NCBI RefSeq assembly: GCF_006345805.1
Contig: NC_043007.1
Location: 10,354,001 to 10,418,000, forward strand
DNA: 64,000 nt
Reading direction: 5' to 3'
Source of the DNA: Octopus sinensis
Lineage: Eukaryota
The notes under the pieces: generated by a model
Seen by the model: only the letters and a program-made list of their open reading frames with translations
Databases searched by the model: none
What the model was told of the DNA's origin: nothing
Shown here: positions 1 to 64,000 of the stretch, in pieces
Position numbering within the stretch: position 1 is the first letter of the stretch
Layout: every line of letters starts with the position of its first letter
Position numbers and translations under genes: made by a program

Positions 1-680
1 GCAGTGAAAGCTAAGAGGAAATAATTGCTATTCCGTCCTGTATTCGCGCCCACGACTCGCGCTCAGTTTGATAACAACAGCCTGCACATCAGTGTTTATG
101 AGAGGGCTTGGCCTCTACCTCTGTGAGACCCAAACTGCCGCTGTTAGAACCTGATTAACTTCCATGGTGACCCTAACGACTAAAAAGATTTTCCTGCTCC
201 TATATAGGATCTTTTTTTTCGTTTTCTTCCAACCCTTGAAAGTTCATCTTGCTCCAGTCCACTCAGCTGGCCAAAATGAGTTGTAGTTGTAATTCAAAGG
301 GCCAGCCATGTCATGTTCTGTGTGAGGATGAATCTGTCTCAGAACTACGTTAATGATATGCATGTCTGTGGAGTACCCAGCCATTTGCGAGTTAATTTTA
401 TCCTCTTGTGGTAAAGAAAAGTGAAATTGACACCCAATATTTGCTATGTCTATGTATCTATGTATCGACATTTCTTTGGTATTATGTATCTACTGTCTCT
501 CTCACTTTCTTACTCTTTCACATCCTCTGTGCCTCTCTTCACTCCCGCCTTTGATTTAAAATGTATGTATGTATTTATGTACCTATTTCTCTTGCGATAT
601 GATAAACACCTAAAACATAAAACGAACTCCGTCAGCACTCACGCTCAGGTGCATACAAAAAGAACAAATTGGCATATTAT

Positions 681-810
681 TGATGATGATGATGATGATG
701 ATGATGATAATAATAATAATAAAATAATAATAATAATAATTAATAATAATAATATAATAATAATAATAATAATAATAATTATTATTATGACAAGAAGAAG
801 AAGAAGAATG
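681..810. repeat. Compound microsatellite (GAT)n-(AAT)n-(AGA)n
   Basis: Direct reading; explains the poly-D/N/I/R runs in ORF 421..888. Confidence 0.95.
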
Positions 811-912
811 ATTTATGACCAAAGAAATATATTCTGTGTATCGTATGTGACAAACAGGCTATATTTCTTTACCATAAAGACCATTTGAATACACAATGAA
901 ATAAAGCAAGGC

Positions 913-1030
913 ACTTACTCAGAAATTATAGGTTCGTTCGGTAGTTGTGGAGCTCACACAATGATATGAAGCTAAAGCAACGATGTTCTTCATACAGGAA
1001 TAAGTTAAAACTCTCGATGTCAGTCTCTCT
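913..1030 (-). other. Putative non-coding first (5'-UTR) exon module, copy A, with GT donor
   Basis: ACTTAC at 913-918 reads GTAAGT on minus. The adjoining ~110 bp aligns with 24102-24240 and 39883-40025 (shared GGTTCGTTC-G-TAGTTGTG, AAAG-TAAAGCAACGAT-TTC, GAATAAGTT-AAA-CTCTC). Its coding exon would lie left of the window. Confidence 0.55.
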
Positions 1031-2208
1031 CTCTATATATATATATGTACCAACGAACGAAATTCTCAGACCTTGAGTCGCCCTTTTGCTTCTGCTAAAT
1101 ATTAGTAATATGTGGGGGGGGGGAGTGCATCTGTGTGTATACATACATCTGCGCATGAATACACACACACACTCACAAACACTCACACACTCACACACAC
1201 ACACACACACATATGCTTATCCACTTTAGTTTTTGTGCATGTTCCATACTGATTGCCGTCCTTTAATCTCCTGAATCTTGTTTAGGGCATCCTGTTATGC
1301 TATAGTGTATTACGTTACTATATGAAAACACAATGGTGACAAGGGGTCTTCCACTTTAACAACTTGGAGATAACGTCCAAACGAGAGACTCTCTCCACCG
1401 TTACTAACCTGCTAGAAATTGCGACAAAGTCACCTTTAAATCACATCATACCATATTAAGTAATGAATTCTATACTGAACATTGTAGAGTGCGATGTGCA
1501 AAAATCGGAATGGTCACTGTTGATAACTCTTACCCACGCATCTACTCAATCAAAGTCGATCTAGTTCACAGTTATACTATATAGAGAAAAGGCCCTGTGC
1601 TACAGTTATGAACTTTCAACTATATATGTACATATAGATATATATACATACGAGCAAAACACCTACCGTCCAATGGTGCTGAGTTGTCAAACATTTAAAC
1701 CAAATTTTCTCAAAAAAACTTGTCCGACCCTCCCATAGGCCTTCCATTTGAGAAACACTGATTTAACCTAAATTTGAGACACCAGCAAAAGAAGAAATAT
1801 ATACTTTTTTCTATTCGAAAGAAAAACGATTTTATTCACACAAATATGCAACCGAAGAGTTTAAAGTACCACTAATGATAAGGCTGTTGACTGGGAGAGC
1901 ATAAACATGGTTTTAAACAGTAAGCTTTGGGGGAAAGAAACGTGCCTTTAAACAGTACAAAACAAAAAAATGGAAGGTGCAGTTATGTACAGGTTGACGG
2001 AAGAAAGCAGGACAAAAACGGCTTTTCGATCGCATTCTCACCTGGATCGATTTCTGTAATTTTTTGAAGACTCATACACGCCCTGATACCGTTGGTATCT
2101 ACATATCAAATTTGAGCGCAATCGGATAGAGGATGCCCGAGATTCGAGAAGACACACAGACAGACAGACAGAACGGATTTTATATAGAGATACACACGCA
2201 CACACACA

Positions 2209-2293
<85 letters not shown>

Positions 2294-2309
2294 TTATAGA
2301 TGTAGATAT

Positions 2310-2460
2310 ATACTCTTTACTCTTTACTCTTTTACTTGTTTCAGTCATTTGACTGCGGCCATGCTGGAGCACCGCCTTTTAGTCGAGCAAATCGACCCCG
2401 GGACTTATTCTTTGTAAGCCCAGTACTTATTTTATCGGTCTCTTTTGCCGAACCGCTAAA
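2310..2460 (-). mobile_element. 3' half of abundant tRNA-derived SINE with (GAGTAAA)n tail
   Basis: CTCTTTTACTTGTTTCAGTCATTTGACTGCGGCCATGCTGGAGCACC...GCCGAACCGCTAA recurs at ~16345, 40050, 48545, 59880 and 60250. Confidence 0.8.
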
Positions 2461-2707
2461 TATAGTTATATAAATTAGAGTGGGTGAGTATTTACTTATA
2501 GATGCGTGTACGTGGGTGTGCGGGCGGGCGTGTATAGGTATGGACATACCCGCTTACGCGAATACTATGAACATTTTTACTTCCCTACCTTTACTTCCTC
2601 CCCTCATTTAACGGTCATTCTAATAGTTTGTTTGTCTTTATAACGGTCAATCACGCAGTAATTTGCATTTGCTTAACAGTCATTTCATAGCATTTTTTCG
2701 ATGGTCG

Positions 2708-2768
2708 GATAACTGAAGAGATGGCGACGTGGGTTTCCGCTCAGACGTCCGAAACTCGGTGTTTTATC
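2708..2768 (+). ncRNA. Minimal type I hammerhead ribozyme-like motif (HHR1)
   Basis: Stem I GATAA(2708-12)/TTATC(2764-68); core CTGAAGA(2713-19); G2720..C2750 closing a GACGT/ACGTC stem II with a 5-nt bulge; GAAA(2751-54); 2-bp stem III; GUU triplet (2761-63). Lies upstream of a Penelope-like ORF. Confidence 0.6.
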
Positions 2769-2816
2769 ATGGCTACCAAATAATTGCCACAAAATAGATT
2801 TGCAGATATATATATA

Positions 2817-2851
<35 letters not shown>

Positions 2852-2890
2852 ATAACAGAGAGATAGATATTTCACTTTGTTGTCATGAAA

Positions 2891-2997
2891 GGAAATATGT
2901 CCAATTCAATTGGTGGAGCTTATTCAAAATGTAAGAGTGGAGATGTCTCTTCTCTGGATAGTGATCTCACTCTACTCAACCGGTAGTTACACATACA
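2891..2997 (+). repeat. ~110 bp direct repeat, copy 1 (copy 2 at 7268-7380)
   Basis: GGAAATAT...AAATGTAAGAGTGGAGA...CTCTTCTC...TAGTGA...CAACCGGTAGTT-ACACATACAT in both; each copy follows a (TA)n tract and precedes (CATA)n. Confidence 0.85.
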
Positions 2998-3104
2998 TGC
3001 ATACGTAGTACATACATGCATACATACATACATACTAGGTGGGGTCGAAATTTTATTCTGTGATTCAACATACTACTTGGTATTTATGTTGGTGTGAGAA
3101 ATAA

Positions 3105-3826
3105 ATGAACAAGGGGTGTGTGTACTTCTTGGAAAGGTTCGAGGAGTGGTACTCCCTGGAAAAGTCCAAGGACTTGGAGCTGAAGGGGAGGGAGTATTGC
3201 CACCCTACCCCTCAGGGACTGTTGAAAACACCAGGTTCTACGCACAATAATGAACAAGACTACACCCCATTCGGTAACATCCACCGCCCCCGGGGAGTAT
3301 TAAAAACACCAGGCACTACACAAAATTATGAACATAGACTCTACAAACACCCACACAATCATAACAACCTAATCCCTCAAATTCACCACCCACACAACGG
3401 AAATCCTCGTTTTTACACGAATAACCTCTACACACACAAAAACAACCAGCATCCCACAACAAACATTTTTGTCACACAGCAGAGGAAACCGATAGCAAGG
3501 TGAAACCCGAGACACAGGAGAAACCCATAGTAATCAACATCTCCCACTTATCCTTATCCGACATTAATATAGACATCGTATCCAAAGGATTCAATTTCAC
3601 ACCCACACACTCTAGAGCCAATCAAAAGGAAATTAAAGACAGCGTCTCAGAGTTCTGCAGGAAATTAAGACATGCGGCACTGACCGACTTTGATGATCAG
3701 GATGAATCACTGGTCAAGAACAAAAGCGAATACACCCTCCACAAAGAAAGAGACAAAAGACTAGATGAATTTTGCAAACACGTCGAAAACTTTTACTATC
3801 ACACCCTGCACAAACAAAAAACTATC
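3105..3826 (+). mobile_element. Penelope-like element N-terminal fragment (truncated before RT core)
   Basis: ORF 3500..3862 VINISHLSLS...SKGFNFTPT...EFCRKLR matches the PLE N-terminal signature VINLS..L....LSKGL.F.PTP...F.RKLR; preceded by a low-complexity H/N/T/P-rich ORF (3105..3503). Confidence 0.65.
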
Positions 3827-6581
3827 TCAATCTTTGATGATGAAGATTTCATTGATGCATAAAGAGCATTTTTTATTTCTATTATTGTATACTGGTGCCG
3901 AAGTGAGTATTTCCCAATTTAAATTAAAATCTATATCCTTGCTCTTAAGTTCCCAAATAGAAGTACTTAACCCTGTAGAATTCATCCTATTTTTATTTTT
4001 AAAAGAGTATCTATGATAGTTCAGTCGTTGTTTCATACTATTTTTAGTCGCACCAATATACACCCTACTATCATGTTGTGTGTTCACAACGCATTGATAA
4101 ACCACCACTTTCCTCAGACATTCATTATTGAACACACATTTGTCTTTGATTCTGCAATTGCAGCTGCTATCTGATTGAGAAAATTTAACCTTGCTGCGAT
4201 TCACTGCATCCCTATTATAGTTGATAATGTTAACCCCATTCTCAATACTTAATCCTATATTCAACGGGAGTCCATGTTTAACATTATTAGTAATATTCAA
4301 ATCATTAGGACTACTACTATGAATAGCAATATCATCAACCAAATTATTATTTGTTGCTACAGAAATAGTACTATTATAACCAACGTGAGGGTTACTCACG
4401 CTCGCACTATTAGGTTTATTAACACTCAAGTTATAGTGAGGCACATTTCTGCTACCCAAGTTTATCTATCTATCACTATAGAAGCGGTCAATTTTTCTAT
4501 TATTAAAGGAGGAAATAATGGTGGCTAAATTGTGCGTAAGGCTGTCTCCTATTCTGATAGTTTCGTTGTTCATTATTTTATAATATTTATTTTTAGCCTT
4601 CTCAAAATGCTTGTACAATAAACTATGGATCATTCTAACTATATCCGTTTTAATTTGCATTGCATATGGGATTATCAGCCATAGTGCATCATTATCACTA
4701 TGTGGGTTACCTATCAAATTCTTATTATCAACAAAAACTCTGTTCCTCCGCCAAACCCTATATCTTCTAAGATTAAAATTACCAAGATTATGACTAAAAT
4801 CATTGTTATAATTGATATTGTTATTATGGTGTCACTAAGTTTTTCCATTATCGTAGATAATATCATTATTATTATAATTCATATTATTATTAATATTATT
4901 AATATTAATGTTATGTGCTAAGTTATTCAAATTAAGATCAACAGCTCCATTAATACCAATACTAGTATTATTTCCATACACAATTTTATATATCCTATTG
5001 TTCTTTACCCCAAAGTTGTTATTAACCATTCGAAAGCCGTTTGTGTTTGTAGTAGTAGATCCATCTTGATTCGAAAGATTATTATTAGGTATATACTTAA
5101 TTTTACCCGTATAACCTGCCTTATGTAATGTAGTGTTATATCTTTCACTGTGCTTATTAAATATGTCCAGATTTGAGGGATAGATGAGATTCTCTGACTA
5201 ATGCAACGCAATAGTGACCTTTTAATTTGAGGGTGGGGGGGTGGGGGTGATTGCTAGAGTAGTTTATATATACTAAATTAGAATTAGGTTTAATATAAGG
5301 TTCGTGTATCCCATTAGTAAGGTTGCTATTAACATCTAAATAATTGACAGTAATTTTCATTTTCAATAATTATAGATAAACCAAAACTCTTTAAAATGTA
5401 TGCAGTCGTTTTTTCAGTAAATTTAGCCTTCTATTGGATATATTCCTAACTAGAAACAAAGCGTCGTCTCTATATGGACCGCCCTTTAATTCAGGGAATT
5501 CCCTATTTAGATTATCTAGTAAATACATCCCTACTAAATCCGTCACTTCCGCTGAATCCGCGGCGATCCCATGGTGATGTCAAATAAATTAGGTGTGTCT
5601 TTTCTAGCCCAAATTTGTTATCAAATCTATTAAAGTTTTTCTAGCCGTTAAGATAACCTTATTTCCCTCATACTTAAGTTAGTGTGTCTCCTAGCAAAAT
5701 TAAAGCCTTATTTAATATAATAGTTTAATAGAGGAATAATAGTTTTGTATATCCAGTTGGATAATTTATTGTTCTATTTTTACTAGCTAGCGCTAATGCT
5801 AGAAACCAGTCTAATGTACCCTGTGTTTTTTTCCAAAGACTAAGCTTAATTTTGTTACGTATAGTTGGTAAGTATTTGTCAAGGATAAGTTTGCTTAATT
5901 TACCTAAGTCAGACTTGGTAGGGCAAATCAATCTAACATGTGTATTACCAAGGAAATTTTCCTTGTGGTCCTTAAGTGTAATTCTCGGTCTGATGGGGGT
6001 ATAGGGTTCAGATTTGTCTTCAAAATAGTAATCAAGCATAATTTCTCCAGCCTCTAAATTTAGTTCTCTGAGTGTATTAAAAGGTACAATCTTATACTTC
6101 TTCGTAATTTCCTTATGCAATAATTCATGGTATGTAAGAATGTCAATATTGTAAATGCTACTAGTTTTGTCAGAATGGGTTAATATACCATTCTTACCCT
6201 TAAGAGGTCTTATTAATTCTTTTAATTTTCTTTGGTACGGATTGTTCCTCAATGGGTAATTTTTAAATTTAATATTTTTGATGGTGTCCCATAATTCTTG
6301 CTCGAAGTTGTCCAGATGTTTTTTGGTGGTGGAGATTTCCTAGATTTGAATGTATTTCCGGTTAGTTTAATTGCTTCCTCATAGCTACTTCATGTTCCAT
6401 TGCAGTTGATGTCAATACTTCCTCCTTCATTCACTTTTGTAATACTGTTTTCATGTTGGAAAACCTTCCATCTAACCCTGCGAATAAACTCGTTAATTCT
6501 ATAAATTAGCTCTTTGGTGTAGTGGTCCTTAGTAGGAATGGGTACATCTTTCATTGATGAATTGATCAGTATCTTCTCCAT
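3827..6581 (-). mobile_element. Decayed Penelope-like element, Naiad-type RT + C-terminal GIY-YIG endonuclease
   Basis: N-terminus MKDVPIP..HY..ELI..INEFIRRVRWK; RT ITLKDHKENF...RLICPTKSDLGKLSK; YRDD near 5470; thumb VNYLDV...YI..SSNHP; endonuclease CNC...C...C..VVYQ...YIGAT...R...H..SF...LS..IW.LK...W.I...C.LC..E. Several frameshifts and stops. Confidence 0.85.
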
Positions 6582-6945
6582 TTTACTAGCAGTTATTATC
6601 CTGTAGGATTAATGCACTATACTTGGATGTATTCACTTATACCATAAATACATAGAGTATTGAGTGGATATTTCATGTACACAAGTATTAGCAATTCAAA
6701 TTCCTCAGAAAGTTAACTTAAAATTACAAAGTGAGATAGGGGTTGTGAGTGTAACCCTCTATGGGATAACATATATCCAATATACTGCCAGTAATATATA
6801 TATATATGTTACCGAAATGCAATTCGAAAAAGCCCGCCATTTACATAGATGTATAAGGGGTGAACAGTTCTATATGCTACGGTGGATACGATGGTTGTTC
6901 GTCTGGTATGTTGATTTTGTTCATTCATTATAAATCTTGAATCAC

Positions 6946-7009
6946 GCTGTCACTGATGTGTAAGGGACGCAGCCACTGCGTTGATTACGAAATCACGGTG
7001 GTCTGCAGC
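6946..7009 (+). ncRNA. Type I hammerhead ribozyme-like motif (HHR2), one core deviation
   Basis: Stem I GCTG(T)CA/TGCAGC; core CTGATGT (A9>U); stem II GTAA/TTAC extended by ACGCAG-CCA-CTGCGT; GAAA 6989-92; stem III TCAC-G-GTGG; GUC triplet 7001-03. Confidence 0.55.
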
Positions 7010-7156
7010 TAAATTCTGTTTTTAAATGACTTGCTTCGAGAAATGCATTCGGGTAGGATATGTTATTTGGTAGTTTTGACTTTAAGAGTCCCTCCTAGCG
7101 TGCGGCATTATGTGTAATAATGCCCTCTATATAATATATATATATATAAGTATGTA

Positions 7157-7222
<66 letters not shown>

Positions 7223-7267
7223 GTATGTATATATATATAATACATATGATAGAGAGATATGACGAAC

Positions 7268-7380
7268 GGAAATATATCCTATTCATTTGTTTGGGCTCAT
7301 TCGAAATGTAAGAGTGGAGACGACTCTTCTCCGAGTAGTGACCTCACGCTACACAACCGGTAGTTTACACATACATACAT
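7268..7380 (+). repeat. ~110 bp direct repeat, copy 2
   Basis: About 80% identical by eye to 2891-2997. Confidence 0.85.
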
Positions 7381-7500
7381 ACATACATACATACATACAT
7401 ACATAAAGGTTATAGTGATAAATTAGATGGTTATTGACGATTAAGTCTATTTCGGCATATTTGGCATTGAAATGTTTTTCTTTTGACTTTGTTTATAAGT

Positions 7501-7541
<41 letters not shown>

Positions 7542-7544
7542 TAA

Positions 7545-8257
7545 GTGCTTGAGTATTTAGATTACGTTTTCCTAGATACTGGAACAGCAATTTGCATTGC
7601 AGAAGAAGTTATTACTTTTTCAATTGATTTTGACAGTCAAGAAAGCTTTAAGGCTGTATTATGTAATGGTACACCCGAAAAAACTGGTCATTCAGGAGGG
7701 GTAATTAAAATAATTGAATTAACCACATCTGTGGTTGATATGCCTGCTACTTACAAATGTGCTTCCATTTCAACACGTATTTGAATCCATAGTTGGAAAA
7801 ATAACAGGAACATGAATATCAAAAGGCTTAATTGGCAATAAAATTAAAGAAGATGTAACAAACTTAAAGATAATCAAATTTTCTCCAGTAAAAACTAATG
7901 TGGAGGAATTGCCATTAAAATTAGTTGATACTTTAAGCTAAGATAAAAAAAATATCTGTATAAAATGTGCCTCAATATTGAGACAGTTTTCGTTTCTGAG
8001 CAGTTAGCAGGAAGATCACCTGGTAATATCCATCATGCAAGGTGGCTAACAAGTACAAACAGAATCCTTCGATTATATGTTTCGGAAACAATCCCCAAAA
8101 GATTATTATGGATCTTGTTAAAATCATAACGCAAGTGTATGCTCTAAGCTGGTTCTGGATTAAATCTTACTCAAAGTTGCTCGGAGGAGCAAGTAATTTT
8201 TGGTATATGGCACAACTAATGCAAGATATGAACCAAGATCATAAAGAAGTTTTGTAG
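7545..8257 (+). mobile_element. DDE transposase remnant, Sola2-like
   Basis: CNGT...TG..GGVI..IEL motif, then after frameshifts PGNIHHARWLTSTNRILRLYVS...LVKII..VYA..WF.IK. Superfamily assignment is from remembered motifs only. Confidence 0.5.
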
Positions 8258-8429
8258 AAATAGTGAAAAACTATCGGATCGGTCCCAATTTCTGAGTTAA
8301 TTCATTTAGAATTTTCTCGTCATCAGCGATAAATACGATAAGAAAATAAATGAGATACTTACTTGTACCCATGGAAGAAGTAAACACAAAGTCATGAGCA
8401 AACTTAAGTACCCCATATATAGAAATTCC

Positions 8430-9179
8430 ATAGCAGCCAAAAGACTACTATTTTCTTTTACTACAAAAATAAGTCTCCGGTATGCAACTTGTTGCAAAAA
8501 ACCCTTATCATTATAATTATATAAATCTTTACCGAATATGGTCCTTTTCCATACCGAAATACTACTAGGTGAAATTTGTTGATTTTATTAAATTAATTAT
8601 ATTTCACCCTATATCTGTAATGACTATTTTACTCCCCTACGACAAAACTACGAATCTTGTTTTCGGCAGTACTATTTTGTGACTCACGTGGTAAAATTCT
8701 GGAGGGAAATACGAATTCACTTGTCTATATAAATGTGGATATGCGGATTGGCTTTTATATATTTTGATGTCGTTTGATCGAAAATATAAGAGGTAAGTTT
8801 ACCTAGCATTTCTAGATTTATGGGGAATATTATGTTGATAAAGGAAATGAACCTTACGATTCTAATCCAGAAACGTACGTCCATAATTAACCGATGACTG
8901 TGTGATTTAATTTTTTTTCTTCTTTTTTTTTTGCCATATGTGAGTTACAAATATTGTTATCTGTGGAGACTTATTTTTGTAGTAAAAATAAATAGTAGTC
9001 TTTTGGCTGCTATTTCTAAAATTTTCGGTATGTGGTTTAAGCAACTTGTTGCAAAAAACTCTTATTATTATACTTATATAAACTTTTATCGAATATGGTC
9101 CTTTTCCATACCGAAATACTACTAGGTGAAATTTGTCGATTTTATTAAATTAATTATATTTCACCCTATATCTATAATG
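8430..9179. repeat. Local duplication: 139 bp direct repeat (8484-8622, 9041-9179) plus 49 bp inverted segment (8430-8478, 8965-9013)
   Basis: Direct sequence comparison. Confidence 0.85.
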
Positions 9180-9384
9180 TATATATATATACGAAAGAAG
9201 GTTTGAAAATGCGATTTTAAAAGATGTTTATTTACTTTACCAGTTTCACTCCTTGGAAAAAGATTGTCAAAAGTAACATGTAGAAGTTTGGTTGCGTTAA
9301 TTATTGGTTTGTTACAAAATGCTACATTACATATATACAGTCTTTGGTAGCAAGGACATGTTAAGGACATGAAAAAGTTTAACA

Positions 9385-9419
9385 ATATATATATATATAT
9401 ATATAATATATATATATAT

Positions 9420-9481
<62 letters not shown>

Positions 9482-9494
9482 CATACATACATAT

Positions 9495-9542
<48 letters not shown>

Positions 9543-9770
9543 CATATATATATATATATATTTATACATATATATATATATATACATATATATACATACG
9601 TATATATACATACATATATATATATACATATATATACATATATATATACATGTATATACATATACATATATATATACACATATATACATATATATATACA
9701 AATATATATATACATATACATATATACACATACATATATACAAATATACATATATATACATATATACATA
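9385..9770. repeat. Long degenerate (TA)n/(TACA)n microsatellite
   Basis: Direct reading; source of the Y/I/M/C-rich ORFs at 9327-9816. Confidence 0.95.
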
Positions 9771-9829
9771 TCCTATCTAGTTTCAGCTCAGAGCTGCGGC
9801 CATGCTGATGCACCACCGTTTTGTGCTAC

Positions 9830-10175
9830 CCTATTATTACTAAGAGCCTCCTCTAATATGTGGCACTTGGTGAAGAATGGAGTTTGATATAGCTACCCTC
9901 ATTTGCACCTCTTGCCGTCAGGTAGGTTCATCTGGGACTCTCGACAGGAAGAGGTCCAGCTTTGATTTAAAAGCCCCTACATCTACTTTGTGAACGTTTC
10001 TCAGACTCTTTGGGAGAATATTAAAAAGCTGTGGGCCCTTGAAATCCAGGCTGTCGCAGTAACTGCTCCTGAAGCGTGATGGCATTGTTGGGATCTTTGG
10101 CACTATGCAGTGTCGTCCCGTTCTGGCATTGGTGTAACTTTCAATGCCAAAATGTGGCACATTCCTTCCAAGATC
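9830..10175 (-). mobile_element. CR1/L2-group LINE 3' end
   Basis: KGPQLFNILPKSLRNV....FKSKLDLFLSRVPDEP is the typical C-terminus of CR1-group ORF2. Confidence 0.7.
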
Positions 10176-11150
10176 TTCCAGATATATTTAAAATAATTTG
10201 AACGACCAAAAAAAAAAAAATCATTTTAACAAATGTATACATTTTCTAAAAAAACAATTCATTATTCAAATATTGAAAATTCGTTAGTTTACGATGTTGG
10301 AGGAGTACCTACCTGCTCATGTATGAATGGAACATTGTTATTTTGTTTATTATGGAGAAGAATAGGCATACATTCAGCATAAAACTTATCTAATCCAGCA
10401 GAATTTAGAGCGGAAATATATCTACTCAAATTACGAGTAACAGAAAAACCATATCGAAAACATCTGCTGTTGAATAAGTCACTATATTTGTTTTTATTAG
10501 AAAAAAATGTTTATTTATTAACCGGCGTATAACGGCGATCAAGTTAGTTTTTACTTGTTTAGCGAAATAGATAACATTTTAGCCAGATAACATTTTCCTT
10601 TATTATTATTACCAGAATTTGGATTATGAAAGTTTCCCATTTTGGATTTAATATAAGGTATATAATTTTAAAATTGTTTGATTGACTGATGTTCTTAATG
10701 ACTTTGGCGGAGGCAAATATATTATTTTTATCCTTGTGATTATTGTTATAACTTGCTTTATGTTTAATATTCTTTGGGTGTATGATATGCACGTTTCTAT
10801 TTTTATTGCCAATATAATTATTAGCGTTGGTCATCAGGTCTATTTTTTTAGTTTATACGACTGTATTTTTATGTTGTTTCCCTTTGTTCAATATATATTT
10901 ATTGTGTGATCTATTAACTGTGTTATCAGTATTCATAGCATTATGCAGTGGTTGGGTCGGTAGGTTATTGCTATTAAAGTTATGTTAAGGTATACGAACA
11001 TGTTTATGGTTATTATTAGCTGTATCTAAATCATGCTTAATATATTTAATTTTCTGTTTATACCCAGCTTTTTATATATTATAGCAAGTGAGACTGTAGA
11101 AGAAGAAGAAGAAGCGGAAGAAAAAGAAGAAGAAGAAGTAGTAGTAGTAA

Positions 11151-11202
<52 letters not shown>

Positions 11203-11333
11203 TGTTGTAGTAGTAGTAGTAGTAGTAGTAGTAGAAGAAGAAGAAGCTGTGTATCGGTGAGGAATTTCTGTTAAATTTTCGTAACTTTTCGTATCCTACA
11301 TATTTCTTACTGATGTGACCTAACTGTTTTGAT

Positions 11334-12545
11334 TTATTTCTGTTTCACTCTGAGCATTTTTTTAATTTCGTCTATAAAATTCTGGTTCCTACAGCTGTAG
11401 ATAATGGGATTTGTACAGGAACCGATGTAAAAACTGTGTCGTGCGAACCAATACAAAATTGATGTTGCCGAAGTCGTATTTAATGACTTCATCAGCGAAT
11501 TTATCATTATGGCGCCAAAGCTAGGCAAATAAGTCACTATAAAGACTACAGTAATCATCATCATCGTTATAGTGGTACGCTTTATCCTGTCGGCTTGTTC
11601 TTTTGCTCGTCTTTCGTTGTTCGCTTCCCGTAGTTTAGCCCTAAGAGGCGCAGTACTTTTCGTATATACCTTTGATATTTCATCCGAGGAAACTTTAGAT
11701 GAAATGTCGGTATTAGATAATTCCACTTCCTCTGTAGAAAGATTCGAAGGTAATCGATTAGAATCAACAATTTTTGGTATGTTAAACCACTTCTGTTGAA
11801 TTTCATCGGGATAGGGAATGCTTGTAGCACTATTTCTATTTTGTTGTGATTTGACACATTTTGTTTTCTCCATAACCTTCATACGTCGAAGAATTATGGT
11901 GTACAGAATAAAGAGAATAACAATCGTAACCATTGCTAGGAGATTGTATAAACCAAAGAATGCAAGTTGGTAATAATTAGGATTGTGGTCGTCCTTTGCT
12001 GAGCAAAAATATAAATAGATACCAGAATATTTAGTTGGTTTCTTGACACTTCCATAGTAAAGAAGAGTCATAAATCCCTGTGTTGCACAGAAAATAAAAA
12101 TACAGGCTGTGATGATTTTCGCAGCTTTCATTGTTATCTGAGACTTCAGTGGTTGGCATACTTTTCTGTATCTCTCTGCTGCAATGGCCAGTAGAAAACC
12201 ATAGTTACAAAGTCCTGTGAAAACTGCCAAACACAAATGGAACTGACACAGTGTATCCCAGGTTGTCATCATAGGGTAAATATTTTGGGCAATACGAGCT
12301 GGTGTCACACAGGCACATATTATCAAATCAGCACAAGCTAGCATCACGACAAAGAAATAAGTTGGTGAAAATTTTAAACGAAATCCATAAACGTAAATAG
12401 TTAAGATATTTCCAACCAAACCCGTGGTCATAGTTAATGTAATTAGAATAGTAAACGGAAGTCTTATCAAAACTTGTTGTCTGTTGAGTTCTTCGATGGT
12501 GATATTATGCTCCGTACCGTCTGTTAAATTCGTATATGATGACAT
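11334..12545 (-). CDS. Orphan class A (rhodopsin-like) GPCR, 403 aa, single coding exon (paralog 1)
   Basis: Seven hydrophobic segments; TM1 GN, TM2 LACADL, TM3 Cys and ERY, ECL2 Cys, TM6 FIVTYLP, TM7 NPIIY; N-terminal NLT/NIT sequons; long ICL3. Start set at MSSYT (12545) because the upstream 29 aa cross a splice acceptor. Confidence 0.93.
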   Translation of the reverse strand: MSSYTNLTDGTEHNITIEELNRQQVLIRLPFTILITLTMTTGLVGNILTIYVYGFRLKFSPTYFFVVMLACADLIICACVTPARIAQNIYPMMTTWDTLCQFHLCLAVFTGLCNYGFLLAIAAERYRKVCQPLKSQITMKAAKIITACIFIFCATQGFMTLLYYGSVKKPTKYSGIYLYFCSAKDDHNPNYYQLAFFGLYNLLAMVTIVILFILYTIILRRMKVMEKTKCVKSQQNRNSATSIPYPDEIQQKWFNIPKIVDSNRLPSNLSTEEVELSNTDISSKVSSDEISKVYTKSTAPLRAKLREANNERRAKEQADRIKRTTITMMMITVVFIVTYLPSFGAIMINSLMKSLNTTSATSILYWFARHSFYIGSCTNPIIYSCRNQNFIDEIKKMLRVKQK

Positions 12546-12582
12546 CCTTCTCCAATTTTGGGGTGTGTTTTCTCTGTTCAAT

Positions 12583-12605
12583 CTGAATAGGAAAAAATAG
12601 AAATA
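12583..12605 (-). promoter_or_regulatory. Splice acceptor (polypyrimidine tract + TTCAG) 37 nt upstream of GPCR1 ATG
   Basis: Minus strand TATTTTTTCCTATTCAG|ATTGAACAGAGAAAACACACCCCAAAAT; nearly the same junction precedes GPCR2. Confidence 0.8.
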
Positions 12606-12849
12606 AGGAATATTATCCTCAAGCTCCATCATTACTTTGGTGTAGACAAATTCATAATCAAACTCTAGGACTTAGATATACACACAACATAGAGAAAATA
12701 GAAGTAAAAGGAACTGAACTTACATAGACTACGTTTTACCTTTTACTTGTTTCAGTCATTGGACTGCAGCCATGACGAGGATTGTCCTTCGCGGGTTTAA
12801 TATTACAGGCCTTATACAACTAGAAAACTACCGTAAAATATTCAGCATA

Positions 12850-13800
12850 GAATTATAGAAATAGCTAACTTAGAACCAAGAAAACTGAGACAAATAACCA
12901 CAAAGCATGAACAAAATAAAAAGAAAAAACTGTTTCCTGCCGAAAAATACAAGGGAGAGGCAACAATATCTGCTTTTACTTGGCAAATGCTTCGATCATC
13001 TAAACAGAAAATAGACAAAGTAGAATCTCAACGCTAGTTGAGAAATTCAGGTCTCAAAGCAGAGACTGAAGGATTTTTAAATGCAGCACAAGATCAACGC
13101 CTCACCACCAGAAACCACCAAAAACACTTAATGAAAAAACAGAAATACAATTCCTGTAGGATAGAAATAGAGAAGACAAGTATAATAGACCCGATATAGT
13201 TGTCGTAGACCATGAAGAAGGCAAAAAGGGCCTCCTAGTGGACATATCAATCCCAATTGATGACAATGTATCGCTAAAAGAAACGGAAAATATTTGGTGA
13301 ATGTCGTACGAATAGCTGCAAAACTCAGCACATTGTTAAATGCCGACCAAATAACATCGGAGTGGTTGACAATGGGTAGGACAATACGGTAGACAATTAA
13401 AGGCCGATATACTACTTGCCACTTATGCGGAAATTATTGACTGGAATGCTCGCAGAGTCAATGTACGGACATCTAGAAAGAAATGGAGTCCTGCCACATG
13501 AGCAGAAGGGTTGCCAGCGTAAGTGCAGAGGTACGAAGGATCAACTCCTGATAGACAAAACTGTACTTAGAGAGTGCAAGAAGAGGAAAAGTAACTTAGC
13601 TATGTCATTGATCGATTATTGTAAGGCTTACGGAATGATCCCGCATTCCTGGATTATGAAATATATGAACTTATTGATATTGCATAGAATGTTGAGCGAT
13701 TGATTGGAAAAAGTATGGCGAATTGGAGGACGAAACTGACAGCACATGGAAGAAATTTAGGGACAATAGAAATCAGAAGAGGCATCTTCCAAGAGGACTA
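12850..13800 (+). mobile_element. Scrambled R4/Dong-like LINE fragments
   Basis: RPDIVV-like segment near 13180-13280; RT motifs EQKGC.R.CRG.KDQL.ID...IDY.KAY..IPH in ORF 13416..13703. Confidence 0.7.
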
Positions 13801-14127
13801 CTTTGATGATATGTGAGGTGAGTAGTTTACAGGGAACGAGTTATTCCCCTTTTTAAAGATCGGAGCGACTGACTGGGAGAGAAGGTTTTGAGGGATAAAA
13901 TCGGCATCCAGTGATTTCCTCCGGAGATTTGCAAGAGGAGCTGCAAGTTGCTGTCTGCATTCCTTCAGTGACTACACTCCTTCAGTGACTAAATATTTCT
14001 GCTACATATGTATGTGTGCAGATTTGTATATTTTGTTTTATGTATTTATTTTCATGCATATAGTTGCATATGCAGACATGCATGTATGTACTTAAATGAT
14101 AAACATCTGGAAAGTTTTAGATTGTTA

Positions 14128-15344
14128 CGAGGGACGTTCAATAAGTAATGCTCCTGACACACTTGTTTGATCTAGCTGAAATTTTGCATGTGCAATTATT
14201 TATATCTCTATAGATTAAGTGGCAAATTACAGCTCTGAACTAATTGTGGTTTCTGATTTACAGGTGTTTGAACTGAGTCAAGTGTGAAATGGAGCCTGTT
14301 GAGTGTCGAGCAGTGATCCGGTTTTTGTATTTGAAAGGACGCACACCACGGGAGACTTTTGATGAAATGAAACTAACTTATGGTGATGATGCCCCATCAT
14401 ATGACCTTGTAAAACGCTGGCATCGTGAATTCAAACATGGTCGGAACTCTGTGGAAACAGCTCCCAGATCTGGTCGCCCCCTTCTGCCATTGATGAGGCA
14501 TCTGTCCGTCAAGTTGAGGCTGCCATTTTGGAAGATTGACGCATAACTATTCGCCAAATAGCCCATGAGGTCAAGATTAGTACCGGGTCAGTGGAAACTA
14601 TCATTCATTACCATTTGCATATGCAAAAGGTGTCTGCCAGATGGATTCCCAAGTTGCTTACACCTTTCCAGAAGCAAGAACGCGTCGAGTGCTCGAGGAT
14701 GAATTCGGAGATGTGCCAAGAAGATGAGTCAACATTTTTCAAAAGACTGATTACATAGGATGAAATCTGGGTCCATCACTATGATCCAGAGACCAAAGCC
14801 CAGTCAATGCAGTGGAAGCACCGTGACTCACCTCCTCCAAAGAAGGCAAGGGTGCAGCCCTCCGCTGGCAAGGTCATGCTCACAGTCTTCTGGGACCAGG
14901 TCTGAGTAGTGATGACAGATTTCCTGGTAAAAGGTACCACAATTACAGGAGCCTATTATGCTTCATTTTTGAGGAAATTAAGAGAAGCTATCAAAATCAA
15001 GAGGCGAGGCAAGATCAGCAAAGGCATCCTCCTCCTGCAGGACAACGCTCCGGTCCACAACTCGCGTGTCGCCAGATCAGAAGCACAGGCGTGCGGCTAT
15101 GAACTTGATTTTGAAAGGAAAGCGTTTCCCAGATGATGCAGCCTTGATTTCTGGAGTCACGTCCTGGTTGGAGACCAAGCTGGAGTCTTTTACAAAAACG
15201 GTCTCCAGAGCTGCATCAAACGATGGGAGAAATGCGTAACTCTGGGTGGTTCCTATGTAGAAAAAGACTAATAACTGTGCCAAGTTTCGTTGCTCTACTG
15301 CAATGGGAAGTGGGTTAGGGGCATTACTTATTGAACACCCCTCG
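14128..15344 (+). mobile_element. Mariner transposon (defective), 1217 bp, TA TSD
   Basis: TIRs TA|CGAGGGACGTTCAATAAGTAATGC and GCATTACTTATTGAACACCCCTCG|TA; HTH N-terminus RAVIRFLYLKG...RSGRP; WIP.LL, DE.W, LLQDNAPVH; frameshifts and an internal deletion. Confidence 0.93.
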
Positions 15345-15354
15345 TACAGTTTCA

Positions 15355-15960
15355 GTTCTGGTTTTGAGGAGCCTAATTTCTCAAGATTAGTATTTAGGCA
15401 GTGTGTTACATCCCAGTGCCCCAATGATTACAGGTATAAACTTCCACTTGTAATCTGGATAGAGTAACTGCAAATTTCTCATTAGTTCAGCGTAGGTGTT
15501 CTCTTTTCACTGATCTTTTGCTTTATGTTGACATCCGCTGGGCAGTTGATTTCCACAGTTTCTCTTTTTTTATCCCAATTCATTATATCAGGTCTATTGT
15601 GTTTAAATTTTATTCAAGTTTCACTGGGATATTTCACCAGTACTCCTTTTTCTTATGAGTGGCTATGGCTATGAGTTCTTATTCCTTTGTCCTCGCGGTT
15701 ATCCTTTCGACAGATCTCGTTATACAGTGTCCTAGATACAACGTCATGTCTCATCGGTAGATAACCCTGATGACATTTTCTGACAACATCATAATGTGGG
15801 TGATATCTTCGGTATTAACTCAACAAAGTCTGCATCGGTTATCACATTTTACTGCTTTTCCTGCATCTCTATCCTTTTTGTGCATCAGGTAGTTGACTGA
15901 TAATCCCTGTTCTAGAATTGTAAACGTATCTCCTTCAAAGTGGGAGTTAGTAATCCGGTT
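15355..15960 (-). mobile_element. RLE-type (R4-like) LINE 3' fragment
   Basis: CRLC..EDITH zinc motif and LQLLYPDYK..IPVIIGALG tail; a related fragment lies near 47720-47830 on plus. Confidence 0.6.
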
Positions 15961-16084
15961 GTTGGTCCGGATTATGTATGTATGTATGTATGTATGTTTA
16001 TATATCCCCTCCCCTCCTTCCTGCAACACATGCAGATAAAGAAAAATACGGCTAAATTCTTTAATATTGCAGCTGTACAAAAGA

Positions 16085-16300
16085 AGGCGACAACCATCGA
16101 TTACATCAATATTGGGCAGACAGATGTAACAGCTGTCATAGAAGAAATAAGCTCAAGCTCAGCAACTGGTCCCGATGGCTTCCCAGCTATTCTCCTGAAG
16201 TCACGTAAGCAGGATTTGGTGAAACCACTTCAGACACTTTTCCAGAATTTCCTTGCAAGTGGTAAACTTCCTAAAAAGCTAAAAGAAGGCATTATATGTT
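16085..16300 (+). mobile_element. CR1-group RT N-terminal fragment
   Basis: SATGPDGFPAILLK....LVKPL..LF...L..GKLP..LKEGII. Confidence 0.7.
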
Positions 16301-16449
16301 CTATCCACATATTATATCCACACATTATATGTTCTATCGACCCTTAGTCGAGCAAATCGACCCCAGGACTTATTCTTTGTACGCATAGTACTTATTCTAT
16401 CGGTCTGTTTTGCCGAACCGCTAAGTTACGGGGACGTAAACACACCAGC

Positions 16450-16850
16450 ATCTGTGGTGTATTACCTCCACTGTGCTGTATTTCTTACCTCTGGTGTAAT
16501 ATGTTATTATATCCTTTATCTCTCGTAGACATTCCTCTACCGCTTCCTCCGCTGCTACTTCAACTTTTTCATTGCCACATTCAACGTTCTATAAATAATT
16601 GTCCTTTTTTCAGTTTTTTTCAAGTATTTCTTTATGGGACGTCAACCTTAGGCTGTCCCCTTCCTTCTTCAGCAAACCGTTATATTCTTCTTTAATTCGA
16701 TTTCTTGGGCCTGCAGTACCTCTACTAACATGTCTTTGTTAGTCACCGCAGCATAACTGCCCGCTGGTTTACTTTCTATGACGGTATCATTCATAACTTC
16801 ACCCATAAATGGGGAAGAAAAGTAAAAGCCAGTCAACAACACCAATTTCA
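16450..16850 (-). mobile_element. Tx1-type ORF1 N-terminal fragment
   Basis: Minus-strand EKRTIIYR..EECLREI segment is homologous to EKRTVFFR..ALTCIRD of 18027-19291. Confidence 0.5.
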
Positions 16851-17659
16851 ACAATTCCAGTTAATAACAGTTCAACAATTCAGTAAATTAACAATACAAT
16901 ACAACAAAACTCACATGGAGCGGACACACTTCTAACATAGCTCGGAATCAAATGACGCCGACGTCCTCTCAACAATTAGCCAAGGATGATTCTTAAAATG
17001 AGAATATCTGAAATCCACTCGACTGCTCTCACAAAAGAGAATACTAAAAATGAACCCGACCGCTCTCAAAAATTAAATTTAAAAAAAACTGGAAAAATAA
17101 CCCAGAATCCTTGTCCGATACCTGTCCGGTAGGGGTACCGTGTTTGTAATTCTGTGTGTTTATTGTCTGGGTAATGAAAATATTTACTTGACTTAAGCGC
17201 ATACATGTCGATAAGTCCTGGGAAGTCACTACGTAAAAGTTTTGAAACACTGGTTATTTTTTAGATAGATGACTCATCTCAAAGCAGCTGTAGAAAATTT
17301 TAGTAATAGTAATAAATAGTTTAGCCATATCTAATACAAGTCAAAGTTAACAAATTCGCTATTCAAAATAGTTACAAAGTAGTAGAAACATTAATAATGA
17401 TAATAAGTTCAAAGCATGAAACCTTTTCGTTACCTCTCCTCTTCAATTTCGGCCTTCCTTTAGTATTCCTGTTGTTTTAGATCGATATATAGAATTAGGT
17501 ATATATGTAAGTGTACTGTAATGTGTTAATGTGTATGTATAATATATAATATAAGGGAGTTAATATAACATAAGGGAGATAATATAACACAAGGGAGATA
17601 ATCAGAGAAAGATTTGAAAGATTTCGTCTAAAGTGAAGTAAATATAACAAAACGTAATC

Positions 17660-17834
17660 CAGAATCCTTGTCCAGTGCCGGATCGATCCCAAAATCTAAT
17701 CAATTCGTGCCAGTCACAAGGCCAAATATCCCTAAAAGTTTCATCCGAATCTATTTAGCGTTTCTTGAGATATCTTGTCTACGGACAAACAAACAAAGAC
17801 GACCGAAAACAATACATCCGCCTTCGCTAACACG

Positions 17835-17840
<6 letters not shown>
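17660..17840 (+). mobile_element. 3' end of Helentron-associated (HINE/DINE-1-like) element
   Basis: AAAGTTTCATCCGAATC...GAGATATC...GGACAAACAAACAAA...AAAACAATAC followed by a degenerate terminal stem-loop (TCCGCCTTCGCTAACACGGA). Confidence 0.5.
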
Positions 17841-17888
<48 letters not shown>

Positions 17889-18026
17889 ATAATAAAAATA
17901 ATTACAACAGAATCAAAATTAAAAGGAGAGTGCCATTGTCATCTAGTGAACGATATTTCAACATCTCGTGTGTCTTTAACAGGTTAAAAAAAAAAAAGTA
18001 GATTTTGTCAATCTACTTCATTTTGG

Positions 18027-18929
18027 TTAATATATAAAGGATTGAGGTAACTTCTCCAGAAGATATAGATCCCATGTACCTTTTATCAGTTGAAAGCAGA
18101 AGGCGCACAAATGGGTTGTTTCTCCACAAACAAAACAATGTGGATTTTTGCCCCCAGTTATTATGTGTATTACCGTTCTATTTTGGAGACGGATGTGGAC
18201 CGAGATTCTTTTTATGTATTGTGGCCTGATCTGGAGAAGTATCTCCAGGTCAACTCCGAACCAGTCCTCTCTGGCAGATTTTGTCACCTCTATCGGAACG
18301 GTATCTGATCCTTGCTCGATTATGCATCCCAGAAGATACCACATATTAAGTCCTGGTTGTATCCTGGGAATGCGGACATGTGCTGTTCTTTTTCCCATGT
18401 GGGAGTGGTACATAATGATCTTGCTGGTTTTGCAAGGGATCCTTGAGTGCTTCTTAGCGAGGGCTTCTGATTTAAAAAGCACTGAAATGATACCGTATTG
18501 TCTGCTCCTCGCTATATACTCGGTGTCATCCCTGATGCATGTTAGCGCAGCTTCAATATCTGTTTGTGTTATTAAAGTTGCTTTTCTTAGATGCATCTGA
18601 AAAACACCGTTCTTTTTTCCACTGCTTCAATGGCCTCTGACGGAAACGTTAGGTTGGCCCAGGTTTTCTCGTATTTGATGAGTTTCCAGGCTTCGGCCAA
18701 CTTTTCATCTTTATTTGTGATGTCTAGGCTGAGTTGTAGTCTTATTTTGGCTGCTGCCGTTGCGAAAGTATTCTTGCTGTTGGTAATATCACTATCACTG
18801 TTGCTGTTTTTGTTGCTGTTGTTGCTGCTGTCGCTGCTGTTGTTGTTGCCATCGTTTTGGTTGGTGTTGTTGGTGTTGTTGACACTTTTGCTATCGTTGT
18901 TGTCACCATCGCTGCTACTGCTGACGTTG

Positions 18930-18978
<49 letters not shown>

Positions 18979-19291
18979 AGCTGCTGCTGCTGGCACTGGT
19001 GGTAGCGGTGTAGATGGTAGTGTTTTCGCTTGTGTTGTTGGTGTTTATAATTTTCTTCTTTTTGTTTCTGCGGTGGTAAAGAAGAGGAAAGAAGCAAGGG
19101 GAATTCTTTTCATACATTCCACATGCGCTATTGTTGTTGTTGTTGCTACGGCAGTCGCTGACTTGTTCAACTTGACTGTTCTGCCTTATGATTACCCCGC
19201 TGTTCTTTTTAGTGGACGGACGGTTTTCGTTCGCCATCTTTGATATTAGCGAGGGTGTGTTGTAATCCAAATAAATCCCAAAATAACTCAC
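18027..19291 (-). mobile_element. Tx1-type gag-like ORF1 (one frameshift near 18590), no ORF2 attached
   Basis: C-terminal zinc knuckle CFVCGETTHLCAFC; RRM-like GIISVLFKS; N/S-rich microsatellite-encoded N-terminus; homologous to 37699-38675. Confidence 0.7.
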
Positions 19292-19431
19292 AAGGGCTAC
19301 AAATGGGAAAGAAGTAACCAGTTGCCCAAGGTACCGGTTTGTTTAAATAGTAACAATAAGAAATATACAAGGTAAAGCAATACATAACAAAGCAAAATAC
19401 AAACCGATCAGGTCGACGACGACGATGATGA

Positions 19432-19969
19432 TGCCCTGATGCAGTACTAGGCAGTGGCTCTCATGGCTTCTGATCTTATCATGTACATTGTTTTGTCTTG
19501 GTATAAAAGATGGGCTACAGCAAATATTCTGCTCAATACCACAGATTTGCTTGTCAGTTGTTTGACCTTAACTAGTTGAGCATGTCCCTTAGTGGCTGAC
19601 GATATGTGCATCTGTGATCACGAGCAGAAGTAGAGGGGGAGCATCATAGCCATGTGTTGAGAGGGATTCTTTGGGGTTTGAATAATTCACCTCTGGAAAC
19701 ATGGGTGTTTCGTTCAACATCTTTAAACAACCCTTATTCAGGGACCTTTTGAGCGGGATGGGCTACTCGACCAGAAGAAAATTCTAACTGGGTTCCACAT
19801 GCAAGGTCATGCGCTGTTTATCTTGATATGAGATCACCATGTCTCGCACATATGGTTGTGATGCATGTGCCTAGTGCACCCTTATCAGACGGGTAGTCAT
19901 GATGGGTATACTGCGCTTCGTATATTTGTAACCCAGTATCATTTGATGGCATGCACGGCTCTCCTACTC

Positions 19970-20015
<46 letters not shown>
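19432..20015 (+). mobile_element. ~530 bp non-coding interspersed element ending in (AAT)n, copy 1
   Basis: GCCCTGATGCAGTAC.AGGCAGTGGCTCTC...CTCTC.CACTCAATAATAAT; other copies at 53016-53546 (+), 55511-55960 (-) and 63677-63740 (+, partial). Confidence 0.85.
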
Positions 20016-20016
<1 letters not shown>

Positions 20017-20019
20017 CAG

Positions 20020-21480
20020 CTGATGCAGAACGGGACACCCTAATCCAGTCTGTGCGGATTTTCACCAATGATATTAAGATCGAATTTGAACTCTGAAAAT
20101 GTGGTACGATGGTGATGAGACGAGGTAGCTTGCCAGGATAGAAGACATATAACTACCAAGTGGTGAAATGATGAAGGCAATTCAACCTCAATCCACCTAT
20201 GAATACATGGGAATACTTGAGGCAGATGGAATCAAACATCACGACATGAAGGAAAAGACAAAAAGATAATACCTGCAACAATTGAGAAGAATACTGACTT
20301 CAAAGCTGAATGCCAGAAACATAATTTCGGCAATAAACTCGCACGGAATCGCAGTATCTAATTATGGTGCTGGAATTCTGAAGTGAGCAGAAGAGGAGCT
20401 AAAGGGGATGGGCAGGAAGTCAAACAAGCTCCTTAGGATGCATGGAGTCTATCATTCCCGTGCAGACACTGATCGCCTATAAATGAAGAGAGCAAATGGA
20501 GGAAGGGGACTGCTACGTGTGGAAGACTGCGTGTGTATCGAACTCGAGAGATTAATGAGATACTTTGGTCAAAGTAAGGAAACCTTGCTAGTGGCAGTTA
20601 GAAACGAGGAAGTATTGAAAACAGAAAAAAAAAGGAAAAACATAGGAAGAAGTACAAAAATGACATGAAGAAGCATTTAGCAATAAGGGACTACGCAATC
20701 AATTCTATGTAGTCCCAACATAAGTAGCTGGCAAAACATACGTGGATTGGCTGATGAAAGGAACCTTAAAAAAAGAGACTGAAAGCACTATACCGGCAGG
20801 GCAGGACCAAGCTCTGACCACGAACTGGGGGATCAACATTAGGAATGAGCAAGTGTCTCCGCTGTGTGCATCTGCAATAGAGTGGATGAACCCATTGCCT
20901 ATATCGCGAACGAATGCCCTAGATTTGCCCAAAACCACAACAAGTTGTGGTGACACGACCAGTATGCGAAAGTGCTACATTGGAAACTGTGCGAAAAGAG
21001 GGGCTAGAAAGAGGCTAGACGTGGTATGAGCACAGACCGTAGAGACAGGTAGAGTCGGAGACTAACAAAATCCTCTGGGATTTCTCACTTCAAACAGATC
21101 AGGTGCTAGAACATAACAGATCGGACTTAGTAGTGGTGGACAAGGTGCACCACATGTACTATATATTTAATATTGCATGCCCCCCTGACCCACAAAGTAG
21201 TCAAGAAGCAAGACGAAAAAATAGATAGATACAATCCTCTTAAGTACGATTATAGCCCGGCAATAAAAAATGAAGAAGGTGAAGATAGTGCCAATTATTT
21301 TTGGGTCGTTGGGAACAGTATCAGAAGGCATCAATAGGAATATAAAGGAAATTAGAATAGAGTGCCCAATAGAACTGTTACAAAAGATATGCCTCCTTGG
21401 CACGGCCAGAATAATCAGGAAAGATAACTGAAAAGAGCGAATGGCATGGTATACCGTAGGCTGCAGGTAGCATGCCCGCT
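20020..21480 (+). mobile_element. Decayed R4/Dong-like LINE (end of RT to RLE endonuclease)
   Basis: Y.YMGILEA, LNARN.I.AIN, DRL...RANGGRGL, RHD.V...LHW, ILWDF..QTD..LEHN..D, IIPI..GSLG segments across frameshifts. Confidence 0.8.
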
Positions 21481-21859
21481 ACGTATGCAAGACTCCAGGA
21501 GCTCCAACAAAACCTGTGATAAAGAGATGATAATATTGATAATACACTTTTATTTTTTTCCTTTTTCTTTTTGTCTTTCCTCTATTACATGGCTTTGTAA
21601 ATGAACAATCTGGTGTGGAGTTTCGTCGGCGTCCAACCACTGAGCTGAGCGTTTCAGTTGTCGTAAAGAGTCAACTTTTCATCGCAAGTTACGATCCTGA
21701 TGAGAAACGGGTCGTTCTTTTTGCGTAAAAGAAGGGAAGACGACACTTCAAAAAGGCGTCTTTTTTGGTTGTCGTTTAATTCGTGCGACTTACATTTCTC
21801 AAGTATTTTTGTTTTTCCAGTCCCTTTCAAGTGGTTGGAAATTGTCGTAGACGTTGCGT

Positions 21860-22150
21860 CTAATTCAGAACAAACTCTCGAACAGTTGAGCGTGGATTGG
21901 CTTCAACTAAGGCTCTTAGTTGATCGTTGTCAACGTCCGATGGCCGACCACTACGCTTATCATCTTCAAGGATCTCATCACCGCTACGAAATTTCTTGAA
22001 GCACCATTGTGCTGTATGTTCATTAGTGGTTCCTGGGCCAAACGCATCGTTAAAATCACGAGCTGTTTCAGCAGCTTTTGGGCCAAGCTTGAACTGGAAT
22101 AAGAAAATTGTGCGAATTTGCTTTTTGTCCATGTTGTATTCAACGTTCCG
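21860..22150 (-). mobile_element. Mariner (Hsmar1/cecropia-like) 5' fragment
   Basis: MDKKQIRTIFLFQFKLG.KAAETAR..N.AFG.GT.NE.TAQW.FKKFRSG...LED..RSGRPS.VDNDQL. Confidence 0.85.
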
Positions 22151-22239
22151 GAAAAAATGGCCTAATTATTCATTAAAAAAAAAGTACTTTGGCATACTAG
22201 AGTTAACGAAATCATGGAGAAGGAAATGAAAGATTAGCT

Positions 22240-23470
22240 GAGGAAAAATATTTCTGAAGACTAAGATTGACGTGGCGCACAGAATTGACTTGATAGAATA
22301 AAATCCAGGCAGTTAATATATGGACGTCACTTCGGCATGGAGCTGGAATCAGAAACTGGCAAAGGAAAGTGCTGATGAACATGGATACGAAAACAAGAAA
22401 AATGTTGACAGTGCTCGGAGCCTTCCAGTCTAAGGGTGACATTGATAGGTTGTACTTATCCAGAAGAAAGAGTGAGCCAGGTTTGATCAGTTGCCAGGAT
22501 TATATCGAAACCGAGGAAAACAGTTTAGCGTGGTATGTAAAAATTACCGTGGAACCATTGTTGAAACCTATGAAGAAGTCCGGTGTCATTAAAATTGATA
22601 ATTGTGCAAAGAAAGAAAAACTTAAAATGAAAAAAGACGCAGCACGAAGGAGAAAAAAAAACGTATGGTCCGTTTGAAAGAGATACGAGCGCTTAGACAG
22701 ATAGAGAAGACCGGTGGCTATGGATGAGGGAGAGTAACCTGAAGATAGAGACAGAAGCTCTTACGTTTCTAGCATCACAAGAACAGGCGTTAAGGACTAA
22801 CTAAGTGAAGTGCAGAATCGACAACACTACCAAGAGCGACACTTTCAGAATTTATGGTGAGAGGGGTGAAACGGAATGGCACATCGTCAGCGAATGTCCG
22901 AAGTTGGCACAACGCGATTACAAAAGACGACATCACAATGTGGGAAGAATGATCTATTGAGAGCTCTGTGGAAATCATAGCCTACGTGGTATGAGAAAAC
23001 CCTAGAAGAGGTCACAGAGAATGAAGATTATAAAATCTCGTGGGATGCAATAATCTAGAGCGATCACCTAACCAGACATCGGAAACCGGACATTGTTGTG
23101 GTGAATAAAAATGGAAGGACTTGCATGGTAATCAAAATAGCATGTCTCTGTGATAACAAGATCAAAGAGGAAGAAAAAAAATTAACAACTACGACGATTT
23201 GATGTGGGAAATACGAAGATTGTAGTCAATGGGGAGAGGAGACGTGATATTAAAAGTAATAGGCGCACTTGGAAGTATCAGCACTCAACTACCAGCATGG
23301 CTCAAAAAGATTGGTACAAATGTAAAAGTAGAACACTTAGAAAAATCAGTATTGCTTGGAACTGCAAAAATTCTTCGCAGGGTTCTTGAAGCATAACTAG
23401 TAAATAAGTGTCACCTTCGACTGCTGGCTGTGGACATCTGACACTTCCCATCATATCCAGTAAAATAAGC
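22240..23470 (+). mobile_element. Decayed R4/Dong-like LINE 3' portion followed by (AAT)n
   Basis: MDTKTRKMLT..GAF..KGDIDRLYL.R...PGLI; ETEWHIVSECPKLAQRDYKRRH; HRKPDIVVV. Confidence 0.8.
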
Positions 23471-23483
23471 TGAGTTTTCATCA

Positions 23484-23549
<66 letters not shown>

Positions 23550-23559
23550 CATAATTGCA

Positions 23560-23705
23560 CTATTAGGCACTGCACACATCCTACGCAGAACACTTTCCAT
23601 ACAATAACCATCAGAGCATCACAACAAATCACAGCACATACCCAAGGCACACAGAGCTGCGCTCGGTAGTGAAATGAAAGCACGCTATAAAAATAAAACT
23701 ACAGA
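23560..23705 (+). mobile_element. Extreme 3' end of the Dong-like family (LGTAHILR + 3' UTR)
   Basis: Same 3' UTR ending AAAATAAAACTAC.GAATAATAAT as at 27938, 31071 and 63590; embedded in (AAT)n. Confidence 0.85.
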
Positions 23706-23732
23706 ATAATAATAATAATAATGATAATAATA

Positions 23733-23763
<31 letters not shown>

Positions 23764-24095
23764 GGGATATGGTTAATACGTTCTATATATCACCGATAAT
23801 ATACAGGAGATACTTCCCAGCACCAATGCATCATATATAATACACATTGCCAATTTTTTTCAACACTAGACTAACTTATGACAGGAAAGCTTTATATTAC
23901 TGAGAACGTATGAAACAATGATTAATTAAAAGTCTGAAAACGAGCATGAATGTTTGGAACAAAATTATGAAAATGCTTTGGACAAGCAAAGTGTAAATGA
24001 GTATTTCAGAGGATAATTATTAATTGTGCACACCATGTTTTTTCGTAAAAAAAAAGATAACTGCTTTGAATACACACAATAAACACTAACAAGGT

Positions 24096-24240
24096 ACTTA
24101 CCCTGAATCGGTTCGTTCTGTGGTTGTGGATCTGCACAATGAACGCAATGCTACTTCGATAACAATGACAATACTATAAAGCTGAACCAACAATATTCAT
24201 CGTACAGAAATGAGTTAAGACTCTCTCCGACTCTGTATAA
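24096..24240 (-). other. Putative non-coding first exon module, copy B (likely exon 1 of GPCR1)
   Basis: Minus strand TTCAGG|GTAAGTACC with donor at 24101-24096; homologous to copies A and C; adjacent intron 23780-24095 is also conserved with 38900-39265. Confidence 0.65.
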
Positions 24241-24995
24241 GCACACACGTGTATGCATATGAGTGCGCGTATGAGTATGTATGCCTATGTGTGTGTGTGT
24301 GTGTATGTGTCTGGGTCTTTGTGTACATACATCTATGCACACGCTCATGCATACATAATTGCTATCCTCCAATAAAATTTCTTTTATTATCAATAACATC
24401 CGTGAAATATAAATGTTTACATTCTTATGTAGAGCATCCTGTTTTGCCACTAAGCAGAGCATGCTTGTATGAAAAGACAATAACTTAACCACTTAAAGAT
24501 AACCATCTAATGGGCTACACTCTGCGAGGTTACTAATTTGCTAGAAATTAAAACTGAACCGGAATCACGCTAAGTAGCGTTTCGTTCAACTTTACGCTTT
24601 TAGCCCAAATTCCGCCGAGTTCGACTTTGTACTTCACCCATTCCGGGTAGATAGAATATGTACCAGTTGAGCACTAAGGTCGATGTAATCGTCTTACCCT
24701 CTCTCCTGAACTTGCTGGCCTTTTGCCAACATTTGAAATGAATGTTAAACATTGAATTCTATATTGAACAAAGTAGACTGCGATGTACAAACATAGGAAT
24801 GGTTACGGTTGGAAACTCTTATTCACGTGTCTATTCAATCACATTCGCGTTGGTTCACAACAATACAACAAAAAGATCAAAGAGGAAGAAGAAAAACTGA
24901 ACAACTACGACAATTTGAAGTGGGGAATTCGAAGATTGTGCTCAATGAGAAGAGGAGATGTGATATCAATACTAATACAACGCGATATGGACCAC

Positions 24996-25540
24996 AGCAG
25001 AAGTCGATGGGCTTGCAGCTCGACTCCTGGAGAGGCAGACACATGTAGTTCGACAGCGTCGTAGAGTGCAGGATAGAAGGACTGGTTAGATCACACGCGC
25101 TATGGTTTGGGCCGGTCTTCTGGGTGGACAAGAACTGTGGGGAGGTAATGAGCAGGGTGGCCAGTCTCACTCAGAAATTAGCAACGAGGAAGTTCTCCAT
25201 GAAAGGTTGGACACAGGTGCCGAACGCATAAATCGCTTCCATCATTTACTATTGTCTGAGGGGTGTTCCATGGCCTACTTCGTGACTGCTCAATCTGGAG
25301 TGCTTGCTCTTCTGTTTTCTGTGGAAGGGACCTGTTTCGCTCGACCGACGATCCGTCTGCTATCAGCAGCCGCTGAGTGGAGTACTAGGCATGCTGTGGC
25401 TAATGATGCGCAGATATGCACTGAGACCGCGACATCACCAACAATGTCCTTAACGGTGACCAGGTGATCTTGCCGTTTGCTGAATGGAGTGCAGATGGAG
25501 AAGGGGGTACTTAGCACCTGGTGTGTCGGCAAGCTTTGAA
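24996..25540 (+). mobile_element. L1-Tx1 RT fragment
   Basis: KSMGLQLDSWRG...LWFGP..VDKN..EV..RVA.LTQ....RKLS.KG; near-identical to 33720-34258. Confidence 0.8.
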
Positions 25541-25544
25541 GAAT

Positions 25545-25990
25545 TTGTTTAACAAGATCGTTGCGAACAAAAACATGAGTCTGTGAAGTAATATCAGGAG
25601 GCACACAAGACTTGATAAACTGTGCTCTAGTAACCAAAGGAGGTAATTCTTTCATGTAATTCTTTCGTTATCGATGTATGTAATCAGCCGGATCGAAAAT
25701 TTGTTCAGGAGTCTCAGGTACGGTTATCTGCCCAGGTAAGCAAAGTGGAGATCCGTAGAGAAGTAATGCTTCCAACCATCTGTCTGAATGAGGGTGAGCA
25801 CATGAAGCAGATTGTAGCTGACGATGAAATCTTTCTATCATTCCATTAGCCATGAGATGATGAAAAGTGGTAGGAATTCGATGTGAATCCTCATTCAGAC
25901 AGATGGTTGGAAATATTACCGATTGTTCTCTTAGGTCTTTGTGCTGTTGTTAAGGAAGAGCGTGGCTTTTCTTCGGCAGAACTTCTCTAC
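25545..25990 (-). mobile_element. Gypsy integrase C-terminal remnant with an internal inverted piece
   Basis: ANGMIERFHRQL...RWLEAL...LYG..L.LPG and HVFVRND.VK..LQ on minus; RWLEILPIVLLG...KEE...SSAELLY on plus at ~25890-25990. Confidence 0.75.
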
Positions 25991-26165
25991 GTATCCCCAC
26001 ATTGCTTACCTTGCAAATGATCGCACCTGCAACCCCTGAACAAATTTCCGATCAAGTCGAGGTCACCAATTTTTAGCAAGACTGCATTTTTTAGTAATAA
26101 AGGTATGTAATGTTGTCGTAAGAATTGCGGGTTAAGTCCTGATATATTATGTCCTCTCTTAAATA

Positions 26166-26830
26166 CGCGAGCTGGCAGAAACGTTAACACGCCGGGCGAA
26201 ATGCTTAGCGTTATTTCGTCTGACGTTACGTTCTGAGTTCAAATTCCGCCGAGGTTGACTTTGCCTTTCATCCTTTCGGGGTCGATTAAATAAGTACCAG
26301 TTACGCACTGGGGTCGATATAATCGACTTAATCCGTTTGTCTGTCCTTGTTTGTCCCCTTTATGTTTAGCCCCTTGTGGGTAGTAAAGAAATAGGTATTT
26401 CGTCTGCCGTTACGTTCTGAGTTCAAATTCCGCTGAGGTCGACTTTGCCTTTCATCCTTTCGGGGTCGATTAAATAAGTACCAGTTACGCACTGGGGTCG
26501 ATATAATCGACTTGATCCGTTTGTCTGTCCTTGTTTGTCCCCTCTGTGTGTAGCCCCTTGTGGGAAGTAAAAAAGCGATAGTAACGTTCTTTATTTAAAA
26601 GGCGGCAAGCCGGCAGAAACGTTAGCACGCCGGGCGAAATGCTTTGTGGTATTTCGTCCGCCGCTGCGTGCTGAGTTCAAATTGCACCGATAACGACTTT
26701 ACTTTTCATCCTTTCGGGGTCGATTAATTAAGTACCGGTGAAACACTGGGGTCGATGTAATTGACTATCCCCCTCCCCCAAATTTCAGGTCTTGTGCCTA
26801 TAGTAGAAAGGATTATGTCCTCTCTTAATT
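26166..26830 (+). mobile_element. CORE-type tRNA-derived SINE cluster (head + 2 tandem bodies, then a second copy)
   Basis: Head GAGCTGGCAGAAACGTT...GAGTTCAAATTCC (B-box-like); central CCTTTCATCCTTTCGGGGTCGAT..ATAAGTACCAG; 184-bp period (26212, 26396). Confidence 0.85.
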
Positions 26831-27894
26831 GACATTCGAATAGATATTAAATAACAACTTGAAAGGCGAGTTACAGTTGACTGCAAAGAAACATTTATTA
26901 CTATTGCTAAAATTTGATACAGTAAACTGGTAGGACATTATATTTCTCAAAACATAATATAGATTTAAATGCTCATAAAAATGAAGATATAAAGGTTAGA
27001 GAAAAACCTGAAATACAACATCACAAAAATTCTGGTTACTTCTATTCAAATGTTGGTAAGACTCGAAGCATAACATCGACACTTCTGGTTTGAAATCTGT
27101 TCAAGCTGAAAACTGCAAAATGAAATTAAAACTGTTTTCATATCAAAGTCCCAGGTCGTACTTAGCAAAATTCTCCTCTCTAGAGACTTAGCCAGTCAAA
27201 GCTTCCCATTTTATAGCTGATGAACAGGCACTAGGCTAGTCCACCACGTTAAAGGTGTGGGTAGTCCAAGTAAAACTAAATGGATCTTCATTATTTACAT
27301 TATTTACATTTGACGGATATTATCATCACGTGGTGAACCAAAATGGGTAGTTAAAAGTAAAACAAAAATGTGGGCAGCTAAAGTTCAAGAGCGTCCATGC
27401 TGCCGCTACACATACATTCTTACATACATACTTACAAATGCTTACCAGCATTTCGTACGCCGCTACGTTCTCAGTTCAAGTTCCGCTTAATTCCAAAGAA
27501 CAAGTACCAATTGCGCAATGGTGTCGATGTTAAGGAATAATCTCTTCCCTCGAAAATGCTGTCCCTGTGCCAAAATTTTAAACCTGTATTAAAGCTGGCT
27601 GAATCGTTAGCCCATCGGACAAAATGCTTAGCAGCATTTCATCCGTCTTCAGGTTCTGAGTTCAAATCCTACCATTGCCGACTTTGCCTTCCATAAGGAG
27701 GAATTCAATCAACAAAGCTTATGCCCTTTTGCATACGAAGCAAAATGCTAGCGGCAATTTTATCCCTACGCTCACCTTTGCCGTTCATCCTTTCAGAGTT
27801 GATGTGAAGCAGTGCAGTCAATGTAATCATCTAAGCCACTCTCCCAAAATTTCAGGCCATGTACCTGAAATTATTATTATTATTATTATTATTA

Positions 27895-27937
<43 letters not shown>

Positions 27938-27940
<3 letters not shown>

Positions 27941-30622
27941 TAGTTTTATTTTTATAGCGTGCTTTCACTTCACTACCGAGCGCAGCTCTGTGTGCCTTGG
28001 GTATGTGCTGTGGTTTGTTGTGATGCTCTTATGGTTACTGCATTGAAAGTGTTTTGCGTAGGATGTGTGCAGTTCCCAGTAGTGCAAGTTTCTGTATGTT
28101 ATATGTGTTTGTAAGTCCTGGTGTTTTTGTTATGTATTTGTCTGAATATTTTTTTATCATGCCTAATGCACCTACTATGATAGGAATTGTTTCTGTTTTC
28201 AGATTCCACATTCTAGTTACCTCTATTTCCAGGTCTTTGTATTTTGAGAGTTTCTCCATTTCTTTTAGAGAAACGTTGTCATCTGTCGGTATTGATACAT
28301 CAATTAGAAAGCATTTTTTTACTTCATGATCTCTGACAACTATATCTGGTCTGTTGGCCTTAATTTCTCTATCTGTGTGTATCGGCATATCCCAGAGTAT
28401 GGTTGCTGTCTCGTTTTCTGTGACATTTTCTGGTGTGTGCCTATACCATCTTTTTTCTGTTGTTATTCCATAATGTTGGCATAGCTTCCAATGTATGTAG
28501 GTTCCAACTCTGTCATGTCTGTGAATATATTCCTTCTTAGCCAGGACTGGGCAGCTAGAGATAATATGATTTATTGTTTCTTGTCCATCTCCACATATTC
28601 TGCAGTTACTTGTAATATTTCTTTTCATTACATGTTTTTGGTAATTTCTGGTGGGGAGGCTTTGGTCTTGTGCTGCAATTAAAAATCGCTCTATCTCTGC
28701 TTTGAGTCCTGAGCTTCTCAACCATTGCTGGGATTTTTCTTTGTCTATTTCTTTTGCGTTTAGTTTAGTCCAGTATTTACCATGAAGGGGCTTTTCTTGC
28801 CATCGTTTTATCATGGTTCGTTGCTGTTCTATTTTTAGTTTGGATTTCATTTGTTTTATAGCTTTTGTTGTTTCCTCATCTTCTTCTTCTTCTTCATGTT
28901 TATTAGGTGGTATGATTTCTTGTTTGTATTTGTCAGCTTCCTTAAATACTGAGAACAGTTTTTTGTTTTCTCGTGTTTTGCCGCTATCTGGATCAGTTTT
29001 CCTTCCTTCTGAAGTAGATATTTTTGCAGTCCTATGGTGGTTTATTTTATAGTAGTTTTCTAGCTGTATAAGGCCTCTACCACCTTCTATACGTTGTATA
29101 TATAGTCTTTCTATGTCAGATTTTGGGTGATGCATCCTAGATCTTGTCATTATTTTTCTTGTTTTCCTATCTATTTTGGTCAGTTCATTTCGTGTCCAGT
29201 TAAGGATATTGTAGCTGTAACTTATAACTGGGACAGCTAAAGTGTTGATACCTATTATCTTGTTTTTAGCATTGAGCTCTGTTTTTAGTATTGATCTAAC
29301 TCGTCTATAATATTCTTTTTTTATTTTCTCTTTCATTTGTGTGTGTTGTGTCTTATCTAGTTCATGGATTACTAAGTATTTGTAAGTTTGGCTTTGGTCT
29401 AATTCTTTTATTTAATTGGTTTTATCTAGTGTGATGTTGTTACTCTTAACTAGTTTTCCTCTTTTCATGGTTACTTTGGCGCATTTTTCTAATCCAAATT
29501 TCATATCTATTTCTTTGGTAAATCCATGAACTGTCTTTAATAGTGTTTCCAGCTGTTTGTCATTTGCAGCGTATAGTTTTAGGTCATCCATATATAAAAG
29601 GTGGCTGATCGTTTTGCCGTAACATTTATATCCGCATCCAGTTCTATTTAGCATATCAGATAGAGGTGACAGTGCCAAGCAGAAAAGGAGTGGAGAGAGC
29701 GTGTCTCCCTGGAATATTCCTCTTCTAATGGGGATATCTTTGGTTTTCATGAGTCCCTCTTTTGTTTGGAGGTGTAGGACTGTTTGCCATTTATTCATAG
29801 AGTGCTCTATGAATTTTATGATTGTTGGTGCTACTTTGTTAATGGCTAGTGTTTCGAGGATCCATGTGTGGGGGATGCTATCAAACACCTTTTTGTAGTC
29901 AATCCAGGCCATACTGAGGCCTTTCCTCTTTCTGTGGCTGTCTTCAGTTATGGCTTTGTTAATCATTAGTTGATCTTTACAGCCATATGAGCCTTTGCGG
30001 CATCCTTTCTGCTCTTCTGGGAACAGTTTGTTTTCGTCCAGGTGCTTGTTCAGCCTTTGCGATATCACTGCAGTAAATGCCTTGAACATAGTAGGGAGGC
30101 AGGTTATTGGTCTGTAGTTTTCTGGTTTTGCTGTTTCATTTGATTTGGGAATTAAGATGGTTTTCCCCTTCGTGAGCCATTCAGGCATTGTCTCTGGCTC
30201 TGCTAGTATGTTGTTAAAGTTTTCAGCCAGCTTTTTGTGCATTCCTGTTAGATATTTCAACCAGAAGTTGGGGATCTTGTCATGCCCAGGTGCCTTCCAG
30301 TTGCTTAGTCTTTGCAGTGCCTGGGTGACCTCTTCAGTTGTTATGGGGGTCCAAAGTTGTTCAGATGCCGAGTTTGTTATTTTGATACTCCTTTTTTTGG
30401 TTGTTCGTTCGCCGACCATATTTCTCTCCAGAATTCTTCCAATTCTTCTGCCGTTGGTGCTGCAGCGACTTCTATTTTATTTTTTCCCACTTCTTGATAG
30501 AACTGTTTGGGGTTGGAGTTGAACTTTTTGTTTTGTTCAAAGAAGCGTTGGCGTTTCTCGTACCGGCGGATCCTTTGTGCTTTGTTAAGGATATCTTGCT
30601 TCAGCTTTTCTTTTATCTCAGG
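27938..30622 (-). mobile_element. 5'-truncated R4/Dong-like non-LTR retrotransposon (RT + CCHC + RLE) between (TAA)n tracts
   Basis: RT motifs WKAPG.D, YRPITCL, QKG, DYKK.FDS, QGD.LSP, YMDD; CRIC..ETINHIISSC..RHD; RPDIVV..LIDVSIP..EK..KY.DL. The two track ORFs are in frame, split by one TAA at 29412-14; frameshift near 30419; flanked by (TTA)n on both sides. Confidence 0.95.
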
Positions 30623-30655
30623 TTATTATTATTATTATCATTATTATTATTATTA

Positions 30656-30711
<56 letters not shown>

Positions 30712-30726
30712 GTTATTGTTATTGTT

Positions 30727-30759
<33 letters not shown>

Positions 30760-30771
30760 CTTCTTCTTCTT

Positions 30772-30802
<31 letters not shown>

Positions 30803-30814
30803 TTATTATTATTA

Positions 30815-30990
30815 AGGCGGTGAGCTGGCAGTATCGTTAGCGCACTGGCCGAAATGCTTAATGGTATTTCGCCCGTTGATACGATAAGTTTAAATTCTTT
30901 TCGGGGTTGATAAAATAAGTACCAGTTAAACACTGGGTTCGATATAATCGACTCATTCCTCCCCCAAAATTGCTACCCTTGTGACAAAAT
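30815..30990 (+). mobile_element. CORE-type SINE copy
   Basis: AAGGCGGTGAGCTGGCAG...GGGGTTGATAAAATAAGTACCAG. Confidence 0.8.
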
Positions 30991-31007
30991 TAGAAACTAT
31001 TCTTCTT

Positions 31008-31070
<63 letters not shown>

Positions 31071-31073
<3 letters not shown>

Positions 31074-31570
31074 TAGTTTTATTTTTATATCGTGCTTTCA
31101 CTTCACTACTGAGCGCAGCTCTGTGTGCCTTGGGTATGTGCTGTGGTTTGTTGTGATGCTCTTATGGTTACTGCATTGAAAGTGTTTTGCGTAGGATGTG
31201 TGCAGTGCCCAGTAGTGCAATTTTCTGTATGTTGTATATATTTGTAAGTCCTGGTGTTTTTGTTATGTATTTGTCTGAATATTTTTTATCATACTTAATG
31301 TACCTACTATGATAGGAATTGTTTCTGTTTTTAGATTCCACATTCGAGTTACCTCTATTTGTAGGTCTTTGTATTTTGAAAGTTTCTCCATTTCTTTTAG
31401 AGAAACGTTGTCGTCTGTTGGTATTGATACATCAATTAGAAAGCATTTTTTCTTCATGATCTCTGACAACTATATCTGGCCTATTGACCTTAATTTCCCT
31501 CTCTGTATGTATTGGCATATCCCAGAGTATGGTTGCTTTTTCGTTTTCTGTGACCTTTCCTGTGACCTTA
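31071..31570 (-). mobile_element. 3' fragment of the same Dong-like family
   Basis: Close to 27938-28430 ([28 protein letters not shown]). Confidence 0.9.
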
Positions 31571-31579
31571 TTATTATTA

Positions 31580-31639
<60 letters not shown>

Positions 31640-31640
31640 C

Positions 31641-33350
31641 ATTCCTTTGTAGCAGAGCTAAAAATGCACCGGATTCTTTAGTCATCTATCAAGTCACAAC
31701 AAGGATCTCAGAAATAATACTTTCCTTAAGACGTGCGCTGTGTTCAATAAGGCTGCTTTTTGCTAGACATCAATCTTGCATCGGATTTTCAGTTGCCTTA
31801 AGAAGTTTTGAAGTTTCAATGGGATTGAGTCCAGCGCTCCGATCACCATTGGTATCACTTTTACATTACAATCTCGCATTACATGCAGTCTTGCCATTTC
31901 CACTTTCAATTCGGAGTACTTGGTGATTTTTTTCAACCTCTTTACTCTCAACATTCATGTCATTTGGTATGGCTACATCAATGAGCTGACAGTATTTGTC
32001 TCCCTTGTTCAATATGACAATATCCGCCCGACGGCGTTCGATTACACGATCCGTCTGAAAATCATAGTCCCAGAGTATCGTTTCTTTTCCATCCTCCTGT
32101 ATATCTTTACTTGGTACATACTCATACCAGATCTCTGTTACTTCATATTCATATTTAAAGCATAAGAGCCAATGAAGATACACACATACTCTCACATCCA
32201 CTTACCAAGTGGGTCACATTTTCCATACTCTTTCTACAGAGTCTGTATTTCTGGGTGTCAGAGATTTTATGGACGTTATACTTTATTGCATTGGTAGTGA
32301 GAGCCTGGCCTTGTGTAGCAATGACCAGGCTTTCGGTGGTACACTTCAAATCACCTCGCTCAAGCCATGCCCACGATGCTGTATTATCCTTAAAGTCTTG
32401 CGTATTCCTTCCAAACTGTCCATGCATTCTCATTTCAGGAAGGTTTTCTTTTCTCTTCTCCTCAGCTTTTAGGTTAAACTCTTCGTTGCCCATCGTTTCA
32501 TCTGCATTTACACCCATATCTTTTGCGGCATATTGCAGAAGGTCTTCATCACTATTTATCAAATATCGGCACTCGTTCTCCTTTCACTCCGTATACAATG
32601 GTCTATACTAATTAGTCCTCTGCCACCATTCTTTCTTTTCATATACAGTCTGTTTACTTTGGCTCCATGCAACGTCATCAACTTTCTTGTCCTTCTATCC
32701 AGTGTTGATGTTTACTCCTTAGTCCATTTCAGGATGGACGCACTATATCTGACCGCCGCAACTGCCCAGATATTAATTACGGTAATCAAATTTTTGGAAT
32801 TCAAGTTGGATTTCAACACTATCTTCACCCTTTTTTGATACGCCTCGCTGACCTTAACTCTAATTTTTCTGTGTAGAATGTCATGCAGCTCTAAAGTCCC
32901 TAAATATCTATGCCTACTACCGTTGGGTTCACCCATGGTCCCTCCTAATGGTAACCGCAATCCTCTGCAGTCTGTTTTCTTACCTCTTTTCATATTAAGT
33001 ACTGAGCATTTAGTAATCCCTAATTTTATACCGATGTCTCTACCACACTTCTGGACTATTTTTAGTTAAGGAATCTATCTGATTTTCAGATTTCCCTAAC
33101 AATTTCAGGTCACCCATAAACAGAAGATGGTTCAATAATAGGCCTTTCTTCCCACATCGGTAACCCATCTTGACTTTCCCAAGTGTCATTGTTTTGGGTA
33201 TTAGTGCATTTACAAATAGTAACGGAGAAAACGAATCACCTTGGAAGATTCCCCTTTTAATATTAACTTCCCCAAGGAATACATTACTTGAGTACAATTT
33301 GGTTTTCCACTCTTTCATGTTCTGATCAGAAAATTTGTAATGTCAGCAAC
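31641..33350 (-). mobile_element. Second R4-like family, decayed (RT to RLE)
   Basis: KRGIFQGDSFSPLLF, NHLLFMGDLKL, LNSKNLI..IN.WAV, ILWD..FQTDR.IE.RR.DIV, VIPMVIGAL. Confidence 0.85.
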
Positions 33351-33399
33351 ACCAAATTAATCAAAAGGTTTTTGATAGGGCCTACCATTAATATTTGGA

Positions 33400-34640
33400 G
33401 GTAGTCCTGTTTTCAAAGGATGGATCGCTGCAATGTACAGCGACAGCTGTTTGGTGGTCAAATTAATGATCACCAATCGGAATTGTTTAGCATTGTATGT
33501 TCGGTCTGTCAAGGATCCACACTCTCACCCCTTCTGTACGCACTGTCTCTTGAGCCATTACTACGTAAGTCGAATGTTTCGATAGACATCCCGCATGAAC
33601 TAAGATGTTGAAGTTTTGTGTCGACTTATGCAGACGACGTTAACGTAATGATATCTCGGACATCGATTGATTGGCACTAAACTAAGAGAGTACGAAGCGG
33701 TGACAGGATGAAAGATTAAGCAGAAGTCAATGGGCTTGCAGCTCGACTCCTGGAGAGGCAAATCCATGTAGTTCGACAGCGTCGTAGAGTGCAGGATAGA
33801 AGGACTGGTTAGATCACACGAGCTATGGTTTGGGCCGGTCTTCTGGGTGGACAAGAACTGTGGGGAGGTGATGAGCAGGGTGGCCAGTCTCACTCAGAAA
33901 TTAGCAACGAGGAAGTTGTCCATGAAAGGTTGGACACAGGTGCCGAACGCATAAATCGCTTCCATCATTTACTATTGTCTGAGGGGTGTTCCATGGCCTA
34001 CTTCGTGGCTGCTCAATCTGGAGTGCTTGCTCTTCTGTTTTCTGTGGAAGGGACGTGTTTCGCTCGTCAGACGGTCCATCTGCTATCAGCAGCTGTTGAG
34101 TGGAGTACTGGGCATGCTGTGGCTAATGATGCGCAGATATGCACTGAGGCCGTGACATCACCAACGTTTCCTTAACGGTGCCCAGGCGCTCTCGCCGTTT
34201 GCTGAATGAAATGCAGATGGAGAGGGGGTACTTATTACCTGGTGTGTCGGTAAGCTTTCACAGTCCTCTGCCAGTTGGGCAATGCAGTCGGTATTGGAGT
34301 ACTGTAGAGTTTAAAGGCGAGTAAATGGTACGACGTCCTCGAGGTAACTTTTGGTGTCGGGAGAGCTCAATTAGCTGGTCTTTTCCAGAGGATTTTCGGG
34401 CCTGGGCTATGGGTAATTTCCAGAAATCCCTGGCTTGACAGTGCTACCGCGAACTTTGCCGCTTCGAGGGAAACTCTACAGGCACAGAAGTGCTGTCGGG
34501 AGAACTTGTCCAAGATAAGCGCAAATTGACGAAACTTCTGCATGCACTCGACCAGAGTCCGGGAATTGTTGACTTGTGGTGTTTTGACTAATAGCTGTTA
34601 CCGTGTGTAGGACGGATCCGGTTATCGACTGAGTCCATCG
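33400..34640 (+). mobile_element. L1-Tx1 ORF2 fragment (RT to zinc finger)
   Basis: SVCQGS.LSPLLYAL.LEPLLRK, YADDV, GLQLDSWRG, later FQKSLA..CYR..LP.R.KLYRH. Confidence 0.8.
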
Positions 34641-34649
34641 TGGAGATCG

Positions 34650-34894
34650 CTTCACCGCCTTCTTTTAACCGGCAACAGAAGGCAGTTTCCTCTTCCGCCA
34701 AGTGTTACTCGACTTTTTCAAGTTCCACTTGAAAGAAAAGTAAAGGTGGTGTGGTAAAGTACTGCCCATAGTATTTTTATTGAGGGTAAATATAGCGAAG
34801 ATGGCTCGTATGAATGGGCCGACTCTGAACATACACTTATAAACCGGAGGAATGGAGAAGGTGAGAAGCACCAGCTGAGGTGTGTGTGTGTGTA

Positions 34895-34957
<63 letters not shown>

Positions 34958-37900
34958 ATGTGTGTGTGTGTGTGTATGAGTGTGTACATGTATATATGTC
35001 ACCTCTTCCCAATTCTTATCTACCTGGAGGTCGGGACTGAACCAGACCCCGAGCATTTTAACTGCTCCATCTGTCCAACGACGCCATCCGACAGTATCAA
35101 TCTTCCTCTCCAACTGTCCAATCGCAATCTCACCGACTTGTCGGTATTGATTTTAGCCACTGCAACCGACTCATATTCCTTTACAATAGAGCCGACTGTC
35201 CGTGTATGTAGACACTGCCCTCCCGTGTCCAGTTTCAAAAGGGAGGCCTCTTAACTGTTCCAACTTCCGCAACAGTGGCTCGAGAGCCAGCACATACAGA
35301 AGAGGTGACAGCGGGCAGCCCTGACGGATCGAACGTGCGAAACTAAACGGTACGGATAGATGGGCATTTACTTTGACCACCGAGCAAGTACCGCTGTGCG
35401 TTGCAGTAATCCAACCTCTGAAAACGGGTCCGAAACCGGCTGCTTTAAGGACAGCTTCCAAGCAGCGACGGTCTACTCTTTTGAAAGCTTTCGACTGATC
35501 TAAATTGATCAAGGCCTAACCGAATCCAGCTTCAGTCCTATCACTCTCTAAGATGTATTGCGTAAGGTGGCGGTTGTCGTCTATTGGCCTGATTGGGATT
35601 GCGCACATTTGTGCCTTCCCGATCAGACTACCAACGACAACCGCCAACCTTTTCGCAAAGACCAAAATCGTAAACTATATGATTAGCAGACTTATGGGCC
35701 GAAAATTCCCTAGCACGTCTCCATTGTCGGCATCCTTTCTCAACAGTGTTACTACACTCCGGCTAACAGCCCTAGGAATTCTCCTGTTCTTTTGCCACTT
35801 ACTATATACATCTGCCAAGAGGCTGCCGAACAAATCTGTCATGAAAACATAGATTTCGTAGGACAGACCATTGAAACCGGGCGAGTTGCTAGTTGTGCGG
35901 TCGTTCATCGTCCCGTATTTCAGAGGCTGTAAACGGCTTTTCGTAGAATCTCGCGTCCGAAACCGTGAGCCGTGGTAAGCCGTCTAGGTAGGAAGTAAAG
36001 TTCGCTACCGCCGTCGACCCATCAAACTCCCTAAACAATCGCACAAAGTGCTGCTGGGAAGCTGCACACATCTGGTCAGAAGCGAGTTGCACGCGTTCCT
36101 CCGTCCCGATCTGTCAAAGATTTGATCGGGGTTTTGTTTCCACGTCGCGTCTCTATCGTTTGGGCCTATTGGACGGCTTTAGTTCTTCCGTGTTTTAGCA
36201 CACGGACCTTAGCTCTGACAACACACTCTTGCGGGTCGCCTCAAAGAAAGGGCCAAGAGCATTCTCGCCGCTAACACATCGGTCGTGATACCTTTACTAA
36301 TAGGCTTCACTAGTTTGCTAACTAGTTCTCCCTCTAACTTATTTCTTTCTTTTATTAAATCTTTGCTAAACGCTATCGATTCTACTCTAATCGCTCTCTT
36401 CAGAGCGATCCACCACCGGTTGTTGATGATAGGCCTAGTCAACTGCCGCTTAACTAGTTCGCTAATCCGGTCCCTGTAGTCTTTGTGAGCCGGTAAGGAC
36501 GCATTCAACTTGCAGTAACCGGGTCCCTGTGTATGGGGTTTATCTAAATCGACTGAACATATCACAAAATTGTGATTGTGTAGCCGACCAATTTAAATTG
36601 TGGACAACCTATGCTATCCCTATCCTCTGACCTAACAAATATTCTATCTAAATACGATCTGGATGACCCGCTGTGGTTGCTTCATGTCCACACTGGCACA
36701 TCGGGGAAATCCAGTCGGTACCGGATTTCCGGAGTAGCACTGCTTCACCACCACCCGCTTCCGATAGCCCACAAGATGAGAATCCCTCAGAGTCCTCGAA
36801 AATGAATGCTAGATCGTGTTTTCTAGAGATCCTTGTTTCACTAATGGCAGCCACATGCAAATTAAGTGACCTGAGATCATTGAGCAAGGGACCTAGCTTC
36901 CAAGCTGACGCCAGACCACGCACATTCACACACCCCATTCTCAGCACAGACATGATATTCGGAGAAAGAAAATAAGGAGATCACTCATATTGATTCTCAA
37001 GAAGACCGGAAGTTCCGGGCTTCTCTACTGGTGGAAAAGTTTTTAAAAGCCCTTCCAACTGCCTTTTATCAACATATTTTTTGAATCTCCACACCTCCAG
37101 GGAATTTTTTTTTAATCACAATTTTATAAACGTCTGAGGACGTTTTAATTAAGAGTTTGTCCTTGGGTGTTTCGAGGACGAGCTCCTCAAATTCTTTTCG
37201 CTCTGTCACTATACTATATATATTTTAATTTATAAAATCCATTAATTCACTGTTACACTTGTTCACAACAGTGAAAGTGGTGGATACAGTTCGTCCACAG
37301 TCTGATGAATATTTTTGAAGTTGTATAATCGGTTGTTTCTCGGTTTCTTTAATTTCATGGTGCTGATGATGTTGCTGTTTTCGAAGTTGTTGATCTTGTT
37401 CTTGGTATTTTCGTTGGAGTGGTAATGAATTGTGTTGCAGTTGTGGTTTCGGAATAAGTTTTCGTTGATTTCTTGGAATAGGGCTTTGTATTCTTCTCTT
37501 TCGCTTACCCCACTTTTGTCACTGTGATCCATTGATTGTTCAGCTCCATATCATTGCAATTAACGTTGGTTTGAGAGGAAGAGCATTCAGGAGAAACTTG
37601 CTTTTCCGTAGCGACCGGGGGTAGACTCCTTCTTTGTCTTGGTTTGGGAGTGGGTGAGCGTGGGTGTGGGAGAAGGTGTAGGAGTCTTGAGCACTTGTTT
37701 ATGATTTTTTCACTTCTAGTATTTGTAATGTTGGCAACGGTGAGACTTTATTTTCCATTATTTCAGGGCAGGAAAATTTTATGTGTCTTACAGACCCACA
37801 TTTGTGGCATCTTGGCTTTCTACCCTCCATGAACACTGACAGGTGAGTACCATCCGGCAGATCGGTTAGATCGGTCGGCTGATCAATATGGTCCTGCTTG

Positions 37901-38680
37901 CATTGCAAGTTCATTTTCATATCTATACCTAACCAGTTTTAGGTAGTTTCTTGATCTCCAGTATTGTGACTTCGTCTTATTCTAAATCTGCCAAGATAGC
38001 CGCCACTAATGGATATTTCTGGCGGCACATTCAGCACCCTAATCTTGGCAAGACGTTGACCGCGATAGCTGGAATTAAGAAAAAATTGTCCTTACTCAAA
38101 GTGGTTGCGGAATTATATCTAGCTTCTTCTTCCGTCCCAAATCACATCTCAGTGGTTCCAAACTTCTTTCCTCGGGTAATGTGAATCTTCAGTTCTCAGA
38201 TGCACCCAAGTCATTTTTGTATTTCGCTCTCGGGAGCATTTTCCACCCGCTGAGACTTTACTCCGATGCAACGGTATGTCATCGTGCATCTTGCAATATT
38301 TTCTATCATGTCGAATGGAGGTTTTAGAGTTACCCTTCTTCCATTTCTTTTTACAATTTTTCTTGCTAATTTTAATTCTTCTTCGTCTATGTGGTAACTT
38401 TCCATATTTCTCGCCTCTGACACCAAAGACGCAGTGGCGATATTTGCGATTTTATGTTTCATTTCTTTTGTATTGCTGTTGCTGTTATTGTTGTTGTTGT
38501 TGTTGTTGTTGCTGTCACTGCATCTTTTGTTGCTGTTGTTGTTCTCGAAAGTTTTGGTGTCATTCAGTTTAGGCCATTCTAAACTGATATTCTCAATTCT
38601 TTTCTTGTTCTCAATTTTCCCCAACAAGAAGCGCGTTCCTTTGTCGAAAATTATGATGGCTTCTATATCAACCATCTTTA
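34650..38680 (-). mobile_element. Near full-length decayed L1-Tx1 element (ORF1 + APE + RT)
   Basis: ORF1 pieces with CHKCGSVRHIKFSC; APE GCVNVRGL...ISETR; GY.KLNASL; SPG.NGL.YE.Y...NFRPISLL; LDQSKAF.RV..RQGCPLSPLLY; (TG)n inserted at 34880-34990. Confidence 0.88.
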
Positions 38681-39265
38681 AAAATTACTGAAAATTCCAA
38701 AGCTGTTTTTGTTAAAATTCAAAAATTATTTATGCGCGCCCCTGCAAAATAGGGGATGTCTCTACACAAAAGTACAATCTGCGCAATGCAGGCAATCTCA
38801 GAAACGTAATGGTAACAACAGAAATGAAAAGACCTTAGAAGGTCGAAAAGCTTACAAACACTTTTTAAACTTATGGCGCACCAAATTTCCGTGGCTTCAC
38901 AGTATGGCGGTAATAATATATGACCAAAATAAACATGCCTAATTTATTATGTGATAAACAGGACATATTTTCTTGCGTCCATGCATCATACATAATACAC
39001 ATTCCCAATTTTTTTCAACCATTAGATTATGTCGGAACTAATGAAAGGAAAGCTTTATATTACTCAGAACGTATGAAACAATGGCTAACTAAAAAACAAG
39101 TGTGGACATTTACGATATACATGTATAAACGCTTTGGACAAGCAAAGTGTTAAGGAGTAGTTCAGGAAGTAACTATTAATGGTGCCTACCGCCTTTCTTC
39201 GTCACATACACACAAAAAAAAAACACCATTGAATACACGCAATAAACAAAAGCAAGATACTTACC

Positions 39266-39866
39266 TATTTCTCTACTACCCACAAGGGGCTAAACACAGA
39301 GAGGACAAACTAGGACAGACAAACTGCTTAAGTCGATTATATCGACTCCAGTGCGTAACTGGTACTTAATTTATCGACCCCGAAAGGATGAAAGGCAAAG
39401 TCGACCTTGGTGGTATCTGAACTCAGAACGTAGCGGCAGACGAAATACCTATTTCTTTACTATCCACAAGGGGTTAAACACAGAGGAGACAAACAAGGAC
39501 AGACAAACTGCTTAAGTCAATTATATCAACCCCAGTGCGTAACTGGTACTTATTTAATCGACCCTGAAAGGATGAAAGGCAAAGTCGACCTCGGTGGTAT
39601 CTGAACTTAGAACGTAGCGGCAGACGAAATACCTATTTCTTTACTATCCACAAGGGGTTAAACACAGAGGAGACAAACAAGGACAGACAAACTGCTTAAG
39701 TCGATTATATCGACCCCAGTGCGTAACTGGTACTTATTTAATCGACCCTGAAAGGATGAAAGGCAAAGTTGACCTCGGTGGTATTTGAACTCAGAACGTA
39801 ACGGCAGACGAAATACGGCTACGCATTTCGTCCGGCGTGCTAACGTTTCTGCCAGCTCGCCGCCTT
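39266..39866 (-). mobile_element. CORE-type SINE concatemer (head + 3 bodies, 184-bp period) with TSD
   Basis: Units start at 39266, 39450 and 39634; flanked by CAAGATACTTACC at 39253-65 and 39871-83. Confidence 0.9.
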
Positions 39867-39876
39867 AAAACAAGAT

Positions 39877-40025
39877 ACTTACCCTGAAAGCATAGGCTCG
39901 TGCGGTAGTTGTGAAGTTCTACAATAAACATAATATTACTTCAATAATAATGACAACAATATAAAGTTAAAGCAACGATATTCGTCTTACAAGAATAAGT
40001 TTAAAATCTCTCTCTCCTCTCTCTG
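39877..40025 (-). other. Putative non-coding first exon module, copy C (no cognate coding exon found)
   Basis: Minus strand TTTCAGG|GTAAGTATC with donor at 39882-39877; homologous to copies A and B. Confidence 0.6.
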
Positions 40026-40116
40026 CCTGTATATATATATATATATATATAAAGGCGGTGCTCCAGCATGGCCGCAGTCAAATGACTGAAACAGTAAAAG
40101 AGTAAAGAGTAAAAGA

Positions 40117-40170
<54 letters not shown>

Positions 40171-40450
40171 TTGTGTGTGGTGTGTGTGTGTGTGTGCATG
40201 TTGTGTGGTGTGTGTGTGATCGCGTGCTTTGTCAAAAGCAGGATACGGAATCATACGAGTCACATGAAAATCAAAATGTCCAGGTAGATAATAATCTTGA
40301 ACCCGCCAAACCAGCTCTTACAACTTGTGTCAGATGTCATAAAGCTTGTTAAGACAATATTTGGACTTAAAAGCCATATATGCTAGTTCATAAAAGAATT
40401 CCTTTAGAATTAGACTCCAAAAGACAAAGGTGTAGAAGAAACTTGAATAA

Positions 40451-43400
40451 CACAATGTAACACATGTTTTGTTTATTTGTATTTTTTAATGTTCTTATAT
40501 GCATTTTTTGCCACTAAATTCAAAAATGACATTCGTTTTGACGTAATATCGAGAGTTATTTATCTATTCCTAATTATAACTTTTCCCTACAGCACATTGT
40601 TGGCTCAATCTATTCTAGTATTGTAAGGATAATTACACAACATTTAGTAATTTTTCATATATTGAAGGGTATTTAGGAAGTAAAATATTAGTTAGAACAA
40701 AAAGAAACAATAAAACTCTGCACTGTAAATGCCTTGATAACTCTTTTCTTAAGATGAAAAGTGCTTTGACGATCGAGATTTTCTGGAGTGTATACCTTCA
40801 TCTCTTCTGACTAGAGACCATATATAATTCCCATCATAGCAGTATCCCCTCGTCCTTGGTATCTTCTTTCCATAGTTGCGATGTCCTGATGAAATCTCTC
40901 ATCATGCTCCTCACTGACATCACCCAAGTTTTCGGGGATGGGGTGATCTAGGTGAGAGAGCAAAAAATGAACCTTTAAGGACATACGACAACCCATTTTC
41001 TTGAAGTTTTCAATAAGCTTTGCTACCAGTTGTTTGTAATTAGGATCCTTGGGATTTCCTAGGAATCCACGAACTACATCACGAAATACAAACCAAGCTT
41101 CTTTTTCAACGTCTGTCATCGCTCTTTCCAGTTTCTTCGACTTTATTTACTTGGGCCCCATCAAATATGCCACCCTTGATCTTGGCCTCAGATAGCTTTG
41201 GAAACATAAGACAAATCTAAGACCTTCACAAACTGTTTTACCAATCCGAGTTTGATATGAAGCGGGGGTAATAAGATTTTGTTGGCATCTACTAGAGGCT
41301 GTTTGAGAATATTTAACATTCCTGGCTGCAGTTCCACTCGTGGGGGCCAATGTACTCTCTTGTAATGATCATCATCAGGAAGAAGAAGGCAAGCATCTTG
41401 AAATCACCACAAACATCCCACTTGAACTCAGCGTAATTTATTTTGTCGAGAAGTTCTTTGACATTATCGTAATATTCTTTCTTCTGTATGGAGTGTGAAA
41501 GAGGCAAAGAAGGATATTTATTTCCATTGTGGAGCAACAATGCTTTAAGACTTCCTGTTGAGCTATCTATGAACAGTCGCCATTCTTCAGAATCATGTTT
41601 GAGTCCAATAGCAGTAAACAAACCAATCACATCTTTACAATAATACAGATCATTAATATTTTCATAGTAAATTTCAAATTCGTCGTGGCGTTTCCGGTAC
41701 ACAGATGTCTTGCAGTCTTCCCCCAGTAGATTCCATTCCTTCAATCTTGATGAAAGAAGTTCAGCTCCTGACTTAGTAAAACCCAGATCCCTGATTAAAT
41801 CATCTAGCTCACTCTGATTTGGAAAGTGAGGCTCCGAATTTGTTCTTGGTACGAAAGCTTCCTCCATTTCTTGGATGCTGCTACTTGTTGACTCTTCAGA
41901 TGAAATATTTTCTGGTGGTAGTGGTACTTGTAAACTGTCATCATGTGGGACAGGTGCTCTAGATGGGAGTATGTCTGGATACTGAAGAGCTTGTCTTCCT
42001 TTCACTTTTCTGTACTTTGTCACATCGATTATACAAAAGTTACAGTCATCGTGATGGTTCTTTGGCTCTCTCCATACCCTTGGGATGGCAAAAGGCATTG
42101 GCCTTCCTGTACCTCTTAGCCATCCTTCTAGAGTATATCGACAGCTTCCACATATCACATGTGGGGCCCATGGTTTGTCCTGGTCGCCCATGGGCATTCC
42201 GAAATAGAGTCTGTACGCTATCCACAATTTGGTACCTTTCACTATCTTATATAATACCTGCTTTTTTTCCAATATAATAACCACACACATAGCAAAATGT
42301 ATCTGGAGAATTTTTGCATACTCTAGTAGCCCTCCTGAAAGTAACAGAACTTAGCAATTGGTCTGAAAGAGAAAATTAGACATACATTTAGTAGCGGATC
42401 AGTATAACAATACCGAATATAATGGTGTAATTTGAGAGGATAATAAAAAAGTTATGGATGATTTAGTGATTTACTGCAAAACCCATGGCGGCCAAAATGA
42501 TCTGAACGGTTGCTTTTACTCCATGTTTTAGTATATTTAACCGGCGAACTCTAATGTTTTGAATTTGTTTACGTGACAGTTCGTTTACTAAACATTAGTA
42601 AGAATATCTGCAGTGTACTTTGTTAATATAATGCCACTTACTCTGTTACCAATTCGTCAGCAGATTATTAAGCTTCGAAAAAAGGATAATTTAAGTATTA
42701 GGTCTATTGCAAAGATTGTTAACAAGTCAAAAAGTGTTGTTCACGGTATTCTTAAGGTCTACGATGATTGTGGTTCGTGTGAAGCAAGAAGTCTACAGGT
42801 GGCCAAGAAAAACGACCAAGAGAGAAGATCGTGCTATGGTAAAGTTGGTTAAAAAGGACAGATTTAAAACTGCTGCTGCTGTTTTTCGGGAAATGAGCAT
42901 TGTACTGAAGAAAACTTTATCTCGAAAAACTGTCTCGTCGTTTAGTTGAACATGACCTACAAGCAAGAGCACCTGCAGTGAAGCCACTGATCAGCTCCAA
43001 GAATAAAAAGTGTCGTCTTACCTTTGCAACCGAACATGTGTTGTGGTCTCAAGAAAAATGGCAAACGGTGCATTTCAGTGATGAATCTAAGTCTATGTTA
43101 TATGGCTCAGATGGGAAAAGGTACGTTCGACGAAAAGCAGGTGAAAAATTGTCACATAAATGCCTTAAGACTAGTGTTAAATTCGGTGGAGGAAGTGTCA
43201 TGGTTTGGGGGATGATATCTGGAGATGTTGTGGGCCCTTTGCTGCGATTACATGGAAAGGTAAATGCAGGAGTTTATAAACAACTTGTAAAAAATCATGC
43301 CTTGACTGTGCTGAGAAATTCAACTAAGCGACCACCCATATTCATGCAGGACAATGCCCCATGTCACAAGGCTAAGGTGGTCATGAACTTCCTCAAGGCT

Positions 43401-44051
43401 GAAAAGGTTATTGTTATGGATTGGCCTGCTCAAAGACCAGACCTCAATCCTATTGAAAATATGTGGAATATTCTAGGAGAACGTTTGAAAGCCAGAAATC
43501 CTAAAACAACCGAGCAATTATGGAATGCCCTTCAGGAAGAATGGAATAAGATCACCCAGCAAGAAATTGAAAATTTAATTTCCCCATGCAGTCGAAAATG
43601 TCAAACTTTGATTGAAGCTAAAGGGCTTCACACTAAATATGAAATAATTCCAGCATTCTCTGTCACTTTTTGATTATTTTGTTATTTTTTCAACCGTTCT
43701 GATCATTTTGGCCACCATGGGTTTTGCAGTAAATCACTATATCATCCATAACTTTTGTATTATCCACTCAAATTACACCAAAATCTCAGACAAAACCAGT
43801 TACTATCGTATTTATTGTCTGTGAAATATAAAACTTTAATAAAAACTTATATCTACTTTTCTGACAAAAACAATGCCGTTCTGAACATTTTGGCCGCAAC
43901 TGTATAATAACATTGAAAGTCGACATAGTTTTTTTTTAACTGTTGATGATGCACAAAAAATAATTTCAGTTTTGGAATCAGCAGAAAAAAATGGATTCAT
44001 AAACAATAAAATAAAAACAATAAACAATTTTTTAAAAATTGTCACGTTGTG
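40451..44051 (-). mobile_element. Chapaev3 (CMC) DNA transposon with TAA TSD, interrupted by Tc1
   Basis: Termini CACAATGTAAC / GTCACGTTGTG, both flanked by TAA (40448-50, 44052-54). Transposase CKNSPD.FCY.CG, DQDKPWAPH..C..C, WREP.NH..DC.FC, WRLFIDSS..SLKA.LLH, CGD.K, EEH.ERFHQDI across 40811-42330 with frameshifts. Confidence 0.85.
42424..43779 (+). mobile_element. Tc1-like (DD34E) element with 89-bp TIRs nested in Chapaev3
   Basis: TIRs 42424-42512 and 43691-43779; FSDES, GGGSVMVWG, FMQDNAPCH, WP..RPDLNPIEN.W; N-terminal HTH frameshifted. Confidence 0.92.
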
Positions 44052-44207
44052 TAATATCTGTCACTTGGTCTGGCGTCACTTGAGTTTCAAACCCCATCAG
44101 TCAGCAGCTGGTCTTAGTCATATGAGGGCCATCAACGGAATGCTTATACTGTATGATGTGTGTGTGGATGAGAAGGTTATCAGCTGTCAAAATGAAGCAA
44201 TCATATA

Positions 44208-44240
<33 letters not shown>

Positions 44241-44454
44241 GTGTGTATGTGTGAGTGTGTCTGAGTGTGTGTACATTCATCTATGGACACACACACACAT
44301 ATACATGTGCAACCCTCCAATGGCATTTTGGTGAGATAATCTACACTTAACATACGCGATATACAGATATTCACATTCCTGAAGTTTGTGCAGAACATCC
44401 TGTTATGTATTGAGTGGTACATTACTGAAAGTATGGACAATAACGCATCAAATT

Positions 44455-44850
44455 ACGCAGCTAGCAGAATCGTTAGCACGCCGGGCGAAATGCCTAGCGG
44501 TATTTCGTCTGCCGTTACGTTCTGAGTTCAAATTCCGCCGAGGTCGACTTTGCCATTCATCCTTTCGGGGTCGATAAATTAAGTACCAGTTACGCACTGG
44601 GATCCATGTAATCGACTTAATCCGTTTGTCTGTCCTAGTTTGTTCCCTCTGTGTTTAGCCCCTTTTGGGTAGTAAAGAAATAGGTATTTGCTACGTTCTG
44701 AGTTCAAATTCCGCCGAGGTCGACTTTGCCTTCCATCCTTTCGGGGTCTATTAAATAAGTACCAGTTACGCACTGGGGTCGATATAATCGACTGAATCCC
44801 TTTGTCTGTCCTTGTTTGTCCTCTCTATGTTTAGCCCCTTGTGGGTAGTA
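44455..44850 (+). mobile_element. CORE-type SINE (head + 2 bodies, 184-bp period)
   Basis: Repeated unit starts at 44501 and 44685. Confidence 0.88.
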
Positions 44851-44917
44851 TTGATCTGAGTTCAAGGAGTCTTCGTTTACGAGTATAGGTGTCCGAAACT
44901 ATGCTACAGTTTTTTTT

Positions 44918-45098
44918 CGCTAGATTATAAGGTATATTAATTTTTATGTTTGGGGTGGCATGAGTTGAATAATAGGTATTGTATAGAATCTGTAGGTTTA
45001 TAGAAGATGTCTGTTTCGGTGTGGTTACTGACTATTTTAATTAGGATGTCAAGAAAAGGGAGTTGTTTACTGCTGTGCTTCATGTTGAATTGTGTGTT
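44918..45098 (-). mobile_element. Penelope-like RT thumb fragment (not in the ORF track)
   Basis: Manual translation TQFNMKHSSKQLPFLDILIK....ETDIFYKPTDSIQYLLFNSCHPKH then INIPYNLA after a frameshift. Confidence 0.8.
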
Positions 45099-45558
45099 TA
45101 TATATATACATACACATATATAAGAGAGTCACTCTCTTATATATGTGTATATAAATTTTTATTGTATCCCTGGCTTTTTATGCGCTAAGCCACTTGGTGT
45201 TAAATTGATGGTATTATTAAATTAATATCCAACTTTTCACCCTTATTTTTTGATTTATATATATATATATATATATTTGTGTGTGTATATGTGACCTCGT
45301 GTGTGCGTCTACATGTGTGTGTGTGTGCATGTGTGTATTGTGTCTGTATTTGTCGCCCACTACCGCCGTTTAACAACCGTTGCTGGTGTGTTTACGTTCT
45401 CGTAAGTTAGCGGTTCGGCTTTAAAAACAAGAACTAGGGTCGACTAAAGTTCCTGAAGGTCGTGCCCCAGCATGGCTGCAGTCTAATGATACAAGCAAGT
45501 AAAAGTCGAAACATATACCTACCTAAGCACTCACACATTTATATGCACACATATATAC

Positions 45559-45609
<51 letters not shown>

Positions 45610-45621
45610 TGTGTGTGTGTG

Positions 45622-45654
<33 letters not shown>

Positions 45655-45913
45655 TGTGTGTGTTGTGTGTGTGTGTCAGTGTGTTTGTATTTGTCTACTA
45701 CCTGCGTTTGACAGTTGGTGTCGATTTGTTTGACTAAACTCTTAAAAGCAGTGGCCTAGCATGACCACAGCCTTATGACTGAAACCAGTAAAACATAATG
45801 AATAGCAATGCCAAATTATTATGATGTTCCGATGAAGCACGCAACAACCTTAAGGAAGTGCACCGACTAATCTTCTAAAAGAAAAAAAAAAACATTATAT
45901 ACATGAAAAATTA

Positions 45914-47120
45914 TTAGGTTGGTAACTAAGTTCCCACCGTTTTAAAAAAAATTTGGAGTTTACTGCGTTTTTAAATTTTGGAATCTATTTTTTTCAAGAA
46001 TTCTATTTTTGAATCATTTCGGAATCTATTGCCTTTTTTTTTCTAGTTAATTTTCGTTAATTTTTGCTTAATTTCAGATCATTTGGATGGAATGTCAAGT
46101 TAAGAAAAACGAACATTTTCGACACCTTCTTTTTGATTTTAATCACGGTTCTAAGGCCGCAAAAGCTGCTTGCGGCATTTGTGCTGTGTATGGAGAGGGT
46201 GCCATAGCTGAAAGGGCTTCTTGTGATTGGTATGCCAAGTTAAAAAATGGAAATTTTGACCGCAAAGACGCACCTGATTCTGGCCGCCCAGTGGAGTTCG
46301 ATGAAGAGGGATTAAACCAACTTTTGCACGAAAATTCTTGTCAAAGCACAAGGGAACTGGCAGAGAAAATGATATGCTCCCACACTGCTATAGAGAACCA
46401 TCTTCACTCGATGGGAAAGGTTCAGAAGTATGGAGCATGAGTTCTGCATGCTTTAAGTGACAATAATAAAAATCAACGAGCCACAATCTCCGCTGGTTTG
46501 CTTGCACGCCACCGCTCAACGATTCCTTTACCGAATCGTTACTGGCGACGAAAAATGGTGCCTGTACATCATGATGAAGCAGCGGAAGGAATGGCTTAGC
46601 ACCGGTAAACAAGCGATACCGCACATGAAAGATCTTCATCCGCATAAAACGATGTTGTGCATATGGTGGGAATGGGAAGGGATTATCCATTACAAATTTC
46701 TTGAACGGAACCAAACGGTCAACGGGGAACTCTATGTTCAACTGTTGGAACAACTCAAGAGAAAAGACCTAATCGGCAGCATGGAGTTCTTTTGCTGCAC
46801 GACAACGCCCGCGCTCATATCGCCAATATGACCAAGGAAGTCATTCAAACGCATGGCTGGGAAGTGCTGCCAACCCTGCCGTACTTTCCTTATTTGGCAC
46901 CAACGAACTTTCACCTCTTTCGATCTCTTTCAAAATGCTATGCGCGGAGTTTCGTTCAATACTGATGCAGAATTGAGAGCTTGGTTGGATCAATTTTTCG
47001 AGTCGAAACGTTGGGAAGAAGTTGTAAACAACAAGGGTGAATACATTAGTTGTTATTTTTTATTAAATTTTGAAAAAATAGAAATTAAAAAAAACTACGG
47101 AAACTTAGTTGCCAACCCAA
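45914..47120 (+). mobile_element. Mariner transposon (defective), 1207 bp, TA TSD
   Basis: TIRs TA|TTAGGTTGGTAACTAAGTT and AACTTAGTTGCCAACCCAA|TA; EHFRHLL...VYGE.AI..., IVTGDEKWCLY, HDNA-like region, LAP..FHLF; frameshifts. Confidence 0.92.
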
Positions 47121-47162
47121 TACATCCGCCATCCACTGACGGAAGTAAGTGTAAATACATGT

Positions 47163-47209
<47 letters not shown>

Positions 47210-48544
47210 AGGGGGTATATATGTATGTATGTAAATATACATATATAAATGTAAGATCCAGGGATCGACGTGTGGGAAGAAAGTTAACTTCAAGCGATTC
47301 GTAGTAAATATATAAAAAACACAACTTTCAGAGACAATAGTGGTTTATTGAGACAAAATGTTCTTTATCAAAGTACGGACGATAAACTGAAAAAAAGTTC
47401 GTTTTATATTTCACTGTCGGCAACAAGGTTTGCCGGGTGTACGAATAAAAATACAAGAGTTACGAAATGGGGTAGATAAGACCCGAGCAACATATGCTTC
47501 ATAGCGAACGGAACCTCAGAAGTGGCAAATACCCAAGCGAGGGGTGTACCGTAGGCTACTCGTCTGGTCAAGAATATCTTGATTAACTGAAAGTTTACAT
47601 TGTTGAAAAGAGGCACAAGTTAACGCATGGAAGATCCAATCATAATCTGATATGTATGTATGTGTGTGTGTGTGTGTACGTATGTGTGTGTATGTGTGTG
47701 TGTGTACGTGTGTATGTGTGTATGCTGAACTACTGAGAAATCTACAGTTTCTCTATCCAGATTACAAGTTCAGCTTTATGCCTGTAATTATTGGTGTAAT
47801 AAGATATGTAACACACTGCCTAAGTACCAGTGATGAGAAATCAGGCTTCTCAAAACCATAAAAGGGGAAAGTTAATTTGGATTTGAACGACTACAGATCC
47901 GAGTCATCATTAGAACTATAAGAATTTGTAAACTAGAAGTTTATCACTTGAATATATATTCGCATGTCTAGACATGCAAATATATCCATTGGAATATATA
48001 CATACAGCAAAACATATAAATCTGCACATGAACTGACTCCAAATACGGCACACATACATACATAGTTGCAAAAATACCCAGTTGATGTTGCTGAAATTCC
48101 AATGAAGGAATCTTGGCAACCGGCTATTTCTCTATTGACAAGGAATCTTGAAATAAAACTGAATAATCACACACACACACACATACACACACATATCGGG
48201 CTCATTTTTCCGGTATGGAGCCTTGGGCGAGTTTTGAGTGGATCTGATACACAGAAACTGAAAAAAGCCGTCGTATGTATACGTACATGTATAACATTAG
48301 TTTCATGTTAAGGAAGCTCTTTATAGCTACCAAAACTATCGCATGGAACATCAATGTTAGTCTTCATTTTGAATTAAAACATAAAAGTAGCATAAAATCA
48401 CGATGAAAATCACGCGAGATTTTTGGGTAACCAAAAACAAGACAACAGGAAAAATCTTTTAGATGACCATCTCCCTGGGGTTCGACTTTTGGAAAAATTC
48501 AATTCATTCGAATTTTTCTCACTCATTTCGATACTCTCTCTCTC

Positions 48545-48962
48545 TCTTACTCTTTTACTCTTTTACTTGTTTCAGTCATTTGACTGCGGCCATGCTGGAG
48601 CAACGCCTTTAATCGAGCAACTCGACCCCGGGACTTATTCTTTATAAGCCCAGTACTTATTCTATCGGTCTCTTTTGCCGAACCGTTAAGTGACGGGGAC
48701 ATAAACACACCAGCATCGGTTGTCAAGCAATGCTAGAGGGACAAATACAGACACACCAACACGCACACACACACATATATATATATATACATATATACGA
48801 CGGGCTTCTTTCAGTTTCCGTCTACCAAATCCACTCACAAGGCTTTGGTCGGCCCGAGGCTATAGTAGAAGACACTTGCCCAAGGTGCCAGGCAGTGGGA
48901 CTGAACCCGGAACCATGTGGTTGGTAAGCAAGCTACTTACCACACAGTCACTCCTGCGCCTA
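48545..48962 (-). mobile_element. Full-length tRNA-derived SINE with internal (CA)/(TA) microsatellite
   Basis: Minus strand head AGGCGCAGGAGTG.CTGTGTGG..GGTTCCGGGTTCAGTCCC (A/B-box-like), microsatellite, then the 3' half with tandem tail. Confidence 0.85.
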
Positions 48963-49488
48963 CACAAATTTTATAATTGTACAATTTTGGAATGTCTGCA
49001 CTTAGAAGTTCATACTTGCACGTATGCACTTCGTTGCCAAATGTTTATCCTGTTTTGACGTTAAGTTTAAAGCTTGTTATAATTGCGTATATTATGCATT
49101 TGTGTACATTCTATAAATTTATGTGTATATTCATATATTTTTACAGTCTATGCATCATGCGTTTTGTGCACATGAATACATTCACACACATGTGCTTGTA
49201 TAAACTCACAGAAGCACGAACACACGCACACACACACACACCACACACACATATATATATATACACACGCAAATACACACATGCACTCATCCAACCATAC
49301 ACATATACACACGCAAATACACACACGCACTCATCCAACCACACATGTGTATATGCATACATAAAAAAATGCACGTATTATACACATTTTTCAGTATATG
49401 ATTGTGGAGTTTCACGTATCTTACTCAGATTTTTACATATATTTTGTGGAATTTCATGTAACTTGCACATATTCTTTACAAGTTTTTT

Positions 49489-49539
<51 letters not shown>

Positions 49540-49545
49540 ATATAT

Positions 49546-49580
<35 letters not shown>

Positions 49581-49685
49581 ATAGATATATATATATATAT
49601 ATATGTATGTACGTATGTATATATACATATATATCTATATATCTATCTCTTTATATATATAATAAATATATATATATAATATATA

Positions 49686-49754
<69 letters not shown>

Positions 49755-49757
<3 letters not shown>

Positions 49758-50130
49758 ATATAAACGGCAGTTTGTCTGTGCGTGTTTCTGTGTGTCTGTT
49801 TGCTTGTACCCTCACCCTGACCACGGCTTTCAACCGATTCTGATGAAACTTGACACACACATAGCCCAATGTCATAATTCAAAACTAACGCAGCGAAAAT
49901 TTTGAAAAGTTCCCCCAGTTCTGAAAAAATCGATAAATTCGACATGGGGTCGAGAATTAGAAACACGAACCACAAACTGGCTAGGGGACGCAACTCTACC
50001 TTTTTTAAATCTCAAAAAAAATTTACCATCATTTTTTTCCATTTTTTTGCTATTTTTGGGCTATAACTCTCTAAAAATGCTTTATAGTTATTTCCCTTAC
50101 AAACCTGAGCAACGCCGGCGATACTGCTAG
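49755..50130 (+). mobile_element. Non-autonomous Helitron (~376 bp) in a (TA)n tract
   Basis: 5' TC(TATATAAA); 3' CC.GAGCAACGCCGG hairpin remnant followed by CTAG|T. Confidence 0.65.
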
Positions 50131-50944
50131 TATATATATATATATATATATATAAGTTCAGCAAAATTTAGATTCAAATGAATATGGTACTTAAGTTAGA
50201 TGCACTAGAATTTTGTATGGTGTTATCCATATTAATGGAAAACCTCTGTAAATGGCTGATGATTGCTCAACATTTTAAAACTGTTGTAATACTTACAATA
50301 TTTAATAAAATGATGTAGCGTGAAACGATGGTACCAAATTACCGGAGATATTCTTGTTGCTTATTTTGAATATATATATATATATATAATACATATTTTA
50401 AAGCTGAGGTTTTATTAAATTTTGAGCTTGTTGATTCCTTCTGTTTTTCACTGTTTCACGTTGTTTCTGACGTTTTACTAGTTTTACTAATTTTTTTTCA
50501 GCTTTGGAGGGAAAAATATAGCCAAAGAAAAAACTTTTATAACCCTCCCATCAACCATCTAAAATTTTTTCCCTCTTTTCGGCTCCGTGAATCTATAAAG
50601 GTATTATAAAAGCGAGGCTCCATTTGCCAATCATGACGTTGTATAGTCAAGAGGTCAATGTCTAAGGATTATCAGATCGAAAACTTTTTCTAATCGTCGC
50701 ACATTGATTTTCATGGCTCTGAACAACTTTCGAAGATGCCAATTTCCATTTTGAACCACATTCTGATGAACATTGATATTTAGAATTTTGGCAAGTCTTT
50801 AGATACTTTAAGGGAATTCGAAAAAATTTAACGGTCAGTTAGAAGTAGCAAAAGTTTTTTGTAGTTGGTACTTCATGATAATTGCATTATAAATTGCGAA
50901 AGTACAGTTTTTAAAACATAAGATCCATATAGAATTAAAAGAGA

Positions 50945-51103
50945 AAAAAAGAAGCTGGAGAAGAAGAAGAAGAAGAAGAAGAAGAAGAAGAAGAAGAAGA
51001 AGAAGAAGAAGAAGGAGAGGAAGGAGAGGAAGGAGAGGAAGAAGCAGAAGAAGAAGAAAAAGGAGAGGAAGAAGAAGAAGAAGAAGGCGGAAAAGAAGGA
51101 GAG

Positions 51104-51167
<64 letters not shown>

Positions 51168-51225
51168 AAGAAGAAGAAGAAGAAGAAAAAGAAGAAGAAG
51201 AAGAAGAAGAAGGAGAAGAAACTAT
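50945..51225. repeat. Compound (GAA)n/(GGAGAGGAA)/(AAT)n microsatellite
   Basis: Direct reading. Confidence 0.95.
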
Positions 51226-51605
51226 GTAAGTAGTAGGTGGTTGGTACAGTGGTGAGAAGTTTGTTTCGCAATCATGGGATCCGGCAGATTGAGTAACATA
51301 ATCTCAGGTCGAGTCCAATACTGTGAGTGAAATGTGAGTAGAAAATAGTTCAGAAGTTTTTACAGGTGGACACGTAACTCTCATTAAAGTAGACCAATAT
51401 AATTACATTGATTTTCTAAGAAGGTTACGTCAGACCCAGCCGCATGCAATAAGTCAATGAAGTGGTAGTTCACTTGATTTCGAAGAACTGGAATACAAAT
51501 TGTCGAATCTGCGTTTAATTTTTATCACTGCTATTTGTCGTTTGCTAGAGCAGTTTCGCTTTCGCTGATTTTATATTTCAGATTGATGCGTGCTTTTGTT
51601 TCTAT

Positions 51606-52823
51606 TTATTTCTGCTTTAATCCAAACAACTTCTTTACTTCGTCTACAAAATTCTTATTCCTGCAACTGTAAATAATTGGATTTAAACTTGAATTAAGGT
51701 AAAACGTATGTCTTGCGAGCCAATAGAATATAGCTGTTGTTACTGACATTGTGTCTTCGGATTTCAATACTGCGTTCACCATCATGGCAATAACGCAGGG
51801 TATATAGGTTATTATAAACACCAGAGTAATCATCATCATTGTTACAGTAATACGCTGTATCCTTTTGGTTTGCTCTCTTGCTCGTCTTTCGTTATCCGTC
51901 TCCCGTAATTTAATCGCGATAGGTGCAGTGTTTTTTGTATTTTTTGCACTTACATTTGATGTATCATCCGATGACACACCGGATGATGTTTCTGCTACAG
52001 ACAATTCAACAACTTCTGCAGGTACATTAGGATCAGTGTTTTTTGGTATATTACTCCATCTCTGTTGTGTTTCATCAGGATACAGGGCACTTGTAACGTT
52101 CTTCCTATTTTGTTGTGATACAATAATTTGTTTCTCCTTCACTTTCATTTTTCGAAGAATTATGGTGTAAACTACACTGAGTTCAACGAACGCAAATAAT
52201 GTTAAGAGAAGATAGAATGCAAAGAATCCAAGTTGGTAATAGTTTGGCTTCTCGGATTTTTTTGCTGAGCAAGAATAGCTATAGATATCAGGATAATCAG
52301 TTGATTTCTTGATACTTCCATAGTATAGAAGAGCAATGCTTCCCTGTATTGCGGAAAAAATAAGAATGCAAGCTGTTATAATTTTAGCAACTTTCAATGA
52401 CAACTGAGACTTCAGCGGTTGGCATACTTTTCTATATCTATCTATAGAAATGGACACTAGAAAACCACAGTTACAAAGTCCTGTAAAGACAGACAAACAC
52501 ATATGGTTCTTGCACAGTGCATCCCAGGTCGACATCATGGGGTAAACATTTTGGACAATGCGACCTGGTGATACAATAGCACAAAGTATCAAATCTACAC
52601 AAGCCAGCATGACGACAAACAGGTACGTTGGGGATAACTTCAAGCGAAATCCGTAAACGTAAACAGTTAAAATGTTTCCAACGAAACCTATGGTCATTGT
52701 TAATATAACAAGAATGGTAGATGGGATCCTTATCAAAACTTGTTGTCTGTTGAGTTCTTCGATGGTGACACTATATTCGGTACCGTTTGTTGTTCCATTC
52801 TGCATTGAATCAGTAAATAACAT
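51606..52823 (-). CDS. Orphan class A GPCR, 405 aa, single coding exon (paralog 2)
   Basis: Seven TM segments; GN, LACVDL, DRY, ECL2 Cys, FIITYIP, NPIIY; two NGT sequons; roughly two-thirds identical to paralog 1 in the TM region; same KQK* terminus. Confidence 0.95.
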   Translation of the reverse strand: MLFTDSMQNGTTNGTEYSVTIEELNRQQVLIRIPSTILVILTMTIGFVGNILTVYVYGFRLKLSPTYLFVVMLACVDLILCAIVSPGRIVQNVYPMMSTWDALCKNHMCLSVFTGLCNCGFLVSISIDRYRKVCQPLKSQLSLKVAKIITACILIFSAIQGSIALLYYGSIKKSTDYPDIYSYSCSAKKSEKPNYYQLGFFAFYLLLTLFAFVELSVVYTIILRKMKVKEKQIIVSQQNRKNVTSALYPDETQQRWSNIPKNTDPNVPAEVVELSVAETSSGVSSDDTSNVSAKNTKNTAPIAIKLRETDNERRAREQTKRIQRITVTMMMITLVFIITYIPCVIAMMVNAVLKSEDTMSVTTAIFYWLARHTFYLNSSLNPIIYSCRNKNFVDEVKKLFGLKQK

Positions 52824-52861
52824 CTTTTTTCGGATTTTGGGGCGCGTTTTCTCTGTTTAAT

Positions 52862-52895
52862 CTGAATAACAAAAAAAAAGAAAGAAAAAAAAAAT
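52862..52895 (-). promoter_or_regulatory. Splice acceptor 38 nt upstream of GPCR2 ATG
   Basis: Minus strand T-rich tract + TTATTCAG|ATTAAACAGAGAAAACGCGCCCCAAAAT, matching the GPCR1 junction. Confidence 0.8.
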
Positions 52896-53015
52896 GTTAA
52901 ATGTTTTCGATTGCTGCAACCATCCAGCGCCAATCCCACCAATATTAATTCTACTCTCAATACTACGCTGCCTCTTCCTTCTACTCCTCCGTTCCTCCCC
53001 CTCTCTGTCTTAATA

Positions 53016-53546
53016 ATGCAGTACCAGCCAGTGGCTCTCGTGGCTTCTGATCTTAATTGTTATCATGTACATTGTTTTGTCTTGGTATAAAGATAAGCTA
53101 CAGCAAATACTCTGCTCAATACCACAGATTTACTTGTCAGTTATTTGACCTTAATCAGTTGAGCATGCCCCTTAGTAGCTGACGATATGTGCATCTCTGA
53201 TCACGAGCAGAAGTAGTGGGGGAGCACTATGTGTTAACAGAAATTCATTGGAGTTTGGATGATTCACGTTTGGAAACATAGGTGTTTCGTTCAACATTCT
53301 TAAGCAACCCTTATTCAAGGACCATTTGAGTGGGATGGGCTACTCGATCTGCAGAAAATTCCCACTGGGCCCCACCTGCAAGGTCATACGCTGTTTATCT
53401 TCATATGAGATCATCATGTCGTGCACATATGGTTGTGATGCATGTGTCTGGTATATTCTTATCGGACGGATGGTCATGATGGGTATACAGGTCTTCGTAT
53501 ATTTTAGCCCAGTGTGACTTTGATGGCATGCGCTGCTCTCTCACTC
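53016..53546 (+). mobile_element. ~530 bp (AAT)n-tailed element, copy 2
   Basis: Aligns along its length with 19432-19970. Confidence 0.85.
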
Positions 53547-53585
53547 AATAATAATGATGATGATGATAATAATAATGATAATAGC

Positions 53586-53658
<73 letters not shown>

Positions 53659-53681
53659 ATGATGATGATGATGATGATGAT

Positions 53682-53738
<57 letters not shown>

Positions 53739-54378
53739 TATAATTGGCTGCTCAAAGCCATTGAAATGTTGTCTCCAATTCTTACAAGGTAGCTTGGCCA
53801 AGTGGAACACACGTCTCTTTCTAAACCATAGTAATGGCTATGAGGAAAATGACCATACCAAGATTTTATGAGACTTTATGGTACAATGTGACCATGAAAA
53901 TGAACATTGCTGACCGGATTATGGTGATTAAGAAAGTCAATGAACTATTTGTTTCTAGATGTGGCCTGTCCAGCTGACAATAAGGTTTGTGACAAAGAAC
54001 TGAAGAAGATTCAGAAATATGAACTACTGTCGTGGGAGATAAAACATTAGTGGGCTATGGAAAGGATCGCATTGTACTTTGAACACCAGAATTTAAAGAT
54101 AATTTTAAAAATATAGGTCAACATCAGTATGGGGCACTTACCGAAGCAACACTCCTTGAAACATCTAGAATACTCAAACAAATTCTGACAATTGATGGTA
54201 CCACTTCACTCCACTTGTGAACAGCTGTCACCGGTATTACACCACAAGCGACAAATTGTGTGAGAAAGCGGTATAACACAACAACAACAACAACAACAGC
54301 AGCTGCAGCAACAACAACAACAACAAAAACAACAACAAAAACAACAACAACAAAAACAACAACAACAAAAACAACAAC

Positions 54379-54429
<51 letters not shown>

Positions 54430-55230
54430 CCTTTCTACTGGAAGCACAGGTCCTCAAATTTGGGAGAAGGTATTAAGTCGATTACATCGACCCCAGCGCG
54501 TAACTGGTACTAATTTCATCGACTCCGGAAGGATGAAAGGCAGAGTCGATCTCGGCGGAATTTGAACTCAGAACGTAGCGGCAGACGAAATACCGCTAAG
54601 AATTTTGAAGCTTGTCGTCAAGGAACTGATTGCTGATGCGCAAACATGTGCCATAAAAAGCAGATCCATCCACGAGAACTTCCAAGTTATGTGATACATC
54701 ATAGACAGAGTGAGTAAAGAAGCTGGCATGGGGAGAGCCCTGACAAATTTGGATCCGTCTAATACTTTCAATTGGGTCAATCACTAATATTTGGCGGCAG
54801 TTCTCACGGCGGCCGGTTACGACCCCCGTCTTCCGTGGCCGAATCGTTGCAATGTACAGCGACATCTGTTCGGTAGTTTGGGTAAATGGTTACCTTTCGG
54901 AATCATGCAGCATCATGCGTTCGATCCGTCAAGGGTGTCCCCTCTCGTCTCTCCTGTATGTGATGGCTCTAGAGCAACTACTGTGGAAATGAGAGGCATT
55001 GAGAGATATCCACACGCGAACTAGGACATTGGAGAACCGTGTCGGCATATGCGGACGTCAAAATCCTTGTGTCGAAGAATAGGTACATAGAAATCAGCAT
55101 CGCACTAAAAGAATACAAGCCGGTGACAGGAACAAAAGTTAACCAAGTAGAGTCAGCTCGGCACCTGGAGGAACAGGTTCATGTCATCCAACAATGTCGC
55201 AGGACGCTGGACGGAGATACCGGTTAAATC
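54430..55230. mobile_element. CORE-SINE fragment (-, 54430-54600) abutting an L1-Tx1 RT fragment (+, 54600-55230)
   Basis: SINE core reverse complement; QTCAI..RSIHEN...LD....F..V.H.YL.AVL.AAG and YADV. Confidence 0.7.
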
Positions 55231-55438
55231 GCTCGAGATTATTGTTATCATTATTACCATTGTCTTCTTTCAATTTTGTTTCCTTTTCTTGCTGAATGTC
55301 TTCCCAACGCCTAAGGCCAAGGAACTTACTGTTTACATTGGTAGACCATTAAAATAAACACACTAGATTGTTCATTTATAAAGTTATGTGATAGAAAAAA
55401 AGGCAAAGAAAGACAGAGAGAAAAAGGAAAGAAGGAAA

Positions 55439-55507
<69 letters not shown>

Positions 55508-55510
55508 GTT

Positions 55511-55960
55511 ATTGAGTGAAAGAGAAGTGCATGCCATCAGAGAGACACTGGGGTAAAATATACGAAGCCCAGTATACCTATCATGACCAGACACATACAT
55601 CACAACCATATGTGCGCGACATGGTGATCTCATATCAAGATAAACAGTACATGACTTTGCAGGTGGGGCCCAGTTAGAAATTTCTTCAGGTCGAGTAGAC
55701 CATCCTGCTCAAATGGTCGTTGAATAAGGATTGTTTAAGGATGATGAACAGAACACCTATGTTTCCAGAGGTGAATTATTCAAACCCCAAAGACTTCCTC
55801 TCATCACATGGCTATGATGCTCCCCCACTACTTCTACTCGTGATCAGAGATGCACATACCGTCAGCCACTAAGGGACATGCTCAACTGGTTAAGGCCAAG
55901 CATCTTACAAGCAAATCTGTGGTATTAAGCAGAATATTTGCTGTAGCCCATCTTTTATAT
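55511..55960 (-). mobile_element. ~530 bp (AAT)n-tailed element, copy 3 (5'-truncated)
   Basis: Reverse complement of 19510-19970. Confidence 0.85.
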
Positions 55961-56343
55961 GCCGTTAATTAATTATTATTGATTTCAAATTTCAACACAA
56001 GGTTCACAATTTCTGGGGAGGGCATAAGTCGATTACATCGACCCAGTGTCCAACTGATACTCAGTTTATCAACCCCAAAATAATGAAAGCCAAAATCGAC
56101 CTAGGCGGAATTTGAACTCAGAACGTTAGCATTGATGAAATGCCGCTAAGCATTTCGCCCGGCGCGGTAACTATTCGGCCAGCTCATCGTCTTCGTCAAT
56201 TACTGAATACTAGTAAAGTTTCTACATTTATATCCCCTCTTTCTTCCTTTCTAAATTTCTAGGAAACTCATCTTATAGCGAAGGAAATGTCGTCTTCAAT
56301 TGTTTCTCTTTAAATTCGTATGACATCAATACTAAGCCATTTT

Positions 56344-56404
<61 letters not shown>

Positions 56405-56750
56405 TTTTTCCTATCACACTCTTCAATATCATTTCCGAATAAACCTCTCAAGATGTGTTTCCTTTAAAAATTCAGTCCTTATGTAGCCTTCTCCTTAAAA
56501 TCCCTTTAGACAACATTTTGAGGAGTGCAGTATACTAGTATAAAAAAAAAAGGAATACATGGGCAGACATGACTAAGTAAAAGAGTGCATTGGGATGTCA
56601 GTCGAGTATGTGGGCCTAAAAAAAAAGAACAACAAAAATGTGGTATGAATATCAACCAGGGGCCATGATAGACAATGAAAATTATAAGATCTTGTGGGAC
56701 TTCGCCATAAAGACTGACTGTACTACTGAGCCTAGTAGACCGGATATAAT

Positions 56751-56782
<32 letters not shown>

Positions 56783-56787
56783 ATATA

Positions 56788-57198
56788 TATAACAATTTAG
56801 GAATGGCCTTAACAGGCCATTCGTCCACTAGACAGATGAATTAGGGTAAACGTTTTTAATTTTTCACCTATTTCCGAATTAAATTACTTGGCGGTTGGGG
56901 TTATGGCTGCTCTGTCTAGTGGACGAATGGCCTGTTAAGGCCATTCCTAAATTGTTATATTTTACATTTTAGTCTCATGACTATTTTTCTTTTCCACTGG
57001 GCCGCTGGTAGTGATAAATTTCTATCGAATTTTTTACTACCCTAAATTGATTAATATATATAATATATATTAATCAATTTAGGGTAGTAAAAAATTCGAT
57101 AGAAATTTATCACTACCAGCGGCCCAGTGAAAAGAAAAATAGTCATGAGACTAAAATGTAAATATATAACAATTTAGGAATGGCCTTAACAGGTCATT
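56788..57198. repeat. Double foldback: 49-bp-arm inverted repeat overlapping a ~270 bp near-perfect palindrome
   Basis: Arms 56788-56836 and 56911-56959; palindrome 56926-57198 centred near 57062. Confidence 0.92.
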
Positions 57199-57232
57199 GT
57201 TATTATTATTGTTATTATTATTATTGTTATTA

Positions 57233-58350
<1,118 letters not shown>

Positions 58351-58505
58351 ATATATATATATCCTCTATGTACATTTCTCTAGAAATTTAATTCGTCTTT
58401 TATTATGTCATTGTATGCTTTATTACCCGAAATTTTTAATTTAGCAAATTTATGCCAAATGTTTTACGAGTTTAAGCGTACATTCAAGGTGTTATATATG
58501 CAACG

Positions 58506-58877
58506 TGGAGGCGCAATGGCCCAGTGGTTAGGGCAGCGGACTCGCGGTCGTAAGTTCGCGATTTCGATTCCCAGACCGGGCGTTGTGAGTGTTTATTGAG
58601 CGAAAACACCTAAAGCTACACGAGGCTCCGGCTCGTGGTGATCCCTGCTGCACTCTTTCACCACAACTTTCTCTCACTCTTTCTTCCTGTTTCTGCTGTA
58701 CCTGTATTTCAAGGGGCCGGCCTTGTCACTCTCTGTGTCACGCTGAATATCCCCGAGAACTACGTTAAGGGTACACGTGTCTGTGGAGTGCTCAGCCACT
58801 GACACGTTAATTTCACGAGCAGGCTGTTCCGTTGATCGGATCAACCGGAACCGTCGTCGTCGTAACCGACGGAGTGC
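58506..58877 (+). mobile_element. tRNA-derived SINE of a third family
   Basis: GGAGGCGCAATGGCCCAGTGGTTAGG (A box), ATTTCGATTCCC (B box), conserved body; degenerate body copy near 330-410. Confidence 0.8.
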
Positions 58878-59098
58878 TTCCCCCATATGCAACATTGATT
58901 CTCTTATATATTTATATATTTTATATGATGTTTATGTATTACTAAATTTTTAAACGTCGGGCTTTATATTTGTTCTGTAGATATAAATGAATATACGAAT
59001 ATATGTATGTGTTTGATCTTTCTGTGGATTTTGCAGTGTTCTTGTTGTTGCTGCTCGCATTGCCTCCTTCGGATTAAAAAAAGTATATATATATATAT

Positions 59099-59454
59099 AA
59101 AATTATAATTTAGGGTATCTAAGAGATACCACCAAGCTGAAAATAGCAGTCAAAACTTGACTCTAAAACCACAATAAATGTTCATACAGCACCAGGAGAG
59201 AAGACAAAGTGACAAAATAAACTAGCAAAAAAAATTATTGGATAATTCCATATCCCGGATGAAAGCAAAGCATTTCTTATGCAGAGCCAGAAATCCGGGA
59301 TCTGGAATTATGCAGTATTTTTTTTTGCTAGTTTATTTTGTCTCTTTCATTTCTCTCTCAGTGCTGTATGAACATTTAATGTGGTTTTAGAGTCAAGTTT
59401 TGATTGCTATTTCCAGCGTGGTGGTATCTTTTAGATACCCTAAATTATAATTTT
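59099..59454. repeat. Foldback/MITE-like element, ~160 bp arms and 32 nt spacer
   Basis: 59099-59260 is the imperfect reverse complement of 59293-59454. Confidence 0.9.
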
Positions 59455-59530
59455 CAATACTTATTACCTTTGAAGGTTTTATTCCCATGCTGACGACCAG
59501 TTGAGTTCGGTATCTAAATATCGATCTTAT

Positions 59531-59612
<82 letters not shown>

Positions 59613-59615
<3 letters not shown>

Positions 59616-60438
59616 CGCAGGAGTGGCTGTGTGGCAAGTAGCTTGTTTACTCTAACTTACTCTATATACTGCCTTAATGGCAAATGTTATGAAATAAAGT
59701 AGCTTGTTTACCAACCACATGGTTCCGGGTTCAGTCCCACTGCATGGCACCTTGGGCAAGTGTCTTCTACTATAGCCTCGGGCCGACCAAAGCCTTGTGA
59801 GTGGATTTGGTAGACGGAAACTGAAAGAAGCCCGTCGTATATATGTATAAATATATATATATATTCTCTCTCTCTCTCTTTTCTCTTTTACTTGTTTCAG
59901 TCATTTGACTGCGGCCATGCTGGAGCACCACCTTTAGTCGAGCAACTCGACCCCGGGACTTATTCTTTTTGTAAGCTCAGTACTTATTCTATCGGTCTCT
60001 TTTTGCCGAACCGCTAAGTGACGGGGACGTAAACACACCAGCATCGGTTGTCAAGCAATGCTAGGGGAACAAAGACACACACACAAACACACACACATAC
60101 ATATATATATATACATATATACGGCAGGCTTCTTTCAGTTTCCGTCTACCAAATCCACTCACAAGGCATTGGTCGGCCCGGGGCTATAGCAGAAGACACT
60201 TGCCCAAGATGCCACGCATGCGTGTGTGTATTTGTGTGTCTGTGTTTGTCTCCCTAGCATTGCTTGACAGCCGATGCTGGTGTGTTTATGTCCCCGTTAC
60301 CTAGCGGTTCGGCAAAAGAGACCGATAGAATAAGTACTGGGCTTACAAAAGAATAAGTCCCGGGGTCGAGTTGCTCGATTAAAGGCGGTGCTCCAGCATG
60401 GCCGCAGTCAAATGACTGAAACAAGTAAAAGAGTAAAA

Positions 60439-60440
<2 letters not shown>
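59613..60440. mobile_element. Nested SINE: minus-strand copy (59870-60210) inside the internal microsatellite of a plus-strand copy
   Basis: Plus 5' half at 59613-59840 and plus 3' half at 60215-60440, with an inverted copy between them. Confidence 0.8.
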
Positions 60441-60482
<42 letters not shown>

Positions 60483-60772
60483 TGCAAGATCTTAGATTTT
60501 GAAAATCTCTATGATAGCAGAGTCAATAACAGAGATATAGAAAGAACTGAGAAATACCAGGATCCAACTAGAGAGCTGAGGAGACCATGGAAGAGCAAGA
60601 TAACAATTATTCCTGAAGCTATAGGTGGATTTGGCACAACACCCAAATTGCCACCTAAAAGACTGAAAGAAATTAGAATTGAAACTCGCGTTGTCGACTT
60701 ACTGAAAAGTATCGTCGAGTATTCTGCAAGAACACTAAAAAATTTGGGAATAATAACAATAATAATAATAAC

Positions 60773-60883
<111 letters not shown>

Positions 60884-60898
60884 AATAATAATAATAAC

Positions 60899-60947
<49 letters not shown>

Positions 60948-61337
60948 TAGGGGCACTCGGTTTACTAACAACCAAGTTTGAGAAATATATCGGAGAAATT
61001 AGAATTGATATGAGGACAGAGCATGCCCTCAAAAGAAGCTCTATTGGGGACAGCTAGGATTTTGAGAGTGGTGCTTGGGTGTGGAGTATGTTTTATCTTT
61101 TATCTCTTAATTGTTTCAGTTATTAGACTGAAGATGTGCTGAGGCACCTCCTAGAAATTTCTTTTAGTCGAATGAATCGACCTCAGTACTTTTAAGGCCC
61201 TATACTTATACTATCAGTCTGTTTTTCTGAACCGCTAAGTTACGAGAACGTGAACAAACCAACACCAGTTGTCAAGAGGTAATGGGTGGGGGTGGACAAA
61301 CACACACAGACAGACACACACACACACACACACACAT

Positions 61338-61609
61338 AAACAATTGCAGCGTGGAAGGTGTTTATAAGCATTTTAAGAAACACACAAAAACCGTTAGATT
61401 CACTTCAACATTTAAATTTGATTTGCCAAAACATTTTCGTCGCTTTGAGACCGCGACCTGTTCACTGATAAAATTTCGTGCTGCATTTTGTCAGTAAACA
61501 GTTCTCTGTCTCAAAGCGACGAAAATATTTTGGCAAATTAAATTTAAATGTTGAAGTGAATCTAACGGTTTATGTGCGCTTTTAAACACCTTCCACGCTG
61601 CAGTTGTTT
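61338..61609. repeat. Foldback/MITE-like element (~125 bp arms)
   Basis: ACAATTGCAGCGTGGAAGGTGTTT...GCTTTGAGAC versus GTCTCAAAGC...AAACACCTTCCACGCTGCAGTTGT. Confidence 0.88.
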
Positions 61610-61746
61610 TTTTTTCAGCACATGATTTCGGATCGGGTTCCTTGTTACGCAAATACATCTCCGTAATATATATATATATATATCAGGGCATATTATTATT
61701 ATTATTATTATTATTATCATTGTTATTATTATTGTTATTATTATTA

Positions 61747-61777
<31 letters not shown>

Positions 61778-61871
61778 CATTATTATTATTATTATTATTA
61801 TTATTTTATTATTATTATTAGTAGTAGTAGTAGTAGTAGCAGTAGTAGTAGTAGTAGTAGTAGCAGCAGCT

Positions 61872-61928
<57 letters not shown>

Positions 61929-62011
61929 TATTTTATTTCTCGGAGCCTTCGATATTACTTGTTCTGATTAATTCTTGTGAGTGGATTTGGTAGTCGGAAA
62001 CTGAATGAAGC

Positions 62012-62087
<76 letters not shown>

Positions 62088-62378
62088 CTAAAGAATCTTT
62101 CAGTTTCCGTCTCCCAAATCCATTCACAAGGCTTTGATCTGCCCGAGGCTATAGTAGAAGACATTTGGTTTGCCCAAGTAGGACTGAACCCGGAACCATA
62201 TGGCTGGGAAGCAAGCTTCTTATCACTCAGCTACTCCTTCATCTATATTCAACAATACTTAACATCTAAGTGCCAACTTGTGGAAAGAGACACTGTGAGA
62301 CTTTTGGGAACAGGATGCTGTCCGCCCAAACTGGATTAACCAGAAAAATTATTATCGAAAGCTCTGAGAAATTAAATA

Positions 62379-62456
<78 letters not shown>

Positions 62457-62458
62457 TA

Positions 62459-62507
<49 letters not shown>

Positions 62508-62530
62508 TAATAATGATAATAATAATAATG

Positions 62531-62587
<57 letters not shown>

Positions 62588-62589
<2 letters not shown>

Positions 62590-63590
62590 CACCATAGGAC
62601 TGCAAAAATATCTACTTCAGAAGCAAGGAAGACTGATACAAATAGCGGCAAAACACGAGCAAAACAAAAAAACTGTTCTCAGTATTTAAGGAAGCTGACA
62701 GCAACGGACCATGATAAAACGATGGGAAGAAAAGCCCCTTCATGGCAAATACTGGACTAAACTAAATGCAAAAGAAATAGACAAAGAAAAATCCCAGCGA
62801 TAGTTGAGAAGCTCAGGACTCAAAGCAGAGATAGAGCGATTTTTAATTGCAGCACAAGACCAAAGCCTCCCCACCTGAAATTACTAAAAACATATAATGA
62901 AAAGAAATATAACAAGTATCTGCAGAATATTTGGAGATGGACAAGAAACAATAAATCATATTATCTCTGGCTGCCCAGTCCTGGCTAAGAAGGAGTAGAT
63001 TCACAGACACGACAGAGTTGGGACCTACATACACTGGAAGCTGTGCCAACATTATGGAATAACAACAGAAAAAAGATGGTATAGGCACACATCAGAAAAG
63101 GTCACAGAAAATGAGAAAGCAACCATACTCTGGGATATGCCGATACACACAGATAGAGAAATTAAGGCCAACAGACCAGATATAGTTGTCAGAGATCACG
63201 AAGAAAAAAAAATGCTTTCTAATTGATGTATCAATACCAGCAGATGACAACGTTTCTCTAAAAGAAATGGAGAAACTTTCAAAATATAAAGACCTGGAAA
63301 TAGAGGTAACTAGAATGTGGAATCTAAAAACAGAAACAATTCCTATCATAGTAGGTGCATTAGGCATGATAAAAAATATTCAGACAAATACATAACAAAA
63401 ACACCAGGACTTACAAACACATATATCATACAGAAAATTGCACTACTAGGCACTGCATACATCCTACGCAAAACACTTTTAATACACTAACCATAGAGCA
63501 TCACAAAAAAAACACAGCACATACCCAAGGCACACAGAGCTGCGCTCGGTAATGAAGTGAAAGCACACTATAAAAATAAAACTACTGAAT
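62588..63590 (+). mobile_element. 3' kilobase of the Dong-like family between (AAT)n tracts
   Basis: Close to the reverse complement of 27938-29040, with an internal deletion and stops. Confidence 0.9.
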
Positions 63591-63603
63591 AATAATAATA
63601 ATG

Positions 63604-63678
<75 letters not shown>

Positions 63679-63739
63679 GCCCTGATGCAGTACCAGGCAG
63701 TGGCTCTCGTGACTTCTGATCTTAACTGATTGGAAGTGT

Positions 63740-64000
63740 TCAAAATGCCGATTCTGCAACGACATGATTGAAGCAGTGGACCACCTAATCTCTGGATGTA
63801 AAGTCTTAGCTCCAGTGGAGTATAAATTAAGACATGACAGAGTTGGCCAATATCTACACTGGCTAATAAGTCGGCATTACAATATCAAAACTGCCGACAA
63901 GTGGTATAATCACCACCCTGAGGCTGTAACTGAAGGAGAAAATGTAACCATTCTGTGGGACTTTCCAATACATACAGACCGAACCATCAAGGCCAATAAA
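63740..64000 (+). mobile_element. R4-like fragment running off the window
   Basis: KCRFC....EAVDHLISGC..LA..EY..RHDRVGQYLHW...ILWDFPIHTDRTIKAN. Confidence 0.85.

What the first reader, a model, noticed from the sequence alone, without database searches (positions are those of the whole stretch)
913..40025. Three copies of a conserved non-coding exon/donor module, but only one coding exon between them: a modular GPCR array with an extra first exon
Seen: three homologous ~110-145 bp modules (919-1030, 24102-24240, 39883-40025) each end in a minus-strand GTAAGT donor. The first ~300 bp of intron is also conserved between the 24 kb and 40 kb copies, although surrounding DNA is unalignable TE debris. 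Both GPCR coding exons begin at a conserved acceptor just upstream of the ATG. Minus-strand order is CDS2 (52.8 kb), module C (39.9 kb), module B (24.1 kb), CDS1 (12.5 kb), module A (0.9 kb). Inference: each repeat unit of the array is a leader exon, an intron of ~11.5 kb and one coding exon. Module C is then either a second promoter for GPCR1 or the relic of a paralog whose coding exon was lost. Because donors and acceptors are alike across paralogs, leader choice (including splicing past a neighbouring CDS) could control which receptor is made. ORF-based annotation cannot see this layer.
Basis: partly seen in the sequence, partly recalled or inferred. Interest (0 to 1): 0.8.

Follow-up and report, generated by a model that had tools for sequence, protein, structure and literature searches.

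The report
Duplicated leader exons, octopus GPCR array

Summary
The window is Octopus sinensis chromosome CM016869.1, about 10.354-10.418 Mb. It carries two single-coding-exon class-A GPCR genes on the minus strand and exactly three copies of a 110-145 nt module. Each module ends in G|GTAAGT (nhmmer E 1e-33 to 1e-49; no other copy in the window).

It covers about 0.6-0.9 kb upstream, the exon and about 300 nt of intron, so each module looks like a promoter-plus-first-exon island.

Splicing module C (ATG at 39893, last exon base 39883) to the acceptor at 12582 reproduces RefSeq isoform X1 of GPCR1 exactly (XP_036362953.1). The same holds in O. bimaculoides. C is therefore an annotated distal alternative first exon of GPCR1, and it carries an in-frame ATG. 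B is the proximal first exon; its junction appears in an O. vulgaris gene model.

The C/B pair is conserved in three Octopus species. No relic of a coding exon lies between them.

"One module per array unit with an 11.5 kb intron" does not generalise. Nothing supports leader choice deciding which receptor is made.

The closest analogue is the mouse V1R promoter/first-exon islands. Interest is low to moderate.

The parts
39883..40025 (-). Module C: distal alternative first exon of GPCR1. It carries an in-frame ATG at 39893-39891 (MLSG...) and ends in G|GTAAGT.
   Evidence: nhmmer E 1e-42. Spliced to 12582 it translates exactly to RefSeq XP_036362953.1 / P0063. The CDS span of 28,560 bp matches. 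It is 93-95% identical to the O. bimaculoides copy.
39266..39865 (-). 600-bp insert of three 184-nt SINE-like units, starting at position +18 of the intron that follows C.
   Evidence: The insert is absent from O. bimaculoides, where the intron is contiguous.
38954..39265 (-). Proximal intron of C, homologous to the proximal intron of B.
   Evidence: 73% over 319 nt against 23799-24102, E 3e-54. 91.6% to O. bimaculoides L003 10011-10331.
40043..44074 (.). TE block about 4 kb long, inserted about 30 nt upstream of exon C. It includes a Tc1/mariner DDE ORF at 42978-43673.
   Evidence: The collinear alignment with O. bimaculoides jumps from 40042 to 44075. Pfam DDE_3 hit. The block is present in O. 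vulgaris as well.
44075..44620 (-). Ancestral upstream (putative promoter) island of C, displaced by the TE block.
   Evidence: Homologous to the upstream regions of B, A, E and the O. bimaculoides copies. Orthologous to L003 9434-9762.
24102..24240 (-). Module B: proximal first exon of GPCR1. It is non-coding with an 8-codon uORF and ends in G|GTAAGT.
   Evidence: nhmmer E 2e-48. Its last 81 nt are joined to the GPCR1 acceptor in O. vulgaris gene model P0003. About 86-90% identical to the O. bimaculoides copy.
23799..24101 (-). Proximal intron of B, conserved with C's intron.
24241..24876 (-). Upstream (putative promoter) island of B, with a TATA-like element next to the exon.
   Evidence: Homology to the upstream regions of A, C, E and X out to about -650. 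86.8% over 764 nt to O. bimaculoides. TATA-like run.
11334..12582 (-). GPCR1 terminal coding exon. The acceptor lies between 12583 and 12582. The main ATG is at 12545 and the stop ends at 11334.
   Evidence: ORF. Pfam 7tm_1, E 1e-33. Acceptor fixed by exact translation.
919..1030 (-). Module A: leader exon of the next unit downstream, which lies left of the window. It has a 34-nt deletion relative to B and C, and a 24-codon uORF that ends at the donor.
   Evidence: nhmmer E 9e-33; alignment; uORF. The O. vulgaris copy A' is 98% identical.
1031..1587 (-). Upstream (putative promoter) island of A.
   Evidence: 1356-1587 is homologous to 24485-24876. Also homologous to the upstream regions of E, Ob_X and Ob_C.
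51606..52861 (-). GPCR2 terminal coding exon with the conserved acceptor. The ATG is at 52823. Its leader is not in the window.
   Evidence: No module lies in 52.9-64 kb of the window or in the 24.5 kb upstream of the O. vulgaris orthologue. The acceptor coordinate was counted from the sequence.
28035..30419 (-). Non-LTR retrotransposon ORFs (RVT_1, zf-RVT) that fill part of the C-to-B interval.
   Evidence: Pfam.

Best explanation
The window is part of a tandem array of octopus-lineage orphan class-A GPCR genes.

**Gene layout in the GPCR1/GPCR3 sub-group**
- A promoter island of about 0.6-0.9 kb with a TATA-like element.
- A short 5' leader exon that ends in G|GTAAGT.
- A TE-filled intron of very variable length.
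- One terminal exon that begins 37 nt before the ATG.

**What the three modules are**
They are paralogous promoter-plus-first-exon islands left by duplication of such units.
- B (proximal) and C (distal, 15.8 kb further upstream) are alternative first exons of the same gene, GPCR1. Both splice to the acceptor at 12582.
- A is the first exon of the next unit downstream.

**How it most likely works**
The two promoters put one receptor under two transcriptional regimes. The leaders also differ in uORF content. C in addition offers an in-frame ATG that would add 16 residues to the extracellular N-terminus.

**Shown**
- Homology of the modules and their flanks.
- The splice signals.
- An exact match of the C+exon 2 splice to RefSeq isoform X1 in two species.
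- Conservation of the C/B pair in three species.

**Inferred**
- The modules are transcription starts.
- B serves isoform X2.
- The two promoters differ in regulation.
- The uORFs matter.
For: **Modules and flanks**
- Three module hits in the window, and eleven in about 393 kb from three Octopus species. All are in the sense orientation within the array.
- Homology extends 0.6-0.9 kb upstream and about 300 nt into the intron.
- A TATA-like run lies 25-35 nt upstream of the conserved block in all 11 copies.

**Splicing**
- C + exon 2 equals P0063 / XP_036362953.1 exactly, and the CDS span of 28,560 bp agrees.
- The O. bimaculoides C'' + exon 2 equals P0068 / XP_014770997.1 exactly.
- The O. vulgaris C' reading frame is also open.
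- O. vulgaris model P0003 contains 81 nt of B' joined to the GPCR1' acceptor.
- An acceptor just upstream of the ATG is present in every family member examined, including Argonauta and the divergent paralog P0006.

**Long-term retention**
- Paralogous leaders are about 75% identical, the same as the paralogous coding sequences (73%). The rest of the introns and spacers does not align.
Against: - I could not see any read-level transcript data. The junctions come from predicted gene models: RefSeq Gnomon and the O. vulgaris EVM/PASA pipeline (PMC10700109).
- The models in the two species may not be independent of each other.
- No public transcript contig carrying these genes was found.
- Transcription start sites are not mapped.
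- Between O. sinensis and O. bimaculoides the leader exons are no better conserved than their flanks. C exon is 93% against flanks of 92-94%. B exon is 86% against flanks of 84-90%. Orthologue comparison therefore gives no signal of constraint.
- A 4 kb TE block separates exon C from its ancestral upstream island in O. sinensis.
- An out-of-frame uATG precedes the in-frame ATG of C, so the 16-residue extension may never be translated.
Confidence: 0.8

Rival explanations
1. Orphaned-leader capture. This concerns origin and is compatible with the best explanation. C was once the promoter and leader of a separate paralog between GPCR2 and GPCR1. That paralog's coding exon was deleted, and the surviving leader now splices to the next acceptor downstream, that of GPCR1.
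For: - C lies 11.6 kb downstream of CDS2, much as A lies 10.3 kb downstream of CDS1.
- B, C and the A/X lineage are about equally diverged, as old paralogs would be.
- O. vulgaris shows a possible intermediate stage. Leader A' is followed by a truncated, frameshifted, insertion-split GPCR pseudogene. A second A-like leader, E', and the intact GPCR3' come next.
Against: - No sense-strand relic of a coding exon, acceptor or 3' flank lies between C and B in any of the three species, at protein, profile or DNA level.
- Duplication of the promoter-leader island alone would give the same picture.
Confidence: 0.35
2. Cross-paralog leader choice. Because donors and acceptors are interchangeable, a leader can splice past a neighbouring coding exon, and leader or promoter choice decides which receptor of the array is made.
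For: - Donors and acceptors are near-identical among paralogs.
- C does splice across 27.3 kb and skips B.
- One O. vulgaris model (P0003) strings pieces of GPCR2', B' and GPCR1' together.
Against: - What C skips is a leader exon, not a coding exon.
- Each coding exon is a terminal exon of its own gene, so skipping one would need read-through of its 3' end.
- P0003 removes the first transmembrane segments of GPCR2' and runs on into unrelated sequence. It looks like a merged model.
- The acceptor it uses inside B' is not conserved in O. bimaculoides B'' or in C.
- GPCR2 and the other members lack a module-type leader nearby.
Confidence: 0.05
3. The module is a dispersed repeat or TE fragment that happens to carry a GTAAGT, unrelated to the GPCR genes.
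For: The surrounding DNA is rich in SINE, LINE and DNA-transposon copies. I could not search a whole genome for the module.
Against: - Only 11 copies were found in about 393 kb. All are in the sense orientation, at collinear orthologous positions in three species, and only next to the GPCR1/GPCR3 sub-group.
- The homology has no TE-like ends. It spans upstream island, exon and intron.
- The donor of C is used in RefSeq models of two species.
Confidence: 0.03

Closest known systems
Mouse V1R vomeronasal receptor gene blocks (Stewart & Lane 2007, PMC1955453)
   Same: - Tandem arrays of GPCR genes with a single coding exon.
- Two homology peaks within a subfamily: a 0.5-1 kb promoter/first-exon island several kb upstream, and the acceptor plus coding exon. 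A low-homology, repeat-filled intron lies between them.
- Promoter homology is shared only within subfamilies.
   Different: - That study found one promoter per V1R gene and no alternative promoters. Here one gene has two homologous first exons.
- The receptors are unrelated beyond the class-A fold, and the organism is a mollusc.
- Transcription start sites were mapped by 5' RACE there. They are not mapped here.
Vertebrate odorant receptor genes with non-coding 5' exons, alternative start sites and long-range 5' UTR splicing
   Same: An intronless coding exon is preceded by one or more non-coding leader exons. Alternative first exons and long introns occur within receptor clusters.
   Different: As far as I recall, odorant receptor leaders are generally not recognisably homologous across paralogs to the extent seen here. 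This is a lead from memory, not a test.
Octopus and cephalopod GPCR expansions in tandem clusters (Ritschard et al. 2019, PMC6408891)
   Same: Same type of locus: lineage-specific class-A GPCR paralogs in tandem clusters. The authors suggest shared regulation through proximity or tandem duplication of promoters.
   Different: In the text I searched, the paper does not describe leader exons, their homology or alternative first exons. The accession numbers of these genes are not in its held supplements.
Clusters with variable first exons (clustered protocadherins, UGT1A; my own knowledge)
   Same: Several first exons, each presumed to have its own promoter, compete for a common downstream acceptor. 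C and B both use the acceptor at 12582.
   Different: In those clusters the first exons are the variable coding part and the downstream exons are constant. Here the first exons are short, near-identical leaders, and each coding exon is a separate terminal exon. Only two leaders share one acceptor.

Membership tests
Class A (rhodopsin-like) GPCR | Match to the 7tm_1 profile above Pfam's gathering score | tested here: met
   PF00001 scores 117 and 118 bits against a cut-off of 30.5, covering profile positions 1-260 of 260, for both coding sequences.
Class A (rhodopsin-like) GPCR | E/DRY motif after TM3 and NPxxY in TM7 | tested here: met
   Read directly from the translations: AAERYRKV and SIDRYRKV; NPIIYSCRN in both.
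Octopod-lineage orphan GPCR expansion in a tandem array | Close paralogs clustered on one chromosome; only distant relatives outside cephalopods | tested here: met
   Seven paralogs lie within about 210 kb of CM016869.1. The best non-cephalopod hits are 24-29% identical.
Gene with alternative first exons / alternative promoters | Two distinct 5' exons, each with its own donor, upstream of one common acceptor | tested here: met
   C and B both end in G|GTAAGT. The single acceptor is at 12582.
Gene with alternative first exons / alternative promoters | Both junctions present in transcripts | tested here: inconclusive
   C>exon 2 is in RefSeq models of two species. B>exon 2 appears only in the O. 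vulgaris model P0003. No read-level data or transcript contigs were available.
Gene with alternative first exons / alternative promoters | Independent transcription start at each first exon | not testable with these tools
   Indirect evidence only: a TATA-like run and a conserved upstream island at each module. There is no conserved acceptor at the 5' side of the modules.
V1R-type promoter/first-exon island architecture | An upstream non-coding homology island shared by paralogs, separated from the coding exon by a low-homology intron | tested here: met
   Searches compared with PMC1955453. This is a resemblance of architecture, not of gene family.
Variable-first-exon cluster (protocadherin / UGT1A type) | Many variable coding first exons spliced to shared constant exons | tested here: not met
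   The leaders are short and homologous. Only C has an ATG, contributing 11 nt of coding sequence. Each coding exon is a separate terminal exon.
Spliced-leader (trans-splicing) RNA genes | A short leader on a small separate RNA gene, in many copies, joined in trans to unlinked genes | tested here: not met
   The copies are few, collinear and in the sense orientation upstream of their coding exons. Ordinary cis-splicing reproduces the RefSeq protein. Trans-splicing itself cannot be tested with these tools.

The most novel reading that the evidence does not exclude
Because donors and acceptors are interchangeable across the array, leaders sometimes splice past the nearest coding exon. A, or C after read-through, would be examples. 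Promoter or leader choice would then help decide which receptor of the cluster a cell makes. This would be a receptor-choice mechanism built from duplicated leader exons. A milder version is that the array records how alternative promoters arise when a tandem paralog loses its coding exon and the next gene captures its leader.
Probability: 0.06. Interest if true: 0.7.

Novelty: new member of a known kind. Interest (0 to 1): 0.27.

Why it matters
- It gives a concrete example in a mollusc of how tandemly expanded receptor genes carry their promoter and leader exon along. It also shows how one gene can end up with two homologous promoters.
- The C/B pair of GPCR1, together with the arrangement in O. 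vulgaris of leader A', a pseudogene, leader E' and GPCR3', could show how alternative promoters are born from gene death in arrays.
- For annotators, coding-exon-only models of cephalopod GPCR expansions miss first exons 0.5-37 kb upstream. They can also produce fused models.
- None of this changes what is known about gene architecture in general.

Tried and rejected
1. **Decayed coding exon between C and B.** I ran tblastn with 13 family members, a six-frame profile search, and sensitive blastn with exon 2 plus flanks of five paralogs, in three species. Only antisense repeat fragments turned up.
2. **Leader of GPCR2.** There is no module in 52.9-64 kb of the window or in the 24.5 kb upstream of the O. 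vulgaris orthologue. The second exon of the O. vulgaris model (L004 12268-12351, GTAAGT donor, 12.2 kb upstream) has no detectable homology to the module (z about 1 or less, no nhmmer hit).
3. **Transcript contigs.** The exact GPCR1 and GPCR2 proteins occur only on the genome record. A second protein search with isoform X1 found no octopus transcript fragments. Four short public-run contigs (L006-L009) encode a 51%-identical relative from another species. Their 5' UTRs do not match the module.
4. **Orthologue constraint test.** The leader exons are no better conserved than their flanks, so the test is uninformative.
5. **Supplements of Ritschard et al. 2019.** I searched for these accession numbers and found none.
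6. **Spliced-leader RNA genes and a dispersed TE.** Both were considered and rejected; see the membership and rival sections.
7. **P0003 splice sites.** My exon ends for most P0003 exons come from tblastn and are approximate, so their splice dinucleotides were not interpreted. Only exon 5 (AG...GT) is exact.
Full report
**Where the window comes from.** GPCR2 (window 51606-52823, minus strand) is encoded on Octopus sinensis chromosome record CM016869.1 (assembly GCA_006345805.1). Window position 1 corresponds to about 10,354,001. Both long minus-strand ORFs are class-A GPCRs: Pfam 7tm_1 at 117-118 bits, with E/DRY and NPxxY motifs. They belong to an octopod-lineage orphan expansion. Relatives in Octopus and Argonauta are 53-92% identical. 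The best hits outside cephalopods are 24-29% identical.

The array on this chromosome runs as follows, in window coordinates:

| Element | Position |
|---|---|
| P0013 | about 104.5 kb |
| P0004 | 87.6 kb |
| GPCR2 | 52.8 kb |
| C | 39.9 kb |
| B | 24.1 kb |
| GPCR1 | 12.5 kb |
| A | 0.9 kb |
| unseen stretch | 11 kb |
| leader E | -12.4 kb |
| GPCR3 (P0010) | -21.2 kb |
| P0005 | -46.2 kb |
| P0006 | about -97 kb |

All are on the minus strand except P0006, which is on the other strand.

- The three modules align well. Each ends in G|GTAAGT, with the first intron base at 918, 24101 and 39882.
- An nhmmer profile built from six copies finds exactly these three in the window (E 9e-33, 2e-48, 1e-42). 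The only other hit is the displaced piece of C's own intron.
- The B/C intron homology is real: 23799-24102 against 38954-39265, 73% over 319 nt. In C a 600-bp insert of three 184-nt SINE-like units splits it from the exon. O. bimaculoides lacks this insert.
- Both coding exons begin at a conserved acceptor, and similarity stops at the AG.

- About 0.6-0.9 kb upstream of each module is homologous among A, B, C, E and the O. bimaculoides copies.
- For C this island lies at 44075-44620. A TE block of about 4 kb (40043-44074, with a Tc1/mariner DDE ORF) sits about 30 nt upstream of the exon in O. sinensis and O. vulgaris. It is absent from O. bimaculoides.
- All eleven copies have a TATA-like run 25-35 nt upstream of the conserved block. 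In O. bimaculoides B'' it reads CTATAAAAAC.
- The unit is therefore a promoter-plus-first-exon island. It is not a bare exon, and it has no TE-like ends.

**What C is.** The cluster of GPCR1 holds a second RefSeq protein, XP_036362953.1, named "isoform X1". It has 419 aa and begins MLSGLNRENTPQNWRR before the MSSY start.
- Joining window 39893-39883 (ATGCTTTCAGG, the end of module C) to 12582-11334 gives this protein exactly.
- The recorded CDS span of 28,560 bp equals 39893-11334.
- In O. bimaculoides the same splice of C'' to exon 2 gives XP_014770997.1 exactly. The introns there are 37,374 nt (from C'') and 29,218 nt (from B'').
- O. vulgaris has the same open frame.
C is a distal alternative first exon of GPCR1, and it contributes an in-frame ATG.
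- I infer that a 27-kb intron ending in an 11-nt coding piece came from RNA alignments rather than ab initio prediction. I could not see that evidence.

**What B is.** The 403-aa isoform X2 lies entirely in exon 2, so it does not reveal its leader. The O. vulgaris model P0003 contains LYSIVIVIEVALRSLCRSTTTERTDSG. That is the last 81 nt of B' translated, joined to the GPCR1' acceptor. That annotation combined Iso-Seq, RNA-seq, protein alignments and ab initio predictions. P0003 is clearly a merged model: it holds pieces of GPCR2', B', GPCR1' and further sequence. The B junction is therefore supported only weakly.

**No relic between C and B.** Protein, profile and DNA searches of the C-B interval in three species found nothing in the sense orientation. 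The interval is 15.6 kb in O. sinensis, 15.5 kb in O. vulgaris and 8.0 kb in O. bimaculoides. It holds a non-LTR retrotransposon in O. sinensis. The C/B pair predates the split of the three species. Whether it arose by clean deletion of a coding exon or by duplication of the island alone remains open.

**What A is.**
- In O. vulgaris, used here as the closest stand-in, A' (98% identical to A) is followed 14 kb later by an acceptor and a GPCR coding exon. That exon is split by a 1.4-kb insert, frameshifted and truncated after about residue 252.
- A second A-like leader, E', comes next, and then the intact GPCR3'. The intron between E' and GPCR3' is only 529 nt.
- In O. sinensis, E lies 8,593 nt upstream of GPCR3. 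The stretch between the window and E was not available.
- This arrangement looks like a live version of the "orphaned leader" route by which C might have arisen.

**What does not generalise.**
- Intron length ranges from 529 to 29,218 nt among homologous units.
- No module-type leader lies within 10 kb upstream of P0004, P0005, P0013, P0006, the O. bimaculoides GPCR2 or the Argonauta gene. None lies within 24.5 kb of the O. vulgaris GPCR2.
- All of these genes do keep an acceptor 19-38 nt before the ATG. The two-exon layout is therefore family-wide, but this leader family belongs to the GPCR1/GPCR3 sub-group.

**Constraint.**
- Paralogous leaders are about 75% identical, the same as the paralogous coding sequences (73%). 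The remaining intron and spacer does not align. This argues for long-term retention or gene conversion.
- Between O. sinensis and O. bimaculoides the exons are no better conserved than their flanks. That comparison is uninformative.

**Translation.** Every leader has a uORF: A has 24 codons ending at the donor, B has 8 codons, and C has 17 codons out of frame. C's uORF starts upstream of the in-frame ATG and stops 3 nt into exon 2. From the scanning model, I infer that the 16-residue extension may be made rarely. The leaders may act mainly on translation efficiency.

**Comparison with known systems.**
- The closest described architecture is the mouse V1R gene block. It has a conserved 0.5-1 kb promoter/first-exon island and a conserved acceptor plus coding exon, separated by a repeat-rich intron. 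Promoter homology there is confined to subfamilies. That study saw no alternative promoters.
- Ritschard et al. 2019 describe the octopus GPCR clusters and suggest tandem duplication of promoters, but they do not describe these leaders.
- The protocadherin/UGT1A type and spliced-leader genes were tested against their defining features and do not fit.

**Verdict.** The core interpretation is correct: these are leader exons, and C is a second start for GPCR1. Part of it is already in RefSeq. The speculative layer, leader choice selecting the receptor, has no support. This is a new member of a known kind, of low to moderate interest.

Noticed in passing
window 919-1030, 24102-24240, 39883-40025: Every leader carries a uORF. 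The uATG in CTGTATGA sits in the same alignment column in A, E, B, Ob_B, Ob_C and Ob_X, but is lost in C of O. sinensis and O. vulgaris. C has a different, out-of-frame uATG that overlaps its in-frame ATG.
   Followed up: partly
L004 (O. vulgaris) 90078-90532 and 91965-92697: A GPCR pseudogene lies between leader A' (76318-76453) and leader E' (93945-94078). It is split by a 1.4-kb insert, frameshifted near residue 122 and truncated after about residue 252.
   Followed up: partly
L004 94041-94570 versus L011 (O. sinensis) 1371-9964: The intron between leader E and GPCR3 is 529 nt in O. vulgaris but 8,593 nt in O. sinensis. Parts of the O. sinensis intron match the intron after A' in O. vulgaris at 94.6%. 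This points to a recent rearrangement or an assembly difference.
   Followed up: partly
L004 10001-91043 (O. vulgaris gene model P0003, 638 aa): An 81-kb gene model fuses an out-of-frame start of GPCR2', an internal piece of GPCR2', 81 nt of leader B', most of GPCR1' and unrelated downstream sequence. It is probably a merged annotation.
   Followed up: partly
window 40043-44074: A TE block of about 4 kb (Tc1/mariner DDE ORF at 42978-43673 and an unassigned 325-aa ORF at 41313-42290) is inserted about 30 nt upstream of exon C. O. vulgaris shares it; O. bimaculoides does not. It separates the exon and its TATA-like run from the ancestral upstream island.
   Followed up: partly
window 39266-39865: Three tandem SINE-like units of 184 nt are inserted 17 nt into the intron after C. 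Related copies occur at 24580-24696, 26152-26766 and elsewhere in the window.
   Followed up: no
L012 and L013 (CM016869.1, 77.46 Mb and 10.30 Mb): The paralog P0005 (409 aa) is encoded twice with identical protein sequence. One copy is in the array and one is near the end of the chromosome record. This is either a very recent duplication or an assembly artefact.
   Followed up: no
window 18027-19291 (minus strand): Two adjoining ORFs (189 and 234 aa) lie inside the B>CDS1 intron. One has a CCHC zinc knuckle, like a retroelement gag. Part of the stretch (window 17952-18608) is 92.7% identical to O. bimaculoides at the collinear position. No Pfam hit.
   Followed up: no
window 3827-4459, 5725-6252, 28035-30419: Further TE ORFs: a weak GIY-YIG hit (below Pfam's cut-off), possibly Penelope-like, and a non-LTR retrotransposon (RVT_1, zf-RVT) on the gene strand inside the C>CDS1 intron.
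   Followed up: no
L006-L009 (public-run contigs, 1.4-1.8 kb): These look like transcript contigs from four sequencing runs. They encode a 422-aa relative (51% identical) with at least 120-153 nt of 5' UTR that shows no similarity to the octopus leader. The species is unknown.
   Followed up: partly
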